Of a DNA stretch of 64,000 bases, positions 1 through 64,000 are shown one piece after another. Source of the DNA: Eledone cirrhosa (Eukaryota); assembly GCA_964016885.1 (NCBI GenBank), contig OZ024740.1, positions 330,708,001 through 330,772,000 on the forward strand. The letters run 5' to 3'. The notes beneath the pieces were generated by a model that saw nothing but the letters and a program-made list of their open reading frames with translations, was not told the DNA's origin and did no database searches. Every line of letters begins with the position of its first letter. Within the stretch, counting starts at the first letter, position 1. Made by a program: the position numbers and the translations under genes.

Positions 1-196
1 ACATATATATATATACACACACACATACACACGCGTACATCAACATACAAAGAGACTTATATATACACACACACACACACACGCACTTCTCCGTATAAGA
101 CAAAAGCTAAAAAATATCTTTTGGCATGCTAAAATACCCCCCATTGCTTTCAGACACATTCTTACTGACCATCCCTGCCACCACGAATTACTCTGC

Positions 197-199
<3 letters not shown>

Positions 200-247
<48 letters not shown>

Positions 248-337
248 ATCTTAATAGCCATTTGACACACATCGCTGCTAACCATTATCACAACATCGAA
301 CACCTTACTACTACTACTACACACACACACACACACA

Positions 338-409
<72 letters not shown>
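200..409. repeat. (CA)n microsatellites
   Basis: Two long CA runs seen directly; they explain the VCVC/HTHT ORFs. Confidence 0.95.
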
Positions 410-410
<1 letters not shown>

Positions 411-2009
411 TTGTTGTGAAAGTGTCATTTCTCAATCTTGGCGCAGAACCAATTTTTTATTCACATGACCTCTACCAACCAATCAAAATTGTTTTGACCA
501 CAAGCATTTTTGCTGGAGCTACTTTTTTAACATAAAAACAGGTAGAATTCCCAAGAGCAAACAGCACGGACACTCTATCTCAAAATTATTTTTGAAAAGC
601 ATTTAGAAATGCGCAACCGGTAAAAACTTAAAAACTTAAAACCACAACTGAATACTAACCCATACAATCACTAATACTCTTTTATTCCTAATTAAACCAT
701 TTTTCAACTGTGAACAATTTGTCAGCATTTTCTATTCCGTTTACCAATATATATATATAGCAGCTCCTCGAGACAGGGATGTTCAATGCAGGGATGTGTG
801 GTGTGTATATTTTAATTCAAATCGATCGATCGCCGCATGGAATGACGTTTTTCATTTTTTTTAGGTTTACGTAATTAATTCTTCATAAAATGTATGTATG
901 AATAATAAAATTGTTGAAATTAACGTGAAACAATATTTGCTACGTAGCATGTTAAGTTAAATTGTAATAAATGGAGATGTATTTTTTTATTTCTATTTCT
1001 TATGATACGAATACATATATATTTTTTTTTCAATGTTATTTTAATATTTATGCTTCCAGGCTATAAATGTATGCTATTATATGCTTCAAACCAGCAACTT
1101 ACAAAATCATTTCAATATTCCATATAAACTGTGCGAAAATAGAAAATGGAAAATGAAAATAGAAAAGGTTGCTATGTTGCTGTGTTTATCTTTATTTAAC
1201 AGTTTGTCGTAAAAAATGAGGAAATGTTTCAAATGTGATCTACGTCAAAAGTAAATGCTTACCCCGCTGTGAATAGTAGAAATAAGAAATGAAAGAGGTT
1301 TAGAGGTTTGAATGGCTGGATTTTCATTAAATTAGGAATGTTTTACATTAATTTGGTTCTATATTTCTATTTTTATTTTTTTATAACGGCAACATTTCTT
1401 CTTCATAAGTTGTCTTTATAGAATGCTTGAAGATCAACACTGTGCACTCATAAACATTTGTTTATAATAAATATTACATGCTGTCTATAACTATTAACAT
1501 GAGATAATATGTTATCTTGACGGCAATATTGATGTTGCGTTATTTACCCACTAAGTCATGCTGAAATAAGCTATGATTAAATTCATTTCAGTCGTGAGCG
1601 TTTTGTATTATAATCTATCAGTATATACAGTCATGAATATTCAAAATGGTTTTTCCTTTTTAAATCAGTAGGTGTTGTTTGATTTTGGCTGCTAATATTG
1701 TCTGGATGCCGTCTATTACGGGGATTTTGCATCTGCCCATTGTTGTTGATTTATGATTATTTAGAGCTATATTTTGTTGTTTAATGAGATTTGGAAGTTA
1801 TGTCTAGCAAATAATCTTACCTTTGAGAGTTTCCTTATTTGACTCTTGTCTAAATATACCCCGTGTCATGATACGTATGTCATATGGCGCTTTCTAAAGT
1901 TCAACGAAAGTAGAGTCATGTTTATATATAACTAGTTTTAGCGTATGTAAATAACAACTATAATTATGTTTACATATCTGGTAGCGAATATAATTGTTTT
2001 TACATTTGA

Positions 2010-2180
2010 AAAAAGAAAAGGCCAGCAATTTGAAGGAAAAGGAAAAGTCGATTAAATTGACCCTAGTGTTATACTGGTATTATATATTATCGACCTAGTA
2101 TAAAAGGCAAAGCAGACCTCGCCGGGAATATAACTCAGAATATAAAGGGCTTAACCATATAGCGCAAAGCTTATTAGTAG
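2010..2180 (-). mobile_element. Degenerate tRNA-derived SINE (octopus-type)
   Basis: Plus strand reads ggccagcaattt...aagtcgattaaattgaccctag...aaaggcaaagcagacctcgccgggaatataactcagaa, the reverse complement of the SINE body at 8570 and 15520. Confidence 0.7.
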
Positions 2181-4086
2181 AAATAATGGTTTATGATTCT
2201 GGCATACTGCAAACAAAGGACCGTAATTATATGCCACAAAGCATGTTGTTCGATGCTCTACAAATACCGCAAATTCACCACCCTGTGTTAGTAGAAATCA
2301 TAAAATGATTAATATGTTGTATATACAAATAGAAATATCTTGCATTTCTAATATTTACTGCGAAAGCGCACAACAAATCAGAAGCATATTTAAACAGGCA
2401 ATGTTCATTTCAAACAATATCATTATTTATTTAGAGCTTCCAACTGTTGCATTGTTAGATTATTTCATTTCAGATAGCGAGAGTTACAAATGCTGACTGT
2501 ACATTTGGGTTTTCAAAGCTTTATAATACGTCTGCCTAGTTGGTACAAATATAATTCTCTGAATATTAATTTCAAATATTAGTAATCGTCTGCACAAAAT
2601 CTACATTCACTATGTTGGATTTTTGTCCCAGCGTGCGAAACATATTCAGATACCAACGTACTGGCTCTTGTAAAGCGACGACATTAGTATGGCAATAACA
2701 TTCCACGGGAATCTGGTGGGCTATGTGTGGTTTTTGTACAGAACGTTTCCTGCAGTTACAGGTCGGGGCAAATGGAATGCCTTTTATCACAAGCCTTCAA
2801 CATTTTATTTTAGCTACAGCTATACAAATTATACAAAAGTAGGAAGCATGATTACGATTGCAATGCGTATGCTGTGTGAGGAATTTTTGAAATTATACTT
2901 GCCTACTCACTCAGGTATACTTCTGATTTGTTGTGCGGTTTCGCATTAAATATTCGAAATGCAAGATAGTGCTATTGGTATAGGACACAATAAATAACAT
3001 AAGCAGTATAGTCACTACAAAAGTATAAGAATTTCTTCTGAAAGTTAAGAATGCACAATATAGTTGATACATAAGAAACCATCTAGATCTCATGCAAAAT
3101 TACAACCTTCAGCTAATCGGGCAATATGCACACAAAACACATAAGCACACTCTACACTATATATGTGTTTATCATTGCATCTACTATATCTTTCCTCTGA
3201 GGTCACGCCTTAACTACATTTGGAATTCCATTTTCATCACTCCCAGCGTTTTCAACTAGGAGTAATGAAAATGGTAAATCTAGGTATGTTCATATAGCAT
3301 GGGAAGACGAAACGATCTGCTTAGGGACATACACTTTTTAGGAGAGTTTAACGGATTTTTAAGCATAATTTCGTAATATCTCTTCAGTTTGTAAGTAATT
3401 CTAAATATTTCTGCAACAAGTCTTACTCCGTTTTCTTTTTCTGTCTTATTTCATCTCACTTCAGCTATCCGTATTATTTTTGCCTGCAGTCATATCTTTA
3501 ACTATTCTTATGTTTCCGTTTTGTTGCATTTCTTCACTCATTGAATTATTTTCTTCTGGTAATCTTTATCTTATATCTATTGTTCAAAGTCGAGCAGCCT
3601 CTCAGTGAGAGAAAAATGTGTATGACTTGCAATTTCCTTTCGGTTAGATCTTCATTTTCGTACTAACACGATCTCACAACCTCAAGTCTATTAAAATATA
3701 CTCTCTTCCTCAATCAAACACTGACCCAATCTAATAATTAATGATTACTTCCTTTCATTCAACACTTCTCATGCAAAAGAATATACACCCAAGTACACAT
3801 ACTCCACAATATTTACAAGAATACTATATACAATAATACAACTATGGGAAATTAACAAAGAGACAACGAACAAAAACAAGGGAAAATGAAAAACAATTTT
3901 TCTAAAGGGCCTCCTCAAAATATAATTTTTAAGAAATAAAAAGATACTAACGAAGGACACAGAACCCCAGGGTCATCGGCCGTTGAGGTGGACTTTGGCA
4001 GTTTTGACCCATAGCTACTTTATATATATGTCCATGTTATGTTGGCGGACATGGGAATGAGTTCTAATTACGGAAGTAGAGTTTAA

Positions 4087-4280
4087 TAATTGTTTCTACT
4101 TTGGGCACAAGGTCAGCAATTACCTACAGTGCATTACTGATGCTTATTTTATAGACCCGTTAAGGTTCAAAGGCAAAGTTTACCTCGGCGAGATTTGGAC
4201 TCAGAACGTAAAGGGCCAAAACGCTATGCTCAAAGGCATAATATCTAACGCTCTACCGATACTGCCAATTCATGCCCTTG
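4087..4280 (-). mobile_element. tRNA-derived SINE (octopus-type)
   Basis: aattgtttctactttgggcacaaggtcagcaatt...aaggcaaagtttacctcggcgagatttggactcagaacgtaaag is the reverse complement of the SINE tail, core and B-box region. Confidence 0.8.
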
Positions 4281-5869
4281 GTAGACTTTAATAATGTCCG
4301 ATATCACGGCTAATTGATGAGTCTTATTACTCCGGAGTTTCACCTCTGGATCCAGAGGAACATCAACAAGACTGAATGTTCAATGAGAGAGGGGGAGTGT
4401 AAAGATGGAAAGGCACGAAGTGGGGAAATAAGGTTGATTTTTGAGTTTGAATAGTGTATGGTCTTGGGGTAGCTTCAGAGATATGGACAGCAATAGAGTG
4501 GTTATAAGAAAGGAGAAAAGGAAATAAGAAATATAAAGATAAATAAAGGGATAACGTAAACGAAGGAACGGAAGGGACGACAGAGAGAAAGTGAAGTAGA
4601 AGTAGAAAAAGAAAGTGGACAGAACAAAGGAAAATGTACAGGTATAGGAACGAAAGTAACGGAAGAAAGGAAGATGGAGAGAATGACTAAAACAAAGAAG
4701 AGTGGAAGGAGGAGTAACGGAGTCGATGACCTTAGAATAAAATTTTCAGTGAGTGTTCAAAATATAAATAGATTAGTTTGGTCAGGAAGCTTCAATTGAT
4801 TGTGATGATTATGAGAGTAAATATATGATCATGATAAATAAATAATAACAAAACAAAGCGGGTGAGTGAATCTCAATTAATGAATTAACTCTCCACGTAA
4901 ATTTATATTAAATTGATGGTACTTACGATGATAAAAACGAGATATATAACATCATGCTGATGATGATAACTTAGAAATGACGAAGAAAATATAAAACAAA
5001 ATTCAATAAATCTAAATAAAATAAAGTGAAATAGTCTAGATTAAGTGAGTATCAATCTTGTTTTATTTGTGGATGGTCATTTTGATTATAAAAGTACACT
5101 AACTATTTCTCTTTCACTTTATTCATATTAGTTGTTGGATATTTTATCAAAGCTCTTTCATCACATCTTCTGTAACCGCCTCAATGATTATTTGTTCTTT
5201 CACCATGGCTTCTTATCTTGTTGGTCATATCCCTTTTACTCCATCTTTTCTGTCTGTAGTACATTTTCATCTCTGCAGATACGTTTGTGTCTCTGATTGT
5301 GTGTGTGTCTATGTGTTTGGTATGTGATGGTTTGTATATTGCAATGTTTGTATCTGTCTTTTTTTTGTTTTCTCATGTGTCCTATTCTTAGGTTGTGGAG
5401 TGGGTTTATTACTATACTGTTGAGGTTCAATATACTTTCTATTTTTTCGAAACAAATACATGAGTGAATATCAATTATAAGAAAACAAATACAAAATATC
5501 AACAAAAAAATTAAATTTTGCAGTTTAGTGGGCAGCTAAACACTCATATAGATAATTGATAGTGACAATACTTATAATGATTATGGTGAGTAAACGGCAT
5601 TGATACCAGTTAATATATTGATCAGTAAGAATGTGTAATAATGTGGAGTTGGTATTGAGTTAAATGCATTTCTGTAAATATGGTGATGATAAGAATCAAT
5701 AGATGGTGATAGTGTATATCAATAGTTATGATAAAACTATACTGTAACACTGTGATACACTGACGTATATCTTGAAAACTGTCAAAGCCATTACTCATAG
5801 TGATAATGAAGATAACAGTAATAATTCAAACAAGTAAAATAATTACCATTTCATTCATATTCCCTTCGT

Positions 5870-8480
5870 GTCGTTTTATCATGTTCTTTTTTAATATTAG
5901 CTTCTTCTGCTCAATCGTGTTAGCTCCATCCCATATATCTGAACACCAGGTAGAACGATCCAGTGCGAGACCTGGCAGATATTCCTTTCTTGCATTCGTC
6001 AAGATCTCCTTCAATGCATCCCTGAACCATTTCTTCGGTTTAAACTATATCCTTTTCATTTAACAATTTTCCTATAAAACAATTACTGACGGGTACGCTC
6101 GTCAGCCATACTATAAATATGTCCAGATCACCAATGTAGGATTGTAAGGATTATTGCCTGGATGGAAAATTACCAGATACACCTAGACATCATGAGTCAG
6201 GAGTGACGGAATTTTCTTATCTGATTACGGCATAAACAGTTTTAATGGAAACGAGCCTTGAATCTGATGTGATATTTGTAACACGTCGAAACGCCAGAGA
6301 AGTACAGAAGAGATAATAATGCAGAGGATGTATTTACATACATATTTGTTTCATCGTTGATGTATATTTGTGATCAAATCTGTTACTCTAGGCTACTAAA
6401 ACAAGATATTGCTGATTTTTGAATACTCAGGTCAGTTATCAGGGTACAGTACGACTCCTATAGGTGAGGTGAAGACTGTACTGTTAAAGTTTATCCTTAC
6501 TAAATTAAATAAATTCCATGTGGTACGATATCTTACATATCCCCTTTCATTGCTTTTTTGGAGAGCATGCTAGGGAATGCTAATAACATATATTGAAAAG
6601 AAGGTAGGTACATCAAGGTATCCCTGTTTCATACCACTTTCTACTGCAAAAGGCTAAGGGAGTTTGCATCCAAATTTAACTCTGGCTTTCATATCTTTAT
6701 CTACAGATTTTGAGGACAATTAAATTTAAGCTAAATCAACCACAAATCGATCTTATTAATACTATCGAATTCCTTACTGAAATCAAGAAAACAATGGTAA
6801 ATGGGTAGATTTTGATCTAGACATTACTCCTCTAGGTTTCCGAATTGGGAATTATATTAAAAAAAATAACGCTCTTCGCAAGAAAACAATATTTTGATTC
6901 TAGTATGTTACTTGGCTATATAACATTATTAAGCAATTGCACAAGGTCACATGCTAGAATCTTACCAAGAACATATAATAGGGAAATGCCCTTAAAATTA
7001 CCATATTGTTACTCGTCACCGGATTAAAAAAGGGAGACCTAAATAATATCAAACCTGCCTTTTGCTAAATCCTCATTCCTCCACCAGTGTGATATATACT
7101 TCGATAGAAGTTCTCACTTTCATGCTTGAGAACCTCAGTATTATATTCCTCCAAGCCAGGAGATGTTTTGTTATTGTACTTTTGTGCAGCAGAATCAAAG
7201 TCATTTCTAGTTGGTTCTGGTGCCATTTCATTTCCAATTAGGTAGTTTTCTATTGATCCAATAGTATTTATATGGACATTGAAGGACCTGAAATGGAGAG
7301 TTCATAAAAGTATTCTCCCCAACGATTCTGAATGAAAACAATATCATTTCACTGTGACTGACAATCTACAGTCTTATTGATCAGGATTGTGGATTATACA
7401 CTTCTTTAATATAACGGAAAAATGACTTAGTATCCTTGTGTTCTACTGCGTCTATTGCATGTTTCGCTTTCTAATGACATTGTTTCTCTTTAATATTTCT
7501 CAAAGCAGTTTGCATCTTTCATTTTGTTGCATTTTATTCGATAATTATAATGTTTAAGAAAAATCTTTTTGGCATATATATATTGTTTCTCCTTGAGTAA
7601 TCTACATATGGCAGGATTGTAATCGGAAACCTTTTGATTTCACACAGCTGATGCCTGGAAGACTTTTATCATACAATCTTCCAAAAGATAGCTCGTATCA
7701 AGTGTGATACTATCTAATGTAATCGAAAAACTTGAAATGCAGCATATGTTTATTTTGAAATTTAGTAACAGGATAGTTTTTTGTGGTATTGAATGTGGCC
7801 TTGACTAGCCAACTCTCGGCCTCCCTCTTTGTGTGATCATTACACACATATTTTTCATCACATAAAAGAACAGAAACACAATCAATGATTTTCCGATCGT
7901 TTGACGTTGAATTCGACGAAATTATTTTATATTTAATTTTATGTAGATTAAAAATGATTTGTTTTACAAGTTGATGTTAAGATCAAAAAGGAATTAGTGA
8001 AACATCATTTCGATCCGATTTTCCTATTCCATGTTTACACAAGACAGACCCTGTTATAAAATCAGATGCAAACCTCGAGCTGAAATCCCCCATAATTATT
8101 AGTTTATCAGTGGCTAGTTCATTTTTCACTAACCTTCCAATTTGTAGTGGAATTGTTCAACAAATACTTGTGTGCGTGGGAACCTTAACACTTATTTTAA
8201 GGAATATTCCTTTTTCAGATGTAGACAACAAAATATATTTCGTTCAACTGACGAAATTTTCAAAAGATGAGAAGAGAAGGTTTGTAAGAGCCATTGCAAT
8301 ACATGATTCTCTCATTTGAACTTCTGCTAAGAACTTGGGAAAAGGTATGCAATCAAATCGACTTTCCTTGAACTGTCTCTCCCCATGTAGGCATGTTTCA
8401 GGGAGAGCAACTGTATGTAATTTATATATGTTCAACATATGAGCGATCAATGGTTCGTCTCTCTGGTATTTCAATCAAAT
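5870..8480 (-). mobile_element. Old, heavily degraded RTE-like LINE
   Basis: ORF 8244-8474 (LIAHMLNIYKLHTVALPETCLHGE..RESCIAMAL) resembles an RTE APE N-terminus. 5880-6150 reads GHIYSMADERTRQ*LFY..WFRDALKEIL..LALDRSTW, like an RTE C-terminus. The middle was not verified. Confidence 0.6.
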
Positions 8481-8567
8481 TTTCGTCAACTAACATGTCA
8501 TTATCCTAACAACCAAATTCCATTGAAATTTAAACTACCTTCTTTTGTTGTCGATTGACCACATTAT

Positions 8568-8752
8568 AGTGGATTGGCAGTATTGGTAGAGAGCCGGGCG
8601 CCATGCTTTGATGCATAGAGTTACGTCCCTTTATGATATGAGTTCAAATACCGCCAAGGTTAACACTGCCTTTCATCCTTACGGGTCGATAAAATAAAGT
8701 ACGAGTAATGTGCTGGGTAATTGCTGGCCTTGTGTCAAAAGTATAAACAATT
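8568..8752 (+). mobile_element. tRNA-derived SINE (octopus-type), near full length
   Basis: A-box-like tggcagtattggta, B-box-like gagttcaaatacc, core gcctttcatccttacgggtcgataaaataaagtac, tail gctggccttgtgtcaaaagtataaacaattat. Confidence 0.85.
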
Positions 8753-9179
8753 ATAGTATGGCTGTTTAGTCTCTTGAGTTCTTGCATCTTTAAGAATCTT
8801 TTTTTTTCCGTCAAGCGGGATGAAAAAAAATTACCGTCCTCAAGCAGGCGACTTGAAAATGAAACAGACTGAACTGGGTAGCATGTTGCCAGAAGGACTC
8901 GGAAACGATCTGACACACACACGCGCGTGCGCACACACAATAATAGACAGATAGACAGATATATATAAATAAGCATATATAATAAATATATATATATATA
9001 TATGTGTGTGTCTGTGTGTGGATACATATATATATATTTAAAGGTTAAACAAGTTTCAATGAATAAATCAAAGAATGAGTTTTACAATAGATTGGAACCA
9101 CTAAACAGAAATGGTTTTCCGGAGTTATTAATATTAATTCAAAATATTAACAAAAATCGACATTCGTGTGATCAAGTAT

Positions 9180-9244
9180 ATTTTATTATACATATTTCAG
9201 AGGTACTGAGCTATCTTCAACAGTACGTCCTCATCAGATAAAAT
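9180..9244 (-). ncRNA. Minimal type I hammerhead ribozyme in the Penelope pLTR
   Basis: Minus strand: attttat CTGATGA ggac gtactg-ttgaagatagct-cagtac ctct GAAA tatgta TA ataaaat. Stem I is 7 bp, the core is intact, stem II is present, stem III is near-palindromic. Confidence 0.8.
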
Positions 9245-9919
9245 AAGATGATTCATGACATACCCTGACTTAGTAGATGGTTAAGATTCAGTCATGGTAG
9301 TGAATAAGATATTACAAAACTCAATATTTATATACCTTAAGATTGAGACATGAAAACATTTACATATAATACAGAGGGTGCGTGTGAGAAAGCTTAAAAA
9401 TACGTAATAGCAATTAGAGATTCAAATAATTTAAATTATCGAAGAAAGAAGAAAGAAACAGGAAAGACATAGAGAAATAGATGAGGAAAAATATTGTTAC
9501 TACAAGTATAGAAAGCAAAAGAGAATTGATCAATGATAGAAAGACAAGGAGGAATAATTTGTATAATATAAAGCATAGGGGGGGGGAGATTTGTATTGTC
9601 GTGGATGAATAGGGTATGATTAGATGATGCAAATATATATATATATATATAAATACATAAATATAGATTTGGGCGTAGATTTGTGAAAGAGTAAACTCGA
9701 ATCTTTGAATTATCTAGAAATAATCAATCAATCTAAATATTAAATATATCTGGGTGTAATTATATGAGGGTTTAATTTCGAGTCCTTAGTTGATTAGAAA
9801 TATACTAACAATTAATTATATACATTGTATATATCCAAACGTATCCGGCTGACCGTTAAATTTCGAATCATTTATGTTAGTTCAGAATAATGAATTAATC
9901 TAAAGGTATAATATTTCAG

Positions 9920-11060
9920 GCTATAAAAGTTTATATAAATATCTATATTAAAGTATACTATCATATTTAATTCAGAAAATCAAATTGAAAGTATTTGCAA
10001 ACAGGAAAATGAAGAGACTTAATATTTTCATCATATTATTTTACATTATATTAACAAAATTTTTTATATTAATATAATAATTTTCATATTATAATTTAGA
10101 AAATAATTACAGTTATAACTTTAAAAATTTTAAATTAACAATTAGAATGCCCTAAATTATCTAATGGCCTTATAATTAAACTTAAAAAAGGGTATTATTA
10201 AATTAGATATACGCATTTGTCTAAAAATATACAAAGAGTATATTGTCTAAAGTTCAAGACGATATTAGTCAGTTATACATAACATAATATAATATAATAA
10301 AATAATATAATATAATAAATAAGTTACTGTTAATATTGTTAAAATTGAGGTTTTAGATTAATTATTATATTAGGATCATGTAATACATATATACTATAAA
10401 TATACAAATCAAACTTCATGAATCATAAGGATAAGAACCTGATTCAAAATAAATAAGTAAATTGTTTGCGATCCTACAAGTGCCAAATATCTAAGCTATA
10501 TAATTTAAAAATACAAAGAATTTTTAAATATCTATATTGTAGTATAATATCATATTTAAAGTGTCTGCAAACATGAGAAAGAGAAAACTTAAGATTTTCA
10601 TCGACCCGATGGTTACCCGAATTTAATTAAATAAAAAAATAATAATCGTTATATAATTTAGAAATATTTAACATTTATAACACTAGAATGTCATTAAGTA
10701 TCTAAAGTATATATACATGTAGCTAGAAGCATGTTATTAAACTAGATATACACATTTGTCCAAATATATACAGAGTATTCTGTTCGGAACTCAAGACAAT
10801 ATTAGTGATCCATATACATATAATAAATAATAAATACAATTATTGACAGTAAAGTTATAATTGACGTTTTACATCAAGTTAAGTGGAAAAAGTTTGTCGA
10901 CTAGGATCGTATACCATACATATATATAAATATATAAATCAAACTTCCTTAATCTTAAAAATAACATACTCCAAAAGAATAAATACATAAATACATAAAT
11001 GCATGAATGGTTAACGGTTCCTTACAACTGTTAACCATATAAGCTATATATTTAAAAAAA
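9920..11060. repeat. Diverged ~550 bp tandem duplication inside the Penelope 3' region
   Basis: tagatatacgcatttgtctaaa..ttcaagacgatattagt (~10203) recurs as tagatatacacatttgtccaaa..ctcaagacaatattagt (~10743). aaatatctatatt..tcatatttaa is also repeated. Confidence 0.65.
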
Positions 11061-12248
11061 ATACAAGAATCCCGATCAAATTAAATGTATCTACACACTC
11101 AAATGATATGCATATTCATCAAGAGATCATGTTAACAATCTATATGTTTATATATTTATATAGAACCCTTAATCTAATATTAATCATATCATAAATGAAT
11201 AACAAATTTATTATAATAAGGTTTTATAATCTGTTATAACATTTTACGCACTCAGTTGATAAGAGACGTAACAAATTAGAAGCTATTTATTTAGTGTGTT
11301 TTCCTGACTTTTTGCGAGGCTTGGAATGTAGAGGAAACTTTATGAAGGCAATTTGAGAATAATTCACTTTTTTTGTTAATTAACGTTTTCATAATTAGTA
11401 ATTATTAATAGGGTATCCATGATACACAGATTGCAATTAGGGGATATTGAAGATTTCAAGTAAATTCGACTATTGCACAGCTTCGACCAAGAAATCGAGT
11501 ATTTTAAATTTTTGTCTTTTAACGACCATATAAGTTGTGATAAAGAAGTCGATGATTTCCTATTAGGATTCGAAAAAGAGCATTTGTGATTCGAACATCT
11601 TTATTTAAATGTCGATGAAGTTGCACCAATATAGTTGTATGTGATGTTATTTGCTTTTAGGGTGCATTAATAGACCAGATTGCTATCCAGGCAATTATTT
11701 TGCAGAGGGCAATTTCATCTATTTCTACAATTACATTTCGATATATTGTTATTACTATAAATTGGACAATTGACATTAACATTGTTAGTACTTTGAAGTG
11801 TTCTATTGATTGAGCTTTGATTAAAGTTATTGTTATTCCTAGTATTAATATTTCTAGTGTTATTATATTCATTATCGTTAATTATTTATTGATTATGATT
11901 TAGAATACTGCTATTTATTTTTGCGATGTTCTGGGTCATATTCATAGTTGTAGAATAAGAGAGCTTAATTGTGTGTCTGTTAAATATGGAACGATATTTG
12001 TGTTGAATGGGAAGCATTTATCTAAAGCTTTAAAGAATAGATTTGCGAGTGGTGTTTTTATTGCTACAGAAGCTGGGAGGGGGGGGGGTGCTAAATAACT
12101 GATTTAGTTCTGATTTTTTTCACCGATTTATTCAAGGTATTTGTGTTTGTATTAGAATTTTTAGAATCTCGTTTATATATTTTAGTCTTATTTTTATCAG
12201 GATTATAATTAAAATTATTATTATCTATAAATTCAATATTATTTTTCT

Positions 12249-12338
12249 TTGCCTTTCATCCTTATGGGGTTGATAAAATAAAGTACCAGTAATATACTGG
12301 AAAATTGCTGGTCTTGTGCCAAATGTAGAAATAATTAT
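12249..12338 (+). mobile_element. 5'-truncated SINE inserted in the Penelope ORF
   Basis: ttgcctttcatccttatggggttgataaaataaagtaccag...gctggtcttgtgccaaatgtagaaataattatt. Confidence 0.8.
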
Positions 12339-13133
12339 TTTTATAACCTGCCTTTTGTAGCGCGTCATTATAATATCCTGCTTTTTCATCAAATATGGAT
12401 TTATTAGCGGATATTCTAGTTATGACTTTCTCTACACTATTGACTATTGCATTTTTCACGGATTTAGGGTGATTAGAGTAATATCTAACGTAATTTATGT
12501 TTTCATTGGGCTTATAGAAAGGGTAATAAAAACCTGAGTTTAAGTTAAGGGAAACGTCAAGGAAATTAACTATTTTGTACTACTTTCAACTTCTAATTTA
12601 AGGTCGTAATTTTTAAAGAATTCAATTATAGGTTTCTTAACCCTATTTAGTTCTGTATTACTATGTTTAACAACCGCAAATAAAATATCGTCACTATATA
12701 AACCAGCGGTAATCTCCGGCAGTTTTCTATTTACCGTATTTAAGATAAAAATTCCCAGAAGATCTGTGACCTGCGATGAGTCCGATGATCCCATGGTAAT
12801 GTCAAAGTTTCTATTCCTATCTAAACGGGTCCAATAGACATAATTCAAATTTGTTGAATCTCTAACAGTTATGTAAATTGCTATTACGTATTTTTAAGCT
12901 TTCTCACACGCACCCTCTGTATTATATGTAAATTTGTTCATGTCTCAATCTTAAGGTATATAAATATTGAGTTTTGTAATATCTTATTCACTACCATGAC
13001 TGAATCTTAACTATATACTAAGTCAGCGCATGTCATGCATCATCTTATTTTATGTGATGAGGACGTACTGTTGAAATATGTATAATAAAATATACTTGAT
13101 CACACGAATGTCTATTTTTGTTAATATTTTGAA

Positions 13134-13367
<234 letters not shown>

Positions 13368-15514
13368 GCACATATATGTGTTTATGTGCACGCATTCATG
13401 TTTATGTGTGGAGGTGTGTGTTCGAATATGCTTATCGATTTGTATATTTGCTCATCTGTATGTGTCCGACAAAACATATGCGAATATTAAATGTGTAAAT
13501 CTACTTTTATCAAGTTTTCATTATCAATATAACATGTGAAATGTTTCCTGCGTTATTGATATACTGCCAAATGTAAGACAAGATGAATGTAACAAAAATA
13601 TTTATCTGTTTGAGACAAAGTTACTGCAATAGATTTGAAATTTGAGTATTGGAAATTATATGAATATCTTGTGTAGAAGCATTTTCCACCTTGATTAGCA
13701 TATCTTTCACATTCGCAGTAAAAGGCTAAGAATCGTCAACTGGCTTATTATCTTAATGGTTTTCTGTTCATTTTGGTATTTAAAAATAAACTTCTGCAAA
13801 CAACTAATATTTTGCAGAGTCAGTTTATTTACGGTTAACGATTTCTCACCTGCTGCCATAAAGGCAAAAACATTATCTAAAACCTCGCAGCGAGTCTCAC
13901 AAAACAAACATGACATGTATCATGCAACTGAAAACACCAGCGACTGTTTATTTCATTTCTTTTTAATACACTAAAAGGAATTGTTATGGATTTCCTTGTG
14001 AATAACTCAAAAATATATAATTGAAATATACCATATATTACATATTAAAAATAACAGAAAAGTACCTTGCATTCGCTCATATTTACCATTAAATAATGAA
14101 TTACGAATAATATCAACGGGCAGGCCAATTCCTGATGAAATGTCGATTGTACTGGCTTTGATTACATAAGTGTTCAGTCATGTCTTAAACAACAAACACA
14201 GCAAATTCAAATATTATTCTCAGTATATTATCAGTAACACAACCACCAGGAGAATATAGTCTAGGTAATTCATGAAAGGGACCCCCCACCCACCTCGCAT
14301 CAAATTAGGTAAAATATTAAAACACCTCACAAAGGTTATCCTGTCATCCTCAATACTCGTTGTGGACACATTTCATGATCCCAAATGTATAAATCTTTGT
14401 GCCAGGTATGATGTGGAATCGAGTGAATTTATTATTTCCCACTCATAGAAATTCGTTGTCTATTTTCATTGAAATCATTCATTATTTAAATTTCAGGAAA
14501 AAAATTAAACTTAAGATATTATATCAGTCACATTGTATGAATCTAGTTATGTTGATTGTAATGACATTATTGCAAATAATCGGAGAGAGGAAAAGGAAAG
14601 AAACGACTAACTTTCTTTGACAAGAATTTAAGTTGTCAGGTGCTCAATAAAAGAATAAAAATCAAATCGTCTTTCATATGATTCTCCAAAAAACGAATAC
14701 TATAAACGTTTTCTTAGATAAATAGGACACGACACTTTTATAAGGAATGTCTTTGAGACATGTCTGGTATTGATCTTATTAAACCCTGCAGTGTTGGAAT
14801 TTAAAAGAGTTCCAGAAGATAATGATAAAAGAAAAAAATACAAAATATATAGGAAATAGAATGACATTTTATTGATGCATTAAGGTATGATTAAAATATT
14901 TGTTACGAAACTTTTGTTTACATAGGAATATCATATCCTATTCATATTTCGTATGTAACAGCGTATTATTATATCGCGTTAATACAATTTGCGGTCAACG
15001 CAAAGCAAGATAAATTCATTACCATATTATTTCCTGGTTGCTACTTAAGTCAGAAAATTACTAGTCTGCTCCATTCTGTAATACTTGTTTCAGCTTTCAT
15101 TGTTCGTCTTGTATTGAGTTTATACAGCAAGGTTTTGAATTGTGTCTGGGAGTGGTTCTATGAGTGCAATTTTGTGGTTTTGTGAAATAGGGATTGCAAT
15201 CCAAGTCAGCATTAATTATATTCAGAAACCATGCTCATCAGCTTCTCTTCTTATTGTCACATACGCAGTGGTTATGTTTCGCACAATCTTCTTTAGGTAG
15301 CATGTTTAGCATACTTTTCAGATTATGTCTGACGACAGCATGAATAAAAAGTTAAAATCTGTGCGAATCCAGGAAAACATCAAGACGATGATTATTTAAC
15401 AAATGAACCGAAACTTATCATGAGAAAGAGGAATTTAATAACTTAAACAAATGAATTGTAATTGTCGTCTAAATGCCTATGCGACTTTTATGGAAACGCC
15501 CCTGTTCCTATCGG

Positions 15515-15673
15515 ACGCCATGCTTTGCAGCACAGTTACGTCCTTTTACGGACTGAGTTCAAATCCTGCCGAGGTTAACTTTGCCTTTCATCCTTACGGG
15601 ATTGATAAAATAAAGTACCAGTAATACACTGGGATAATTGCTGGCCTTGTGCCAAAAAGTAGAAACAATTATT
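15515..15673 (+). mobile_element. tRNA-derived SINE (octopus-type), slightly 5'-truncated
   Basis: gagttcaaatcctgccgaggttaactttgcctttcatcc...gctggccttgtgccaaaaagtagaaacaattatt. Confidence 0.85.
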
Positions 15674-17201
15674 GCAATAACAATGCAAAAGTGTGTATCT
15701 TATAGTAATCCCTGATTTGACAAGAAGAAAGTGGAAGTTGAACTGACGGCGTAAATAAATATTACAATATTGCATGTTGACATACGACTTTGATATAATG
15801 CTAATTTTCTGTTTCAGTTGATGCACCCTATTCTATTTTGCTGGCAGTGTACCTGAAAACAGTAACAGGGTATTGAATCACAATCTAGTTTATGAAATAG
15901 AAAATGATTCCACGTGGATATAAAATCAGTAACAGGGCACTGAATCGCAAAATGGTTCAAAATGGATATAGGAAAGGCATTTAGGAGATTAAAGAGTAAA
16001 TCCTGAGAATAAAAAGAAATCCCTACCAAAACATAATAGGTTAGATGCCTCAACGCTGGGGAAACTACAATTTCACATGATCTTAAGTTCTAGCATCCGT
16101 GATAACGGAAGGAAAATCGCAGGCTAAGTTTGTCATAATTAATACGTTTATACACAGGATGGATGGATGGACGATCTCAAAAGACCTGAAATCATTTTAA
16201 TCTTCAGTAAACAGCTGAAGTAATCATGTAAAGTGAAAATATAATATTTTTGAGATAATGATATATTCGTTTCGGTAAAAATGTATATAAAACAAAGACC
16301 CGAAACACGTGTATATTTTAAATACTACAACAAATTAACGTCATTTCGCTAGGGAATGTGATAATAGAAATGTAAATACTATACCATGCCTACCCTAGAA
16401 TAGATAAATTGTAAAATATTAAATATTTTACAATTTATATAATAATATTGTCATATAAAAAATCCAACCAATGACATTAAACATAAGATGAACACTTACA
16501 AATGAAAACTTTTCGAATCATGTGAATGATGTGGATGTCGTAATTAGCAGCTTGAATCAGCTTTCCGTGAAAGGTTATCTGGCAATTCATTAAAGATGTA
16601 AAAGGTTATATGAGCATTAAATTAATATAATGTCTTTTATCACATACCACATTTGAATTATTCATTGGGCGGTGATGACATTCTATATTCTGAACATAAT
16701 ATTTGTTGTTTGTCAAGAAGTGTCTATTGCACCTAGATGTTAGAAAATGTTTGTTTATGTTATTTTTTTTTGTAATTTACGTTACCTTTTTATTAAAAAA
16801 ATCGATAGGTAACAGCTTAAATCGTGAGGATTTTAATACATTAAGCTTTACATATTTTCATTTGCAGTGTTAGAATGCATTTAGCTACGTATTTCAATAT
16901 TCCAGGCAACATTACTAAGATTTCTTTAAAGATTTCAGATTAAAAGTTTGTTTCATATATCTTAACAATTCAAATCCAAAATAAAATTCTTCAGTGTTTC
17001 TGAATGTGGTGGCTAAATCAACATAGTATGAAACTTGGCATACTAATCCTCATTGAAAGCTTATGTTCTACAATGTTAATTACATTTCATCGTAAGTATG
17101 ATAGTAGTGAAGGAACATTCTTTAAATGCGGTATAAATATAAGCACACCCAAACAATGTCACCGACACAAAGTAAAACTAGGATACTCCTGAGCTAAGAA
17201 C

Positions 17202-17681
17202 ATGAAGGACCACATCACCAACAGCCCTAAGAGCAAGACCCCACCGCCCGAAGCTTGTCCCCTTCAACAGGAATGCAACACATCCGCTGTCATTTATGAA
17301 TCTGTGGTCACTCCCAACCGACCAAATCAACCACAGGAGGTCAAATCCTATGGGGGTATTGCGGAGGGCCGATTTAAGAAACGCTTCCTGAACCACCATT
17401 CGACCTTTATGTACCCGGACAGACGTTCATCCACGAAACTCGTGAGCCACGTATGGTGCCCCAAGGACTCAATTATAGACTATTCCATTCAATGGAAAGC
17501 CATCACTAAGTCCAAGCCATACGCAAGGGGAAATCCGTCGTGTGGACCAAGTATTGATGAACGAATAAATATTCTAAAGAGATTATGCAATAGTGATTGC
17601 CTAAACACGAGACATGAATTATTCACACGTTGTCCACACGTCTCGAAACACTTCTTACATAACTACAAAGCTCCGGATTGA
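17202..17681 (+). pseudogene. Penelope-like GIY-YIG endonuclease fragment
   Basis: CPLQQECNTSAVIY..SYGGIAEGRFKKRFLNHHSTF..STKLVSHVW..YSIQWK..CLNTRHELFTRCPH matches the C-terminal domain pattern of Penelope/Poseidon elements. Confidence 0.85.
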
Positions 17682-19259
17682 ATCACAACAACATCCTAAT
17701 TTTCTTATAACAGGTCGATGCGCAATAAACAGTTTTACGTAAACGAACGACGTCCACGTTATGTATATATATATATAAGTATTGAAGTCTCCGTTGAAAA
17801 TTGAAAAAGTCATAGGAGTGAAGAGTGCTCTATGTAAGTACCAGAGCTAAATTTAATGTATAATAAACAATACAATATAATTACCTCATTACCAGAGGTT
17901 TCCCGAATACGACGAATACGAAAAACGTTCTCATTCGTTCATCGGCCAAGGCAATTTAAAACACAGTGAAATATTTGAAAAATCTCCTCAAGAAAGGCAA
18001 AAGTTTAACGGGCAAAATATATATATATAAATATAATGCAAAAGATACACGTATATAAAAGAATAAGGAAATATAGTTAGGGTATGTGTATATGTATGTA
18101 TATTCACTCACAAATGTACATATGTGTGTATGTACAAATGCATGTGTATAGTGAAAATGTGTGCGTAAGTACATATATGAGGGCAAGTATATTTGTGTAT
18201 GTGTGATCACAAATACGTATATAATATGAGTTGAACAAGAAATTGTAAGATAATATAGTTAACATACATCCAGATACAGGTATTAAATATATACACATAC
18301 GAGTATGAAAGCACGCGTATAAACACACACACACACGCGATCACTTATATGCGGAAGATAAAGAGGGAAGGGTGTGTAATAGTAAAAAGAAGTGTCATTC
18401 TGGATATATGTATAACAATGAAACACTATATGAGAATCAAAGAGAAAGTAAGAGGGAGGGGTTATCAATTATAAATTACCATTAGAAAACAAGAAAACAA
18501 AAATAGGTACGTACGTACACACATATATATATATATAAAAATATACATATATATATAAATACGTACAGACAAAAGCGCATGTATGCGTACATACACACGA
18601 AGCACACATATATATATCGCAACATGTATATCTAATCACACGTACGTACGCGACTATATATATGTATACATACACACCCATACATACATATACATATATA
18701 TATATATATATATACATTCATATACACATACATTCACCCACATACACACACACACGTATAAATAAGTATGTAAAAACATAGATAAAAAACACATATGCAC
18801 ACACATACATATACGCCCGCACGCACACATACGGAGGTGTTCGTATACATATACAGAACGTATACACATACATGCACACTCACACGCATAGATACAAATT
18901 ATAAACCAGCCGTATGAATAAATGAGTACAAATATAAAAGCGGCTGCGAAACAATAGAATATATCTGGAGTTGAAAACGCAAGTGACAAGTGATATCAGG
19001 TAGTGAAAGAAAATGGGGAAGTAAAATGTGGAATGTGAAGATATTAGGTAAGTGAATGAAGAAGTAGGGGGGGGGGGGTTCACTGGTGGATGTGAAGTAA
19101 AAATAAAAATAAAATTAAAAATAAAGTTAAAAATGAAAGTAAACTAGAAAGAGACCTCTGTAAAGAGGATAATTTAAGGAAAGTGAAGAACAAGAGTTTA
19201 TGGACGATAAGTATCTGAAAGTGAGTTAAGTTTATATGAGCTGGAAAGCAAGTGTGATT

Positions 19260-20845
19260 TCATGTGTGGGCAACTTGTGAAATTTCTGTTTTTGCGTTAA
19301 GGCAGGTTTTTGGTAATTTAAAGATCTGTAAAATCCAATATTTTTCACTTATGCAGAGTGTACATCTTCTTGTTCCTCTTGTATATTCTTTAGATTGGTT
19401 CAAAATTGACCAATCCAATTTATATTGGATACCTTTGTCTTTCAAATCCCATATTCTGCTAGCCAGAGCTGTTGTAAATCTTTTTTCTGGATGTCGGAAA
19501 GATGCAACATGTGAGTAATAACGCGTTTTGAATTTGTCTTGTGTCGTACCCACATATCGTTCGCTGGTGGCTGGATGGTTGTTGCTGATGGTTGTCACTT
19601 TAACCGCATATACAATGGCTTTGGTGTTGCATTTACCGTGTAATGGGTATTCACTTTTGACTCTACAGGAGCAATTTTGATGTTCTCTGGGTGTTTTCTT
19701 ATTGATGATATAACATTTAATAGGGGGACCGCAGGAGCAGCTAATTTTGACACAGTTTCTATTGAAGATCTTATAGTATCTATGTTTTCTAGGGATATGT
19801 TTATCTAAGAGCTCTAGGAATGTTTTGCCTACATTAGTTTTAACTGCTAAAGAGTAGGGGATGTGAATCAGATTATTTTTCTTTTCCTATTATTATGTTT
19901 AAAGGAGTTAGTATTGTTGGGTATGTACTTAATCGGTTCGCTAAATCAGCTATTTTGAAGGGCTTTATTATAGTAGGGGATGCCTTATTGAAAATAGCTT
20001 CTGAGGAAGAGAGGGTGGAGATCCTACGGCTAATATTAGGGATAAGGTTTTTAAAAACTATAGGAGGATGGCAAGAGCCTTTATTTATATATTTTAAATT
20101 TTCATTAGGTTTATGGTGCGGTTTATAAGAAGCAGTAGGCGGATCTAGGTTTATATCTAGAAAATTAACATTGGAAGGGTTAGTGTCAATAGTAATTTTA
20201 AGATTAAAACTAGCGAAGGTTTTAATTAAGTCTTTCCTTAATCTATCTAAGTTATGGCCTATGGTGCTATGGGAAAGTATTAGACCATCGTCACGGTAAA
20301 GCCCCAAAATATGGTTAGGGAATTTCTCTTTAAGTGTGTGTAGGAGGAATAGGCCGACTAAATCACAAACATCAGCACTGTCAAAAGAACCCATTGAGAG
20401 ATCGAATGGGTTCTCTGGTTAAATCTTTTTACGCAAGTGTCATTATTAGTAAAAAGTAGAGTGTTTCTAGCATGCAAGACGACATTCTCTTCAATATCAG
20501 AACTATTGATAAACTTTCTAGCGAAATTTAAGGCTTTCGGTAAAAGAGGGTGAGTAATAGACGGGTAGAAGTCTACATTGTCAAATTGGGTGAATCTAGA
20601 ACTATTTTTATCTTTAATATTATTAAACCAATGTACTACGGAAGAGCTGTTTATGCATTGGAGTAATTCAAACTTACTTCTAATCTATGTGTTTATATTA
20701 TAAAATCGGGTTTTTGATCTTTGAGGGTGATATAGGCATTACGTTTAGCAAGTTTTTCTGTTATATTATCTATTTTTAAAACACTAGCTAATTCTTTAGC
20801 TTCCTTATTTATACTATTATACATGTTTATATTAGCTATTTGGTA
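19260..20845 (-). mobile_element. Penelope-like element fragment (RT + GIY-YIG)
   Basis: MGSFDSADVCDLVGLFLL..GLYRDDGL..VNFLDI (19873-20394) and YVGTTQDKFKTRYYSH..CTLCISEK..CLN (19260-19598). Frameshifted. Confidence 0.9.
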
Positions 20846-20866
20846 TTTATATATATATATATATAT

Positions 20867-22238
20867 AAAATAAACTAAAATAAATAAGTCAAATATTTAA
20901 AATTTGGCTTCGTTTATTACTGCTATATATATTTCGGTGACAGCCATTAGTTTGGTAGAGACGAGTACACATGTAGTTGAGGTGTTTAACTTTGTCAATA
21001 CTCTAATATGCCCAGTTCCTGGTTGGGTTGTTATTTCACTGAGGAACTGGAATCATATGAATTTAAACAAACGAATATCAGCGTCATGGGACATCTTCTC
21101 CCATTGGTCAGTTGCGAGAACATTCCTCAGTCAAAAGTCTATAGAAATTCGTTCTGAGGCGAGGCAATCTGTAGTGGTTATGCTTGTTATTGTCAAGTAC
21201 ATCTGATCTCTACTCTTATGTTCATAGTGGTGTTTATTTTATTTGAATCTTAATTTTTATTTTTCATTAATTTTTCATTTATTTTCGATTTATTATTTAT
21301 TTTCTGTTTTCTTCATTTTATTGCCTTCTATTTCTTCATATGCATGGCACAGCCCCCCCCCCACCACCACCACCACCACCGCCACGAAAAATGGTGGCAG
21401 GATGGATGAAGAAACACACACAGATACTTCTAAATGTCAGCAGTAGCAAGACCTAGCCTGACCGCAGCACCAACACCACTACCAAAATAAGGGTCGAGGT
21501 CAGATGTACTTAACAATAGCAAAAACAAACACTACAGGTAGCCTCACCCCAGAAAGAATTTATATAGACTTTTGACTGAGGAATGCTCTCAAAACTGACC
21601 AATGGGAGGAGTGACCTTACACATTTTTCTAACATTGAGATTGGGTATAACACACACACATTTTATTTGATTATCTTATTTTATTTTGTTCTTTTACCAT
21701 CTTATTCCTTCTACCACTTCTTTATTTTGTTTAGTTGACTCCAACACCAACACCACTACGAACATAACAGTAGAGGTCAGATATACTTAACAATAACAAG
21801 AAAAACCACTACAGATTGCCTCGCCTCAGAACGAATTTCTATAGATTTTGACTGAGGAATTTTCTCACAACTGACCAATGGGAGGAGATGTCCTTTGACG
21901 CTGAAATTCGTTTGTTTAAATTCATATGATTCCAGTTCCTCAGTGAGATAACAACCCAACCAGGAACTGCGCATATCAGAGTATTGACAAAGTTAAACCC
22001 CTCAACAACACGTGTACTCATCTCTACAACACTAATTCGGACTGCCTGAAGAGGGCACATCCAAAGATGGCTGTCACCGAAATATATATAGCAGTAATAA
22101 ACGAAGCCAAATTTTAAATATTTGACTTATTTATTTTACTTTATTTTACATTACTCCGGAGTAACCGAACCGACCTGCGCACTTCGTTGAATGCTCCAAT
22201 CTGCATACTGACGTGTTGGTATACAACCAACATATACT

Positions 22239-22240
<2 letters not shown>
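20867..22240 (+). mobile_element. Non-coding Penelope-like remnant: inverted pLTR pair plus tail, between (TA)n tracts
   Basis: 20870-21208 is the reverse complement of ~21776-22147. A partial direct copy lies at ~21468-21610. The right arm contains a hammerhead motif. Confidence 0.7.
22041..22095 (+). ncRNA. Minimal type I hammerhead ribozyme
   Basis: actgc CTGAAGA gggcacatc-caaa-gatggctgtcacc GAAA tatata TA gcagt. Stem I actgc/gcagt, intact core, palindromic stem III. Confidence 0.8.

Positions 22241-22299
<59 letters not shown>
22241..22299. repeat. (TA)n microsatellite at the left border of the retrotransposon array
   Basis: Seen directly. Confidence 0.95.
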
Positions 22300-22300
<1 letters not shown>

Positions 22301-22304
<4 letters not shown>

Positions 22305-25300
22305 TTCTTTTTATTAACCACATGGGTTGACATAAAGCATAACAATCGTGTAAAGAAAACAAAAATAAAACAAAGGAAATGACAAGAAAAAAAGAAACAA
22401 TGCTCAGAAACTGGACGAGTGCTTGCACGACTGGTTCTAGCCCTGCGCGCAACTCGGATAGACCCGGTTGACGGCTCTTTCATACCTGTAGAGTTTATCT
22501 CAAACTGGCAAAGCTACCCAGTAGCAATGCCAGGCCAGGGATTTGTGGAAGTTGTCCCAGGGCCTGGGTTTGAAAGTTCCCCTGAAGAGATTGGCAAGTT
22601 GATTTTCGTCGACGTCCATAATCTCCCCAACGACATCATCGCACTACCCCTCCACTAATCATTTATATAACGCCAAATTGGAGTTTCTACCGATCGCATC
22701 ACCCGGTATCCTTATTACAAGCGCTCCTTCTCGGTCTTCGTTTGAACCAGGACTGCAGTTCTGTCAAGGAGACGGGCTGGGGAAAAATACGTCTAGCAAA
22801 CGGCGACCACACCTGATATCTTCAAGGATGAGGTAGAGATGTCGTAGCCTGAGCGTATGTTTGAGCATCTTCAGTCACGGCATGGCCAGCCATCCACGTA
22901 GCTGGTGTTGACAGCAAATGAATCGCCTGACGATCCGAACGCACCCCTTTCCCAGAGGCGAAAGAGCCAACGCTCCAAAGCAGTCAGGTGAGGCTTAGGC
23001 AAGGCACGACGGTCAGCCGGTAGTAGATGACGGAAGCGCTATAAGCGATCACGACCCCGCTCGAGCTTTGAGGGACAGTTTCTTTTCGGCTGATTTCTGT
23101 GTGAGAGAGGCCACCCTCCTCGTCACCTCGTCCCAGTTTTGTCCGTCAGGAGGTCGAAACCAGGTGATTTACCTATTGTGCAGTCAGTCATTGCTACCTG
23201 TATTTCAGCGGCTGACTCACAACACCCCGCCTCTGTGACTGAGAGCCGTGGCACTCTGGCGAGGTACGCGCTAAACTGGTCCTTGGATCGGACCCACTAC
23301 TTACCACGAACAGCTGAGCGAAATGTCGCACAAAAGCCTCACACATTTGCTCGGGTTCCAGTATCATGCGCCCGTTATGGTCCACCAAAGACCAGAGCGT
23401 GACTTTGTTGCCACGACGCGCCTCCAGAACTCAGGCACTTTGAACCGCTCTCGTCCAGTTGTTTCTGAGAACACGTGCCCTAGCTCTGACAACGTCAGCG
23501 GCTCATTGTTATTTTCTAACTGGTTTTCCCTCTGCTCTATTTCTCTCTATTGCTAACGCCTTACTAAAAATAATGTACTCTGTTATAATCGGCCTTTTCA
23601 GGGTCAACCACCATTTGTTGTTGTCAATTACCTCCGTCAATGCCCGCTCAACTAATTGGCTAATCCGGTCTCTGTAGGCTATGCGCGCTATCATCGACTC
23701 ATATATCTTCCAGTAGCTGTCTCCCTGTATATAAAACCTATCTAAGTAGACCACACAGATCACGAATTTATGGTCTGTGTAGTCGACTATTTTGAATTGT
23801 GGACAACCTGTGCTAGAAATATCTATTTCCCTGCAAGATCCTGTATCTAGATACGATTTGGATGACTCGATACGGCTTGTCCATGTCTACGTTGGCACAC
23901 TCGGAAAATTCAATCTTTACCTGTCAAACAGTTGGAAACCACTGAGCAGATTTGCAAGGCTTTTCCACACTCCTTCCCTATCCCCTAATCCCACACAATC
24001 CCAGCGTGCATCCAATATCCCGTTCCAATCGCACACTAACATTAAAGAACGGCACATTCCTCGGAAGTTCTCCAGTCGCGTGAAGAAATCAAGGCATCCT
24101 GCTCCTGTCGGGGCATAAACAGCTGCTGGTCGCGTCCAGCACCACCGACTTACCTTCTAGGGCCAGGAAGATGGTCCGTATCACGAGGTCCTGGCCTCTC
24201 TGAAACAACACAGCGACTCCGCCTCCCGATCTGGGTAGGCTTAGAGATACATCGTAACAGCGAAAGATGGGTGCGAAGGCATGTGCCTCGAACATTTTGG
24301 TCTCGTTTCCATGCTTTCATGACGACTCCAGTTTATGCTGCCTATTCTGAGTAAGGTCATGTTGAAAAGGAATGGGAAAAGATGGGAAAGACCACTTACC
24401 TCACTTCTTGTATAGTAAAGACGATTTTTCGGTCCTTCAGATTGCTTGTGGCCCCCTCCGGAAGGATGTCTTTATATACCCTCTTGGAAAGTGTTTTTCG
24501 GAAATCTCCGATGCCCTTAGGGAATTTTGATATAATGTTGTATATGTTTTCTGTGAGAGACGAGTGATTTGTATGTGTGCAGTGTGTGTGAATTTATGTG
24601 GTGTTGTATAGTTTAAGTCTGTGATGCTGGTGTTGTGTTGGATGTACTGTAATAATTGATTATTATAAGTTTAATGCTACGTAGTGTTTCGCTTTGGCTG
24701 CTTTGTTTTGTTTGCGTTTGTTGTAGGTTTGTTTCTGGTTCGCTTGTTGGTGTTTTTGTGGTGTTGGGGATCGGGGTGTTGAGGTTGATGATGGCGATGG
24801 CGCTCGTGATGCTAGTGCGGGTGGTGGCTAAGCTGTTTTAACTTTCTTGTTTCTTATTTTGTTTCGCCCTCTATTTCCTGTTTGGAGGGCGAAGGAAGAT
24901 GTATTTTTCTTTTTTGGTTTCTTTTTTTCCAAGATACAGTTTCCCACCCCTCTTCCTCGTCACAATCCGTCCCAGTCGTGAGAGGTCGGGGAGTGGAATT
25001 TCCGCTACAGGCATTGGCTTTCGTTGTGTGTGGTGGATGGTGGAGTCGCTGGTCATACTTCTGAGTGGTGGGAGCTGATGTTGTTGGTCTTGCTACTGTT
25101 GCTGCTACAGTTGCAACCGTCGTGGCTGCTGCAGTTGCCGCTGCAATTTATGCTACTGGTTTTGAAGGCTGAGCCACTGGGGTGGGTAGGAGAGGTGGCC
25201 GGGCAGAAGGCCCTTAGGTGGGCTCCCTCGCCACAAACGACACACCTACACCTTCTGCCTTCAACGATTACGGTGAGGTGGCTGCCGTCATTGAGGTCTA

Positions 25301-26484
25301 TCACAGTTGGAACCTCTTGGATTTTTTTGGTCAGCTTGGATCAGGTGCTCCATTCCAGATCCGGACCAGTTCTCCTGCTATACTCTAATCACCTCAATCA
25401 CCTTTGGGTCGGCTTCGATGTCGGCGAGGATGTAAGCCAGGGAATTTGAAAGACCGGCGGAACATGGGTCACGTTTATTCTTACGAGACTTTGAACTCGT
25501 GTGAACTCGTCACATTTTAATGGGGCCATAGAGTGCTGTCTGGCTTCCAGTGGGTTTCCAAAGAACACCTCCACTGTTCCACATCTTTGCCCACGTCGGA
25601 TGTGTGTTTTTGTGCCCACACATGTCCAAAGCTATTTGGATCTGGGTCTTGGATGCCGGCTCCACTCCGCGTGTTTTATATTGATCGTGCGGAATGATAT
25701 AGTACATAGTTTGCCCTGCTCCATGGTACTTGTTGGCGGGTGAGGCTGACCATGTAACCATTCTTCTTCACCATTCGCCTGACCTCATTCAGTTCTTGCT
25801 GGCTTACCTCAATCGTTTCGCCGCTTTAACAAAAAAACACATTTGGTTTTGCGCTGGTGTTGGTGTTTTTGTTGTTATTATTATTGTTGCTGCTGTTGCT
25901 ATCGTTGTTATTGTTATTTTTGTTATTATTATTATTTGTTCAGTTGTTGCTGTGGTGGTGCCAGTGGCGTTCGACTTGGGAGAATCCATTTTACCACGAG
26001 ATGTTTTTGTTTCAGTTATTGCTGTGGTGGTAGTGATATCAGTGGTGTTGGATGTACTGCTCGACACTGTGGTGGTGGAGATAGCGGCTTTAACACATGT
26101 ACACATTGGCAAAGTCAGGAAGTCTACGTCTGCACGTGGAAAACCTTGGTAAACTGCGCTTATTGCTGATGCTGTTATCGAAAACGTTATTGGTTTTGGC
26201 AATTGTAGCAAGGTCCATAATGGTGGTGGGAGTAGTGTGTATGTTAGATTTGCTGTCACAAGACAGCTGGTTATATTTGGGGAGACGAATGCCATCCATA
26301 TTTAAAAATAAAGTTGTTTGTTCGACAAAATAAAGTTTAAATGTTGGGCTCAATGCCTCAATATTATTGAGTATTTTTTTGAGACGGTTAATAATAAACA
26401 TTTCTCATAACTGGCAATTCAAAACAACTGAAAAACAACAAACCTTTGTGGGGCTCCCGATAATGCGCTTCCCTATGCATGACG
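22301..26484 (-). mobile_element. Tx1-like L1-clade element A, degraded, with internal deletions
   Basis: 3' end ggttaataaaaagaacatt at 22301. ORF2 remnants (GGGVAVLF, SYWK, QMCEAF). ORF1 remnants (KTHIRRGQ, VEGRRCRCVVCGEGAHLRAFC). 5' end resembles that of element D and abuts (TAA)n. Confidence 0.85.

Positions 26485-26531
<47 letters not shown>
26485..26531. repeat. (TAA)n junction tract
   Basis: Seen directly. Equivalent tracts at 27275-27330, 28410-28441, 28964-29006, 35025-35060, 35082-35100, 35644-35660, 35915-35936, 40621-40626, 46302-46334, 47597-47610 and 53335-53349. Confidence 0.95.
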
Positions 26532-26532
26532 T

Positions 26533-27274
26533 AGGATACAGAAGGAATGCTAATGGCTGCGCAGAGGCAGGCCCTCAAAACGAAGTGGTTGAAGCACCAT
26601 ATCTACAAGGAGGAGGCTAGCCCACTGTGCAGGATCTGTGGAGAGAGAGAGGAGACTGTGGCTCACATTGTGTCCGAGTGTAAACACCTAGCCCAGACCC
26701 ACTATAAGGGCTGGAGACACGATGTGATGGGCAGGGTGATCCACTGGCACCTGTGCAAAGTAAACAATCTACCACATTCTGAGAAATGGTATGAGCATAG
26801 GCCAGAGGCGGTGATGGAGAACAGTCAGGTGAAGGTGCTGTGGGATTTTAGGATACAGACGGACAAAAAACTGGAACACAATAGACCTGACCTGGTAGTT
26901 GTGGACAAAGAAAAAAGATCGTGCCTGATTGTGGATGTGGCCTGCCCGTTCGACACGAGAGTGCAAGAGAAGGAGAGGGAGAAAATTAACCGATACCAGG
27001 ACCTAAAGTGGGAGGTGAAAAGGATTTGGAACTGCCATGAAGTCAAAGTGATCCCGATTGTCATAGGCGCACTGGGGACTATCTCCAAAGGTTTCCAGGG
27101 ATGGTTAAAGAAAATCGGCCCCTTCACGCTTTTTGGAACGCTTCAAAAGGCATGCTTGCTTGGAACGGCAAGAACCCTCCGATACGTCCTGAATATCTGA
27201 GGCTGCAGGTAGTGGCTTGATATTCAATCCAACGGACTTTCCAGTTAACCAACATCAATGACTGAGATTCAAGG
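26533..27274 (+). mobile_element. R4/Dong-like RLE retrotransposon family 1, 5'-truncated copy
   Basis: ORF 26547-27200 has CRICGEREETVAHIVSEC (CCHC), RHD, RPDLVVVD, VDVACPFD and KINRYQDL (PD-D/ExK nuclease). Short 3' UTR, then (AAT)n. Confidence 0.92.
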
Positions 27275-27286
27275 AATAACAATAAC

Positions 27287-27330
<44 letters not shown>

Positions 27331-27331
<1 letters not shown>

Positions 27332-28409
27332 GGAAGCTATTGACTATCTACAACATGTTCCACAAGAGGAGTGATGTCGATAGACTCTACCTAAGGAGAT
27401 CTGAGGGTGGAAGAGGTCTTATCAGCATAGAGGACTGTGTTCAGATGGAGAAAAACAACCTATACAAATACGTGACCTATAGTAAGGAGCCAATGCTCAG
27501 AACTGTACTGAAGGAGGGGACAGTAGGCCAGGGGATGTCCAAGGAGGAAATAACATCAAGGAGGAAGAGCAGCCTTAAGGGAAAATCCCTTCATAGTACC
27601 TTCTTTGAGAAAACTGAATTTAGAGATCCACAGACATGGAACTGGTTGAGAAGAGGAGACCTCAAAAAGGCTACAGAAGGAATGCTAATGGCTGCGCAGG
27701 AGCAGGCCCTCAAAACGAAGTGGTTGAAGCATCATATCTACAAGGAGGAGGCTAGCCCACTGTGCAGGATCTGTGGAGAGAGAGAGGAGACTGTGGCTCA
27801 CATTGTATCCGAGTGTAAACACCTAGCCCAGACCCACTATAAGGGCTGGAGACACGATGTGATGGGCAGGGTGATCCACTGGCACCTGTGCAAAGTAAAC
27901 AATTTACCACATTCTGAGAAATGGTATGAGCATAGGCCAGAGGCGGTGATGGAGAACAATCAGGTGAAGGTGCTGTGGGATTTTAGGATACAGACGGACA
28001 AAAAACTGGAACACAATAGACCTGACCTGGTGGTTGTGGACAAAGAAAAAAGAACGTGTCTGATTGTGGATGTGGCCTGCCCGTTCGACACGAGAGTGCA
28101 AGAGAAGGAGAGGGAGAAAATTAACCGATACCAGGACCTAAAGTGGGAGGTGAAAAGGATTTGGAACTGCCATGAAGTCAAAGTGATCCCGATTGTGATA
28201 GGCGCACTGGGGACTATCTACAAAAGTTTCCAGGGATGGTTAAAGAAAATCGGCCCCTTCACGCTTTTTGGAACGCTTCAAAAGGCATGCTTGCTTGGAA
28301 CAGCAAGAACCCTCCGATACGTCCTGAATATCTGAGGCTGCAGGTAGTGGCTTGATATTCAATCCAACGGACTTTCCAGTTAACCAACATCATTGACTGA
28401 GATTCAAGG
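27331..28409 (+). mobile_element. R4/Dong-like RLE retrotransposon family 1, 5'-truncated copy with open frame
   Basis: ORF 27340-28335 (331 aa): RLYLRRSEGGRGL, CCHC knuckle, RLE nuclease. Nearly identical to the copy at 26533. Confidence 0.93.
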
Positions 28410-28441
28410 AATAACAACAACAATAATAATAATAATAATAA

Positions 28442-28962
28442 AAAGTTCACATCTCAATCTTGTGGAACTTTAGCATCCAAACAGACCGAAAAATAGATGC
28501 AAACAGGCCTAATATAATATTGAAAGACTTTCAAAAGAGGGTATGCCTGCTAATTGATATGTCTGTTCCAATAGACAAGAATGTATCTATAAAAACATTT
28601 GAAAAATTGAGCAAGTATAAGGATCTGGAGATAGAAATTGGAAAAATGTGGAAATTGAGAACTAAAACAATACCAGTGGTTGTAGGCGCTCTGGGAATGA
28701 TACCTAAGGGGTCTAATGATTACATATCGCAAATCCCAGGAAACCCGCGTATAGGAGAAATACAAAAGATAGTATTAATGGGAACTGCCCATATACTAAG
28801 GAAGATTCTGTCAATATAAGTACATCACAAGTCTAAACGCTAAAGATTTATGTGTGAATATGTATGTTCTTTCTTGAACATGGCGGACCTTGTTGTCTCT
28901 TGAGGTCACTGGTTGTGACTTGGTGATAACTCGTATGAACATAAAGCAAGATAAATGCAACT

Positions 28963-28963
<1 letters not shown>
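28442..28963 (+). mobile_element. R4/Dong-like RLE retrotransposon family 2, 3' fragment
   Basis: ORF 28460-28819 WNFSIQTDRKIDANRPNIIL..LIDMSVP..KLSKYKDL..IPVVVGALG. Its 3' UTR differs from family 1 and ends gataaatgcaactg-(TAA)n. Confidence 0.9.
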
Positions 28964-29009
<46 letters not shown>

Positions 29010-29259
29010 GATTTCTTTATTAACCACAAGGGTTTACATAAAGTAGACATTAAGGACAGTGCAGGACAATGCAGGACGGTACAAATGGGCATTTCTGCGT
29101 GTAAAAAACAAAAACAGAGGATGTTACAAAAAATAACAATGAAAAATTCCCCAATAGGGGGGAGACTTCGGAGGGACATTTGTGGAGAAAGCCCAGTAAA
29201 AAGCCACAATGACCCTGACCACCAAGGCACGTGCCCTCTCCCAGTTTTCCACCTTTAAT

Positions 29260-32200
29260 TTACAGATATATGCTCAGAGTAGGCCCATTCACTCGGGCCA
29301 TTCTTGCTTCTCTCACCCATCTTTCAACAAAATGCTGGGAAGAGAGTACTTCCCTCTCTACTCTGATTTTCCTTTTCAAATGAAATTTGAAAAAGTCAAT
29401 CAGAGCATCACCGAAGAGGTAAGTGCTCGTCTTCAGCCCTTTCAAACGTGTCCACCATACTATCACTTTCGCCATGGCCACCAGGCAGATAAAAACTGCC
29501 TGCCCTTCCCGGCTAAAGGAGGAGGGCGGGGCAATCCTCACGATGGACTCAGATGATAGCCGGATCCGTCCTAAACGCGACAGCAGGTGTTCGACATAAA
29601 CCCACAAGTCAGCAATTTTCGGACACTGGACGAGTGCGTGCAGGACGGTTTCGTCGCCCTGCGCGCATCTCGGACATGCCCGGCTGACGGCACCTCCATG
29701 CCTGTAGAGTTTATCCCGAACTGGCAAGGCTCCTCGGTAGCACTGCCAGGCCAGAGATTTCTGGAAGTTGTCCATAGGCCCTGGCCCGAAAGTTCTTCCG
29801 AAGAGATTGGCTAGTTGATTTTCGTCGACGCCTAGAGTTTCCCCCAAGTACGTCGTCGCTCTTCCCCTCCACTAATCCTCTATAGAACGCCGAGGTGGAG
29901 TTTCCACCGATCACATTGCCCGATTGGTCGAGGGCTGTGAGCGCCTGAAGACATTCCAGTCTCTAGGCGCTCCCTCTCGGTCTTCGCTTGACCCAGGACT
30001 GCAGCTCCGTCAAGGAAACGAGCTGGGGAAACACGCGTCTAGCAAACGGCGACCACACCTGATCACCGTCGAGGAAGAGGTGGAGATGTCGTAGCCTGAG
30101 CGCGTGCCTGCGCATCATCAGCCACGGCATGCCCAGCCCTCCACGTAGCGGGTGTTGACAACAGATGGACCGCCTGACCATCGGAGCGCGTCCCTTCCAC
30201 AAAAAGCGAAAGAGCAAACGCTCCAGCACAGTCAGGCGAGGCTTAGGACAAGGTACGACGGTCAGGCGGTAGCAGATGACGGACGCGATGTACGCGTTAG
30301 CCACCTCCGCTCGACCTTTCAGGGATAGCTTCCTCGGCCCATTTCTGGGTGAGAGAAGCCACCCTGCTCGTCACCTCGTCCCAGTTTTTGTCCGTCTGGA
30401 GGTCCGGACCGAACCAGACCCCTAGCAATTTAACTGGTCCGTCCGTCCAGCGTCCGACGACGCTGTTGGACGGCATGGACCTGCCTCTCCAGGTGCCGAG
30501 CTGCAGGCCCACTGACTTTTCCTGGTTGATCATTGCTCCTGTCACCGCTTCGTATTCTCTTAGTGTAGTGCCGATCGCCTCGATGTGTTTGGCGTTCGAC
30601 ACCACTACGGTGACATCGTCCGCATATGCTGATACGGATCTTCCGCATCCTAGTTCGCGCGGGACCCCCCTCAACGTCTCCAGTTTGTGCAGTAATGGCC
30701 CGAGAGTCAATACGTACAAGAGGGACGAGAGGGGACATCCTTGGCGGACCGAGCGCATGATGTTGAACGGTTCCGACAGGTGACCGTTCACTCTCACCAC
30801 AGAGCAGATGTCGCTGTGCATGGCAGCGATCCAGCCTCTGAAGACGGGCCCAAAGCCAGCCGCCCTCAGGACTGCCGCTAGGTAACGATGGTCGACCCTA
30901 TCGAAAGCTTTCGACTGATCTAAATTGATCAAGGACCCACCCGTGCCAGGTTCCCTAGCTACCCTCTCTACGATGTATCGCATGAGGTGGAGGTTGTCGT
31001 GGATGGATCTGTCGGGAATGGCGCATGTCTGCGCCTCTCCCACCAGACCACCAACGACAAGCGCCAACCTCTTTGCTAGCACCTTGGCCCAAATCTTAAA
31101 CTCTGTGTTTAGCAGAGTTATGGGCCAGAAATTTTCTATGTTATCCCCCTTGTTCGGATCCTTTCTCAGCAGTGCCACCGCTCCTCGGCTCACAGAACTG
31201 GGAATTCTCCCGTTCTGTTGCCAGTTGCAGTAGACGTCCGCCAAGAGGCCTCCGAACAAGTCTGGCATCTGTACGTAAAGTTCATAGGGCAGACCATCCA
31301 AACCAGGCGATTTACCCCTTGTGCAGCCAGTCATTGCCTCCCTTACTTCAGCGGCTGTTATCGGCTTTTCGCAACACTTCGCCTCAGTGGCCGAGAGCCG
31401 CGGCAGTCCGTCGAGGTAGACACTAAAGTCCATCCCTCTACCCGGCCCACCGCTGCCCCCGAACAGCTGAGCGAAGTGTCGCTGAAAAGCTTCACACATT
31501 TGCCCGGGATCGAGTAGCATGCGCCCGTCGTGGTCCACCAAAGACCGGATCGTGGCTTTGTTGCCACGACGCGCCTCCGCCACTCGGGCCCATTGAACGG
31601 CTTTCGTCCCCTCGTGTCTGAGAGCACGCACCATTGCTCTGACAACGCAGCCTTCGTGCTTTGCATTGAAGAATTGGTCAAGGGGCAATTTCGCCGCAAG
31701 CACGTCGGTCGCAATGCCTTTGCTAAGCGCCTCGTCTAATTTTCTAACTAGTTCTCCCTCTGCTCTATTTTTCTCTATTGCTAAAGCCTTACTAAATCTA
31801 ATCGATTCTATTCTAATCGCTCTTTTCAGAGCAAACCACCACTTGTTGTTGACGATGGCCCCCGTCAACGCCCGCTTAACTAGTTCGCTAATCCGGTCTC
31901 TGTAGGCCTTGCGCGCTGGTAAGGACGCGTTTAGCTTCCAGTAGCCGGGTCCTCGTCTATGAAGCCTATCTAAGTCAAGCACACAGATCACGAATGTGTG
32001 GTCTGTGTAGCTGACTATCTTGAATTGTGGACAGCCTATGCTAGACCTATCTATTTCCCTACAAAATACTCTATCTAGATATGATCTGGATGACCCTATG
32101 CGGTTTGTCCAAGTCCACATTGGCACATTCGGGAAATCCAATCGGTACCTGTCAGACAGTTCAAAACGCCTGAGCAGGTTGGTGAGGCTCTTGCACCCTC

Positions 32201-32678
32201 CACCCCTATCCGCTAATCCCACACAGTCCCAGCGTACATCTAAGATCCCGTTCCAGTCGCCCACTAACACTAAAGAGCGCGACGTTCCAAGAAAGGTCTC
32301 CAGACGCCGGAAGAAATCAGGCCGCCCTGCTCCTGTCGGGGCATAGACGGCCACTAGCCTGAAAGCTTGCCCGTCTCCGCTGGTCACGTCCAGCACCACC
32401 AGCTTACCCTCTGGGTCCAGGAAGATGGCCCGTATGGCGAGATCCAAACCTCTCCGAAAAAGTACAGCAACTCCTCCACCGGATCCAGGACGGCTGGGAG
32501 ATGCGTACACATCGTAGCCGCCGAAGATCGGTGCGAAGGCCCGTGCTTCGGAGATTCTGGTCTCGCTGATGGCCACTACATCTATGTTTAGTGACCTGAG
32601 GTCGTTGAGCAGGTGACCCTGCTTCCAAGACGACCCCAAGCCACGCGCATTTATGCTGCCTATTCTGAGTGAGGTCAT
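29260..32678 (-). pseudogene. Element B ORF2: APE endonuclease, reverse transcriptase, CCHC finger (few disruptions)
   Basis: SINARGL, AISET, GDWN, LDR, TDH, GPGYWKLN, KSPGLDG, DQSKAFD, VRQGCPLS, YADD, CPRC..ETVLHALVQC. Frameshifts near 30330 and 29845, stop at 29963. Confidence 0.92.
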
Positions 32679-32713
32679 GTTTAAAATAGAGTGAAAAAGA
32701 TGGGAAAGACCAC

Positions 32714-34809
32714 TTACCGTACTTTTGGTAGAGGAGGGATGGTTTTTACATCCCTTTTCACTTGATCGTCTGGTGAAGGGACCGTTGAATCGTCCCTTCG
32801 GCTGGTCGTCGGCTCTTCTAAGAGAATGTCTGAGTATACTCTTCGATTGATGGTTCCTCCTAGGTCCCTGAAATCACCAACTGTGTTGGGGAATTTCGTT
32901 TTAATATTTGTGTATTGTTTCTGTGCTATTTTTAGCAGTCTTATGTTAGTTGGCGTTTTGATTGGTGCTGGTATTATGTAGTCCTGTTGTGAAATGTCTG
33001 TGTGTTCAATTATGTAAGTCATTAGTTTCTTGTTGTGTGTATTTATTGCCGTGCATTTGTTTTTCTGGGGGTGGGGTGTGGTTCTGCTATTTTCTTGTCG
33101 TTGTTGCTGGGTGTGTGTGTTTTGTTGTTGTGTTTGCGATGTTGGTGCTTGTGGTGGTGGTGTTGAAGGTGTTGTTGGCGGTGGGGTTGTCGCCGGTGGT
33201 GATGGTGGCGCTAGTGTGGGTGGTGATGGTGTTGGTGTTGTTGCTGCTGTGGGTCTCTTTGCAGTAGACTTTACCCTTTTCTCATTTCTTTCCTCCCTTT
33301 TCAAAGGCGACGATGCGCTGCTTCTGCGTTTGTGCCTTCTTACGACCTTTTGCCATCTCTCTCCCACCTCACACTCCATGTCTGATTCTGTGAGGTCGGG
33401 GAGGGGTACCAACTCCACTCTTTCACTTGTTGTTGTTGGTGATGTTTGCACTGGAGTCTCTGTTGCAGCTGCATTTGGTATTGCTGTTGTTGTTGTTAGT
33501 ATTTCCACTGCTGCTGCTGTTTTTGATTTCCGTGGAGTGGGTATGGGTGCCACGGGCCTATCGTTCCTGGTTGCCGCTTGTCCTGTTGCTGGTAGCCGTG
33601 GAGCCGGATTCGGAAGGAGGGGGGTTTTCTCCTTTCTCAGGGTCTTCTCGTTGCAGAAGGCCCTGAGGTGAGTCTTCGATCCACAGCGAAAGCATTTCGG
33701 GCGTTTGCCCTCAACACTTATGGGCAGTTGAGTGCCGTTATCGAAGTCTATCACATCCGGGATAGCTTCGATGCACTCCTGGTTGGTTTGGATTAGCATC
33801 TCAATGGAGGAGCCGACCCAATCTTCTCTTACTTTTTTCTGTACTTGCAGTACAGTTGTTTTGTCCTCGATTCCGACGAGGACAGACGCGGCCAGCCAAG
33901 AAGGGGTCATTCCGGGGGGGACGTGGGTCAGTTTGACCCTCACAATTTTTTGCCCACAGTAGGAGGGCACCAACACCATTTCCTCGCTCCTTAGGGTCAC
34001 TACTGATTGGGCCTTTGCCTCCTGGGGTGTGGCAAAAAGTACGTCTACGGTGGCATATTTTTTGCCTCGGGTGATGTGCGTTTTCCGCTGCCACACAGAC
34101 CCCAAGGCTTTTTGTATTTGGGCCTCTGTGGCTCTTTCCACCCTACGGGATTTTGTACTTACTGTACGGTACGTGACCGTACAGTGCTCTTGGGTTTCGA
34201 AAACATTTTTCGCTGCCTTGCAGATTGCTCGGTGTCCGTTGTTTGTCACCATCTTCTTCGCTTCCTCTAATTCCTCATTTGTTATGAGGATTGTTTCCAA
34301 GTTTTTCGCAATACCTGCAAATGAGATTGGTTTTTCTCTGCTGTTGTTGTTGTCGTCAGAGCTGCTGGTACTTTTGTTGTTGCTGCTGGTACTACGACTA
34401 CTGCCTCCGCCGCTGTTGCTGTGGTTGTTGTTGGTGTTGCTGCTGCTAATGCTGTTGTTGTTTATGCTGCTGGTGATGCTGTTGGGCTGCTACTGTTGTT
34501 TTCATTGTCACTGTTGCTGTTGTTATTACGGCTGCTACTGCTATTATTCCTGACGTCAGACGAATGAACTGGGTTTTCGTATTTCCCGCACACCTGTTTC
34601 GTAGCTGTCGTCGTCGTCGTGGAGAAACCTTGCACGCTTTGCACGAGACTTTTCTTTTCTTTCGTCACTTGCGAAAGAGAAGGGAGGGAGAGAGACACAT
34701 TTAAAGAAGGGAGGGAGAGAGACAATCTTCTCTCTGCTGTAGTGATGATTGAGGAAGAAGAAGACGGAATGAGTGGGAGTGACGTATGAAATTTCTTTTT
34801 CGTAGCCAT
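32714..34809 (-). pseudogene. Element B ORF1 (zinc-knuckle nucleic-acid-binding protein), one apparent frameshift near 34480
   Basis: ORF 32714-34300 has CFRCGSKTHLRAFC (CX2CX4HX4C) and a Pro/Thr-rich tail. The frame extends upstream through an Asn/Ser-rich tract and SFAGIAK. The ATG at 34809 is one frame off. Confidence 0.85.
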
Positions 34810-35024
34810 GTTGTTTTTTGTTTAAAATGAAATTTTGGGTACAAAACCCCAATAACTGATTATTTAACCCCGAAGGGCCAAATAACGGACAGAAAGACCC
34901 CTCTCACGAGGAGGAGGGTGTCTTTATCAACAATTTGGTTCAAGTTTTAAACAATTTACAATTGTTTTAACAGTTAAAAATTACTATACCTTACAGAGCC
35001 GAGCCTCCGTCAACCATGGCATTC

Positions 35025-35063
<39 letters not shown>

Positions 35064-35100
35064 GCAAGATAAATGCAACTGTAATAATAATAATAATAAT

Positions 35101-35643
35101 GATTTCTTTATTAACCACAAGGGTTTACATAAAGTAGACATTAAGGACAGTGCAGGACAATGCAGGACGGTACAAATGGGCATTTCTGCGTGTAAAAAAA
35201 ACAAAAACAGAGGATGTAACAAAAATAACAATGAAAATAACAATGAAAAATTCCCCAATAGGGGGGAGACTTCGGAGGGACATTTGTGGAGAAAGCCCAG
35301 TAAAAAGCCACAATGACCCTGACCACCAAGGCAAGTGCCCTCTCCCAGTTTTCCACCTTTAGTTTACAGATATATACTCAGAGTCGGCCCATTCACTCGG
35401 GCCATTCTTGCTTCTCTCACCCATCTTTCAACAAAATGCTGGGAAGAGAGCACTTCCTTCTCTACTCTGATTTTCCTTTTCAAATGAAATTTGAAAAAGT
35501 CAATCAGAGCATCACCGAAGAGGTAAGTGCTCGTCTTCAGCCCTTTCAAACGTGTCCACCATACTATCTCTTTCGCCATGGCCACCAGACAGATAAAAAC
35601 TGCCTGCCCTTCCCGGCTAAAGGAGGAGGGCGGGGCAATCCTC
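35101..35643 (-). mobile_element. Tx1-like element C, 5'-truncated 3' end
   Basis: Near-identical to 29010-29540. (TAA)n at both ends. Confidence 0.92.
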
Positions 35644-35660
35644 AATAATAATAATAATAA

Positions 35661-35914
35661 GGTCTAATGATTACTTATCGCAAATCCCAGGAAACCCGCG
35701 TATAGGAGAAATACAAAAGATAGTATTAATGGGAACTGCCCATATACTAAGGAAGATTCTGTCAATATAAGTACATCACAAGTCTAAACACTAAAGATTT
35801 ATGTGTGAATATGTATGATCTTTCTTGAACATGGCGCACCTTGTTGTCTCTTGAGGTCACTGGTTGTGACTTGGTGATAACTCGTATGAACATAAAGCAA
35901 GATAAATGCAACTC
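35661..35914 (+). mobile_element. R4/Dong-like family 2, short 3' fragment
   Basis: Near-identical to 28710-28963. (TAA)n at both ends. Confidence 0.9.
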
Positions 35915-35936
35915 TAATAATAATAATAATAATAAT

Positions 35937-36850
35937 AGACTGAATTGATGACCCGGTCAAAATAAGAAAATAAAAAAATAAAAATCAAGTTTTAGTTTTA
36001 ACAAAATGTTTAAATCCAATATTAAGGTAATATGTCAACACATATACGCGACTAATGATAATTTCACTAAAGATAATTTCACCACCAATACCACCACCAC
36101 TACCACGATGAAAACTCTGATCAAGTCGACTCAAATTTCTACTCCAACTTCAACACCATCACTACAGTAATACGACCACATCACCACCACCACTGCCTCA
36201 TTATCGCTACCGCCACCACTCTCTCCCACTACCTCCTGCTAGTTGCTGCTGGCACAGCACCGCCACCACCACCGCCGCCGCTGCCTCAATATCACTACCG
36301 CCGGTATTCTCTCCCGCTACCCCCTGCTACATTGTAGAATTCTCACTAAAAGAGGAAAACATCAAAATATATAAATAGACTGAATTGATGACTCGGTCAA
36401 AATCAAAAAAAAAAAAATCAAAATCAAGTTTTAGTTTTAACAAAATGTTTAATTCCAATAGTAAGATAATATGTCTACACATATACGCGACTAATGATAA
36501 TTTCACTAAAGATAATTTCACCACCACTGCCACGATGAAAACTCTGGTCAAGTCGACTCTTCTGCTCCATCTTCAACACCATCGCTACAGTAATACGACC
36601 ACATCGCCACCGCCGCTGCCTCATTATCGCTACCGCCGCTGCCTCATTATCGCTACCGCCGCTATTCTCTCCCACTACCTCCTGCTAGTTGCTGCTGGCA
36701 CAGCACCGCCACCGCCGCCGCCGCCGCTGCCTCATTATCACTACCGCCGCTATTCTCTCCCGGTAGCCTCTGCTACATTGTAGAATTCTCACTAAAAAAA
36801 GAAGGCATCAAAATATATAAATAGACTGAATTGGTCAAAATAAAAAAAAT
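35937..36850 (+). repeat. ~440 bp tandem monomers (2 plus a partial third)
   Basis: agactgaattg begins units at 35937, 36377 and 36823. The units align throughout. Confidence 0.9.
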
Positions 36851-37165
36851 AAAAAATAAAAATCAAAGCAGCACAGCGACAACGAAAAACGTAAAGGAAA
36901 TAAAAATGAAGAGAAAATCAAACGGACGGACTGAGAAGGGAAGGGAAAAACTAAGTCAGACAATCAAACACTACATTAAAATAAAACTTATGCTTATTTA
37001 TTTTTGGGGTTTTATCTGCCTGTTTGTTTGTTTGTATATTTGGGTTCGTCTACAGCGTGATAATGCCACACAAAAGTCACGTGCATTGACGAAACCACCG
37101 GAGACAAGTAATTCACCGGTGGTTATGTAACCATACATTCGCCAATCCTCGATAAGAGTGTTTAA

Positions 37166-40100
37166 ATGTCGAACCTAAACAGTTCGAATAACGGTGAAAT
37201 GGAGACTAGAATGTCATGTGACAGACTCTCACCCAACAGCTGCTCCCTGGCTCAGCAGCAAGGACCTGGCTGTCAACCAAATACTGCTGGTGTCGGAGCA
37301 AGAAGAAGAAGGAAATGGACCAGAACCAACTGGACGAAAGAATTGAATAGAACTGTTATCCAATGTTACCTGAAGAGTAACCCCAAGGAGAAAGGCTATA
37401 GGAAAAGGATGCATAACATCTGGAACGTGATTGGTCCATTTAAATTAGATGAACAAAAACTGACCGGGCAGGCTCGAGTAATAAGAACTAATGGGTAGAT
37501 AAGCGAGCTGGAACTGGAGGAACTGAGCAGAGAGATTTAGGCTGGAAATGGAGAGTAGAGTATGCCAGGCAAACGAGCCAGTGGGAAATGAAGGTGAAGA
37601 GGTCGAGAGAACGGAGGAACCACCCGAAGCAGACAATGATCTGAATGCTGAGATAAATAATACCTGGAACAGAGATACGGCCACTGAGGAGATAAATGCT
37701 GACGGGCTAGGACACGATTTGGTTGATATCCTAAACTTAGTGGTAGATGAATTGAACAACGATAGTGGGAGACTTATGAACCTAAGATTTGTAGAGAGGA
37801 AAAAGTTAAAAGAAACAACAGCTATGGTAAACAAAGTCATCCCATACATTGAGGCGAGGAGCCTTCACCAGTGCAACAATATCCTCAAAGTAACAGCAAA
37901 TACGGTGAGGAAACTACTTGGTATAAAAGCGAGAGGAAACAACAGACAAGAAAGAGCTGAACCTTGGTGGAAGAAACGACTGAGTGGTCAAATCAGGGAA
38001 ATGAGAAATGACATTGGAAAGCTTGAGTCCCTACTGAATGGGACACTAAAAAACATAGACACTAAAAATAGACTGGAAATAAAGTACAAAACTAGGAGGA
38101 AAAAGGTAAATATTATCATAGAGGAACTGTAGCAACGATTGAAGCAAAGAGTGCAAAAATCAGGCGATACGAGAACAGAGTCAGTCAGTATAGACAGAAC
38201 CGCATGTTCGACAGCAACCAGAAGATGCTGTTTGGACAGCTTGAAGGAAAAGAAAGAGGCAACGACTTGATCCCTGAGTCGGAACAAACTAAAACATTCT
38301 GGAGAGGAATATGGGAGCAGGATGTTAGACATAATGACCAGGCAGTGTGGATTGAAACAGTACAGAAGGAGATCAGTGAACAGGCACACCAACAAACTGA
38401 TTTGAGTATCACAGTTGAAACTCTTAAGGGGCAGGCCAAAAAACTAACCAACTGGAAATCACCTGGCCCAGATGGTGTGCAGGGGTATTGGATTAAAAAC
38501 ATAACATCCCTCCACCCGAAACTGACAACCATGTTCAATGACTGCTTGATGTCAGGTGAGGTAGCAGAGTGGTTGACAAAAGGTACCATAGTTCTGGTAA
38601 TGAAAGATCAAATCAAGGGTAATGATGTTACCAACTATAGACCTATCACATGTCTGCTCGTAATGTTGAAACTGTTGACAAGCATTGTGTCTGAGGAAAT
38701 CTACCATCACCTCCACACAAACAACTTGTTACCGGACGAACAGAAAGGATGCCGAAAGAAGTCACGTGGTACAAAGGACCAGTTACTTATTGATAAAATG
38801 GTAATGAGGAATTGCCATGGGATGGATAGACTACAAAAAGGCATTTGACGTGGTGCCTCATTCTTGGATCACCAAAAGCCTGGAGATCTTCAAGGTGGCA
38901 GATAACATCAGACAGTTGTTGGGCAAAAGTATGAAGTCCTGGGAAACAGAGTTAACATCAACTGGAGAATTCTTGGGAAGCGTGAAGATCAAGAGAGGTA
39001 TCTTCCAGGGAGATAGTCTGTCCCCTCTGTTGTTTGTCCTTACCCTGATGCCCCTGATCAGTGTACTGCGAAAAGTGAGAGCAGGATACAGGTTGGGAAA
39101 GGGAGGGCTTACCATCAATCACCTCCTCTTCGTGGACGATCTTAAGCTCTTCGGGAAGAGTGAGAAAGAGTTGGATGTGCTTCTTGACACTGTCCGTATT
39201 TTCAGCAATTTGGTATTAGTAAGTGTGGAGTCATTGTGATGAAGAGGGGTATGTTGAGCAGAAGTAACGGAATCCAGGTACCAACGGGAGAGATGATAAA
39301 GGAAATTGACTCTGAAGAAGGATACAAGTATTTGGGCGTTCTGGAGGCTGATGACATCAAGAACAAAAAAATGAAGGAATTGATAAGAACTGAATACATT
39401 CGGAGAGTAAGGAGCGTATTAAAATCACATCTGAACAGTAGGAATGCCATAAGTGCAGTCAATTCCCGAGATGTGTCCATTATTAGGTAGAGTGCGGGAA
39501 TTCTGAGATGGAATGTTGCTGAACAAAAAGAAATGGATAGGAAGACTAGGAAGCTATTGAATATATACAACATGTTCCACAATAGGCGTGATGTCGATAG
39601 ACTCTACTTAAGGAGATCTGAAGATGGAAGAGGTATTATCAGCATAGAGGACTGTGTTCAGATGGAGAAACACAACCTACTCAAATACGTGACTGATAGT
39701 AAGGAGCCAATGCTCAGAATTGTACTGAAGGAGAGGACAATAGACCAGGGAATGTCCAAGGAGGAAATAACAACAAGGAGAAAGAACAGCCTTCATGAAA
39801 AATCCCTTCATAGTACCTTCTTTGAGAAAACTGAATTCAGAGATCCACAGACATGGAACTGGTTGAAAAGAGGAGACCTTAAAAAGGCTACAGAAGGAAT
39901 GCTAATGGCTGTGCAAGAGTAGGCCCTCAAAACGAAGTGGTTGAAACACCATATTTACAAGGAGGAGGCTAGCCCACTGTGCAGGATCTGTTGAGAGGGA
40001 GAGGAGACTGTGGCTCACATTGTATCCGAGTGTAAACACCTAGCCCATACTCACTATAAGGGTTGGAGACATGATGTGATGGGCAGGGTGATCCACTGGC

Positions 40101-40549
40101 ACCCATGAAAGTAAACAATTTACCACATTCTGAGAAGTGGTATGTGCATAAGCTAGAGTCGGTGATAGAAAACGATCAGGTGAAGGTGCTGTGGGATTTT
40201 AGGATACAGACGGACAAGAAACTAGGACACAATAGACCTGACCTGGTGGTTTTGGACAAGGAAAGAAGATCGTGCCTGATTGTGGATGTGGCCTGCCCAT
40301 TCGACACGAGAGTGCAAGAGAAGGAGAGAGAGAAAATTAACCGATACCTGACTTAAAGTGGGAGGTAAAAAGGATTTGGAACTGCCATGAAGTCAAAATG
40401 GTCCCTATTGTCATAGGTGCACTAGGTACTATCTTAAACAGTTTCCAGGGATGGTTAAAGAAAATTGGCCCAGCCCCGCTTTTTGGAACACTTCAAAAGG
40501 CATGCTTGCTGGAACAGCAAGAACTCTCCGATACGTCCTAAATATCTGA
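37166..40549 (+). pseudogene. R4/Dong-like ORF: N-terminal Myb-like region, RT, CCHC, RLE nuclease
   Basis: RRKWT..WTKELN..CY..GYRKRMHNIW; PWWKKRL; NWKSPGPDG; YRPITCL; WIDYKKAFDVVPHSW; GIFQGDSLSPLLF; HLLFVDDLKL; YKYLG; RPDLV. Several stops and frameshifts. Confidence 0.92.
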
Positions 40550-40870
40550 GGCTGCAGGTAATGGCTTGCTATTCATTTCAACAAACTTTCCAGTTAACTA
40601 ACATCAATGACTGAGACTCAAATAATGTTTTCTTTATTAACCACAAGGGTTTACATAAAGTAGACATTAAGGACAGTACAGGACAATACAGGACGGTACA
40701 AATGGGCATTTCTGCGTGTAAAAAAAACAGAGGATGAAATAAAATAACAAAGAAAAATTCCCCAATAGGGGGGAGACTTCCGAGGGACATTTGTGGAGAA
40801 AGCCCATTAAAAGACCACAGTGGCCCTGACCACCAGGGCAAGTGCCCTCTCCCAGTTTTCCACCTTTAAT

Positions 40871-43800
40871 TTACAGACACATACTCAGAGAAGGCCCATT
40901 CATTCGGGCCATACTTGCTTCTCTCACCCATCTTTCAACAAAATGCTGGGAAGAGAGCACTTCCCTCTCTACCCTGATTTTCCTTTTCAGATGAAATTTG
41001 AGAAAGTTAATCAGGGCATCACCGAAGAGGTAAGTGCTCGTCTTCAGCCCTTTCAAACGTGTCCACCATACTATCTCTTTCGCCATGGCCACCAGACAGA
41101 TAAAAACTGCCTGCCCTTCGCGGCTAAAGGAAGAGGGTGGGGCAATCCTCACGATGGACTCAGCTGATAGCTGGATCCGTCCTACACGTGACAGCAGGTA
41201 TTCGACATAAACCCACAAGTCAGCAATGCTCGGACACTGGACGAGTGCGTGCAGGACGGTTTCGTCGCCCTGTGCGCATCTCGGACATGCCCGGCTGACG
41301 GCACCTCCATGCCTGTAAAGTTTATCCCGAACTGGCAAAGCACCCCGGTAGCACTGCCAGGCCAGGGATTTCTGGAATTTGTACATAGGCCCCGGCCCGA
41401 AAGTCCTTCCGAAGAGATTGGCTATTTGATTTTCGTCGGCGCCTAGAGTTTCTCCAAGTACGTCGTCGCTCTTCCCCTCCACTAATCCCCTATAGAACGC
41501 CAAGGTGGAGTTTCCACCGATCACATTGCCCGATTGGTCGAGGGCTGTGAGCGCCTGAAGACATTCCAGTCTCCAAGCGCTCCCTCTCGGTCTTCGCTTG
41601 ACCCAGGACTGCAGCTCCGTCAAGGAGACGAGCTGGGGAAAAACGTTTCTAGCAAACGGCGACCACACCTGATCACCGTCGAGGAAGAGGTGGAGATGTC
41701 GTAGCCTGAGCGCGTGTCTGCGCATCATTGCCACGGCATGCCCAGCCCTCCACGTAGCGGGTGTTGACAGCAGATGGACCGCCTGACCATCGGAGCGCGT
41801 CCCTTCCACAAGAAGCGAAACAGCAAACGCTCCAGCGCCGTCAGGCGGGGCTTAGGACAAGGTACGACGGTCAGGCGGTAGTAGATGACGGACGCGATGT
41901 ACGCGTTAGCCACCTCTGCTCGACCTTTCATGGATAACTTCCTCTCGGCCCATTTCTGGGTGAAAGAAGCCACCCTGCTCGTCACCTCGTCCCAGTATTT
42001 GTCTGTCTGGAGGTCTGGACCGAACCAGACCCCTAGCAATTTAACCGGTCCGTCCGTCCAGCTCCCGACGACGCTGTTGGACGGCATGGACCTGCCTCTC
42101 CAGGTGCCGAGCTGCAGGCCCACTGACTTTTCCTGGTTGATCATTGCTCCTGTCACCGCTTCGTATTCTCTTAGTGTAGTGCCGATCGCCTCGATGTGTT
42201 TGGCGTTCGACACCACTACGGTGACATCGTCGGCATATGCTGACACGGATCTTCCGCATCCTAGTTCGCGCGGGACCTCCCTCAACGTCTCCAGTTTGTG
42301 CAGTAATGGCTCGAGAGTCAATACGTACAATAGGGACGAGAGGGGACATCTTTGGCGGACCGAGCGCATGATGTTGAACGGTTCCGAAAGGTGACCGTTC
42401 ACTCTCACTACAGAGCAGATGTCGCTGTGCATGGCCGCGATCCAGCCTCTGAAGACGGGCCTAAAGCCAGCCGCCCTCAGGACTGCCGCTAGGTAACGAT
42501 GGTCGATCCTATCGAAGGCTTTCGACTGATCTAAATTGATCAAAGACCCACCCGTGCCAGGTTCCCTAGCTACCCTCTCTACGATGTATCGCATGAGGTG
42601 GAGGTTGTCGTGGATGGATCTGTCGGGAATGGCGCATGTCTGTGCCTCTCCCACCAGACCACCAACGACTAGCGCCAACCTCTTTCCTAGCACCTTGGCC
42701 AAAATGTTGAACTCTGTGTTTAGTAGAGTTATGGGCCTAAAATTATCTATGTTATCCCCCTTGTTCGGATCCTTTCTCAGCAGCGCCACCTCTCCTCGGC
42801 TCACACAGCTGGGAATTCTCCCGTTCTGTTGCCAGTTGCAGTAGACGTCCGCCAAGAGGCCTCCGAACAAGTTTGGCATTTGTACGTAAAGTTCATAGGG
42901 CAGACCATCCAAACCAGGCGATTTACCCCTTGTACAACTAGTCATTGCATCCCGTACTTCAGCGGTTGTTATCGGCTTTTCGCAACAATCCGCCTCAGTG
43001 GCCGAAAGCCGCGGGAGTCCGTCGAGGTAGACATTAAAGTCCATCCCTCCCTCCGGCCCGCCACTGCCCCCGAACAGTTGAGCGAAGTGTCGCTGAAAAG
43101 CTTCACACATTTGCCCGTGATCGAGTAGCATGCGCCCGTCGTGGTCCACCAAAGACCGGATCGTGGCTCTGTTGCCACGACGCGCCTCCACCACTCGGGC
43201 CCATTGAACGGCTTTCGTCCCCTCGTGTCTGAGAGCACGCACCCTAGCTCTGACAACGCAGCCTTCGTGCTTTGCATTGAAGAATTGGTCAAGGGCCAAT
43301 TTCGCCGCAAGTACGTCGGTAGCGATGCCTTTGCTAAGCGCCTCATCTAATTTTCTAACTAATTCTCCCTCTGCTCTATTTTTCTCTATTGCTAAAGTCT
43401 TACTAAACCTAATGGACTCTATTCTAATTGCTCTTTTCAGAGCAAACCACCACTTGTTGTTGACGATGGCCCCCGTCAACGCCCGCTTAACTAGTTCGCT
43501 AATCCGGTCTCTGTAAGCCTTGCGCGCTGGTAAGGACGCGTTTAGGTTCCAGTAGCCGGGTCCTCGTCTATGAAGCCTATCTAAGTCAAGCACACAGATC
43601 ACGAATTTGTGGTCCGTGTAGCTGACTATCTTGATTTGTGGACAGCCTATGCTAGACCTATCTATTTCCCTACAAAATACTCTATCTAGATATGATCTGG
43701 ATGACCCTATGCAATTTGTCCAAGTCCACATTGGTACATTCGGGATATCCATTCGGTACCTGTCAGACAGTTCAAAACGTCTGAGCAGGTTGGTGAGACT

Positions 43801-44289
43801 CTTGCACCCTCCTTCCCTATCCACTAATCCCACACAAGCCCAGCGTGCATCTAAGATCCCGTTCCAGTCGCCCACTAACACTAAAGAGCGGGACGTTCCA
43901 AGAAACTTCTCCAGACGCCGGAAGAAATCAGGCCGCCCTGCTCCTGTCGGGGCATAGACGGCCACTAACCTGAAAGCTTGCCCGTCTCCGCTGGTCACGT
44001 CCAGCACCACCAACTTACCCTCTGGGTCCAGGAAGATGGCCCGTATGGCAAGATCCAAAACTCTCCGAAAAAGCACAGCAACTCCTCCCCCCGATCCCGG
44101 ACGGCTGGGAGATGCGTACACATCGTAACCGCCGAAGATCGTTGCGAAAGCCTGTGCTTCGGAGATTCTGGTCTCGCTGATGGCCACTACATCTATGTTT
44201 AGTGACCTGAGGTCGTTGAGCAGGTGGCCCTGCTTCCATGACGACCCCAAGCCACGCGCATTTATGCTGCCTATTCAGAGTGAGGTCAT
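40871..44289 (-). pseudogene. Element D ORF2 (APE-RT-CCHC)
   Basis: ATG at 44289, TGA at codon 5, 841 aa open frame 41725-44250 containing YADD, one frameshift near 41728, C-terminus to 40871. Confidence 0.92.
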
Positions 44290-44323
44290 GTCTAAAAGGA
44301 GTGGAAAAGATGGGAAAGACCAC

Positions 44324-46150
44324 TTACCTTACTTCTCGTACGGGAAGGACGGTTTTTCCATCCTTTTCACTGCTTGTGGCCTCCTCAGGAAGGATGTCCT
44401 TATAAATCCTCCTGGAGAGTGCTTGTCGGAAGTCTCCGATGTCTTTTGGGAATTTTTGTTTTAGTGTCATGTACGTTTCCTGTGTGATGCGAGTGATTTG
44501 TATGTGTGGAGGTGGTGTGAATTTTGGGGTTGTTGTGTAGTCTTTTTCTGTGATGCTGGTGTTGTGTTGGATGTAGTGTAATAATTGCTTGTTGTTCAAA
44601 TTTAATGCTGTGTAGTGTGTATCGTTTTGGTTGTTTTGTTTTGTTTGCGTTTGTTGTGGGTTTGTTTCTGTTTCGCTTTTTGGTGACTTTTGTGGTGTAG
44701 GTGATGGTGGTGTTGGGGTTAATGATGGTGATGGTGTTGGTGTTTGGGTTGATCGGGTTGGTGATGCTGGTGTGGATGGTGGTATATCTGTCCTAACTTT
44801 TTTGTTTCTTAGTTTATTTGTTTCCCTCTGTATTTTGTTTTTGGAGGGGCAAGGAAGAGAATTTTTTCTTTTTTGGTTTCTTTTTTTTTTCCGGATATCG
44901 TTTCCCACTCCTCGTCGTCACAATCTGTCTCCAGTTGTGATAGGCCGGGGAGTGGAAAATCCTCCACAGGCGTTAGTTTTTGTTGTGGCGTGGTGGATGG
45001 TGTAGGCGCCGGTGCTAGTTCTGAAGCGTTGAGTGGTGGTGGTGTTGGTTTTGCTGGTGGTGGTGGGGGTATTGGTTTTGCTACTGTTGCTGGGGTTGTT
45101 GCTGTTATAGTTGCGTCTGTTGTTGCTGCTACAGTTGTTGCTGCCATCACTGCTACTTGTGGTGTTGATGGTTGTGTCACTGGGGTGGGGAGGAGAGGTG
45201 GCCTCAACCTTTTAGCCTGAGGGCAGAAAGCCCTTAGGTGGGTTCCTTCACCACAAACGACACACCTAGGTCTTCTGCCCTCGACAATTACCGTGAGGTG
45301 GCTGCCGTCAGTGAGGTCTATTACCTCTGGGATCTCCTCAATGCTTTTTTGGTCCGCTTGGATCAGAAGCTCCGGACCAGTTCTCCTGCTTTTCTTTTGC
45401 TATTGCTATTATTTTTGTGTTGGCTTCGATGCCGGCGAGGACGGCCGCTATTAGCCAGGGAATTTCGATGGCCGGTGGAACGTGGGTCACCCTGATCTTT
45501 ACGAGTCTCTGGCCACAATAGCTTGGGACGTGTGTGAAGTCGTCACTTCTTAATGGGGCCATGGAGTGTTCTCTAGCCTCCTCTGGTGTTTCAAAGAACA
45601 CATCCACGGTTCCATACTTCTGCCCACGTCTGATGTGGGTTTTTCTTGCCCACACATGTCCCAAAGCTTTTTGGATTTGGGACTCGGATGCCCGTTCCAC
45701 TCGGCGCGATTTTACATTTATTGTTCGATACGACACGGTGCATAGGCGCCGATGCTCCATTTTATTAGGTGGGGGGGGGGGCTGACCCTGTACCCATCTT
45801 TCTTTACCAATTGTTTGGCATTTTCTAAATCCTCCTGAGTTACCGTAAATGCTTCGAACTGTTTTGCTACTCTGGCGAAACTGAGGGTCGATTTTATAAT
45901 GTCATTGTTGTTGTTGTTGCTATCGTTATTTGTGTTAATATTAATTTTAGTTTCAGTTGTGGTGGTGGTGACATCAGTCGTCTTTGGTGGGGAAGAGTCC
46001 ATTTTGCTTGATTTCATTTCGACATCACGAGTTAATTTATTTTTTTCTTCTTTTGTTTCTGTTGTCACGGTGGTGGTGGGGGTGGTGGTTGTCGCGGTGG
46101 TGGTGGTGGTGGAGGCTTTCAGCTGCTTGGTTCAGAGGTGAATTAGCCAT
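44324..46150 (-). pseudogene. Element D ORF1, frameshifted
   Basis: Pieces LSFARVAK, CTVSYRTINVKSRRVERA, PSYCGQRLV, a knuckle region at ~45225-45265, a Pro/Thr tail and RRIYKDIL..VREVR*. The start position is approximate. Confidence 0.8.
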
Positions 46151-46334
46151 TTTTTTTCAAAGAAATTTTTTGATAATAATAAAAGTTTAAATTTTTCCAT
46201 AAATTTTTCCATAAATTTTTCCATAAATGGCAATTTTTAACAAACGGAAATAACAAACCTTTGCAGAGCTCACGATGATACGATTTACTACGTAGGTCGC
46301 CAATAATAATAATAATAATAATAATAATGATAAT

Positions 46335-47596
46335 GTTTTCTTTATTAACCACAAGGGTTTACATAAAGTAGACATTAAGGACAGTACAAGACAATACAGG
46401 ACGGTACAAATGGGTATTTCTGCGTGTAAAAAAGCAGAGGATGAAATAAAATAACAAAGAAAAATTCCCCAATAGGGGGGAGACTTCCGAGGGACATTTG
46501 TGGAGAAAGCCCATTAAAAGACCACATTGGCCCTGACCACCAGGGCAAGTGCCCTCTCCCAGTTTTCCACCTTTAATTTACAGACACATACTCAGAGAAG
46601 GCCCATTCATTCGGGCCATACTTGCTTCTCTCACCCATCTTTCAACAAAATGCTGGGAAGAGAGCACTTCCCTCTCTACCCTGATTTTCCTTTTCAGATG
46701 AAATTTGAAAAAGTTAATCAGGGCATCACGGAAGAGGTAAGTGCTCGTCTTCAGCCCTTTCAAACGTGTCCACCATACTATCTCTTTCGCCGTGGCCGCC
46801 AGACAGATAAAAAACTGCCTACCCTTCCCGGCTAAAGGAAGAGGGCGGGGTAATCCTCAAGATGAACTCAGCTGATAGCTGGATCCGTCCTACACGTGAC
46901 AGCAGGTGTTCGACATAAACCCACAAGTCAGCAATGCTCGGACACTGGACGAGTGCGTGCAGGACGGTTTCGTCGCCCTGTGCGCATCTCGGACATGCCC
47001 GGCTGACGGCACCTCCATGCCTATAAAGTTTATCCCGAACTGGCAAAGCACCCCGGTAGCACTGCCAGGCCAGGGATTTCTGGAAGTTGTCCATAGGCCC
47101 CGGCCCGAAAGTCCTTCCGAAGAGATTGGCTAGTTGATTTTCGTCGACGCCTAGAGTTTCTCCAAGTACGTCGTCGCTCTTCCCCTCCACTAATCCCCTA
47201 TAGAACGCCAAGGTGGAGTTTCCACCGATCACATTGCCCGATTGGTCGAGGGCTGTGAGCGCCTGAAGACATTCCAGTCTCCAAGCGGTCCCTCTCGGTC
47301 TTCGCTTAACCCAGGACTGCAGCTCCGTCAAGGAGACGAGCTGGGGAAAAACGCGTCGAGCAAACGGCGACCACACCTGATCACCGTCGAGGAAGAGGTG
47401 GAGATGTCGTAGCCTGAGCGCGTGTCTGCGCATCATCAGCCACGGCATGCCCAGCCCTCCACGTAGCGGGTGTTGACAGCAGATAGACCGCCTGACCATC
47501 GGAGCGCGTCCCTTCCACAAGAAGCGAAACAGCAAACGCTCCAGCGCAGTCAGGCGGGGCTTAGGACAAGGTACGACGGTCAGACGGTAGTAGATG
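46335..47596 (-). mobile_element. Tx1-like element E, 5'-truncated
   Basis: Near-identical to the 3' 1.26 kb of D. (TAA)n at both ends. Confidence 0.92.
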
Positions 47597-47610
47597 ATAA
47601 TAATAATAAT

Positions 47611-50600
47611 GATTTCAGTTATTGGCCACAAGGGCCGACATATAGTGGAAAATACAAAAGACTGGGACAGTGGGGTTTTACAGAAAAATCGAGTAAACAA
47701 TATAAATAACAATAACAAAGTAACAATAAAGTAATAATAACATTACAACAAGAAAAATTCCACAATAGGGGGGATGACCACCTAGGGTTCGCTCAGGTAC
47801 CCCACTTGTCCTGAACCAATCGACGCTTCGAGAGCACCCTGGAAGGGCACTCCTCTCCTCCTCAAATTTACCTACCTACAGCCGCATGACCAGAGTATGC
47901 CCACTCACATGGGCCATTCGCCCTACATTCACCCACCTTTCAGCAAATGTAATGGGGGCAGCACTTCTCTCTCCACCCTCACCATCCTTTCTAAGTCAAA
48001 CTTGAAAAAGTTGATGAGGGATTGGCCGAAGAGAAAAGTATCTGTCTTCAGTCCTTTCAACCTCGTCCACCATACAACCTCTTTCGCTACTGCCACCAGA
48101 CAGAGGAAAATTGCCTGCTCTTCCTGGCCAAAGGAAGGCGGCGAGTCGATCTTCACTATGGTCTCGGCCGATAGCGGGATCAGTTCTACACGCTACAGCA
48201 GCTGTTCATCATAACTCCACAAGTCACTAATACACGTACACTGGACGAGTGCATGCAGAACGGTTTCGTCGCTCTGCGCGCATCTCGGACAGGTTCGTCT
48301 GACAGCACTTCGGTGCCTGTAGAGTTTATCTCGAACCGGCAGTGCCCCTCGGTAGCTCTGCCAAGCGAGGGATTTTTGGAAATTATCCATCGTCCCCGGC
48401 TCGAAAGTCCTCCGGTACAGACTGGTTAGTTCGACTTCGTTGACTCTCAGAGCCTCTCCGAGTGCGTCGTCGCACTTGCCCACCACAAATCCTCTATAGA
48501 ACTCGAGAGTGGAAGTTCCACTGACCGCATTGCCCGCCTGGTAGAGGGAAGTGAGGGCCTGGCAAAATTACAGATGCCAGTCACCCAGTCTAGGTCTCTT
48601 CTTGACCTAGGACTGCAGCTCAGTCAAAGAAACGAGCTGCGGAAAGGCCCGTCTGACAAACGGCGACCACACCTGTTCACCGTTTAGGCAGAATATCTGG
48701 AGATGCCGAAAGCTTCAGCGCGTGTCTGCGCATCATTAGCCACGGCATGCCCAGCCCTCCACCTAGAGAGGAGAGCTGGCAGCAGATGAACTGCTTCACC
48801 AGCGGAACCTAACCCCTCCACAAGAATTTGAAGAAGAGTCGCTCCAAGATGGCGAGGAGCGAACGGGGGCAAGGGACGACGGTCAGACGGTAGTAGATGA
48901 CGGACGCGATGTACGCGTTCGCCACCTCCGCCCGACCTTTCAGTGATAGCTTCATCCCAGCCCATTTCTGGGTGAGACTGGCTACTCTGCCCGTCACCTC
49001 GTCCCAATTCTTATCCACCTGGAGGTCTGGCCCGAACCAAACCCCTAGCAACTTTACTGGTCCGTCCGTCCAGCGCCTAACGACGCTGTTGGACGGCATG
49101 GACTTGCCCCTCCAGGTGCCGAGTTGCAAGCCCACCGACTTTTCCGGGTTAAGTTTTGCTCCCGTCAACCTTTCATATTCCTCCAATAAGTTGCCGACCA
49201 CCTCGATTTCTGAGGTGTCCGACACCATCACGGTGATGTCGTCCGCATAAACCGACACAGCTTTTCCGCGTCTCGGTTCGAGCGGGATGCCCTGCAACAG
49301 CTCCAGCTTCCGCAATAAAGGCTCGAGAGTCAATACGTACAGAAGGGAGGTGAGAGGGCACCCTTGACGGACCGATCGGGAGACCTGAAACGGTTCCGAG
49401 AGGTGGCCCTTAATTATGACCATCGAGCAGGTGCCGCTGTGCATTGCAGCGACCCAGCTTCTGAAGACGGGGCCGAAGCCAGCCGCTTTGAGGACAGCCT
49501 CCAGGTACCGATGGTCGACCCTATCGAATGCTTTCGATTGATCTAAATTGATTAGAGTCCCACCAAAGCCAGGTTTACACCCTACCCTCTCTATGATGTA
49601 TCGCATTAGGTGGAGGTTGTCGTGTATAGACCCGGTTGGGATTGCGCAAGTTTGCGCCTCCCCACCAAATCCCTGACGAAAAGCGCCAACCTCTTCGTTA
49701 ACACCCTGGCCAAAATCTTAAACTCTTAAAGCTCGTAGGGCAGACCCTCCAAACTGGGTGACTTGCGCCTCATGCAGCCGACAAGGGCATCCTGAATCTC
49801 GGCTGAAGTAATTGGCATTTCGCAGCGCCCAGCGTCAGCCGTCGAGAGTTGCGGCAAGCCATCGAGGTAGGGACTGAAGTCCGCCACCATCTCTGACCCG
49901 TCACTTCCCCGAACAACCGAGCAAAATGTTGGCGAAAAGCCTCACACTTCCGCTTGGAATGTCCGTCTCGGTCCGTCAAAGACCGAATCGTGGTTTTATT
50001 ACCACGCTGCGCCTCTGCCACGCGTCCCATCGAACAGCCTTGGGTCCCTCATATCTCAGAGCACGCGCCTTAGCTCTGACAATGCAACCTTCGTGTTTCG
50101 CATTGAAGAAATGGTCTAATGCCATTCTCGCCGCTAGCACGTCAGTTGCAATGCCACTACCAATAGCCTCGTCTAACCTATCTACCAACTCTCCCTCCTT
50201 TCTATTTTTGTCTAACGCTACTTCTTTGCTAAATTCTATCGACATTACTCTAATCTCTCTGTTGAGAGCCCCCCACCATTCTATTGTTGACGACTCCCCC
50301 TGTCAACTTTTTCCTAACTAAATTGTTGACTTGGTCCCTGTAAGCCTTACGTGCCGGAAATGACATGTTTAGCTTCCAGTAACCAGGTCCTAACCTACGC
50401 ATCTTATCTAGGTCGACCATACAGATCACAAACTTGTGATCTGAATAGGCGACCGTTTCAAAACGTGGACAGCTTACATTATTTCTGTCTATTTTCCTAA
50501 TGAATATCATGTCTATATACGATCTAGATGATCTTATGCTGTTATTCCAGGTCCACACTGGTGCATTAGGGACATCTAGTCGGTACCTGTCAGCCAGTTG

Positions 50601-53334
50601 GAACTGGCTGATCATGTTCTTGAGGCTTTTAAACGTCCTGCTCCTATCGGATACTCCCACACAGTCCCAGCGTGCGTCTAAGATTCTGTTCCAGTCTCCC
50701 GCTAACAGTAAAGGGCAAGACGTGCCCAGAAAGGCTTCCAGGCGTCTAAAGAAGTCCGGCTGTCCTGCACTGTAGGAGCAAAGACGGCCACCAGTCTAAA
50801 GGCACCACCTTCGTTATTGTTCACGTCCAGGACCACCAACTTCCCGTCCGGGTCCCGGAAGATCGACCTTACCTCAAGATCCAGGCCTTTCCACAAGAGC
50901 ACTGCCACACCACCTCCCATTCCCGGCCGGCTAACAGATGCATATATCTGATAGAAGTCGAGAATGGGGGCTAGTGCGCGCGTGTCGGAAATCCTGGTCT
51001 CGCTGACAGCAATTACATCCATTTCTAGAGACCTGAGGTCGTTGAGCAGGTAACCCTGCTTCCAGGACGATCCCAGGGCTCGAACATTTAAACATGCTAC
51101 TCTTAATATGGCCATGTTGGCAGGTTAAAAAGAGAGAGAGGAAAGGTTTACTTACCTTCCGGGCTCTTATGAATGTCGGGTGGTTCGACCTCCATAGTTG
51201 TTGGGGTTTCTTTTGGGAACCCCTTTAAAAGTCTTGAAGTGGGTTTACGTTCAGGGTTCCCACGTCCCGAGAAAAGCTGTCTCGTATTTATTTGTATAAA
51301 GCGAGCAACATTCGCACCAGAATCAAATCTTCCGGCACGCGGATAGTGCTCGATTTAAACATTTCCCGCTCTTTTTGTGTATTTTCACTTCGTGCTACGA
51401 GGGCCATCAGTTCCTTATTGGCCCTCCTGACGAGCACCAAGTTTTGAATGTTTTGTTGGGTGATTTTATTTGTTTGCGTGGCTGTGATGGTGATGGTTTT
51501 GGTGGTGTTGTTTCGGTTGTGTCTGTGTTTGCTGTCAGTGCGGTGTCTGTGGTTTCAGATGTTTGTGTGCATATTTTTTCTTGCGTCTGTTTAGGTTGTT
51601 TGCGTCTGAGGGATTCTAGTGATGGTGATGGTGGTGTTGATGTTAGTGTTATTGGAGAGATGTTGGCGTGGGTGGTGTATGCGTTTTTTATTGTGGGTGA
51701 TTTTGTGCTTTGTTGAGTTTTGTTTTACTTTTTGTGTTTCCTTTTTTGTATTTTGGTGGATTTGGGTTTTCCCTCATCTTCACTACTGGTAGAAGAGGGG
51801 TATATGTCTGTAAGTGTGTCTGTGTTTATGTTTATGGTTTTATTGGTGTGTGTATGTTTGGGAGTAGGGGGAATTTGACAGCTTTCCGCATTTCCCCCCT
51901 GGGTGGTCAACATTGGTGGTGGTCTTTCTATTGGTGTTGTTTTTGGTGGTTTTGCCGGTGCTGGTGTTGGTTGTGGTCCTCGCCCCGGCATCGGCAGCAG
52001 TGGAGCCTTTCGACCCCTTGCCTCTTTCAGCAGTTGAGGGCAGAAGGCTCGCAAATGGGTTTCCCCCACAAACAAAACAATGCGGCCTCTTTACTTCGGT
52101 CATAATATGAATGACCGTCCCATTCTGAAGGCGGATGTGGTCCGGGATTGTCTTCATGTTCTCGGGCTTGATCTCGAGGCGGATCTCCAGGTCAACCCTG
52201 GACCAATCCTCTCTGGCCGTTCTGGTCACTTCTATAGAGACGGTATACGTCCCCTCCACAATCACACATCCCAGAAGCCACCACATGTCAAGTCCTGGTG
52301 GGATTCTGGGAATGCGGAGACGAGCGGATCTTTTTTCCCATGTGGGAGGGGTACATTATGACCTTGCTGGTTGTGCAAGGAGTCATAGCGTGTTTCATAG
52401 CGAGGGCGTCTAACTTGAACCACACCGAAATGGTGCCGTACTGTTTGATCCTCGCTATGTATTCGGTGTCTTCTCTGATGCACCTCAGCGCGACTACGAC
52501 ATCTGCTTGTGGGATTAAAGCTGCCGTTTTGGTTTGTGCTGAGATGCATCTATAATACACCGTTCTGCGCTCCACTGCCTCAATAGCTTCTACCAGGACA
52601 GTTAAGTTGGCCCAGGTTTGATCAGCTTCCATACCAGGGCCAGCTTTTCATCTTTGTTTGAGAGGTCCATGTTGAAGCATAGCCTCTTTTTTGTTGCTGC
52701 CGCAGAAAAAGTGTTCTTCTTGTTTTCGTTGGGAGTGTTGTTGTCGTTGTCGTTGTTCTTGTTGATGTTGTTGTTATCACTGTCGCTGTTATCATTGTTG
52801 TCTTTGTTGCCACCGTTGTTCTCGGTGCAGTTGGTGTTGCTGTTGTTGGTGTTGTCACTATTTGTTTTCATGTTAGTGGTGTTGATATTGTTGTTGCATT
52901 TGTCATTTTTTTTTTGTTATCTGTATCTTCGTTGTCGCTGTTACTGTCATTTTTTTCAAAATTAGAGTTCTCATTGGTATCATTGGTGTCTTTCTTTACA
53001 TTGTTTGTGGTGGTGTTTGTGTTTTCAATTTGTGTTAATTTCGCTGGAGCGCTCCTCTCAACTTCTACGTCGTTGTCGTACGACAGCAGACATATCGCTG
53101 GGGAACATGGCTCAGCGAGGTTTTTTTGTTATTTTTTTTTTCGTAAATTTTTTTAAAATGTGAAAAAACTTCAAATATTTGGGCCAAAAGGCCCAAATAT
53201 TATTCTTTTCTATTCACAGGGCAAAGTCCAAGGGCTTGTATGCCTTACACAACAACACAAATAAAAAAAAATCAGTTTTGATAGGTAAATAAGTGAAATT
53301 ACTGGAGCGAGCAAAAAGACGTCCGTTCAGATTC
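47611..53334 (-). mobile_element. Tx1-like element F, divergent family, full span with an RT deletion
   Basis: ORF2 from 51115 MAILRVACLNVRALG..AVSET, SDH, GPGYWKLN, DQSKAFD, YADD, CPRC..HALVQC. ORF1 remnants TFSAAATKK and HCFVCG/ETHLRAFC. Different UTRs. (TAA)n at both ends. Confidence 0.9.
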
Positions 53335-53349
53335 AATAATAATAATAAT

Positions 53350-56243
53350 GCTTTTTATATTAACCACAAGGGTTTACATAAAGTAGACACTAAGGACAGT
53401 ACAGGACAATACAGGAAGGTACAAATGGGCATTTCTGCGTGTAAAAAAACAAAAACAGAGGATGTAACCAAATAATAACAATGAAAAATTCCCCAATAGG
53501 GGGAGACTTCCGAGGGACATTTGTGGAGAAAGCCCATTAAAAGGTCACAGTGACCCTGACCACCAGGGCAAGTGCCCTCTCCCAGTTTTCCACCTTTAAT
53601 TTACAGACACATACTCAGAATAGGCCCATTCACTCGGGCCATATTTGCTTCTCTCACCCATCTTTCAACAAAATGCTGGGAATAGAGCATTTCCCTCTCT
53701 ACCCTGATTTTCCTTTTCAAATGAAATTTGAAAAAGTTAATCAGGGCATCACCGAAGAGGTAAGTGCTCGTCTTCAGCCCTTTCAAACGTGTCCACCATA
53801 CTATCTCTTTCGCCATGACCACCAGACAGATAAAAACTGCCTGCCCTTCGAAATCCTCACGATGGACTCAGCTGATAGCTGGATCCGTCCTACACGTGAC
53901 AGAAGGTGTTCGACATAAACACACAAGTCAGCAATGCTCGGACACTGGACGAGTGCGTGCAGGACGGTTTCGTAGCCCTGCGCGCACCTCGGCCATGTCC
54001 GGCTGACGGCACCTCCATGCCTGTAGAGTTTATCCCGAACTGGCAAGGCTCCTCGGTAGCACTGCCAGGCCAGGGATTTCTGGAAGTTGTCCATAGACCC
54101 CGGCCCGAAAATTCTACCGAAGAGATTGGCTAGTTGATTTTCGTCGACGCCTAGAGTTTTTCCAAGTACGTCGCCGCTCTTCCCCTCCTCTAATCCTCTA
54201 TAGAACGCCAAGGTGGAGTTTCCACCGATCACATTGCCCGATTGGTCGAGGGCTGTGAGCGCCTGAAGACATTCCAGTCTACAAGCGCTCCCTCTCGGTA
54301 TTTGCTTGACCCAGGACTGCAGCTCCGTCAAGGAGACGAGCTGGGGAAAGACACGTCTAGCAAACGGCGACCACACCTGATCACCGTCGAGGAAGAGGTG
54401 GAGATGTCGTAGCCTGAGTGCGTGTCTGCGCATCATCAGCTACGGCATGCCCAGCCCTCCATGTAGCGGGTGTTGACAACAGATGGACCGCCTGACCATC
54501 GGAGCGTGTCCCTTCCACAAAAAGCGAAACAGCAAACGCTCCAGTGCAGTCAGGCGAGGCTTCGGACAAGGTACGACGGTCAGGCGGTAGTAGATGAAGG
54601 ACGCGATGTACGCGTTAGCCACCTCCACTCGACCTTTCAGGGATAGCTTCCTCTCCGCCCATTTCTAGGTGAGAGAAGCCACCCTGCTCGTCACCTCGTC
54701 CCAATTTTTATCTGTCTGGAGGTCCGGACCAAACCAGACCCCTAGCAATTTAACCGGTCCATCCGTCCAGCGCCCGACGACGCTGTTGGACGGCATGGAC
54801 ATGCCTCTCCATGTGCCGAGCTGCAGGCCCACTGACTTTTCCTGGTTGATCATTGCTCCTATCACCACTTAGTATTTGTTAGTGTAGTGTGCATCGCCTC
54901 GATGTGTTTGGCGTTCGACATCACTACGGTGACATCGTCCGCATATATGCTGACACGGATCTTCCGCATCCTAGTATGCGCGGGACCCCCCCCCCCCTCA
55001 ACGTCTCCAGTTTGTGCAGTAATGGCTCGAGAGTCAATACGTACAAGAGGGACGAGAGGGGACATCCTTGGCCTACCGAGCACATGATATTGAACGGTTC
55101 CGAAAGGTGACCGTTCACTCTCACCACAGAGCAGATGTCGCTGTGCATGGCAGCGATGCAGCCTCTGAAGACGGGCCCAAAGCCAGCCGCCCTCAGGACT
55201 GCCGCTAGGTAACGATGGGCGACCCTATCGAAAGCTTTCGACTGATCTAAATTGATCAAGCACCCACCCATGCCAGGTTCCCTAACTACCCTCTCTACGA
55301 TGTATCGCATGAGGTGGAGGTTGTCAAGGATTGATCTGTCGGGAATGGCGCATGTCTGCGCCTCTCCCACCAGACAACAACGACAATCGCCAACCTCTTT
55401 GCTAGCACCTTGGCCAAAATCTTGAACTCTGTGTTTAGCAGAGTTATGGGCCTGACATTATCTATGTTATCCACCTTGTTCGGATCCTTCCTCAGCAGCG
55501 CCACCGCTCCTCGGCTCACAGAGCTGGGAATTCTCCCGTTCTGTTGCCAGTTAAGTAGACGTCCGCCAAGAGGCTTTCGAACAAGTCTGGCATGTGTACG
55601 TAAAGTTCGTAGGGCTGATCATCCAAACCAGGCGATTTACCCATTGTGCAGCCAATCATTGCCTCCCGTACTTCAGCGGTTGTTATCGGCGTTTTGCAAC
55701 ACTGCGCCTCAGTGGCTGAGAGCCGCGGCAGTCCGTCGAGGTAGGCACTAAAGTCCATCCCGCTATCCGGCCCGCCGCTGCCGCCGAACAGCTGGGCGAA
55801 GTGTCACAGAAAAGCTTCACACGTTTGCTCGGGATCGAGTTCCATGGCCCGTCATGGTCCACCAAAGACCGGATCGTGGCTTTGATGTCACGACGCGCCT
55901 ACGTCCACTCGTTTCTGAGAGCACGTGCCCTAGCTCTGACAACGCAGCCTTCGTGCTTTGCATTGAAGAATTGGTCGAGGGCCAATTTCGCCGCAAGCAT
56001 GTCGGTCGCGATGCATTTTCTAAGCGACTCGTCTAATTGTCTAACTAGTTCTCCATCTGCTCTATTTTTCTCTATTGCTAACGCCTTACAAATCGTAATG
56101 GACTCTAAGAGCAAACAACCATTTGTTGTTGACGATGGCGGTATGTTCCAAGAAATGTCTCCAGACAGCGGAAGAAATCAGGCCGCCCTGATCTTGTCGG
56201 GGCATAGACGGCCACAAGCCTGAAATCTTGCCCGTCTCGGCTG
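53350..56243 (-). mobile_element. Tx1-like element G, degraded, 5'-truncated
   Basis: Same family as the B/D ORF2, with many indels and a large deletion near 56130 that joins the linker to APE. (TAA)n at the 3' end only. Confidence 0.9.
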
Positions 56244-58999
56244 AGAAGGATATATTGTACGTACACGTAGAAAGCACCATATGTTAGAGGGGGGGGGGGT
56301 GACATATATAGTGTAGTGTGCAACCCTTGTTTGCGATATACACGATATCGTTTCAGAAGATAATAAGTTAAGTGCATTTCATTTTTGGTGAAAGGCGGTA
56401 AATAGGTCCAATTTCGGATGGAAAATAATGGATGTTTCCAGACAAATGGATCTTTTTCCTAATTTGTATGCGCTTTTTTCCTCTTTTTTTTTTATTTTAA
56501 GGCATACGAGACAGACGAGCGTTAGAATAAATAAATTCAAACCGTGTGTTTCAAAGATATTCTTTTTTCCATAGAGCACTCAGGATAAATCTTTGAACAC
56601 AGAGTTTGTCTGCTATTTATGGCTATACTGCACTGCATAATTGCATATAGCTTCCCATTTGGTATATATAGATGGCTATGTGGTATGTATTTTGTAGCTG
56701 CGTCAGTGTTAAGCCTGAAATGTGTGCTTCCAGAGCCTAAAAACGCTTTAGGTTTAATGCTAATTACATAGCGTATTCATAACTACACAATCTGAAAACG
56801 TGTGTTTATGGCTAAATAGCAATAAGGACGATAACAATTGTAATGTCATTCACGAGAAAATTCAACTCATGTGGGACATACACTCCGTTCCATTTATACC
56901 CCTCAGCTTTTCCTCAGTATTATCACTGTCATGAGAATTCGAATGGATTACTGCTTGTCAAAGAAAAACGATGTACTGAGTAATCGCATTGCTAAAAATG
57001 TAGGCTGTTGTGTTGCGTATTTTTTCAAGTGCGTGTGCAAAATACGCAGTAAATTAAACAACTAGTGACTCTTTCTTGTCTTTACTATGATAGTATTCTA
57101 AATACAACACAACACAGCAAATAAAAGTTATTTGGTCGAATTAACAAAACTTTTACAAAACTAGAAAGTAAATCGTGGAAAAAAAATTCACCGTAGTTTC
57201 AGACATATCTGAATCGTACACCAAACATAACATTATTAGTATAACAACTCTAGAGAAAAATATATCATGATAAGACCAAAAGCACAAAATAAACTGCATT
57301 AGAGATCTATGGATTAATCAGATCATATTGTACAGTGAGCAGCACTCAAAATAACAAAGAAAATAGTTTTTTAAAAAAAAGCAGATTTTATGAAAAGAAA
57401 ATGCAACTTCAATGTTTTGTTTTTCTTTTACTCTGTCTACGCAATGTCATATCATATCTACCTATTTGTTCTACGATTGTTTCTATATTTAGAAATAAGT
57501 TATTTGAACAAACCTAACTTAATGCTAAATTAATTTATTACTGTTGAGCTTAATCAATTCCCGATTGAAGGTAGAGGCCAGCGTTGTAGGAAATAATGTA
57601 AACGAATATCAAATTCAGTCACGTGAGAAGATAATTCACAGGATTTGTTTTCAAAAGAATATGAAACATAATAGTAGCTGTACAAAGGTATTTGTAAACC
57701 AAGATATCTACTAGCATTAATAACACAATTGTATTTATGCAAGGAAAGCAAGGTATATTTACCGTAGACAAATACAAATACAAATACAACAGTTAGACAA
57801 AGAGAAGCAACTTAATATGATATGAATAAACTGGAATTGTGTGGTTTACATTAAACAAAGTATTTATTAATCTTAGAATGAAAACAAAAACAATACAATC
57901 GGTGTAAAGAATCGTCTTTTATTCAGTATGTTTCTGGTATTTAGGTGAATTGATTACTTGAAAGGTTAGAGTGCCTGTGCCTATGTATTTTGTTGATCAC
58001 TCCGTATTTTTATAATATATCTTATCCTGCCGATGTCAGATGCATCATAGCTCAATATAGATTAAATACCAGGCATGTACTTATGTTGACATAATCTCAT
58101 CTGCACACAACTGATGGCTCTGCGTTTATGTTATAAATGATGTATTTATATTTAAATTTATGACAAAAGACTCGAGGAATAAAGTGAATATAATCAATAA
58201 TAAATAATACTGGTGATCATAATATCTTCTTATAAAACATAAAAAAAGATGAACGTGTATAATTATTTGGACCGGAATCTGTTTATTTAGAGACGTGTGA
58301 AAGTGGTTGTTTATTGCTTGTATCTTCCTAGTCGTAACAGCGGATTCTTTAACCATTGAGTATGGGAAATTAGAGATGTGTATAGGAGACTCTTAAAAGA
58401 TGCCGAGAATGGGGCGAATTAAGGAGGTGGAAGGAATCTATGTTCAAAACGGAAACTTATTCCTTGTGCTAGCAAGTGGACTTCGTTCCAGACACACAAA
58501 GACAAGACGATTTCATTCAGATGGCTGTGGAAGATTAATCCGCAACTAGAAAGTATAAGGTCCTTACATCAAATATAAATGATTTTCTTTTTTCTAGAAA
58601 AAGAAATGGTAAGTTATATTTTTATGTTTGGATAGAAATATTGTGAAGTAATGATAATAATTAAGCAAGTTAAAGATATAAGGAAATTATTAAAATATTT
58701 TACAATGATGTAATTAACTGAGAAGAGAAGCGCCTATTTATGCACGTATTTCTACAAAATATAATGTAAAATTCAGTCATATGTGATACATTTTACGAAG
58801 TTTCAAGTGCACTAATACATTAAACAGCCTTGGAAGAAGTAAGATTTAATGTTGGTGCATAATTATGCAGAAAACTGACAACTAATTATTTTATGATGTA
58901 AAATTGGACAAAGTGGAAAGCGTTTTTAAGGTATCAGTAACATGTCTAAATGTACACACAATTACAGACAAACAAATATGCCAATACATAGACATGCAG

Positions 59000-59735
59000 T
59001 CGGGAGGTGAGGACTGCTTTAAAGCTCGAAATGCAATAATATTTTGTGTTAAGCTCGGTAAAACGCTGTAGAATGCTATGTAGAAGCTGCATACGGACTA
59101 ACTTTCATGTGCTAGGTGAATGTTTTCCGCTGGTAAAAGAGGTTCCAAGAAAGCAGGAGGCGTGTATGGGACAATTAGGGGTGTGGCAGTGAGCCAAAGA
59201 CATACGGCCGCCAAATTTGGTCGACAAAATTCGCAAATATCTGGGCGAGGAACGTTGGGCATCTTCTCTGACGTTTTTCAAGCATTTTGATGTGGCTGAG
59301 AGCACTGTACACAGGGTCATTCATAACGATCAGAGTGTGCGTAAGGTTAGTTTCCAGGGTGTTCAATGACTGTCAAATGCAGAGGCACGTAAATGATCAC
59401 TTCAAGTGGATCGCTTCGAATCCAAACGACTTGACTCTCTGGTAACCCATCACGATAGATGGATTTATTTTTAGGATGCAAAGATGAAGACAGAGAGTGC
59501 CCAGTGGAAATATTCTGTCTCCTCAAAAACCAAGAAGTTCAAGGTAAGCAGGTCCACTGGGAAGCTCATGATGATCCCATTCCTCGATAGCAGAGGCATC
59601 ATCTATATCCACTTGGTCACCTAAGGCCAAACATTCTACTAAGAGTACAATGTAGATAATTCGTCACAAGAGACTAGAACTCTTCATATCTAGTTAGTAG
59701 CATCTGCACGCGAACAATGCCCCATGACATAAATC
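59000..59735 (+). mobile_element. Mariner (Tc1/mariner) transposase relic
   Basis: Reads RNAIIFCVKLGKT..AYG..VFRW*KRFQE..STVHRVIH..RKV..WIYF*D..SAQWK..KKFKVSRSTGKLMMIPFLDSRGIIYIH, with stops and frameshifts. TIRs were not identified. Confidence 0.8.
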
Positions 59736-60066
59736 CATCCTGTTGACGAACGAGTATTCCGATAATTTGATCAGAGTTAAATACTGTATTTAAGGTCGAG
59801 TGACGCAACCTCGAGTGATTAGCGGCCTTTAGACTCACATGATCAATGAAACAATTGTTAATAGTTGAAAGAAGAACCCTTATTGTACAGCCGATCATGT
59901 TATTCTTCAATCTTTCACTGTTATTACTCCAAGTATAACCTGAATAGGAATCCTCGCGAACTCGCTACCTAACTATGGAAACATCTTGTTGAGTAAGCCG
60001 TACGTTAAAACTATACAGAGTACTCACAACCTCTAAATGGATTACCTGTAACGATAACTTGTTATC

Positions 60067-60110
<44 letters not shown>

Positions 60111-60115
<5 letters not shown>

Positions 60116-60900
60116 GAAATTTAGTAAAATCGAATCTCTGGCGGTTTGCAAGCAAATTCGGCCTACTTATATGAAATGATGAGTTAGCAAAGCACTCGAT
60201 AAGTTAGGTCCTTAGAGTAATAACATACGTTTAAATAGCTTGACAAATCGAACATTGTGGTAAGCAAAATCTAACACACAATAATATACCAAAGTAACGA
60301 TAGAACTAACAGGTTGAGAAAAATACACCTAGACAAATCAAACGATTTTACGTTTAAAGTGTTTCTTTGAATCCGAAATCAAATATCAGACTTACGTGAC
60401 TTGCAAGCTCGTGGTATTCATGATCGAACGGAGGATTCAGTTTTCAACAGGCTTTTCGTCCTACCTAGAACAGGGGGGATAGGTTAAATGTTGCTGCTAG
60501 AAGCAGCGTATCGTATCTATAGCAGTCACGTGTTAATTCCAGCAAGGGAAATAAACCCCGGTCTTTGGCGGGTCATTCAAAATGTTAGACAAAGAAAATA
60601 TTTTAATTTCCGCTAATCATCATGATAAGCTCTCGACTAGATGTTATAAAACAAACACAAATAATTAACAAATCAACAGAATTATCTAATTAAATTAATT
60701 AGTTAATTATTAAATCTAGGCGAATAATATAATTGGAAATTTAGTAAAATCGAATCTCTGGCGGTTTGCAAGCAAATTCGGCCTACTTATATGAAATGAT
60801 GAGTTAGCGAAGCACTCGATAAGTTAGATCCTTAGAGTAATAACATACGTTTAAATAGCTTGACAAATCGAACATTGTGGTAGGCAAAATCTAACACACA
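60111..60900. mobile_element. Non-coding element with 170 bp terminal direct repeats, between (TA)n tracts
   Basis: 60111-60280 is near-identical to 60731-60900. A diverged inverted solo copy lies at ~62570-62730. Confidence 0.6.
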
Positions 60901-61021
<121 letters not shown>

Positions 61022-62731
61022 TAATTGTAGCTAGGGGAAACATTATTTCCGAAAGCTGAATATTGCAGCAAGTAAAACTCATAATAATTATGTTTAAATC
61101 TATCTAAACGTTTTCTAAAGGGGAAACGAGTAATGAAAGTTAAAATAATATTATACATTCCTCTAAAGCAGGCATTACATTTTAAAGTCTATTTTCATAT
61201 ATCATTGCTGAAATATTTTCCTGAATGTCTTCGAGGGTAATTTGCTAACTGAATATAGGTTTTCGATTATCTTTCCGAGCGATTATGAGAATAGATTTGG
61301 AATAAAAAGCTGAAAATGCATACATACTCTTTGTAATATTATGCAATTCATATTTAGGAAATTGCTAAAATAAAATTACAAGAAAATTGAAGACAGGTTT
61401 ATTCTAAATATAAAAGGAAATTTGAATTCTTAACAATATGTTCACAGAACAGTACATTGATATAACTATATGCAATGACAAATTTTCACTTCAGTGTTTG
61501 CAATCACAGTATGCATATTTGAAATGAAAAAGAAAAGTTATTTAAAAGTCACTTTTACTGTTACATCTTAAAATTGACACATTGATTGCTATTATTGTTT
61601 CCCTCTCAATTGACACCTATATTTAGGATACCATATTGCATTCAGTTGACATTGGCAATACAGAATCCGGGCAATACATCACGTCTTCGGATCTAAACAC
61701 GATTTTGTTATATTGCTACACTATGACCAAGCCTTTAATTCGGTACTACTAATCCAACATCATACTTCTAATATAGGCTCTGTCGTATTTCATCTATTAA
61801 TGAAATTCAATAATTAAGTGGTCACACACCCTCAGATTGGACATTTTCTGATGAGTACCCGCCTCTATGGATTATTGTGCAAGTGTTATTGTTAATAGAC
61901 GGAGGTTCAATTAATCGAACATGAGAAAAGTTTCGTCGTAATAGGAAAAATAAATGTCCGTATATTTCTATAGTTTAATGCCACATAATATGGATATCTC
62001 TTTTTACCGTGGCGGTATCCATCATATTTGAAACCATTTTGGGATGAAAGAAAAAATAATACAAACAATTCTCAAAGTTTATTTCCATGCCTTGTAAATG
62101 AAACATGAAACGACACAACCACAACCACTTTAGAAATCTGAAAAACTATGTACAGTGATTTCATTCTGTTTACGTATCACTCAATGGTAAACTAATATTT
62201 CTATTTGAATATTATTTGTAAACTGAAGCATAAATGTAGATTATTGTCTATGTGTGTGAGAGAGAGAGTGTGTGTGTTTGAGACAGTGTATGGTGTAGGT
62301 TTGTGTGAGATTGCGTGTGTGCGCGTGTATATATATATTCTTCACTCCCTCATTATTAATAATCTTGGAACCGGTTACCTAGGAAATATCTGGAATCGGC
62401 CACCGGAAACCCACAATTAAGTAAACATCTTGTCGAGTCAAACAACGTAGCCTGCTAGAATCATTCACTGTATAGAATACTCATAATCTCTACTTGGACT
62501 GCCTTATACGATACCTCGTTTACTTATATGTATATTTAACCTGTTAGTTTTTTCGTTGCTCTGGTATTGTGTGTTAGGTTTTGCCTACCACAATGTTCAA
62601 ATTGTCAAGCTATTTAAACGTATGTTGTTACTCTAAGGACCTACCCTTATCGAGTGCTTTGCTAACTCATTCATATTGTAGGTCGACTTTGCTTGCCCAC
62701 AGCCAAAGCCTCGATTTTGCTAAGCCTCCAC

Positions 62732-62782
<51 letters not shown>

Positions 62783-62789
<7 letters not shown>

Positions 62790-63240
62790 GTGAGGTTTCT
62801 TTTACAAAATGAAAAATAACCGAGGTGTCCTACACGAGTGAAAGTTTTAAAAAAATGATGAAATCGAAAATGCAACTGGAGTCTTATTTTTAAAAAATAT
62901 ATATATATTTATTTGGTTCCTTTACCGGTTTCATATATGAAAAAACAACCTGACCCCCCTCCCCCCTGTTTGAAGAACTTTGTAACGCGTACTGGCGCGA
63001 AATTTATTATACTTATTGACCAACCAAACAAATTACTTCTCTAAAAACCTGACGTTTCGAGCCACTTTTTTCCATATAAAACCAGTAATATTCAAAGACC
63101 AACCAGATGTGAGAAAAACCACAGACCCTCCATCTCAACTCTACTTTTGAAAAGCAGAAGAACTGCGAAACCTGTAAAGGAACCAAATAAATATATATAT
63201 ATTTTTTTAAATAAGACTCCAGTTGTATTTTCGATTTCAC

Positions 63241-63243
<3 letters not shown>
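62783..63243. mobile_element. Short inverted-repeat element, probably a Penelope-like remnant
   Basis: 62859-62932 is inverted at 63167-63239. Extra tail on the left, (TA)n on both sides, hammerhead-like motif at 63142-63181. Confidence 0.55.
63142..63181 (+). ncRNA. Candidate U3-A8 variant hammerhead ribozyme (degenerate)
   Basis: ctt TTGAAAA gcag-aagaa-ctgc GAAA cctg TA aag. Stem II is perfect, but stem I is only 3 bp. Confidence 0.4.
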
Positions 63244-63617
<374 letters not shown>

Positions 63618-64000
63618 CAATAGCATTGAAAAAGGGAAATTATGATATTGATTGTATACCTTAGTTAGTGAATTTAGTTGATTGGTGTGACAATTGTCTT
63701 GAGATTTCCTCAACACGCATATATCCCATTCATTCGTTATGGAATATTATTATAAATCTATTGAGATTATAGCATCCTATCTCAGCTATCCATCATGGTA
63801 ATGTACGTAGCATTTCGAAGAATTTAACTGTCACAAAGATTACACACTGTTGATGTGGTTTCTAGAATTACAATTTATAAGACTGTCGTTGTTTGTTCTA
63901 TTCACAAAGATACTCTGCATTTTTATAGTGAATGGCTACTTTGAATCACATCATGAAATAAAAGATTATGGTTTGAATATGTATTTGTTTTGAAACACAG

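Follow-up and report, generated by a model that had tools for sequence, protein, structure and literature searches.

The window, the whole 64,000-nt stretch of Eledone cirrhosa DNA that we analyzed, contains one 3′ motif that is carried by four copies of a short interspersed element (SINE) and by seven ends of long interspersed elements (LINEs). The SINE copy at 15507..15667 (+) is 5′-truncated, has a B-box-like stretch at 15555-15564, and terminates in GAAACA. Near its 3′ end lies a predicted hairpin with a 4-bp stem and a 5-nt loop, TGGC-CTTGT-GCCA (15642..15654, +). The hairpin is followed by AAAAGTA GAAACA and then, up to 15673, by the junction sequence ATTATT (15668..15673, +), which in most SINE copies is the start of the target-site duplication; the 15507 copy itself has no clear duplication. 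A sequence-only reading of the window had described this hairpin, gaaac, and attatt at 15640..15673, with variants near 8725, near 12309 and, on the minus strand, near 4100, and all of them are there. The near full-length copy at 8570..8749 (+) has A-box-like and B-box-like stretches and an 8-nt duplication, ATTATAGT, that overlaps its 5′ end. A 5′-truncated copy at 12247..12333 (+) has a 9-nt duplication, ATTATTTTT. The hairpins of these two copies (8725-8737 and 12309-12321, both +) contain one G-T wobble apiece. In the full-length copy at 4091..4276 (−), which has a 15-nt duplication that begins ATTATT and includes one mismatch, the hairpin (4103-4115) has decayed, with two of its four pairs broken.

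The LINE ends lie on the minus strand, and from 29 to 56 kb the window is a chain of Tx1-like LINEs linked via ATT runs. Element F (47611..53334) is an L1/Tx1-like LINE of ~5.7 kb with broken ORFs, (ATT)n on either side, and the hairpin GGCC-CTTGT-GGCC at 47624-47636. Element C (29010..35024) is full length, with an ORF1 at 32714-34489 that has a CCHC knuckle, a frameshifted ORF2 (endonuclease, reverse transcriptase [RT], and zf-RVT), and the hairpin AACC-CTTGT-GGTT at 29022-29034. Both ends had been quoted in the sequence-only reading and were readily located. A second full-length C-type LINE (40627..46301) contains the ORF2 part P0002, and its tail adjoins an R4/Dong-like element of the opposite strand, at the point where that element ends in (AAT)n. 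Three further C-type copies are truncated: one at 46335..47597, 5′-truncated, begins right inside the ATT tail of F; a short 5′-truncated one at 35101..35645 lies inside (ATT)n; and one at 53350..56139 is immediately upstream of F. The C-type hairpin thus occurs at 29022, 35113, 40639, 46347, and 53362. A remoter member of the same lineage (22304..25773, 5′ limit approximate) has the CATGT-loop hairpin AACC-CATGT-GGTT at 22316 and an (AT)n end.

Other features are interspersed with these elements. Two elements at 26533-28410 and ~37500-40621 (+) terminate in (AAT)n and, by this tail type, are putatively R4/Dong-like. A two-copy tandem of ~446 nt lies between LINEs (35934-36833). The ORF1 region of a C copy gave a weak Pfam MBD match (45338-45901, −; E 0.0023, below the cut-off) that is probably not real.

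Families C and F both have an ORF1 and an ORF2, the latter with endonuclease (PF03372), RT (PF00078), and zf-RVT (PF13966) domains by Pfam. P0002 aligns with human L1 ORF2p over residues 3-847 (165 bits, E 2e-47) and with Xenopus Tx1 ORF2 at 29% identity (284 bits). Judged from its predicted proteins, namely an ORF1, an APE/RT/zinc-binding ORF2, and full-length likeness to L1 ORF2p, the lineage belongs to the L1 group. Its closest named relative is an Argonauta protein (56-66% identity). In a quick tree built from 37 RT regions, which left out two RTE rows with no RT match and two rows of under 200 residues, the window families and the Argonauta protein form one group (support 99), which lies next to the vertebrate Tx1 group in an open fork. 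Labeled L1 is absent from this tree, and the clade name therefore goes no further than "Tx1-like".

Insertions of this lineage are tied to ATT sequence. The exact 29-nt tail of C occurs 6,459 times genome-wide, and ATTATT directly follows the element in 25 of 30 C copies. Full-length F is ~5.85 kb and has ATTATT within the 5′ flank in 18 of 22 copies. The lineage shows a target-sequence preference, as is typical of the Tx1 clade, though not universal there. Sister Tx1-like families have the same hairpin layout followed by (TATC)n, not (ATT)n (L035, L037, L085, L160, L185, L188, and L209); the element at 22304 is followed by (AT)n and that of L119 by (TC)n. Across sister families the target appears to change while the hairpin stays. 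Among 30 (AAT)n tails of R4/Dong-like elements, reading by eye showed six adjoining Tx1-like ends, one a SINE, and one a CR1 end, all antisense; the putative R4/Dong-like clade and the Tx1-like one thus use one microsatellite from opposite strands.

The SINE is ~190 nt long and often 5′-truncated (one natural copy measures 192 nt). An exact 26-nt pattern from its tail gave 137,049 matches in the 3.0 Gb of genome searched, and the reversed control gave 0. In 800 kb of arbitrary genome (80 pieces of 10 kb) there were 105 matches. The element is short, non-coding, dispersed, and high in copy number, with target-site duplications. A-box-like and B-box-like stretches were recognized in its head by eye, against the box consensus; no tRNA was called by ARAGORN in the window (0) or by Rfam on one full SINE copy (0). 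A short-word search of part of the supplementary files of PMC4824008 and PMC4758252, in which the Meta, CORE, V, and Deu superfamilies were sought, found no match to the SINE body.

The SINE comes in several forms. Longer variants have an extra pyrimidine-rich segment ahead of the same hairpin (window 1975-2250, −; L047, L092, and L094), and their spacer, ATATAA, is closer to the AATAAA of the LINEs. One subfamily (L107-L135) has TATGTG right ahead of the hairpin, comparable to the TATGT ahead of the C and F hairpins. At L147 an F-like tail is fused directly to a 5′-truncated SINE with no ATT between them, possibly by template switch or deletion. Five loci (L015, L021, L027, L161, and L163) hold head-to-tail SINE tandems and repeated heads, with a target duplication between them.

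The SINE and the window LINEs have the same tail layout: a stem of 4 bp closed by a CTTGT loop, then GAAA, and the ATTA junction at 16-17 nt past the loop. This interval is 16 nt in C and most SINE copies and 17 nt in F and the 15507 copy, while the spacer reads AATAAA in the LINEs as opposed to AAAGTA or ATATAA in the SINE. The sequence-only reading had stated that the SINE and LINE tails match in loop, stem length, spacing, GAAA motif, and ATT repeat. For the loop, the stem length, and GAAA this is correct; the spacing, at 16 or 17 nt, is not identical. We collected 111 ORF2 C-termini, many of them redundant, of which 97 have an AATAAA...GAAA end, corresponding to 29 distinct 30-mers. Twelve LINE tails chosen as family representatives (eight from the TATC-associated group) were aligned with three SINE tails. 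The two sides of the stem are GGCC/GGCC in F, AACC/GGTT in C, AGCC/GGCT in G, TGCC/GGCA or TGCC/GGCT in the TATC group, and TGGC/GCCA or TGGC/GCCT in the SINE. In this alignment 90% of the 60 stem cells are paired and three of the four pairs show two-sided changes. The SINE adds one of these, C-G to G-C at the second stem pair. Neither the stem pairing nor the covariation score was reached in 500 shuffles, a control that overstates covariation because the aligned rows are related; slid controls were 15-60% paired. The predicted 3′ stem-loop is conserved with compensatory changes across families, with the provisos that the rows are related and that one pair is SINE-specific. Folding energy was also considered as evidence and lends no support: the hairpin is predicted in four of four tails, with unexceptional z-scores (−0.19 to −1.81).

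We then scored the SINE tails with a two-block model trained on the 12 LINE tails only, with ATT left unscored. The training rows score 29-40 bits and the SINE tails 11.7-12.2 bits. The CR1 end scores −11.4, two RTE ends −9.2 and −21.5, and the R4-like end −22.0. That the likeness arose by chance between AT-rich ends in common ATT sequence is scarcely credible. A chance likeness would be helped by the small number of common letters and by the frequency of ATT arrays (40 in 800 kb). However, only one of 20,000 shuffles of the SINE tail reaches 11.7 bits, and the 12 of 19,994 random genomic 43-mers that do so comprise, by eye, nine SINE tails, two Tx1-like tails, and one unrelated site. With ATT unscored, these counts largely refute a chance origin.

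The converse comparison points to the same lineage. A model trained on the SINE gave 174 matches over the 80 arbitrary 10-kb pieces (800 kb), of which 80 were filtered as SINE. The best 16 of the 94 remaining matches are seven SINE remnants by eye, one unassigned match, and eight Tx1-like tails with scores of 19.2-22.2. Seven of these eight are tied to the 3′ end of L085 (six by blastn, one being L085 itself) and one was assigned by eye. Within these samples the expectation of the sequence-only reading was borne out, in that the best non-SINE matches to the SINE tail are Tx1-like and the sampled RTE, CR1, and R4-like ends failed. The closest LINE hairpin, TGCC-CTTGT-GGCT, differs from the SINE form TGGC-CTTGT-GCCT solely by the flipped pair. 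This best hairpin is found in the (TATC)n families, but the SINE target is that of C and F, the ATT families; the proposed partner is therefore the lineage, with no family pinned.

Identity in letters between the SINE and the LINEs is short, amounting to CCTTGTG plus GAAA. A second short element in the same genome (L048, L083, L100, L121, and others) ends in (TGA)n and shares its last 39-40 nt at 95-100% identity with the RTE family of L099. By its sequence it is likely a classic RTE-partnered SINE. The SINE-Tx1 match is far below this level, and as judged from the tail sequences the pair is much looser than the classic tail capture seen in that element.

Of the LINE repertoire these comparisons took in a part, with a single CR1 family, over 800 kb plus targeted loci. 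It is thus conceivable, if quite unlikely, that the true partner is an unsampled family (L2, Nimb/I, another CR1 or RTE, or an extinct one), and that the likeness to Tx1-like tails reflects convergence or a shared donor. Searches for an exact donor are in keeping with such a partner. A pattern combining the SINE's own closing pairs with AATAAA had six matches genome-wide, all six in SINE bodies and none in a LINE. A second hairpin pattern had 413, and 25 of the 30 read were SINE bodies, with no LINE 3′ UTR recognized by eye in the other five. Among the loci read from three genome-wide patterns no LINE had the exact SINE hairpin. For RTE, CR1, and L1-Tx1 alike, the parts of an octopus annotation considered here also list 13 families with recent activity (PMC13282606). 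On the other side, no repeat end in the 800 kb beat the Tx1-like tails, bar the one unassigned match, and only an abundant partner would be expected to account for a SINE with well over 100,000 copies. The Tx1-like lineage also agrees in target, orientation, and duplication length.

To compare insertion footprints, we used 60 of the 105 SINE matches in the 800 kb, those that include the 3′ end and are 60 nt or longer. ATTA follows 51 of the 60 copies, a count that the query, which ended in ATTATT, may favor. Duplications of 9-22 nt were found in 32 copies. In 21 of these 32 they begin with ATTA, in 94% the first base is A, and the preceding base is C (53%) or T (41%). A looser search found duplications of at least 12 nt in 26 of the 60 SINEs and in 10 of 180 mismatched controls. 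RTE insertions have a different footprint, with a duplication that starts with T (PMC6007223, in the part considered), whereas those of the SINE nearly always start with A. On this ground and on the two tail scores, RTE was rejected as the partner. R4/Dong-like elements were rejected for their different tail and for (AAT)n in the opposite orientation.

One CR1 family also carries an ATT tail, ending GTGC-ACCTGA-GCAC ... C/(ATT)n (slashes mark junctions), and we therefore rejected the ATT tail as a discriminator between partners. The footprint does separate the families. With one script, a duplication of at least 10 nt starting no more than 2 nt from the element end was found in 26 of 60 SINE, 5 of 14 C, and 0 of 26 CR1 copies, and the 5′ flank contained ATTATT in 24 of 60, 6 of 14, and 0 of 26, respectively; flanks were 30 nt for the SINE and 25 nt for the LINEs, the 5′ end was absent in 16 of 30 C and 4 of 30 CR1 loci, and duplications within ATT arrays are ambiguous. 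For SINE against CR1, Fisher p values are ~2e-5 (duplications) and ~4e-5 (5′ ATTATT); against C the value is 0.77. These counts indicate that CR1 makes its own ATT tail, while the SINE and C take ATTA from the target. The SINE footprint, a long duplication starting with ATTA, is that of the Tx1-like family and unlike that of the CR1 family with ATT tails.

C is more closely associated with long arrays than the SINE is. Only 10 of the 60 SINE copies are followed by at least three ATT units, compared with 22 of 30 C copies, and none of the 60 by (AAT)3. Among 40 arrays of (ATT)4 or more in the 800 kb, seven touch a same-sense SINE and one an antisense SINE. The sequence-only reading had taken ATTATT for a repeat tail, and it is mostly the start of the duplication. 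On the (TTA)n enrichment that it had proposed to check, the SINE has the Y/ATTA junction and the long duplications in common with the Tx1-like elements and not with CR1, but most SINE copies lie outside long ATT arrays.

Movement of the SINE by this abundant CR1 family, with its hairpin and C/ATTATT end, is very improbable. Two closing pairs are identical to those of the SINE, the ages overlap, SINEs sit in CR1 tails (8 of 30), a few CR1 copies (L197 and L211) have long duplications past the tail, and bivalve SINEs are known to have CR1 partners (PMC4824008, from the part considered). The loop, however, is another one, the spacer is pyrimidine-rich, the tail score is negative, and the CR1 copies show neither the 5′ ATTATT nor the end duplication of the SINE. 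As neither tail nor footprint is common to both, the one CR1 family compared was rejected as the partner. Some copies of this CR1-like family (L197-L215 and L252-L281) have a duplicated 110-nt 3′ UTR unit.

Nesting was uninformative as to partner. A same-sense SINE lies within 70 nt of the tail in 6 of 30 F copies (0.14 expected), in 8 of 30 CR1 copies, and in 0 of 30 C copies. We rejected SINEs nested in F tails as evidence of partnership, since nesting is equally common in CR1 tails and shows target choice only. Median divergence from the majority sequence is 6.2-6.9% for the SINE (range 3-17), 2.4-2.7% for F, 3.3-3.7% for C, and 3.8-4.3% for CR1. The SINE is older on average than F and C, with overlapping ranges; because SINE subfamilies were pooled and the LINE sets favor similar copies, overlap in age is all that can be claimed.

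The same predicted hairpin and the same footprint in the SINE and the Tx1-like LINEs suggest that the SINE borrows their copying enzyme. We propose, with a probability of roughly 0.6, that the SINE shares its hairpin, junction spacing, and Y/ATTA footprint with a microsatellite-associated L1/Tx1-like lineage whose ORF2 copies it in trans by predicted recognition of the hairpin. That this lineage is the partner is very probable; that it is the partner and the hairpin is recognized as well is reasonably probable. The proposal of the sequence-only reading, that the SINE was mobilized by the Tx1-like lineage or took its tail from it, is supported on tail, target, and age, and mobilization is what we infer from these.

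The mechanism outlined here is modeled on target-primed reverse transcription and on L2 experiments (PMC4176376, in the part considered). RNA polymerase III would transcribe the SINE from its tRNA-like head and read through into flanking ATTATT (step 1). ORF2 would bind the CUUGU-loop hairpin, the pairing of which is kept while its letters change (step 2). The endonuclease would nick the bottom strand opposite Y/ATTA, and the freed ...TAAT end would pair with AUUA of the RNA, so that copying begins 16-17 nt past the loop (step 3). A second nick 9-22 nt away would give rise to the duplication (step 4). The SINE would have kept the hairpin, GAAA, and the spacing and dropped AATAAA, a sequence that would be needed by polymerase II transcripts only; a SINE lacking AATAAA fits a polymerase III transcript. 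An older member of the lineage was probably the source from which its tail was captured, and one stem pair would have flipped afterwards. Each insertion ends in a new C/ATTA or A/ATTA, so tails become targets, which would explain the chains of elements.

A Tx1-like enzyme could also copy the SINE in a relaxed manner, as inferred for the crocodilian SINEU elements, choosing RNA only by pairing of AUUA with the target. The hairpin would then be inherited or serve RNA processing or stability. The footprint evidence needs no hairpin, the stem is short and of unremarkable stability, and SINEU-1, which lacks 3′ similarity to a LINE, was nonetheless assigned to Tx1-Mar (PMC4494074, in the part considered). 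We nonetheless consider relaxed copying unlikely, given that pairing is kept through two-sided changes in both the LINEs and the SINE and that the spacing is constant at 16-17 nt. The SINE also has the hairpin without AATAAA, which argues against a role of the hairpin in polyadenylation.

Borrowing of a LINE enzyme by a SINE is a known kind of partnership, rarely reported for Tx1-like elements. The sequence-only reading had called the partner clade unusual for a stem-loop SINE. A Tx1 partner has a precedent in SINEU (PMC4494074), and the unusual part is the shared stem-loop. The comparisons that follow draw on the parts of the cited papers that we considered. Among 58 pairs, only three SINEs, in maize and Chlamydomonas, have L1-clade tails (PMC3472496 and PMC3747384). 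In these cases, ZmSINE2 and ZmSINE3 with LINE1-1_ZM and SINEX-3_CR with L1-1_CR, an L1-group LINE and a SINE likewise have a common 3′ end. The monocot pairs also resemble ours in a hairpin with a variable, compensating stem and a conserved loop and 3′ flank. The plant and algal pairs, however, have ~50-80 nt in common, with poly(A) at the end of the algal pair, while the octopus pair shares ~25 nt, mostly structure, with no poly(A) seen. SINEU was assigned to Tx1-Mar by common target and overlapping age, with tandem insertions, and in these respects is similar (PMC4494074). SINEU elements, though, have snRNA heads and poly(A) tails, with no LINE 3′ similarity for SINEU-1, whereas the octopus SINE has a tRNA-like head and a 3′ hairpin motif in common with LINEs. 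UnaL2/UnaSINE and zebrafish ZfL2-1 and ZfL2-2 (PMC4176376) offer a model in which ORF2 binds a 3′ stem-loop that is followed by a short repeat. Those pairs are of the L2 clade and shown by experiment; the octopus pair is of the L1/Tx1 group, is inferred, and has a repeat that is largely target-derived.

Simple repeats also flank both sides of Kibi, Koshi, and the crocodilian (TTCC)n and (TTTC)n Tx1 families (PMC4494074, in part). Unlike these, the octopus lineage targets (ATT)n, its sister families have (TATC)n or (AT)n on their 3′ side, and it forms its own branch with the Argonauta protein. A tRNA-type head (putative in the octopus SINE), a body, and a LINE-like tail are likewise found in the mollusc CORE, V, Meta, and Deu SINEs and in octopus OR1/OR2; the portions of these papers considered name CR1, CR1-Zenon, L2, and Nimb as partners (PMC4824008, PMC4758252, and PMC11481361). 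Octopus repeat surveys name no partner in the parts covered (PMC13282606 and PMC8967140). Our literature search, with Repbase, Dfam, the 1994 and 2010 cephalopod SINE papers, and the 58-pair table outside its scope, found no octopus SINE-Tx1 pair and no combination of hairpin and Tx1. Tx1-moved SINEs and hairpin-type L1 pairs are each known.

These observations would fit, with odds somewhat better than even, an animal Tx1-like lineage with stringent, structure-based RNA recognition. Its enzyme would read a CUUGU pentaloop and start copying at a fixed point 16-17 nt downstream, at target-paired AUUA and without poly(A). The SINE, among the most abundant of this octopus-type genome, would have spread keeping only that structure, and the same hairpin would serve enzymes with different microsatellite targets. 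If this is true, stringent recognition in the L1 group extends from plants and algae to animals. A 2012 survey asked, in the part considered, whether strict 3′-end recognition was ancestral in the L1 clade (PMC3472496), and an animal Tx1-like lineage with a hairpin-based partner SINE would be relevant to the answer. With a hairpin of just 13 nt, compensatory variants that occur naturally, and a target that is defined, the pair would lend itself to tests on a very small object. It is also of a kind that ordinary BLAST-based partner searches could miss, and it would identify what probably drove a major expansion of SINEs in a genome of octopus type.

What the first reader, a model, noticed from the sequence alone, without database searches (positions are those of the whole stretch)
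29007..53349. Tx1-like L1-clade lineage apparently specific for (TTA)n, with no poly(A) tail
Seen: (TAA)n lies at both ends of full-length copies (B, D, F) and, importantly, at the 5' truncation points of C (35644) and E (47597). The 3' ends have an AATAAA-like signal followed directly by (TTA)n rather than poly(A). Even copy A keeps one aat next to (TA)n. Known: microsatellite-specific Tx1 families exist (Kibi for (TC)n, Koshi for (TTC)n). Inference: this is a target-specific APE lineage for (TTA)n whose specificity is conserved across divergent families. I do not know of such a family being described.
Basis: partly seen in the sequence, partly recalled or inferred. Interest (0 to 1): 0.75.

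Follow-up and report, generated by a model that had tools for sequence, protein, structure and literature searches.

The report
Tailless Tx1-like retrotransposon targeting ATT microsatellites
In this genome (likely an octopus relative's) a jumping-gene family with over 9,000 copies sits mostly in ATT repeats and has no poly(A) tail, while a close sister family sits in TATC repeats instead, which likely makes the pair a natural test of how such elements choose where to land.

Summary
Real, and genome-wide. The window holds seven APE-RT LINE copies (A-G, minus strand). In G000, 7,193 of 9,314 B/D-type 3' ends are followed directly by (ATT)3; 9 matches are A-rich, and 7 of their 8 places soon run into ATT too. 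2,373 of 2,459 B-type 5' ends are preceded by (ATT)3. Truncated 5' ends are weaker: 11 of 26, against a 2-3% background. At imperfect targets 14-19-nt duplications begin at the first ATT, and two paralogous empty sites show that no tail was added. Corrections: D's 3' tract has only two units; copy G's 5' break has no TAA; a Dong-like family shares the repeat on the opposite strand (30 of 30 neighbours); and specificity is not conserved throughout. B, D and F keep ATT, but a sister family (RT 72-77% identical) sits in (TATC)n (759 of 1,045). Likely mechanism: a nick on the AAT strand plus RNA-target pairing; the endonuclease's share is untested. Tx1 membership is likely, not proven. Nine paper searches found no ATT-specific Tx1; Repbase/Dfam were not searchable. 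This scan noted the same system on at least eight other pieces of this genome.

The parts
22304..26484 (-). Copy A: old, internally deleted APE-RT copy (73-79% identical to B and D). One AAT then (TA)29 at its 3' end; (TAA)15 at its 5' end
26485..26531 (.). (TAA)15 between A's 5' end and a Dong-like fragment
26533..28963 (+). Three 5'-truncated RLE-type (Dong-like) pieces of two families, each ending in (AAT)n (27275-27330, 28410-28441, 28964-29008)
   Evidence: CCHC and RPD..D..K motif read from the translation; label recalled
28964..29008 (.). (TAA)15 shared tail-to-tail by a Dong-like 3' end and B's 3' end
29009..35024 (-). Copy B, full length. ORF1 frame 32714-34489 with CCHC knuckle; ORF2 ATG at 32678, open to 30297 (APE + RT), then frameshifted; C-terminal frame 29260-29871
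35025..35100 (.). (AAT)12, a 20-nt remnant of the Dong-like 3' end, then (TAA)6
35101..35643 (-). Copy C, 5'-truncated; (AAT)5 at the break (35644-35660)
35661..35937 (+). Truncated Dong-like 3' piece with (TAA)7
36934..40620 (+). Near-complete, broken RLE-type (Dong-like) element, tail-to-tail with D across AATAAT (40621-40626); 5' boundary approximate
40627..46301 (-). Copy D, full length, different 5' region/ORF1; ORF2 frames 41725-44274 (APE + RT) and 40871-41851 (zf-RVT)
46302..46334 (.). (AAT)11 between D's 5' end and E's 3' end
46335..47597 (-). Copy E, 5'-truncated, 97.5% identical to D; its break abuts (TAA)4 shared with F's 3' end
47612..53334 (-). Copy F, full length, divergent subfamily (72-78% nt to B in ORF2); (AAT)5 at its 5' end
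53350..56243 (-). Copy G, truncated and internally deleted; TAA at the 3' end only, none at the 5' break (counter-example)

Best explanation
This is a tailless L1/Tx1-like LINE lineage whose copies sit in (ATT)n tracts in one orientation and duplicate 14-19 nt of target, likely because its APE endonuclease nicks the AAT strand and the RNA's 3' end pairs with the nicked repeat to start reverse transcription. Shown: the target (ATT, sometimes only one or two units), the fixed orientation, no poly(A), target duplications that start at the first A after ...AAAGAAA(T/A/G)C, and no added tail at two sites whose empty form is known. Inferred: (1) the nick falls at or near AAT/AAT, a T-A step as in L1's TTTT/AA; (2) the poly(A) signal lies so near the element end that cleavage would fall inside the flanking repeat, so the RNA would end in (AUU)n, pair with the primer and leave the poly(A) uncopied; (3) full-length RNAs likely start in the upstream repeat, so their 5' ends join by homology, while truncated ones often join after a deletion; (4) each insertion leaves ATT on both sides, and a Dong-like family feeds the same tracts from the other strand, which builds stacks like this one; (5) the TATC sister family likely arose by a target switch inside this lineage.
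For: 3' ends: 7,193 of 9,314 followed by (ATT)3; only 152 have a non-A first base, 184 have one unit then non-A; A-rich: 9 matches, 7 of 8 places soon run into ATT. 5' ends: 2,373 of 2,459 B-type; 41 of 41 full-length and 11 of 26 truncated copies in a position-ordered sample, background 1.9-2.8%. Duplications of 14-19 nt in 8 of 19 short-tract copies with both ends in view. Empty paralogous sites: L175's host repeat occurs 4,862 times without the stub; L206's host site is intact in L022. F subfamily: 2,424 of 3,090. APE catalytic residues align with L1. 30 of 30 Dong-like neighbours face the opposite way. Endonuclease swaps change the target of SART1/TRAS1, and repeat-like RNA pairing is proposed for SART1 (PMC7265360, passages).
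Against: 15 of 26 truncated 5' junctions lack ATT within 14 nt, as does copy G. In the one-unit and non-A classes the script found a duplication in only 1 of 8 and 0 of 17 scorable copies. Only 2 of 23 full-length copies with an imperfect 3' tract repeat the imperfection upstream (read by eye). The hairpin loop that shapes L1 target choice differs at only one consistent residue between ATT and TATC families, so the endonuclease's role is unproven. Some insertions use a single ATT in other sequence (L206, L218). No nicking data, and no filled/empty comparison between individuals.
Confidence: 0.7

Rival explanations
1. RNA-guided choice: the endonuclease only nicks AT-rich DNA loosely, and the site is selected by pairing of read-through (AUU)n at the RNA 3' end. 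The target is then inherited from the donor's flank, and the TATC sister switched without a change of enzyme specificity.
For: The poly(A) signal sits 5-7 nt before the end. Full-length 5' ends are almost always in ATT while truncated ones are not. Off-array sites still give C|ATT at the junction. The hairpin loops of ATT and TATC families are nearly the same.
Against: Endonuclease domains differ at about 40% of residues between ATT and TATC families, with several group-specific positions. Tx1L endonuclease is sequence-specific in vitro (PMC1950540, passages).
Confidence: 0.2
2. (ATT)n is a tail made by the element, which inserts at random; arrays arise because tails are later hit by chance.
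For: 3' tracts are long and nearly universal; 15 of 26 truncated 5' ends lack ATT.
Against: Duplications include the first ATT; two empty sites already hold the ATT and no extra units were added; 11 of 26 truncated 5' ends in ATT against 2-3% background; 30 of 75 sampled 3' tracts end on the tail of an opposite-facing Dong-like element.
Confidence: 0.04
3. The association is secondary: unequal crossing-over or gene conversion at the microsatellites multiplied a few insertions, or selection spared copies that lie in repeats.
For: Some head-to-tail runs share the same imperfect spacer (L038, L215, L216), and two pairs in the sample were segmental duplicates.
Against: Copies are spread over many contigs with unrelated flanks and different truncation points; individual target duplications exist.
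Confidence: 0.06

Closest known systems
Kibi (TC)n and Koshi (TTC)n of teleosts; crocodilian Tx1 families in (TTCC)n/(TTTC)n (PMC4494074, passages)
   Same: APE-type Tx1-like LINEs that insert into microsatellites
   Different: Their targets are pyrimidine-only repeats; here it is (ATT)n, and (TATC)n in the sister family, in a cephalopod. Relationship untested: no Kibi/Koshi sequence was available.
Dong (Bombyx mori), DongAg, DongBg: TAA-targeting (PMC3812793, passage); R4 clade is RLE-type (PMC4640811, passage; Dong's place in R4 recalled, and RepeatMasker class 'Dong-R4' seen)
   Same: Same microsatellite; Dong-like copies share the tracts in this window
   Different: Different endonuclease class and the opposite strand (30 of 30 neighbours).
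Tx1L of Xenopus laevis (PMC1950540, passages)
   Same: APE-RT ORF2 with sequence-specific insertion
   Different: Targets one site in a DNA transposon; 11-residue hairpin loop, whereas the loop here aligns as short as or shorter than L1's.
SART1/TRAS1 (R1 clade, Bombyx telomeric repeats; PMC7265360, passages)
   Same: APE-type elements that home to a simple repeat
   Different: R1 clade, telomeric TTAGG, and SART1 keeps a poly(A) tail.
'L1-Tx1' class in the Octopus vulgaris repeat annotation (PMC13282606, parts 1-2 of 3 read)
   Same: 13 recently active L1-Tx1 and 5 Dong-R4 families in an octopus; may include relatives of this lineage
   Different: No target analysis in the text read; its supplement and library were not seen.

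Membership tests
L1 group / Tx1 clade | ORF2 with N-terminal APE, RT and C-terminal zinc-binding region | tested here: met
   Pfam Exo_endo_phos, RVT_1, zf-RVT; best PDB match human L1 ORF2p, E 2e-47
Tx1 clade | ORF1 with a CCHC zinc knuckle (feature recalled) | tested here: met
   C-x2-C-x4-H-x4-C found in A, B and D; not found in degenerate F
Tx1 clade | RT groups with reference Tx1 families rather than L1 | tested here: inconclusive
   Nearest informatively named hit: alligator 'transposon TX1 149 kDa protein', 40% over RT. The quick tree puts the octopod clade (SH-aLRT 100) in an unresolved group with it; no Tx1L, Kibi, Koshi or mammalian L1 in the tree
Tx1 clade (target-specific families) | One sequence type in more than 20% of flanks (criterion of PMC4494074) | tested here: met
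   77% of 3' ends and 96.5% of B-type 5' ends
Tx1 clade | Endonuclease nicks the target sequence specifically | not testable with these tools
   needs an in vitro assay
Kibi/Koshi | (TC)n or (TTC)n target | tested here: not met
   Target is (ATT)n; the few ends reading ATT then (CTT)n had (ATT)n at the 5' side
Dong (R4) | Restriction-like endonuclease after the RT; 3' end followed by (TAA)n | tested here: not met
   Copies A-G carry an APE and are followed by (ATT)n; the plus-strand neighbours fit Dong by motif and tail
Already named family in Repbase/Dfam | Existing entry with TTA/TAA target | not testable with these tools
   Databases not available; paper searches found none

The most novel reading that the evidence does not exclude
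A cephalopod Tx1-like radiation in which the landing site is set largely by the RNA: tailless transcripts carry the flanking microsatellite at both ends, pair with it, and so inherit and can switch their target (ATT to TATC) with little change in the endonuclease, while an unrelated RLE family and a very abundant SINE use and renew the same repeat.
Probability: 0.2. Interest if true: 0.75.

Novelty: new variant of a known kind. Interest (0 to 1): 0.5.

Why it matters
It adds an A/T-only target to the known APE-type microsatellite targeters and gives two closely related, partly intact families (ORF2 67% identical) with different targets in one genome. That makes a long-standing question directly testable: how much of LINE site choice lies in the endonuclease and how much in RNA-DNA pairing. 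It also explains stacked LINE arrays in this genome, and warns that TAA and GATA microsatellite markers here are insertion hot spots.

Tried and rejected
Empty alleles in other individuals: one run search and two lays of assembled contigs gave no answer, because both chosen flanks proved to be high-copy repeats and contigs break at the tracts; only pointed to the paralogous empty site then counted. Atlas search with homologue P0003 gave only RVT_1/APE clusters without clade names. Cluster look-up gave no useful names. The careful tree did not finish; only the quick tree is cited. I considered the 20-nt Dong-like stretch at 35063-35081 as part of a long duplication made by B; I prefer a very short Dong-like remnant, because a 70-nt remnant flanked by TAA exists (L116/L117) and measured duplications are at most 19 nt; not excluded. 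Dropped from the 75-site sample before counting: 2 with the 5' end out of view, 3 rearranged or chimeric, 1 full 5' end with internal deletion, 2 segmental duplicates. Supplements of PMC4494074 could not be read; they and its Fig. 3 may list further Tx1 targets.
Full report
Setting. The window is G000:C1:330708001-330772000 of a 3.0-Gb assembly. The closest named proteins to the element are from Argonauta hians (56%; 72% over RT), so the host is likely an octopod.

Window anatomy. Seven related copies lie on the minus strand: A 22304-26484, B 29009-35024, C 35101-35643, D 40627-46301, E 46335-47597, F 47612-53334 and G 53350-56243. ORF2 has APE, RT and zf-RVT domains and matches human L1 ORF2p at E 2e-47 with the catalytic residues aligned. 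ORF1 of A, B and D has a CCHC knuckle. Between them lie plus-strand pieces of two RLE-type families that end in (TAA)n; I call them Dong-like from the motif and tail (label recalled).

3' ends, genome-wide. The 23-nt motif that ends B/D-type copies occurs 9,314 times. 7,193 are followed within 1-3 nt by (ATT)3. 349 have two units then a non-A base (slightly shorter motif), 184 one unit, and 152 a non-A first base, many of which still continue TTATT. A run of seven A follows in 9 matches at 8 places; 7 of the 8 run into ATT shortly after. So there is no poly(A) tail. The F-type end occurs 3,090 times, 2,424 followed by ATTATT.

5' ends. The B-type start occurs 2,459 times, 2,373 preceded by (ATT)3; 9 are not preceded by T, and 8 of these still follow an ATT tract. 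I scored 75 3' ends taken in order of position from the start of C1 (65 of the first 100 listed, plus further matches inside the fetched stretches). After dropping 8 (listed under Tried and rejected), 41 of 41 full-length and 11 of 26 truncated copies had two ATT units within 14 nt upstream. Background was 1.9% in local flanks and 2.6-2.8% in the window outside the cluster (binomial p 6e-13; copies in arrays are not fully independent). One truncated copy had the repeat on the wrong strand. The truncated copies are the independent test: far above chance, but under half.

Target or tail. In copies with a short, imperfect 3' tract the duplication can be read. Of 30 loci, 19 had both ends in view; 8 showed an exact 14-19-nt repeat (up to 5 nt of it overlapping the element by microhomology) that starts at the first ATT after ...AAAGAAA(T/A/G)C. 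In the one-unit and non-A classes the script found 1 of 8 and 0 of 17, so many junctions are deleted or rearranged. Two filled sites have known empty forms. L175's host repeat occurs 4,862 times without the stub, with the same ATTATT. L206 lies antisense in a D-type copy whose intact form is in L022. In both, the ATT was there before and no units were added. By contrast, all 23 full-length copies with imperfect 3' tracts had (ATT)n at the 5' end, but only 2 repeated the imperfection upstream (by eye). That fits 5' joining through an RNA-borne repeat, or later mutation of the 3' tract; it is inference.

Is specificity conserved? Partly. B and D share ORF2 (95% nt) under different 5' regions; F is 72-78% nt and 70% in the endonuclease. 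All use ATT. Earlier notes of this scan pointed to a sister group in GATA repeats, and I found it in L122. Its end motif occurs 1,045 times, 759 followed by TATCTA; none of 30 loci had (ATT)3, and duplications of 17-18 nt were seen in L262 and L267. Its ORF2 is 67% identical to B, its endonuclease 58-62%, its RT 72-77% to B and F. In a quick tree of 42 RT rows the octopod families form one clade (SH-aLRT 100) and F joins the TATC families (96), which suggests that TATC is derived; F's row is short and the careful tree did not finish. In the hairpin loop that shapes L1 target choice (PMC1950540, passages) the three ATT rows read NRIG/NCIG and the five TATC rows NRSG; other group-specific sites exist. 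These are candidates only.

Shared repeat. 30 of the 75 sampled 3' ends have a Dong-like 3' end within 150 nt, all 30 facing the opposite way. Two unrelated endonuclease classes therefore use the two strands of one repeat, and each insertion leaves repeat on both sides; this likely builds the stacks.

Mechanism. Shown: target, polarity, duplication size, no tail. Inferred: a nick on the AAT strand at or near a T-A step; RNA cleaved and polyadenylated inside the downstream repeat because AATAAA lies only 5-7 nt before the element end; priming by (AUU)n pairing, so poly(A) is not copied; homology joining of full-length 5' ends. Precedents: endonuclease swaps change the SART1/TRAS1 target, and repeat-like RNA annealing was proposed for SART1 (PMC7265360, passages). 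I cannot separate enzyme from RNA contributions by sequence.

What is known. Kibi (TC)n, Koshi (TTC)n and crocodilian (TTCC)n/(TTTC)n Tx1 families (PMC4494074, passages; supplements not held). TAA is listed only for Dong (PMC3812793, passages). Octopus papers list L1-Tx1 and Dong-R4 as expanded or active with no target analysis in what I read (PMC13282606, parts 1-2 of 3; PMC8967140, passages). Passages of PMC4640811, PMC3747384 and PMC8869645 add none. Nine searches found no ATT/TTA-specific Tx1; Kojima and Fujiwara 2004, Repbase and Dfam were not seen. Membership in Tx1 is likely (structure; alligator TX1-named protein 40% over RT) but not proven by a reference tree.

Verdict. It is a new variant of a known kind: a new target, no tail, and a sister switch that makes a good experiment. 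The scan has already noted the same system on at least eight other pieces of this genome; those notes are not independent support. Interest 0.5.

Noticed in passing
L157, L168 and many flanks; G000-wide: A short SINE-like repeat whose 3' end resembles the LINE's end and is followed by ATTATT (89,720 exact matches; no denominator counted). In L168 it is followed by the same ATT-starting target sequence as a LINE stub, so it is likely mobilised by this lineage.
   Followed up: partly
window 32712-32720 (B), 44322-44330 (D), 24395-24402 (A), 51151-51158 (F), minus strand, approximate: A splice-donor-like GGTAAGT overlaps the end of ORF1 and is followed by a pyrimidine tract up to the ORF2 ATG in all four subfamilies despite divergence; could affect ORF1/ORF2 expression.
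   Followed up: no
window 35934-36833: Two-copy 446-bp tandem repeat directly after a (TAA)7 tract, rich in ACC/GCC runs; origin unknown.
   Followed up: no
copies B, D, A, F 5' regions: B and D share ORF2 (95% nt) but have unrelated 5' UTR/ORF1 starts, and chimeras such as L102 (F front, D back) occur: 5'-module swapping among subfamilies.
   Followed up: partly
L182: The element's 3' end and about 35 nt of downstream flank are mirrored as an inverted duplication at the 5' side, a fold-back junction.
   Followed up: no
L135 (C1:34774939): A truncated copy whose 5' break abuts telomere-like TAACCC repeats.
   Followed up: no
L249, L250, L364: Some sister-family copies are followed by (TACC)n rather than (TATC)n, a possible further drift of target.
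   Followed up: no
G000:C1:441098534-441134912; C2:188056358-188074641; L038: Head-to-tail runs of about 6-kb copies with the same imperfect spacer, possibly local amplification by unequal crossing-over.
   Followed up: no
window 60069-63623 and 20863-22151: Inverted-repeat pairs bounded by (TA)n or TAAAA runs outside the cluster, possibly MITE-like elements.
   Followed up: no

Follow-up and report, generated by a model that had tools for sequence, protein, structure and literature searches.

A splice-donor motif conserved where ORF1 ends, and a predicted long-range RNA helix, in a LINE group of Eledone cirrhosa

Why does the stop codon of the first reading frame of a LINE lie inside a perfect splice-donor motif? 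The question was raised by a 64-kb stretch of the Eledone cirrhosa genome (330,708,001-330,772,000; hereafter the window), in which LINE copies are arrayed at 22,400-56,200, all on the minus strand and with (ATT)n between copies. The host genome searched amounted to 3.0 Gb. ORF2 of the element encodes an APE endonuclease (PF03372) and a reverse transcriptase (RT; PF00078), both above the cut-off in the two ORF2s tested; its nearest named relative comes from Argonauta hians (56% identical), while the closest database relative carries a C-terminal zf-RVT domain (PF13966). ORF1 is separate and lies upstream. In the copy termed B, it forms a 591-codon frame from which a CxxC-x4-H-x4-C knuckle was read directly, and no Pfam family scored above the cut-off for it; a search of the 64-kb window for Rfam families was likewise negative. 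The 3' ends adjoin lineage-specific microsatellites in most copies compared. From its architecture, the element is probably a Tx1-type LINE (L1 group). Lineages are denoted by letters of our own, derived from clustering 194 of 219 loci, the other 25 having no anchor or being duplicated.

In copy B, ORF1 spans 32714-34809 of the minus strand (likely start at 34809, open from 34489 to 32714, one frameshift near 34484), and ORF2, with both enzymatic domains, spans 29260-32678 (open to 30297 and frameshifted beyond). A poly(A)-signal hexamer at 29016-29021 (-) marks the 3' end of the element and is followed by the (ATT)n repeat. Such (ATT)n tracts were seen in B, D, G, J, and F, (TCTA)n-like repeats in I, N, and P, (TCTG)n in one M copy, and an AT-rich satellite in H. 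Copies stand about 6 kb apart in head-to-tail arrays (window 28964-56240; 3' ends in L264-L283), and, as contigs of runs X5 and X6 show, the last ~93 nt of the element (29012-29104) are tandemly repeated in some copies. Nested in the array, at 26533-28444 and 39548-40621, are pieces of a different repeated element on the plus strand; its copies are 91-98% identical and carry ORFs of 221 and 334 codons.

The initial annotation had placed GTAAGT at the end of ORF1 in four copies, and all four positions were correct: the donors, taken as the 5' splice-site consensus from -3 to +6, lie at 32712-32720 (B), 44322-44330 (D), 24394-24402 (the decayed copy A), and 51150-51158 (F), all on the minus strand, with the ATG of ORF2 38 to 40 nt downstream. 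In B, the TAA at +2 to +4 indeed ends the 591-codon frame, and the same holds for D, whose donor is in phase 2, and, by homology, for A. Copy F, listed as a divergent member, does contain the motif, but the TAA inside it is not the ORF1 stop. In 30 copies of this lineage, ORF1 is open for up to 407 codons in phase 1 compared with at most 80 in phase 2; because the open frame is a different one, the F donor is in phase 1, and the stop occupies +6 to +8. Lineage G resembles F in this respect (phase 1, stop at +6). The four sites count as only two independent observations, since ORF2 identity between the B and D lineages is 99% and the junction of A is the same as theirs. The hexamer alone is common, with 27 occurrences in the window, both strands counted together. 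An antisense GTAAGT in good donor context is found near the ORF2 end of every B/D-type copy (plus strand, 29419, 35523, 41030, 46737, and 53760); its sense-strand sequence mimics the 5' end of U1 and could also pair with the donor. A weaker donor-like site is present at 34980-34990, near the 5' end of the B 5' UTR. The apparent stop-free donor variant GTATGT (L131) turned out to be a single-copy change, two of four copies having GTAAGT, one GTATGT, and one a deletion.

The reading put forward first was that a 53-nt intron fuses ORF1 to ORF2. The first AG after the B donor does end at 32665, 53 nt away and in the donor's phase; it lies in the Arg5 codon of ORF2 (32665-32666, minus strand) and showed no sign of use. 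Its reported absence from D was confirmed and is private to the copy in the window, nearly all of the 100 junctions listed out of 4,574 in the family retaining it. A spliced RNA with an intact ORF2 should leave genomic copies, because a LINE copies its own RNA; in human L1, spliced copies make up about 2% of full-length insertions according to the available text of one study (PMC5860796). However, no copy lacking exactly these 53 nt was found, against 4,574 with an intact gap between the same two anchors, and the one copy with a short gap keeps GTAAGT and is an ordinary deletion. Copies with another base after the donor exon (48 + 13 in B/D, 8 + 2 in F, and 5 + 7 in H/I) were all point changes or deletions away from the junction, in searches that covered next exons other than those starting with G-x-A (B/D) or x-T-A (F, H, and I).

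Nor is the acceptor conserved. The donor-to-ATG distance varies from 25 to 53 nt across lineages, and the spacer sequence has changed freely too. Donor and AG match in phase in B, D, O, and, for the second AG, F; H, I, and M present an AAG as their first AG, only 39-42 nt from the donor, N has a CGA codon at the acceptor place and no phase-matched AG, and the first CAG of G is out of frame. A rule that the first YAG is always in frame holds for B/D and F and fails in G, I, M, and P. Stop read-through or A-to-I recoding into ORF2 was also rejected, as the distance from stop to ATG is a multiple of three only in H and I among the lineages checked. Lineage J (L160, L169, and other copies) has the look of a 47-nt, out-of-frame intron, with a donor, a branch-like motif, a pyrimidine tract, and a TAG placed 5 nt ahead of the ORF2 start; among the 100 copies listed, those of J type were all unspliced. 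Older F-like copies (L132, L140, and L153) contain a TAG in the spacer.

More distant acceptors were considered as well. An acceptor-like site, a pyrimidine tract with CAG, lies in the 3' UTR (29095-29125, minus strand), only in the B/D/G/J group among the copies examined; lineages H, I, K, M, N, P, and F do not have it, so it cannot serve as a universal acceptor. At +79 to +83 of ORF2 (32596-32600), all 12 lineages compared share the same DNA letters in Leu-Arg-Ser codons, which contain an acceptor-like CAG; a splice into this site would cost the endonuclease its first strand, and no copy spliced there was found in B/D, F, H, or I. In contigs of five runs of unrecorded kind, which are not evidence on expression, neither the 9 joints listed nor 15 of 355 further ones lay at the donor, and single contigs of X3, X4, and X6 (again of unrecorded kind) cross it unspliced.

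The donor itself behaved differently. Thirteen lineages were compared, with ORF2 identities of 61-99%, four-fold sites 42-64% identical between distant groups, and a tree length of 2.76 at four-fold sites; lineage Q, having no usable ORF2, was left out. The majority base is present in 12 or 13 of the 13 lineages at -2, -1, +1, +2, +3, +5, and +6, and +4 is always A or G, so that the consensus is kept from -2 to +6 while the sequence differs at once outside it (6 of 13 at -3, 8 of 13 at +7, and 4 of 13 at +8). The T at +12 and +13 is nearly as well kept (11 and 10 of 13). A fourteenth lineage, R, also carries the donor, and F and G have retained it although their ORF1 stop has moved to +6. At the columns free of protein constraint, the neutral chance of such conservation was 0.03-0.11 for +1, 0.09-0.28 for +5, and 0.13-0.24 for +6, giving a joint value of about 0.0003-0.007 as the product of single-column values under a tree model without recombination, an assumption that the chimeric lineages described below contradict. 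The initial annotation had counted, among the findings that would together refute its proposal, a GTAAGT kept no better than the neighbouring spacer bases; within one family this is indeed the case, in conservation rows anchored on motifs ending at +1, but across lineages, whose family majorities were obtained independently, the motif is conserved above chance. Matches of at least 8/9 to the donor consensus occur about once per 5.7 kb elsewhere in the elements (25 in 143 kb) versus 12 of 12 full elements at the ORF1 end, the consensus being the general U2-type one and not derived from introns of the E. cirrhosa genome, and the window copy of D being left out for want of an anchor. In 11 of 12 elements, moreover, no other site on the sense strand scores higher for pairing with U1. 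Among 40 metagenome loci of distant Tx1-like elements (24-31% identity), eight were excluded because the match stopped short of the ORF2 start, and none of the remaining 32 reached 8/9, whether at the stop of ORF1 or up to 90 nt from ORF2; the donor is therefore a trait of this LINE group. Taken on sequence comparison, these data indicate that the donor consensus is under selection. Of the two readings offered initially, splicing-controlled ORF2 expression and a U1-binding site, the second is thus the better one in that the donor is conserved with sharp edges; the binding itself is a prediction.

The pyrimidine-rich spacer, taken initially as a splicing tract, is better explained as one arm of a predicted helix. 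In B, the 5' arm is the ORF1-ORF2 spacer (32679-32711, minus strand), and the 3' arm, placed by arithmetic from a partner span of -4 to +39 of the stop, covers the ORF2 stop (29262-29260) and the first ~40 nt of the 3' UTR (29223-29266, minus strand). In general, the partner extends from -5 to about +40-55 of the ORF2 stop, 3.4 kb downstream, so that the first 40-55 nt after the stop would pair with the spacer. Predicted duplexes with the partner arms of D (40840-40878, minus strand; -45.8 kcal/mol, next best -33.6) and F (47833-47882, minus strand; -44.5 kcal/mol, next best -35.6) were the best in their elements; when 13 whole elements were scanned, the region of the ORF2 stop came out as top partner in only six. 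Forty elements entered a shuffle test (13 of 40 fetched copies were unusable); in 29 at most five of 100 shuffles were as stable, and in 11 more than five were, the helix being weak in J, in O, and in a single copy of P. At least 60% of the spacer paired to the 3' end in 23 of 26 cofolds, in a constant register, with the inner end joining ORF2 start and ORF2 stop and the outer end containing the ORF1 tail and donor; the best-kept end pairs the ORF2 start context with that of its stop.

When arms were swapped between lineages in a 14 x 14 matrix, own pairs were 10.2 kcal/mol better than row and column effects predict (none of 100,000 permutations reached this), and for seven distant groups, the own pairing was the best of all 5,040 orders, with -0.3 and -1.8 in control windows. 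The arms have changed together: G and its variant G2 differ in both, K combines a long spacer with a long purine run, and M a short spacer with a short run. Spacer and 3' UTR start are thus complementary in a lineage-matched way beyond base composition, weakly so in J, O, and I, the last of which ranks its own 3' end 10th of 14 in the matrix. With the 3' end present, the computed cost of opening the donor rose from 5.5 to 8.0 kcal/mol, an increase in 13 of 14 cases, while its mean unpaired probability barely shifted (0.36 to 0.33). Pairing does not explain the donor consensus, because the flanks vary with their partners while the donor stays, and +2 to +4 are looped out in I, M, and F. A hairpin local to the 3' UTR (~29185-29250 and homologues), in which changes between lineages are matched, shares sequence with the donor-pairing arm; because of this overlap, the two folds may compete, possibly as a two-state switch.

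Signs of donor use came from two chimeric ORF1s. In B, the sequence matches G up to the last base before G's own donor, and from there on matches D, starting with the base after a CAG that lies 44 nt upstream of the D donor; the B-D similarity ends at the same join (32760/32761, minus strand), and a one-base insertion after it returned the stop to the donor. Independently, two of 18 copies fuse the R ORF1, exactly at its donor, to an I tail that begins after a CAG 20 nt upstream of the I donor. No further joins were present among 100 of 683 G-type ORF1 ends listed. Both would be accounted for by splicing of read-through RNA across array neighbours followed by retrotransposition, and in our best reading of these sequences, the joins are probably the footprint of occasional splicing. 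Since only a two-nucleotide AG is shared at either join, template switching by the reverse transcriptase at or near the helix base is the alternative. Other mosaics were noted: in J, a distinct spacer precedes an ORF2 that is 97-98% identical to that of B/D, and one J copy has a D-like 3' UTR (L283, L279, and L305), so modules have been exchanged often.

What, then, might the donor be for? One answer is that it is routinely spliced, with ORF2 removed, to yield an ORF1-only mRNA resembling the Gag mRNA of Copia elements, the helix setting the ratio. The acceptor would be the AG of the ORF2 stop, the 3' UTR site, or an early ORF2 site combined with early termination. The two exact joins imply donor use, the available text on EVD provides a precedent (PMC5580714), and few genomic copies would be expected, because such an RNA could not copy itself. 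The ORF2 stop is TAG in most lineages, and a join there would, as judged by eye, restore a stop no more than two codons on in H, K, P, F, G, G2, and one form of I, but not in M, N, J, O, and the other forms of I; B and D, which have TAA, possess the strong 3' UTR acceptor, yet no acceptor is both strong and universal. All 12 lineages compared preserve both the CAG at +83 and a TAG at +415, which is unexceptional, given that the third base is likewise unchanged in 11 of 38 invariant Leu/Arg columns. Moreover, an ORF1-only RNA with the whole 3' UTR should occasionally be copied in trans, and none was found in B/D, H/I, or F within the joins covered. We regard this answer as possible, though rather doubtful. 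It can, by analogy with the published part of the EVD work (PMC5580714), coexist with docking of U1.

An unlikely answer is that the helix serves translation, limiting or coupling reinitiation at ORF2, and that the donor look arises from an Arg codon, a stop, and a good termination context. The best-kept helix end, which brings ORF2 start and stop contexts together, would suit such a device, as would the regained stop of B, and ORF2 stops too are often G-stop-GT; however, the silent invariant G at +1 and T at +6, the retention of the donor in F and G with the stop elsewhere, and the joins exactly at the donor are left unexplained. A translational role of the helix alone is possibly compatible with either U1 docking or ORF1-only splicing. 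That a single ancestral Arg-stop-GT happened to resemble a donor and drift has yet to erase it is very improbable. A single origin agrees with absence from all the distant relatives, and 14 of 56 four-fold columns are also invariant, but the conservation edges are sharp, the joint neutral chance is below 1%, and the adjoining spacer was free to change in length and sequence. As for removal of a 52-53-nt intron to give an ORF1-ORF2 fusion protein, the phase matches in B, D, O, and F speak for it; the complete lack of spliced copies, together with the failure of G, H, I, M, and N to offer an acceptor at a usable distance and in frame, leaves it hardly any credence. Evasion of HUSH-type silencing was discarded, as HUSH protection is independent of the splicing machinery according to the accessible part of PMC7619638.

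The explanation that we consider best, while giving it slightly less than an even chance, is that the conserved donor binds U1 snRNP on the nascent RNA and that the predicted helix masks it once the end of ORF2 has been transcribed. While ORF2 is being transcribed, the partner arm would be absent and U1 would sit on the donor, a natural window that we infer because the arm arises only 3.4 kb later. The docked U1 would hold off early cleavage and polyadenylation. When the polymerase has passed the ORF2 stop, the helix would close over ORF1 tail, donor, spacer, and ORF2 start and displace U1, and the full-length RNA could then be ended, exported, and copied unspliced, masking having spared it splicing and nuclear retention. 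Leak splicing between neighbouring elements of an array would have swapped ORF1 between lineages and founded the B family. Precedents exist in the available text of two papers: HIV-1 and foamy-virus donors suppress polyadenylation, with structure blocking U1 at the 3' LTR, and in HIV-1 the signal suppressed lies 195 nt upstream of the donor (PMC3694450), while RNA with exposed 5' splice-site motifs is held back in the nucleus (PMC6199362). ORF1 contains several poly(A)-like hexamers, and 11 of 12 elements, all but K, have one in the 500 nt that precede ORF2; a hexamer upstream of the donor repeats the geometry of the HIV-1 donor and its upstream poly(A) signal, as given in the same portion of PMC3694450. 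On the other hand, ORF2 contains at most one such hexamer, and this scarcity of signals to protect against, like the case of K, is a point against the U1 reading. No poly(A) site early in ORF2 is conserved in the lineage alignment. The 5.5 kcal/mol that local structure alone is computed to impose on donor opening is a point against masking, and the G at +5 may also reflect stop-codon context. In a bolder form, about which we are doubtful, the arrangement would act as a completeness switch: the U1 site would stay open until the ORF2 stop is transcribed, the helix would then shut the donor, only full-length RNAs would escape splicing or nuclear retention, and leak splicing would shuffle ORF1 in tandem arrays and so have made a family that ranks among the most abundant in the genome.

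The type of element is not new. As described in the available text of two papers, Tx1-clade (L1 group) LINEs include the microsatellite-targeting Kibi at (TC)n, Koshi at (TTC)n, and crocodilian Tx1 (PMC4494074), and Octopus vulgaris has L1-Tx1 families (PMC13282606). The E. cirrhosa LINE shares with this clade two ORFs, APE endonuclease and RT, arrays, and 3' ends abutting simple repeats (the zf-RVT being seen in its closest database relative) but differs from those descriptions in having a donor at the ORF1 stop and a predicted spacer-3' UTR helix; its repeats, (ATT)n in B/D/G/J/F and (TCTA)n-like in I, N, and P, are also other than theirs. The accessible portions of PMC3894237, PMC7140322, PMC11203168, and PMC12129022 contain nothing on such an ORF1-ORF2 junction. 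U1 control of this kind is described in the consulted text for retroviruses (PMC3694450) and Copia elements (PMC5580714), and our searches, which lay outside most subscription papers and Repbase reports, found no literature report of it in a non-LTR element, nor the combination of donor and helix in print for a LINE.

The closest likeness is to Arabidopsis Ty1/Copia EVD, where, in the part of PMC5580714 available, a conserved U1 site likewise ends the structural ORF and U1 blocks early termination of the full-length RNA. EVD, however, is an LTR element with a defined short intron and a demonstrated spliced gag mRNA, whereas the E. cirrhosa LINE is not known to have a fixed acceptor or a spliced RNA, and its donor is predicted to be paired at long range. 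At the major donors of foamy virus and HIV-1, U1 suppresses polyadenylation, and foamy-virus RNA structure blocks U1 and thereby allows 3' end formation, as far as the available text of PMC3694450 goes; there, the context is an LTR, the structure is local, and the donors are also spliced normally, unlike a predicted 3.4-kb helix that could form only after ORF2 is made. Human L1 (SpIREs), in the accessible text of PMC5860796, has a functional donor that is rarely used, possibly because structure hides it, and its spliced copies reach the genome. The donor of L1, however, is a 5' UTR site whose spliced copies (about 2%) are dead ends, whereas here the donor overlaps the ORF1 end, no within-element spliced copies were found, and a cross-element join founded an abundant family.

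These findings bear on two open questions, namely what keeps the long, intron-less RNAs of LINEs whole and by what route ORF1 is exchanged. A selected candidate U1 site and a covarying predicted helix make both questions testable by point and compensatory mutants, as do two ORF1 swaps, dated in sequence, with breakpoints that fit splice junctions exactly.
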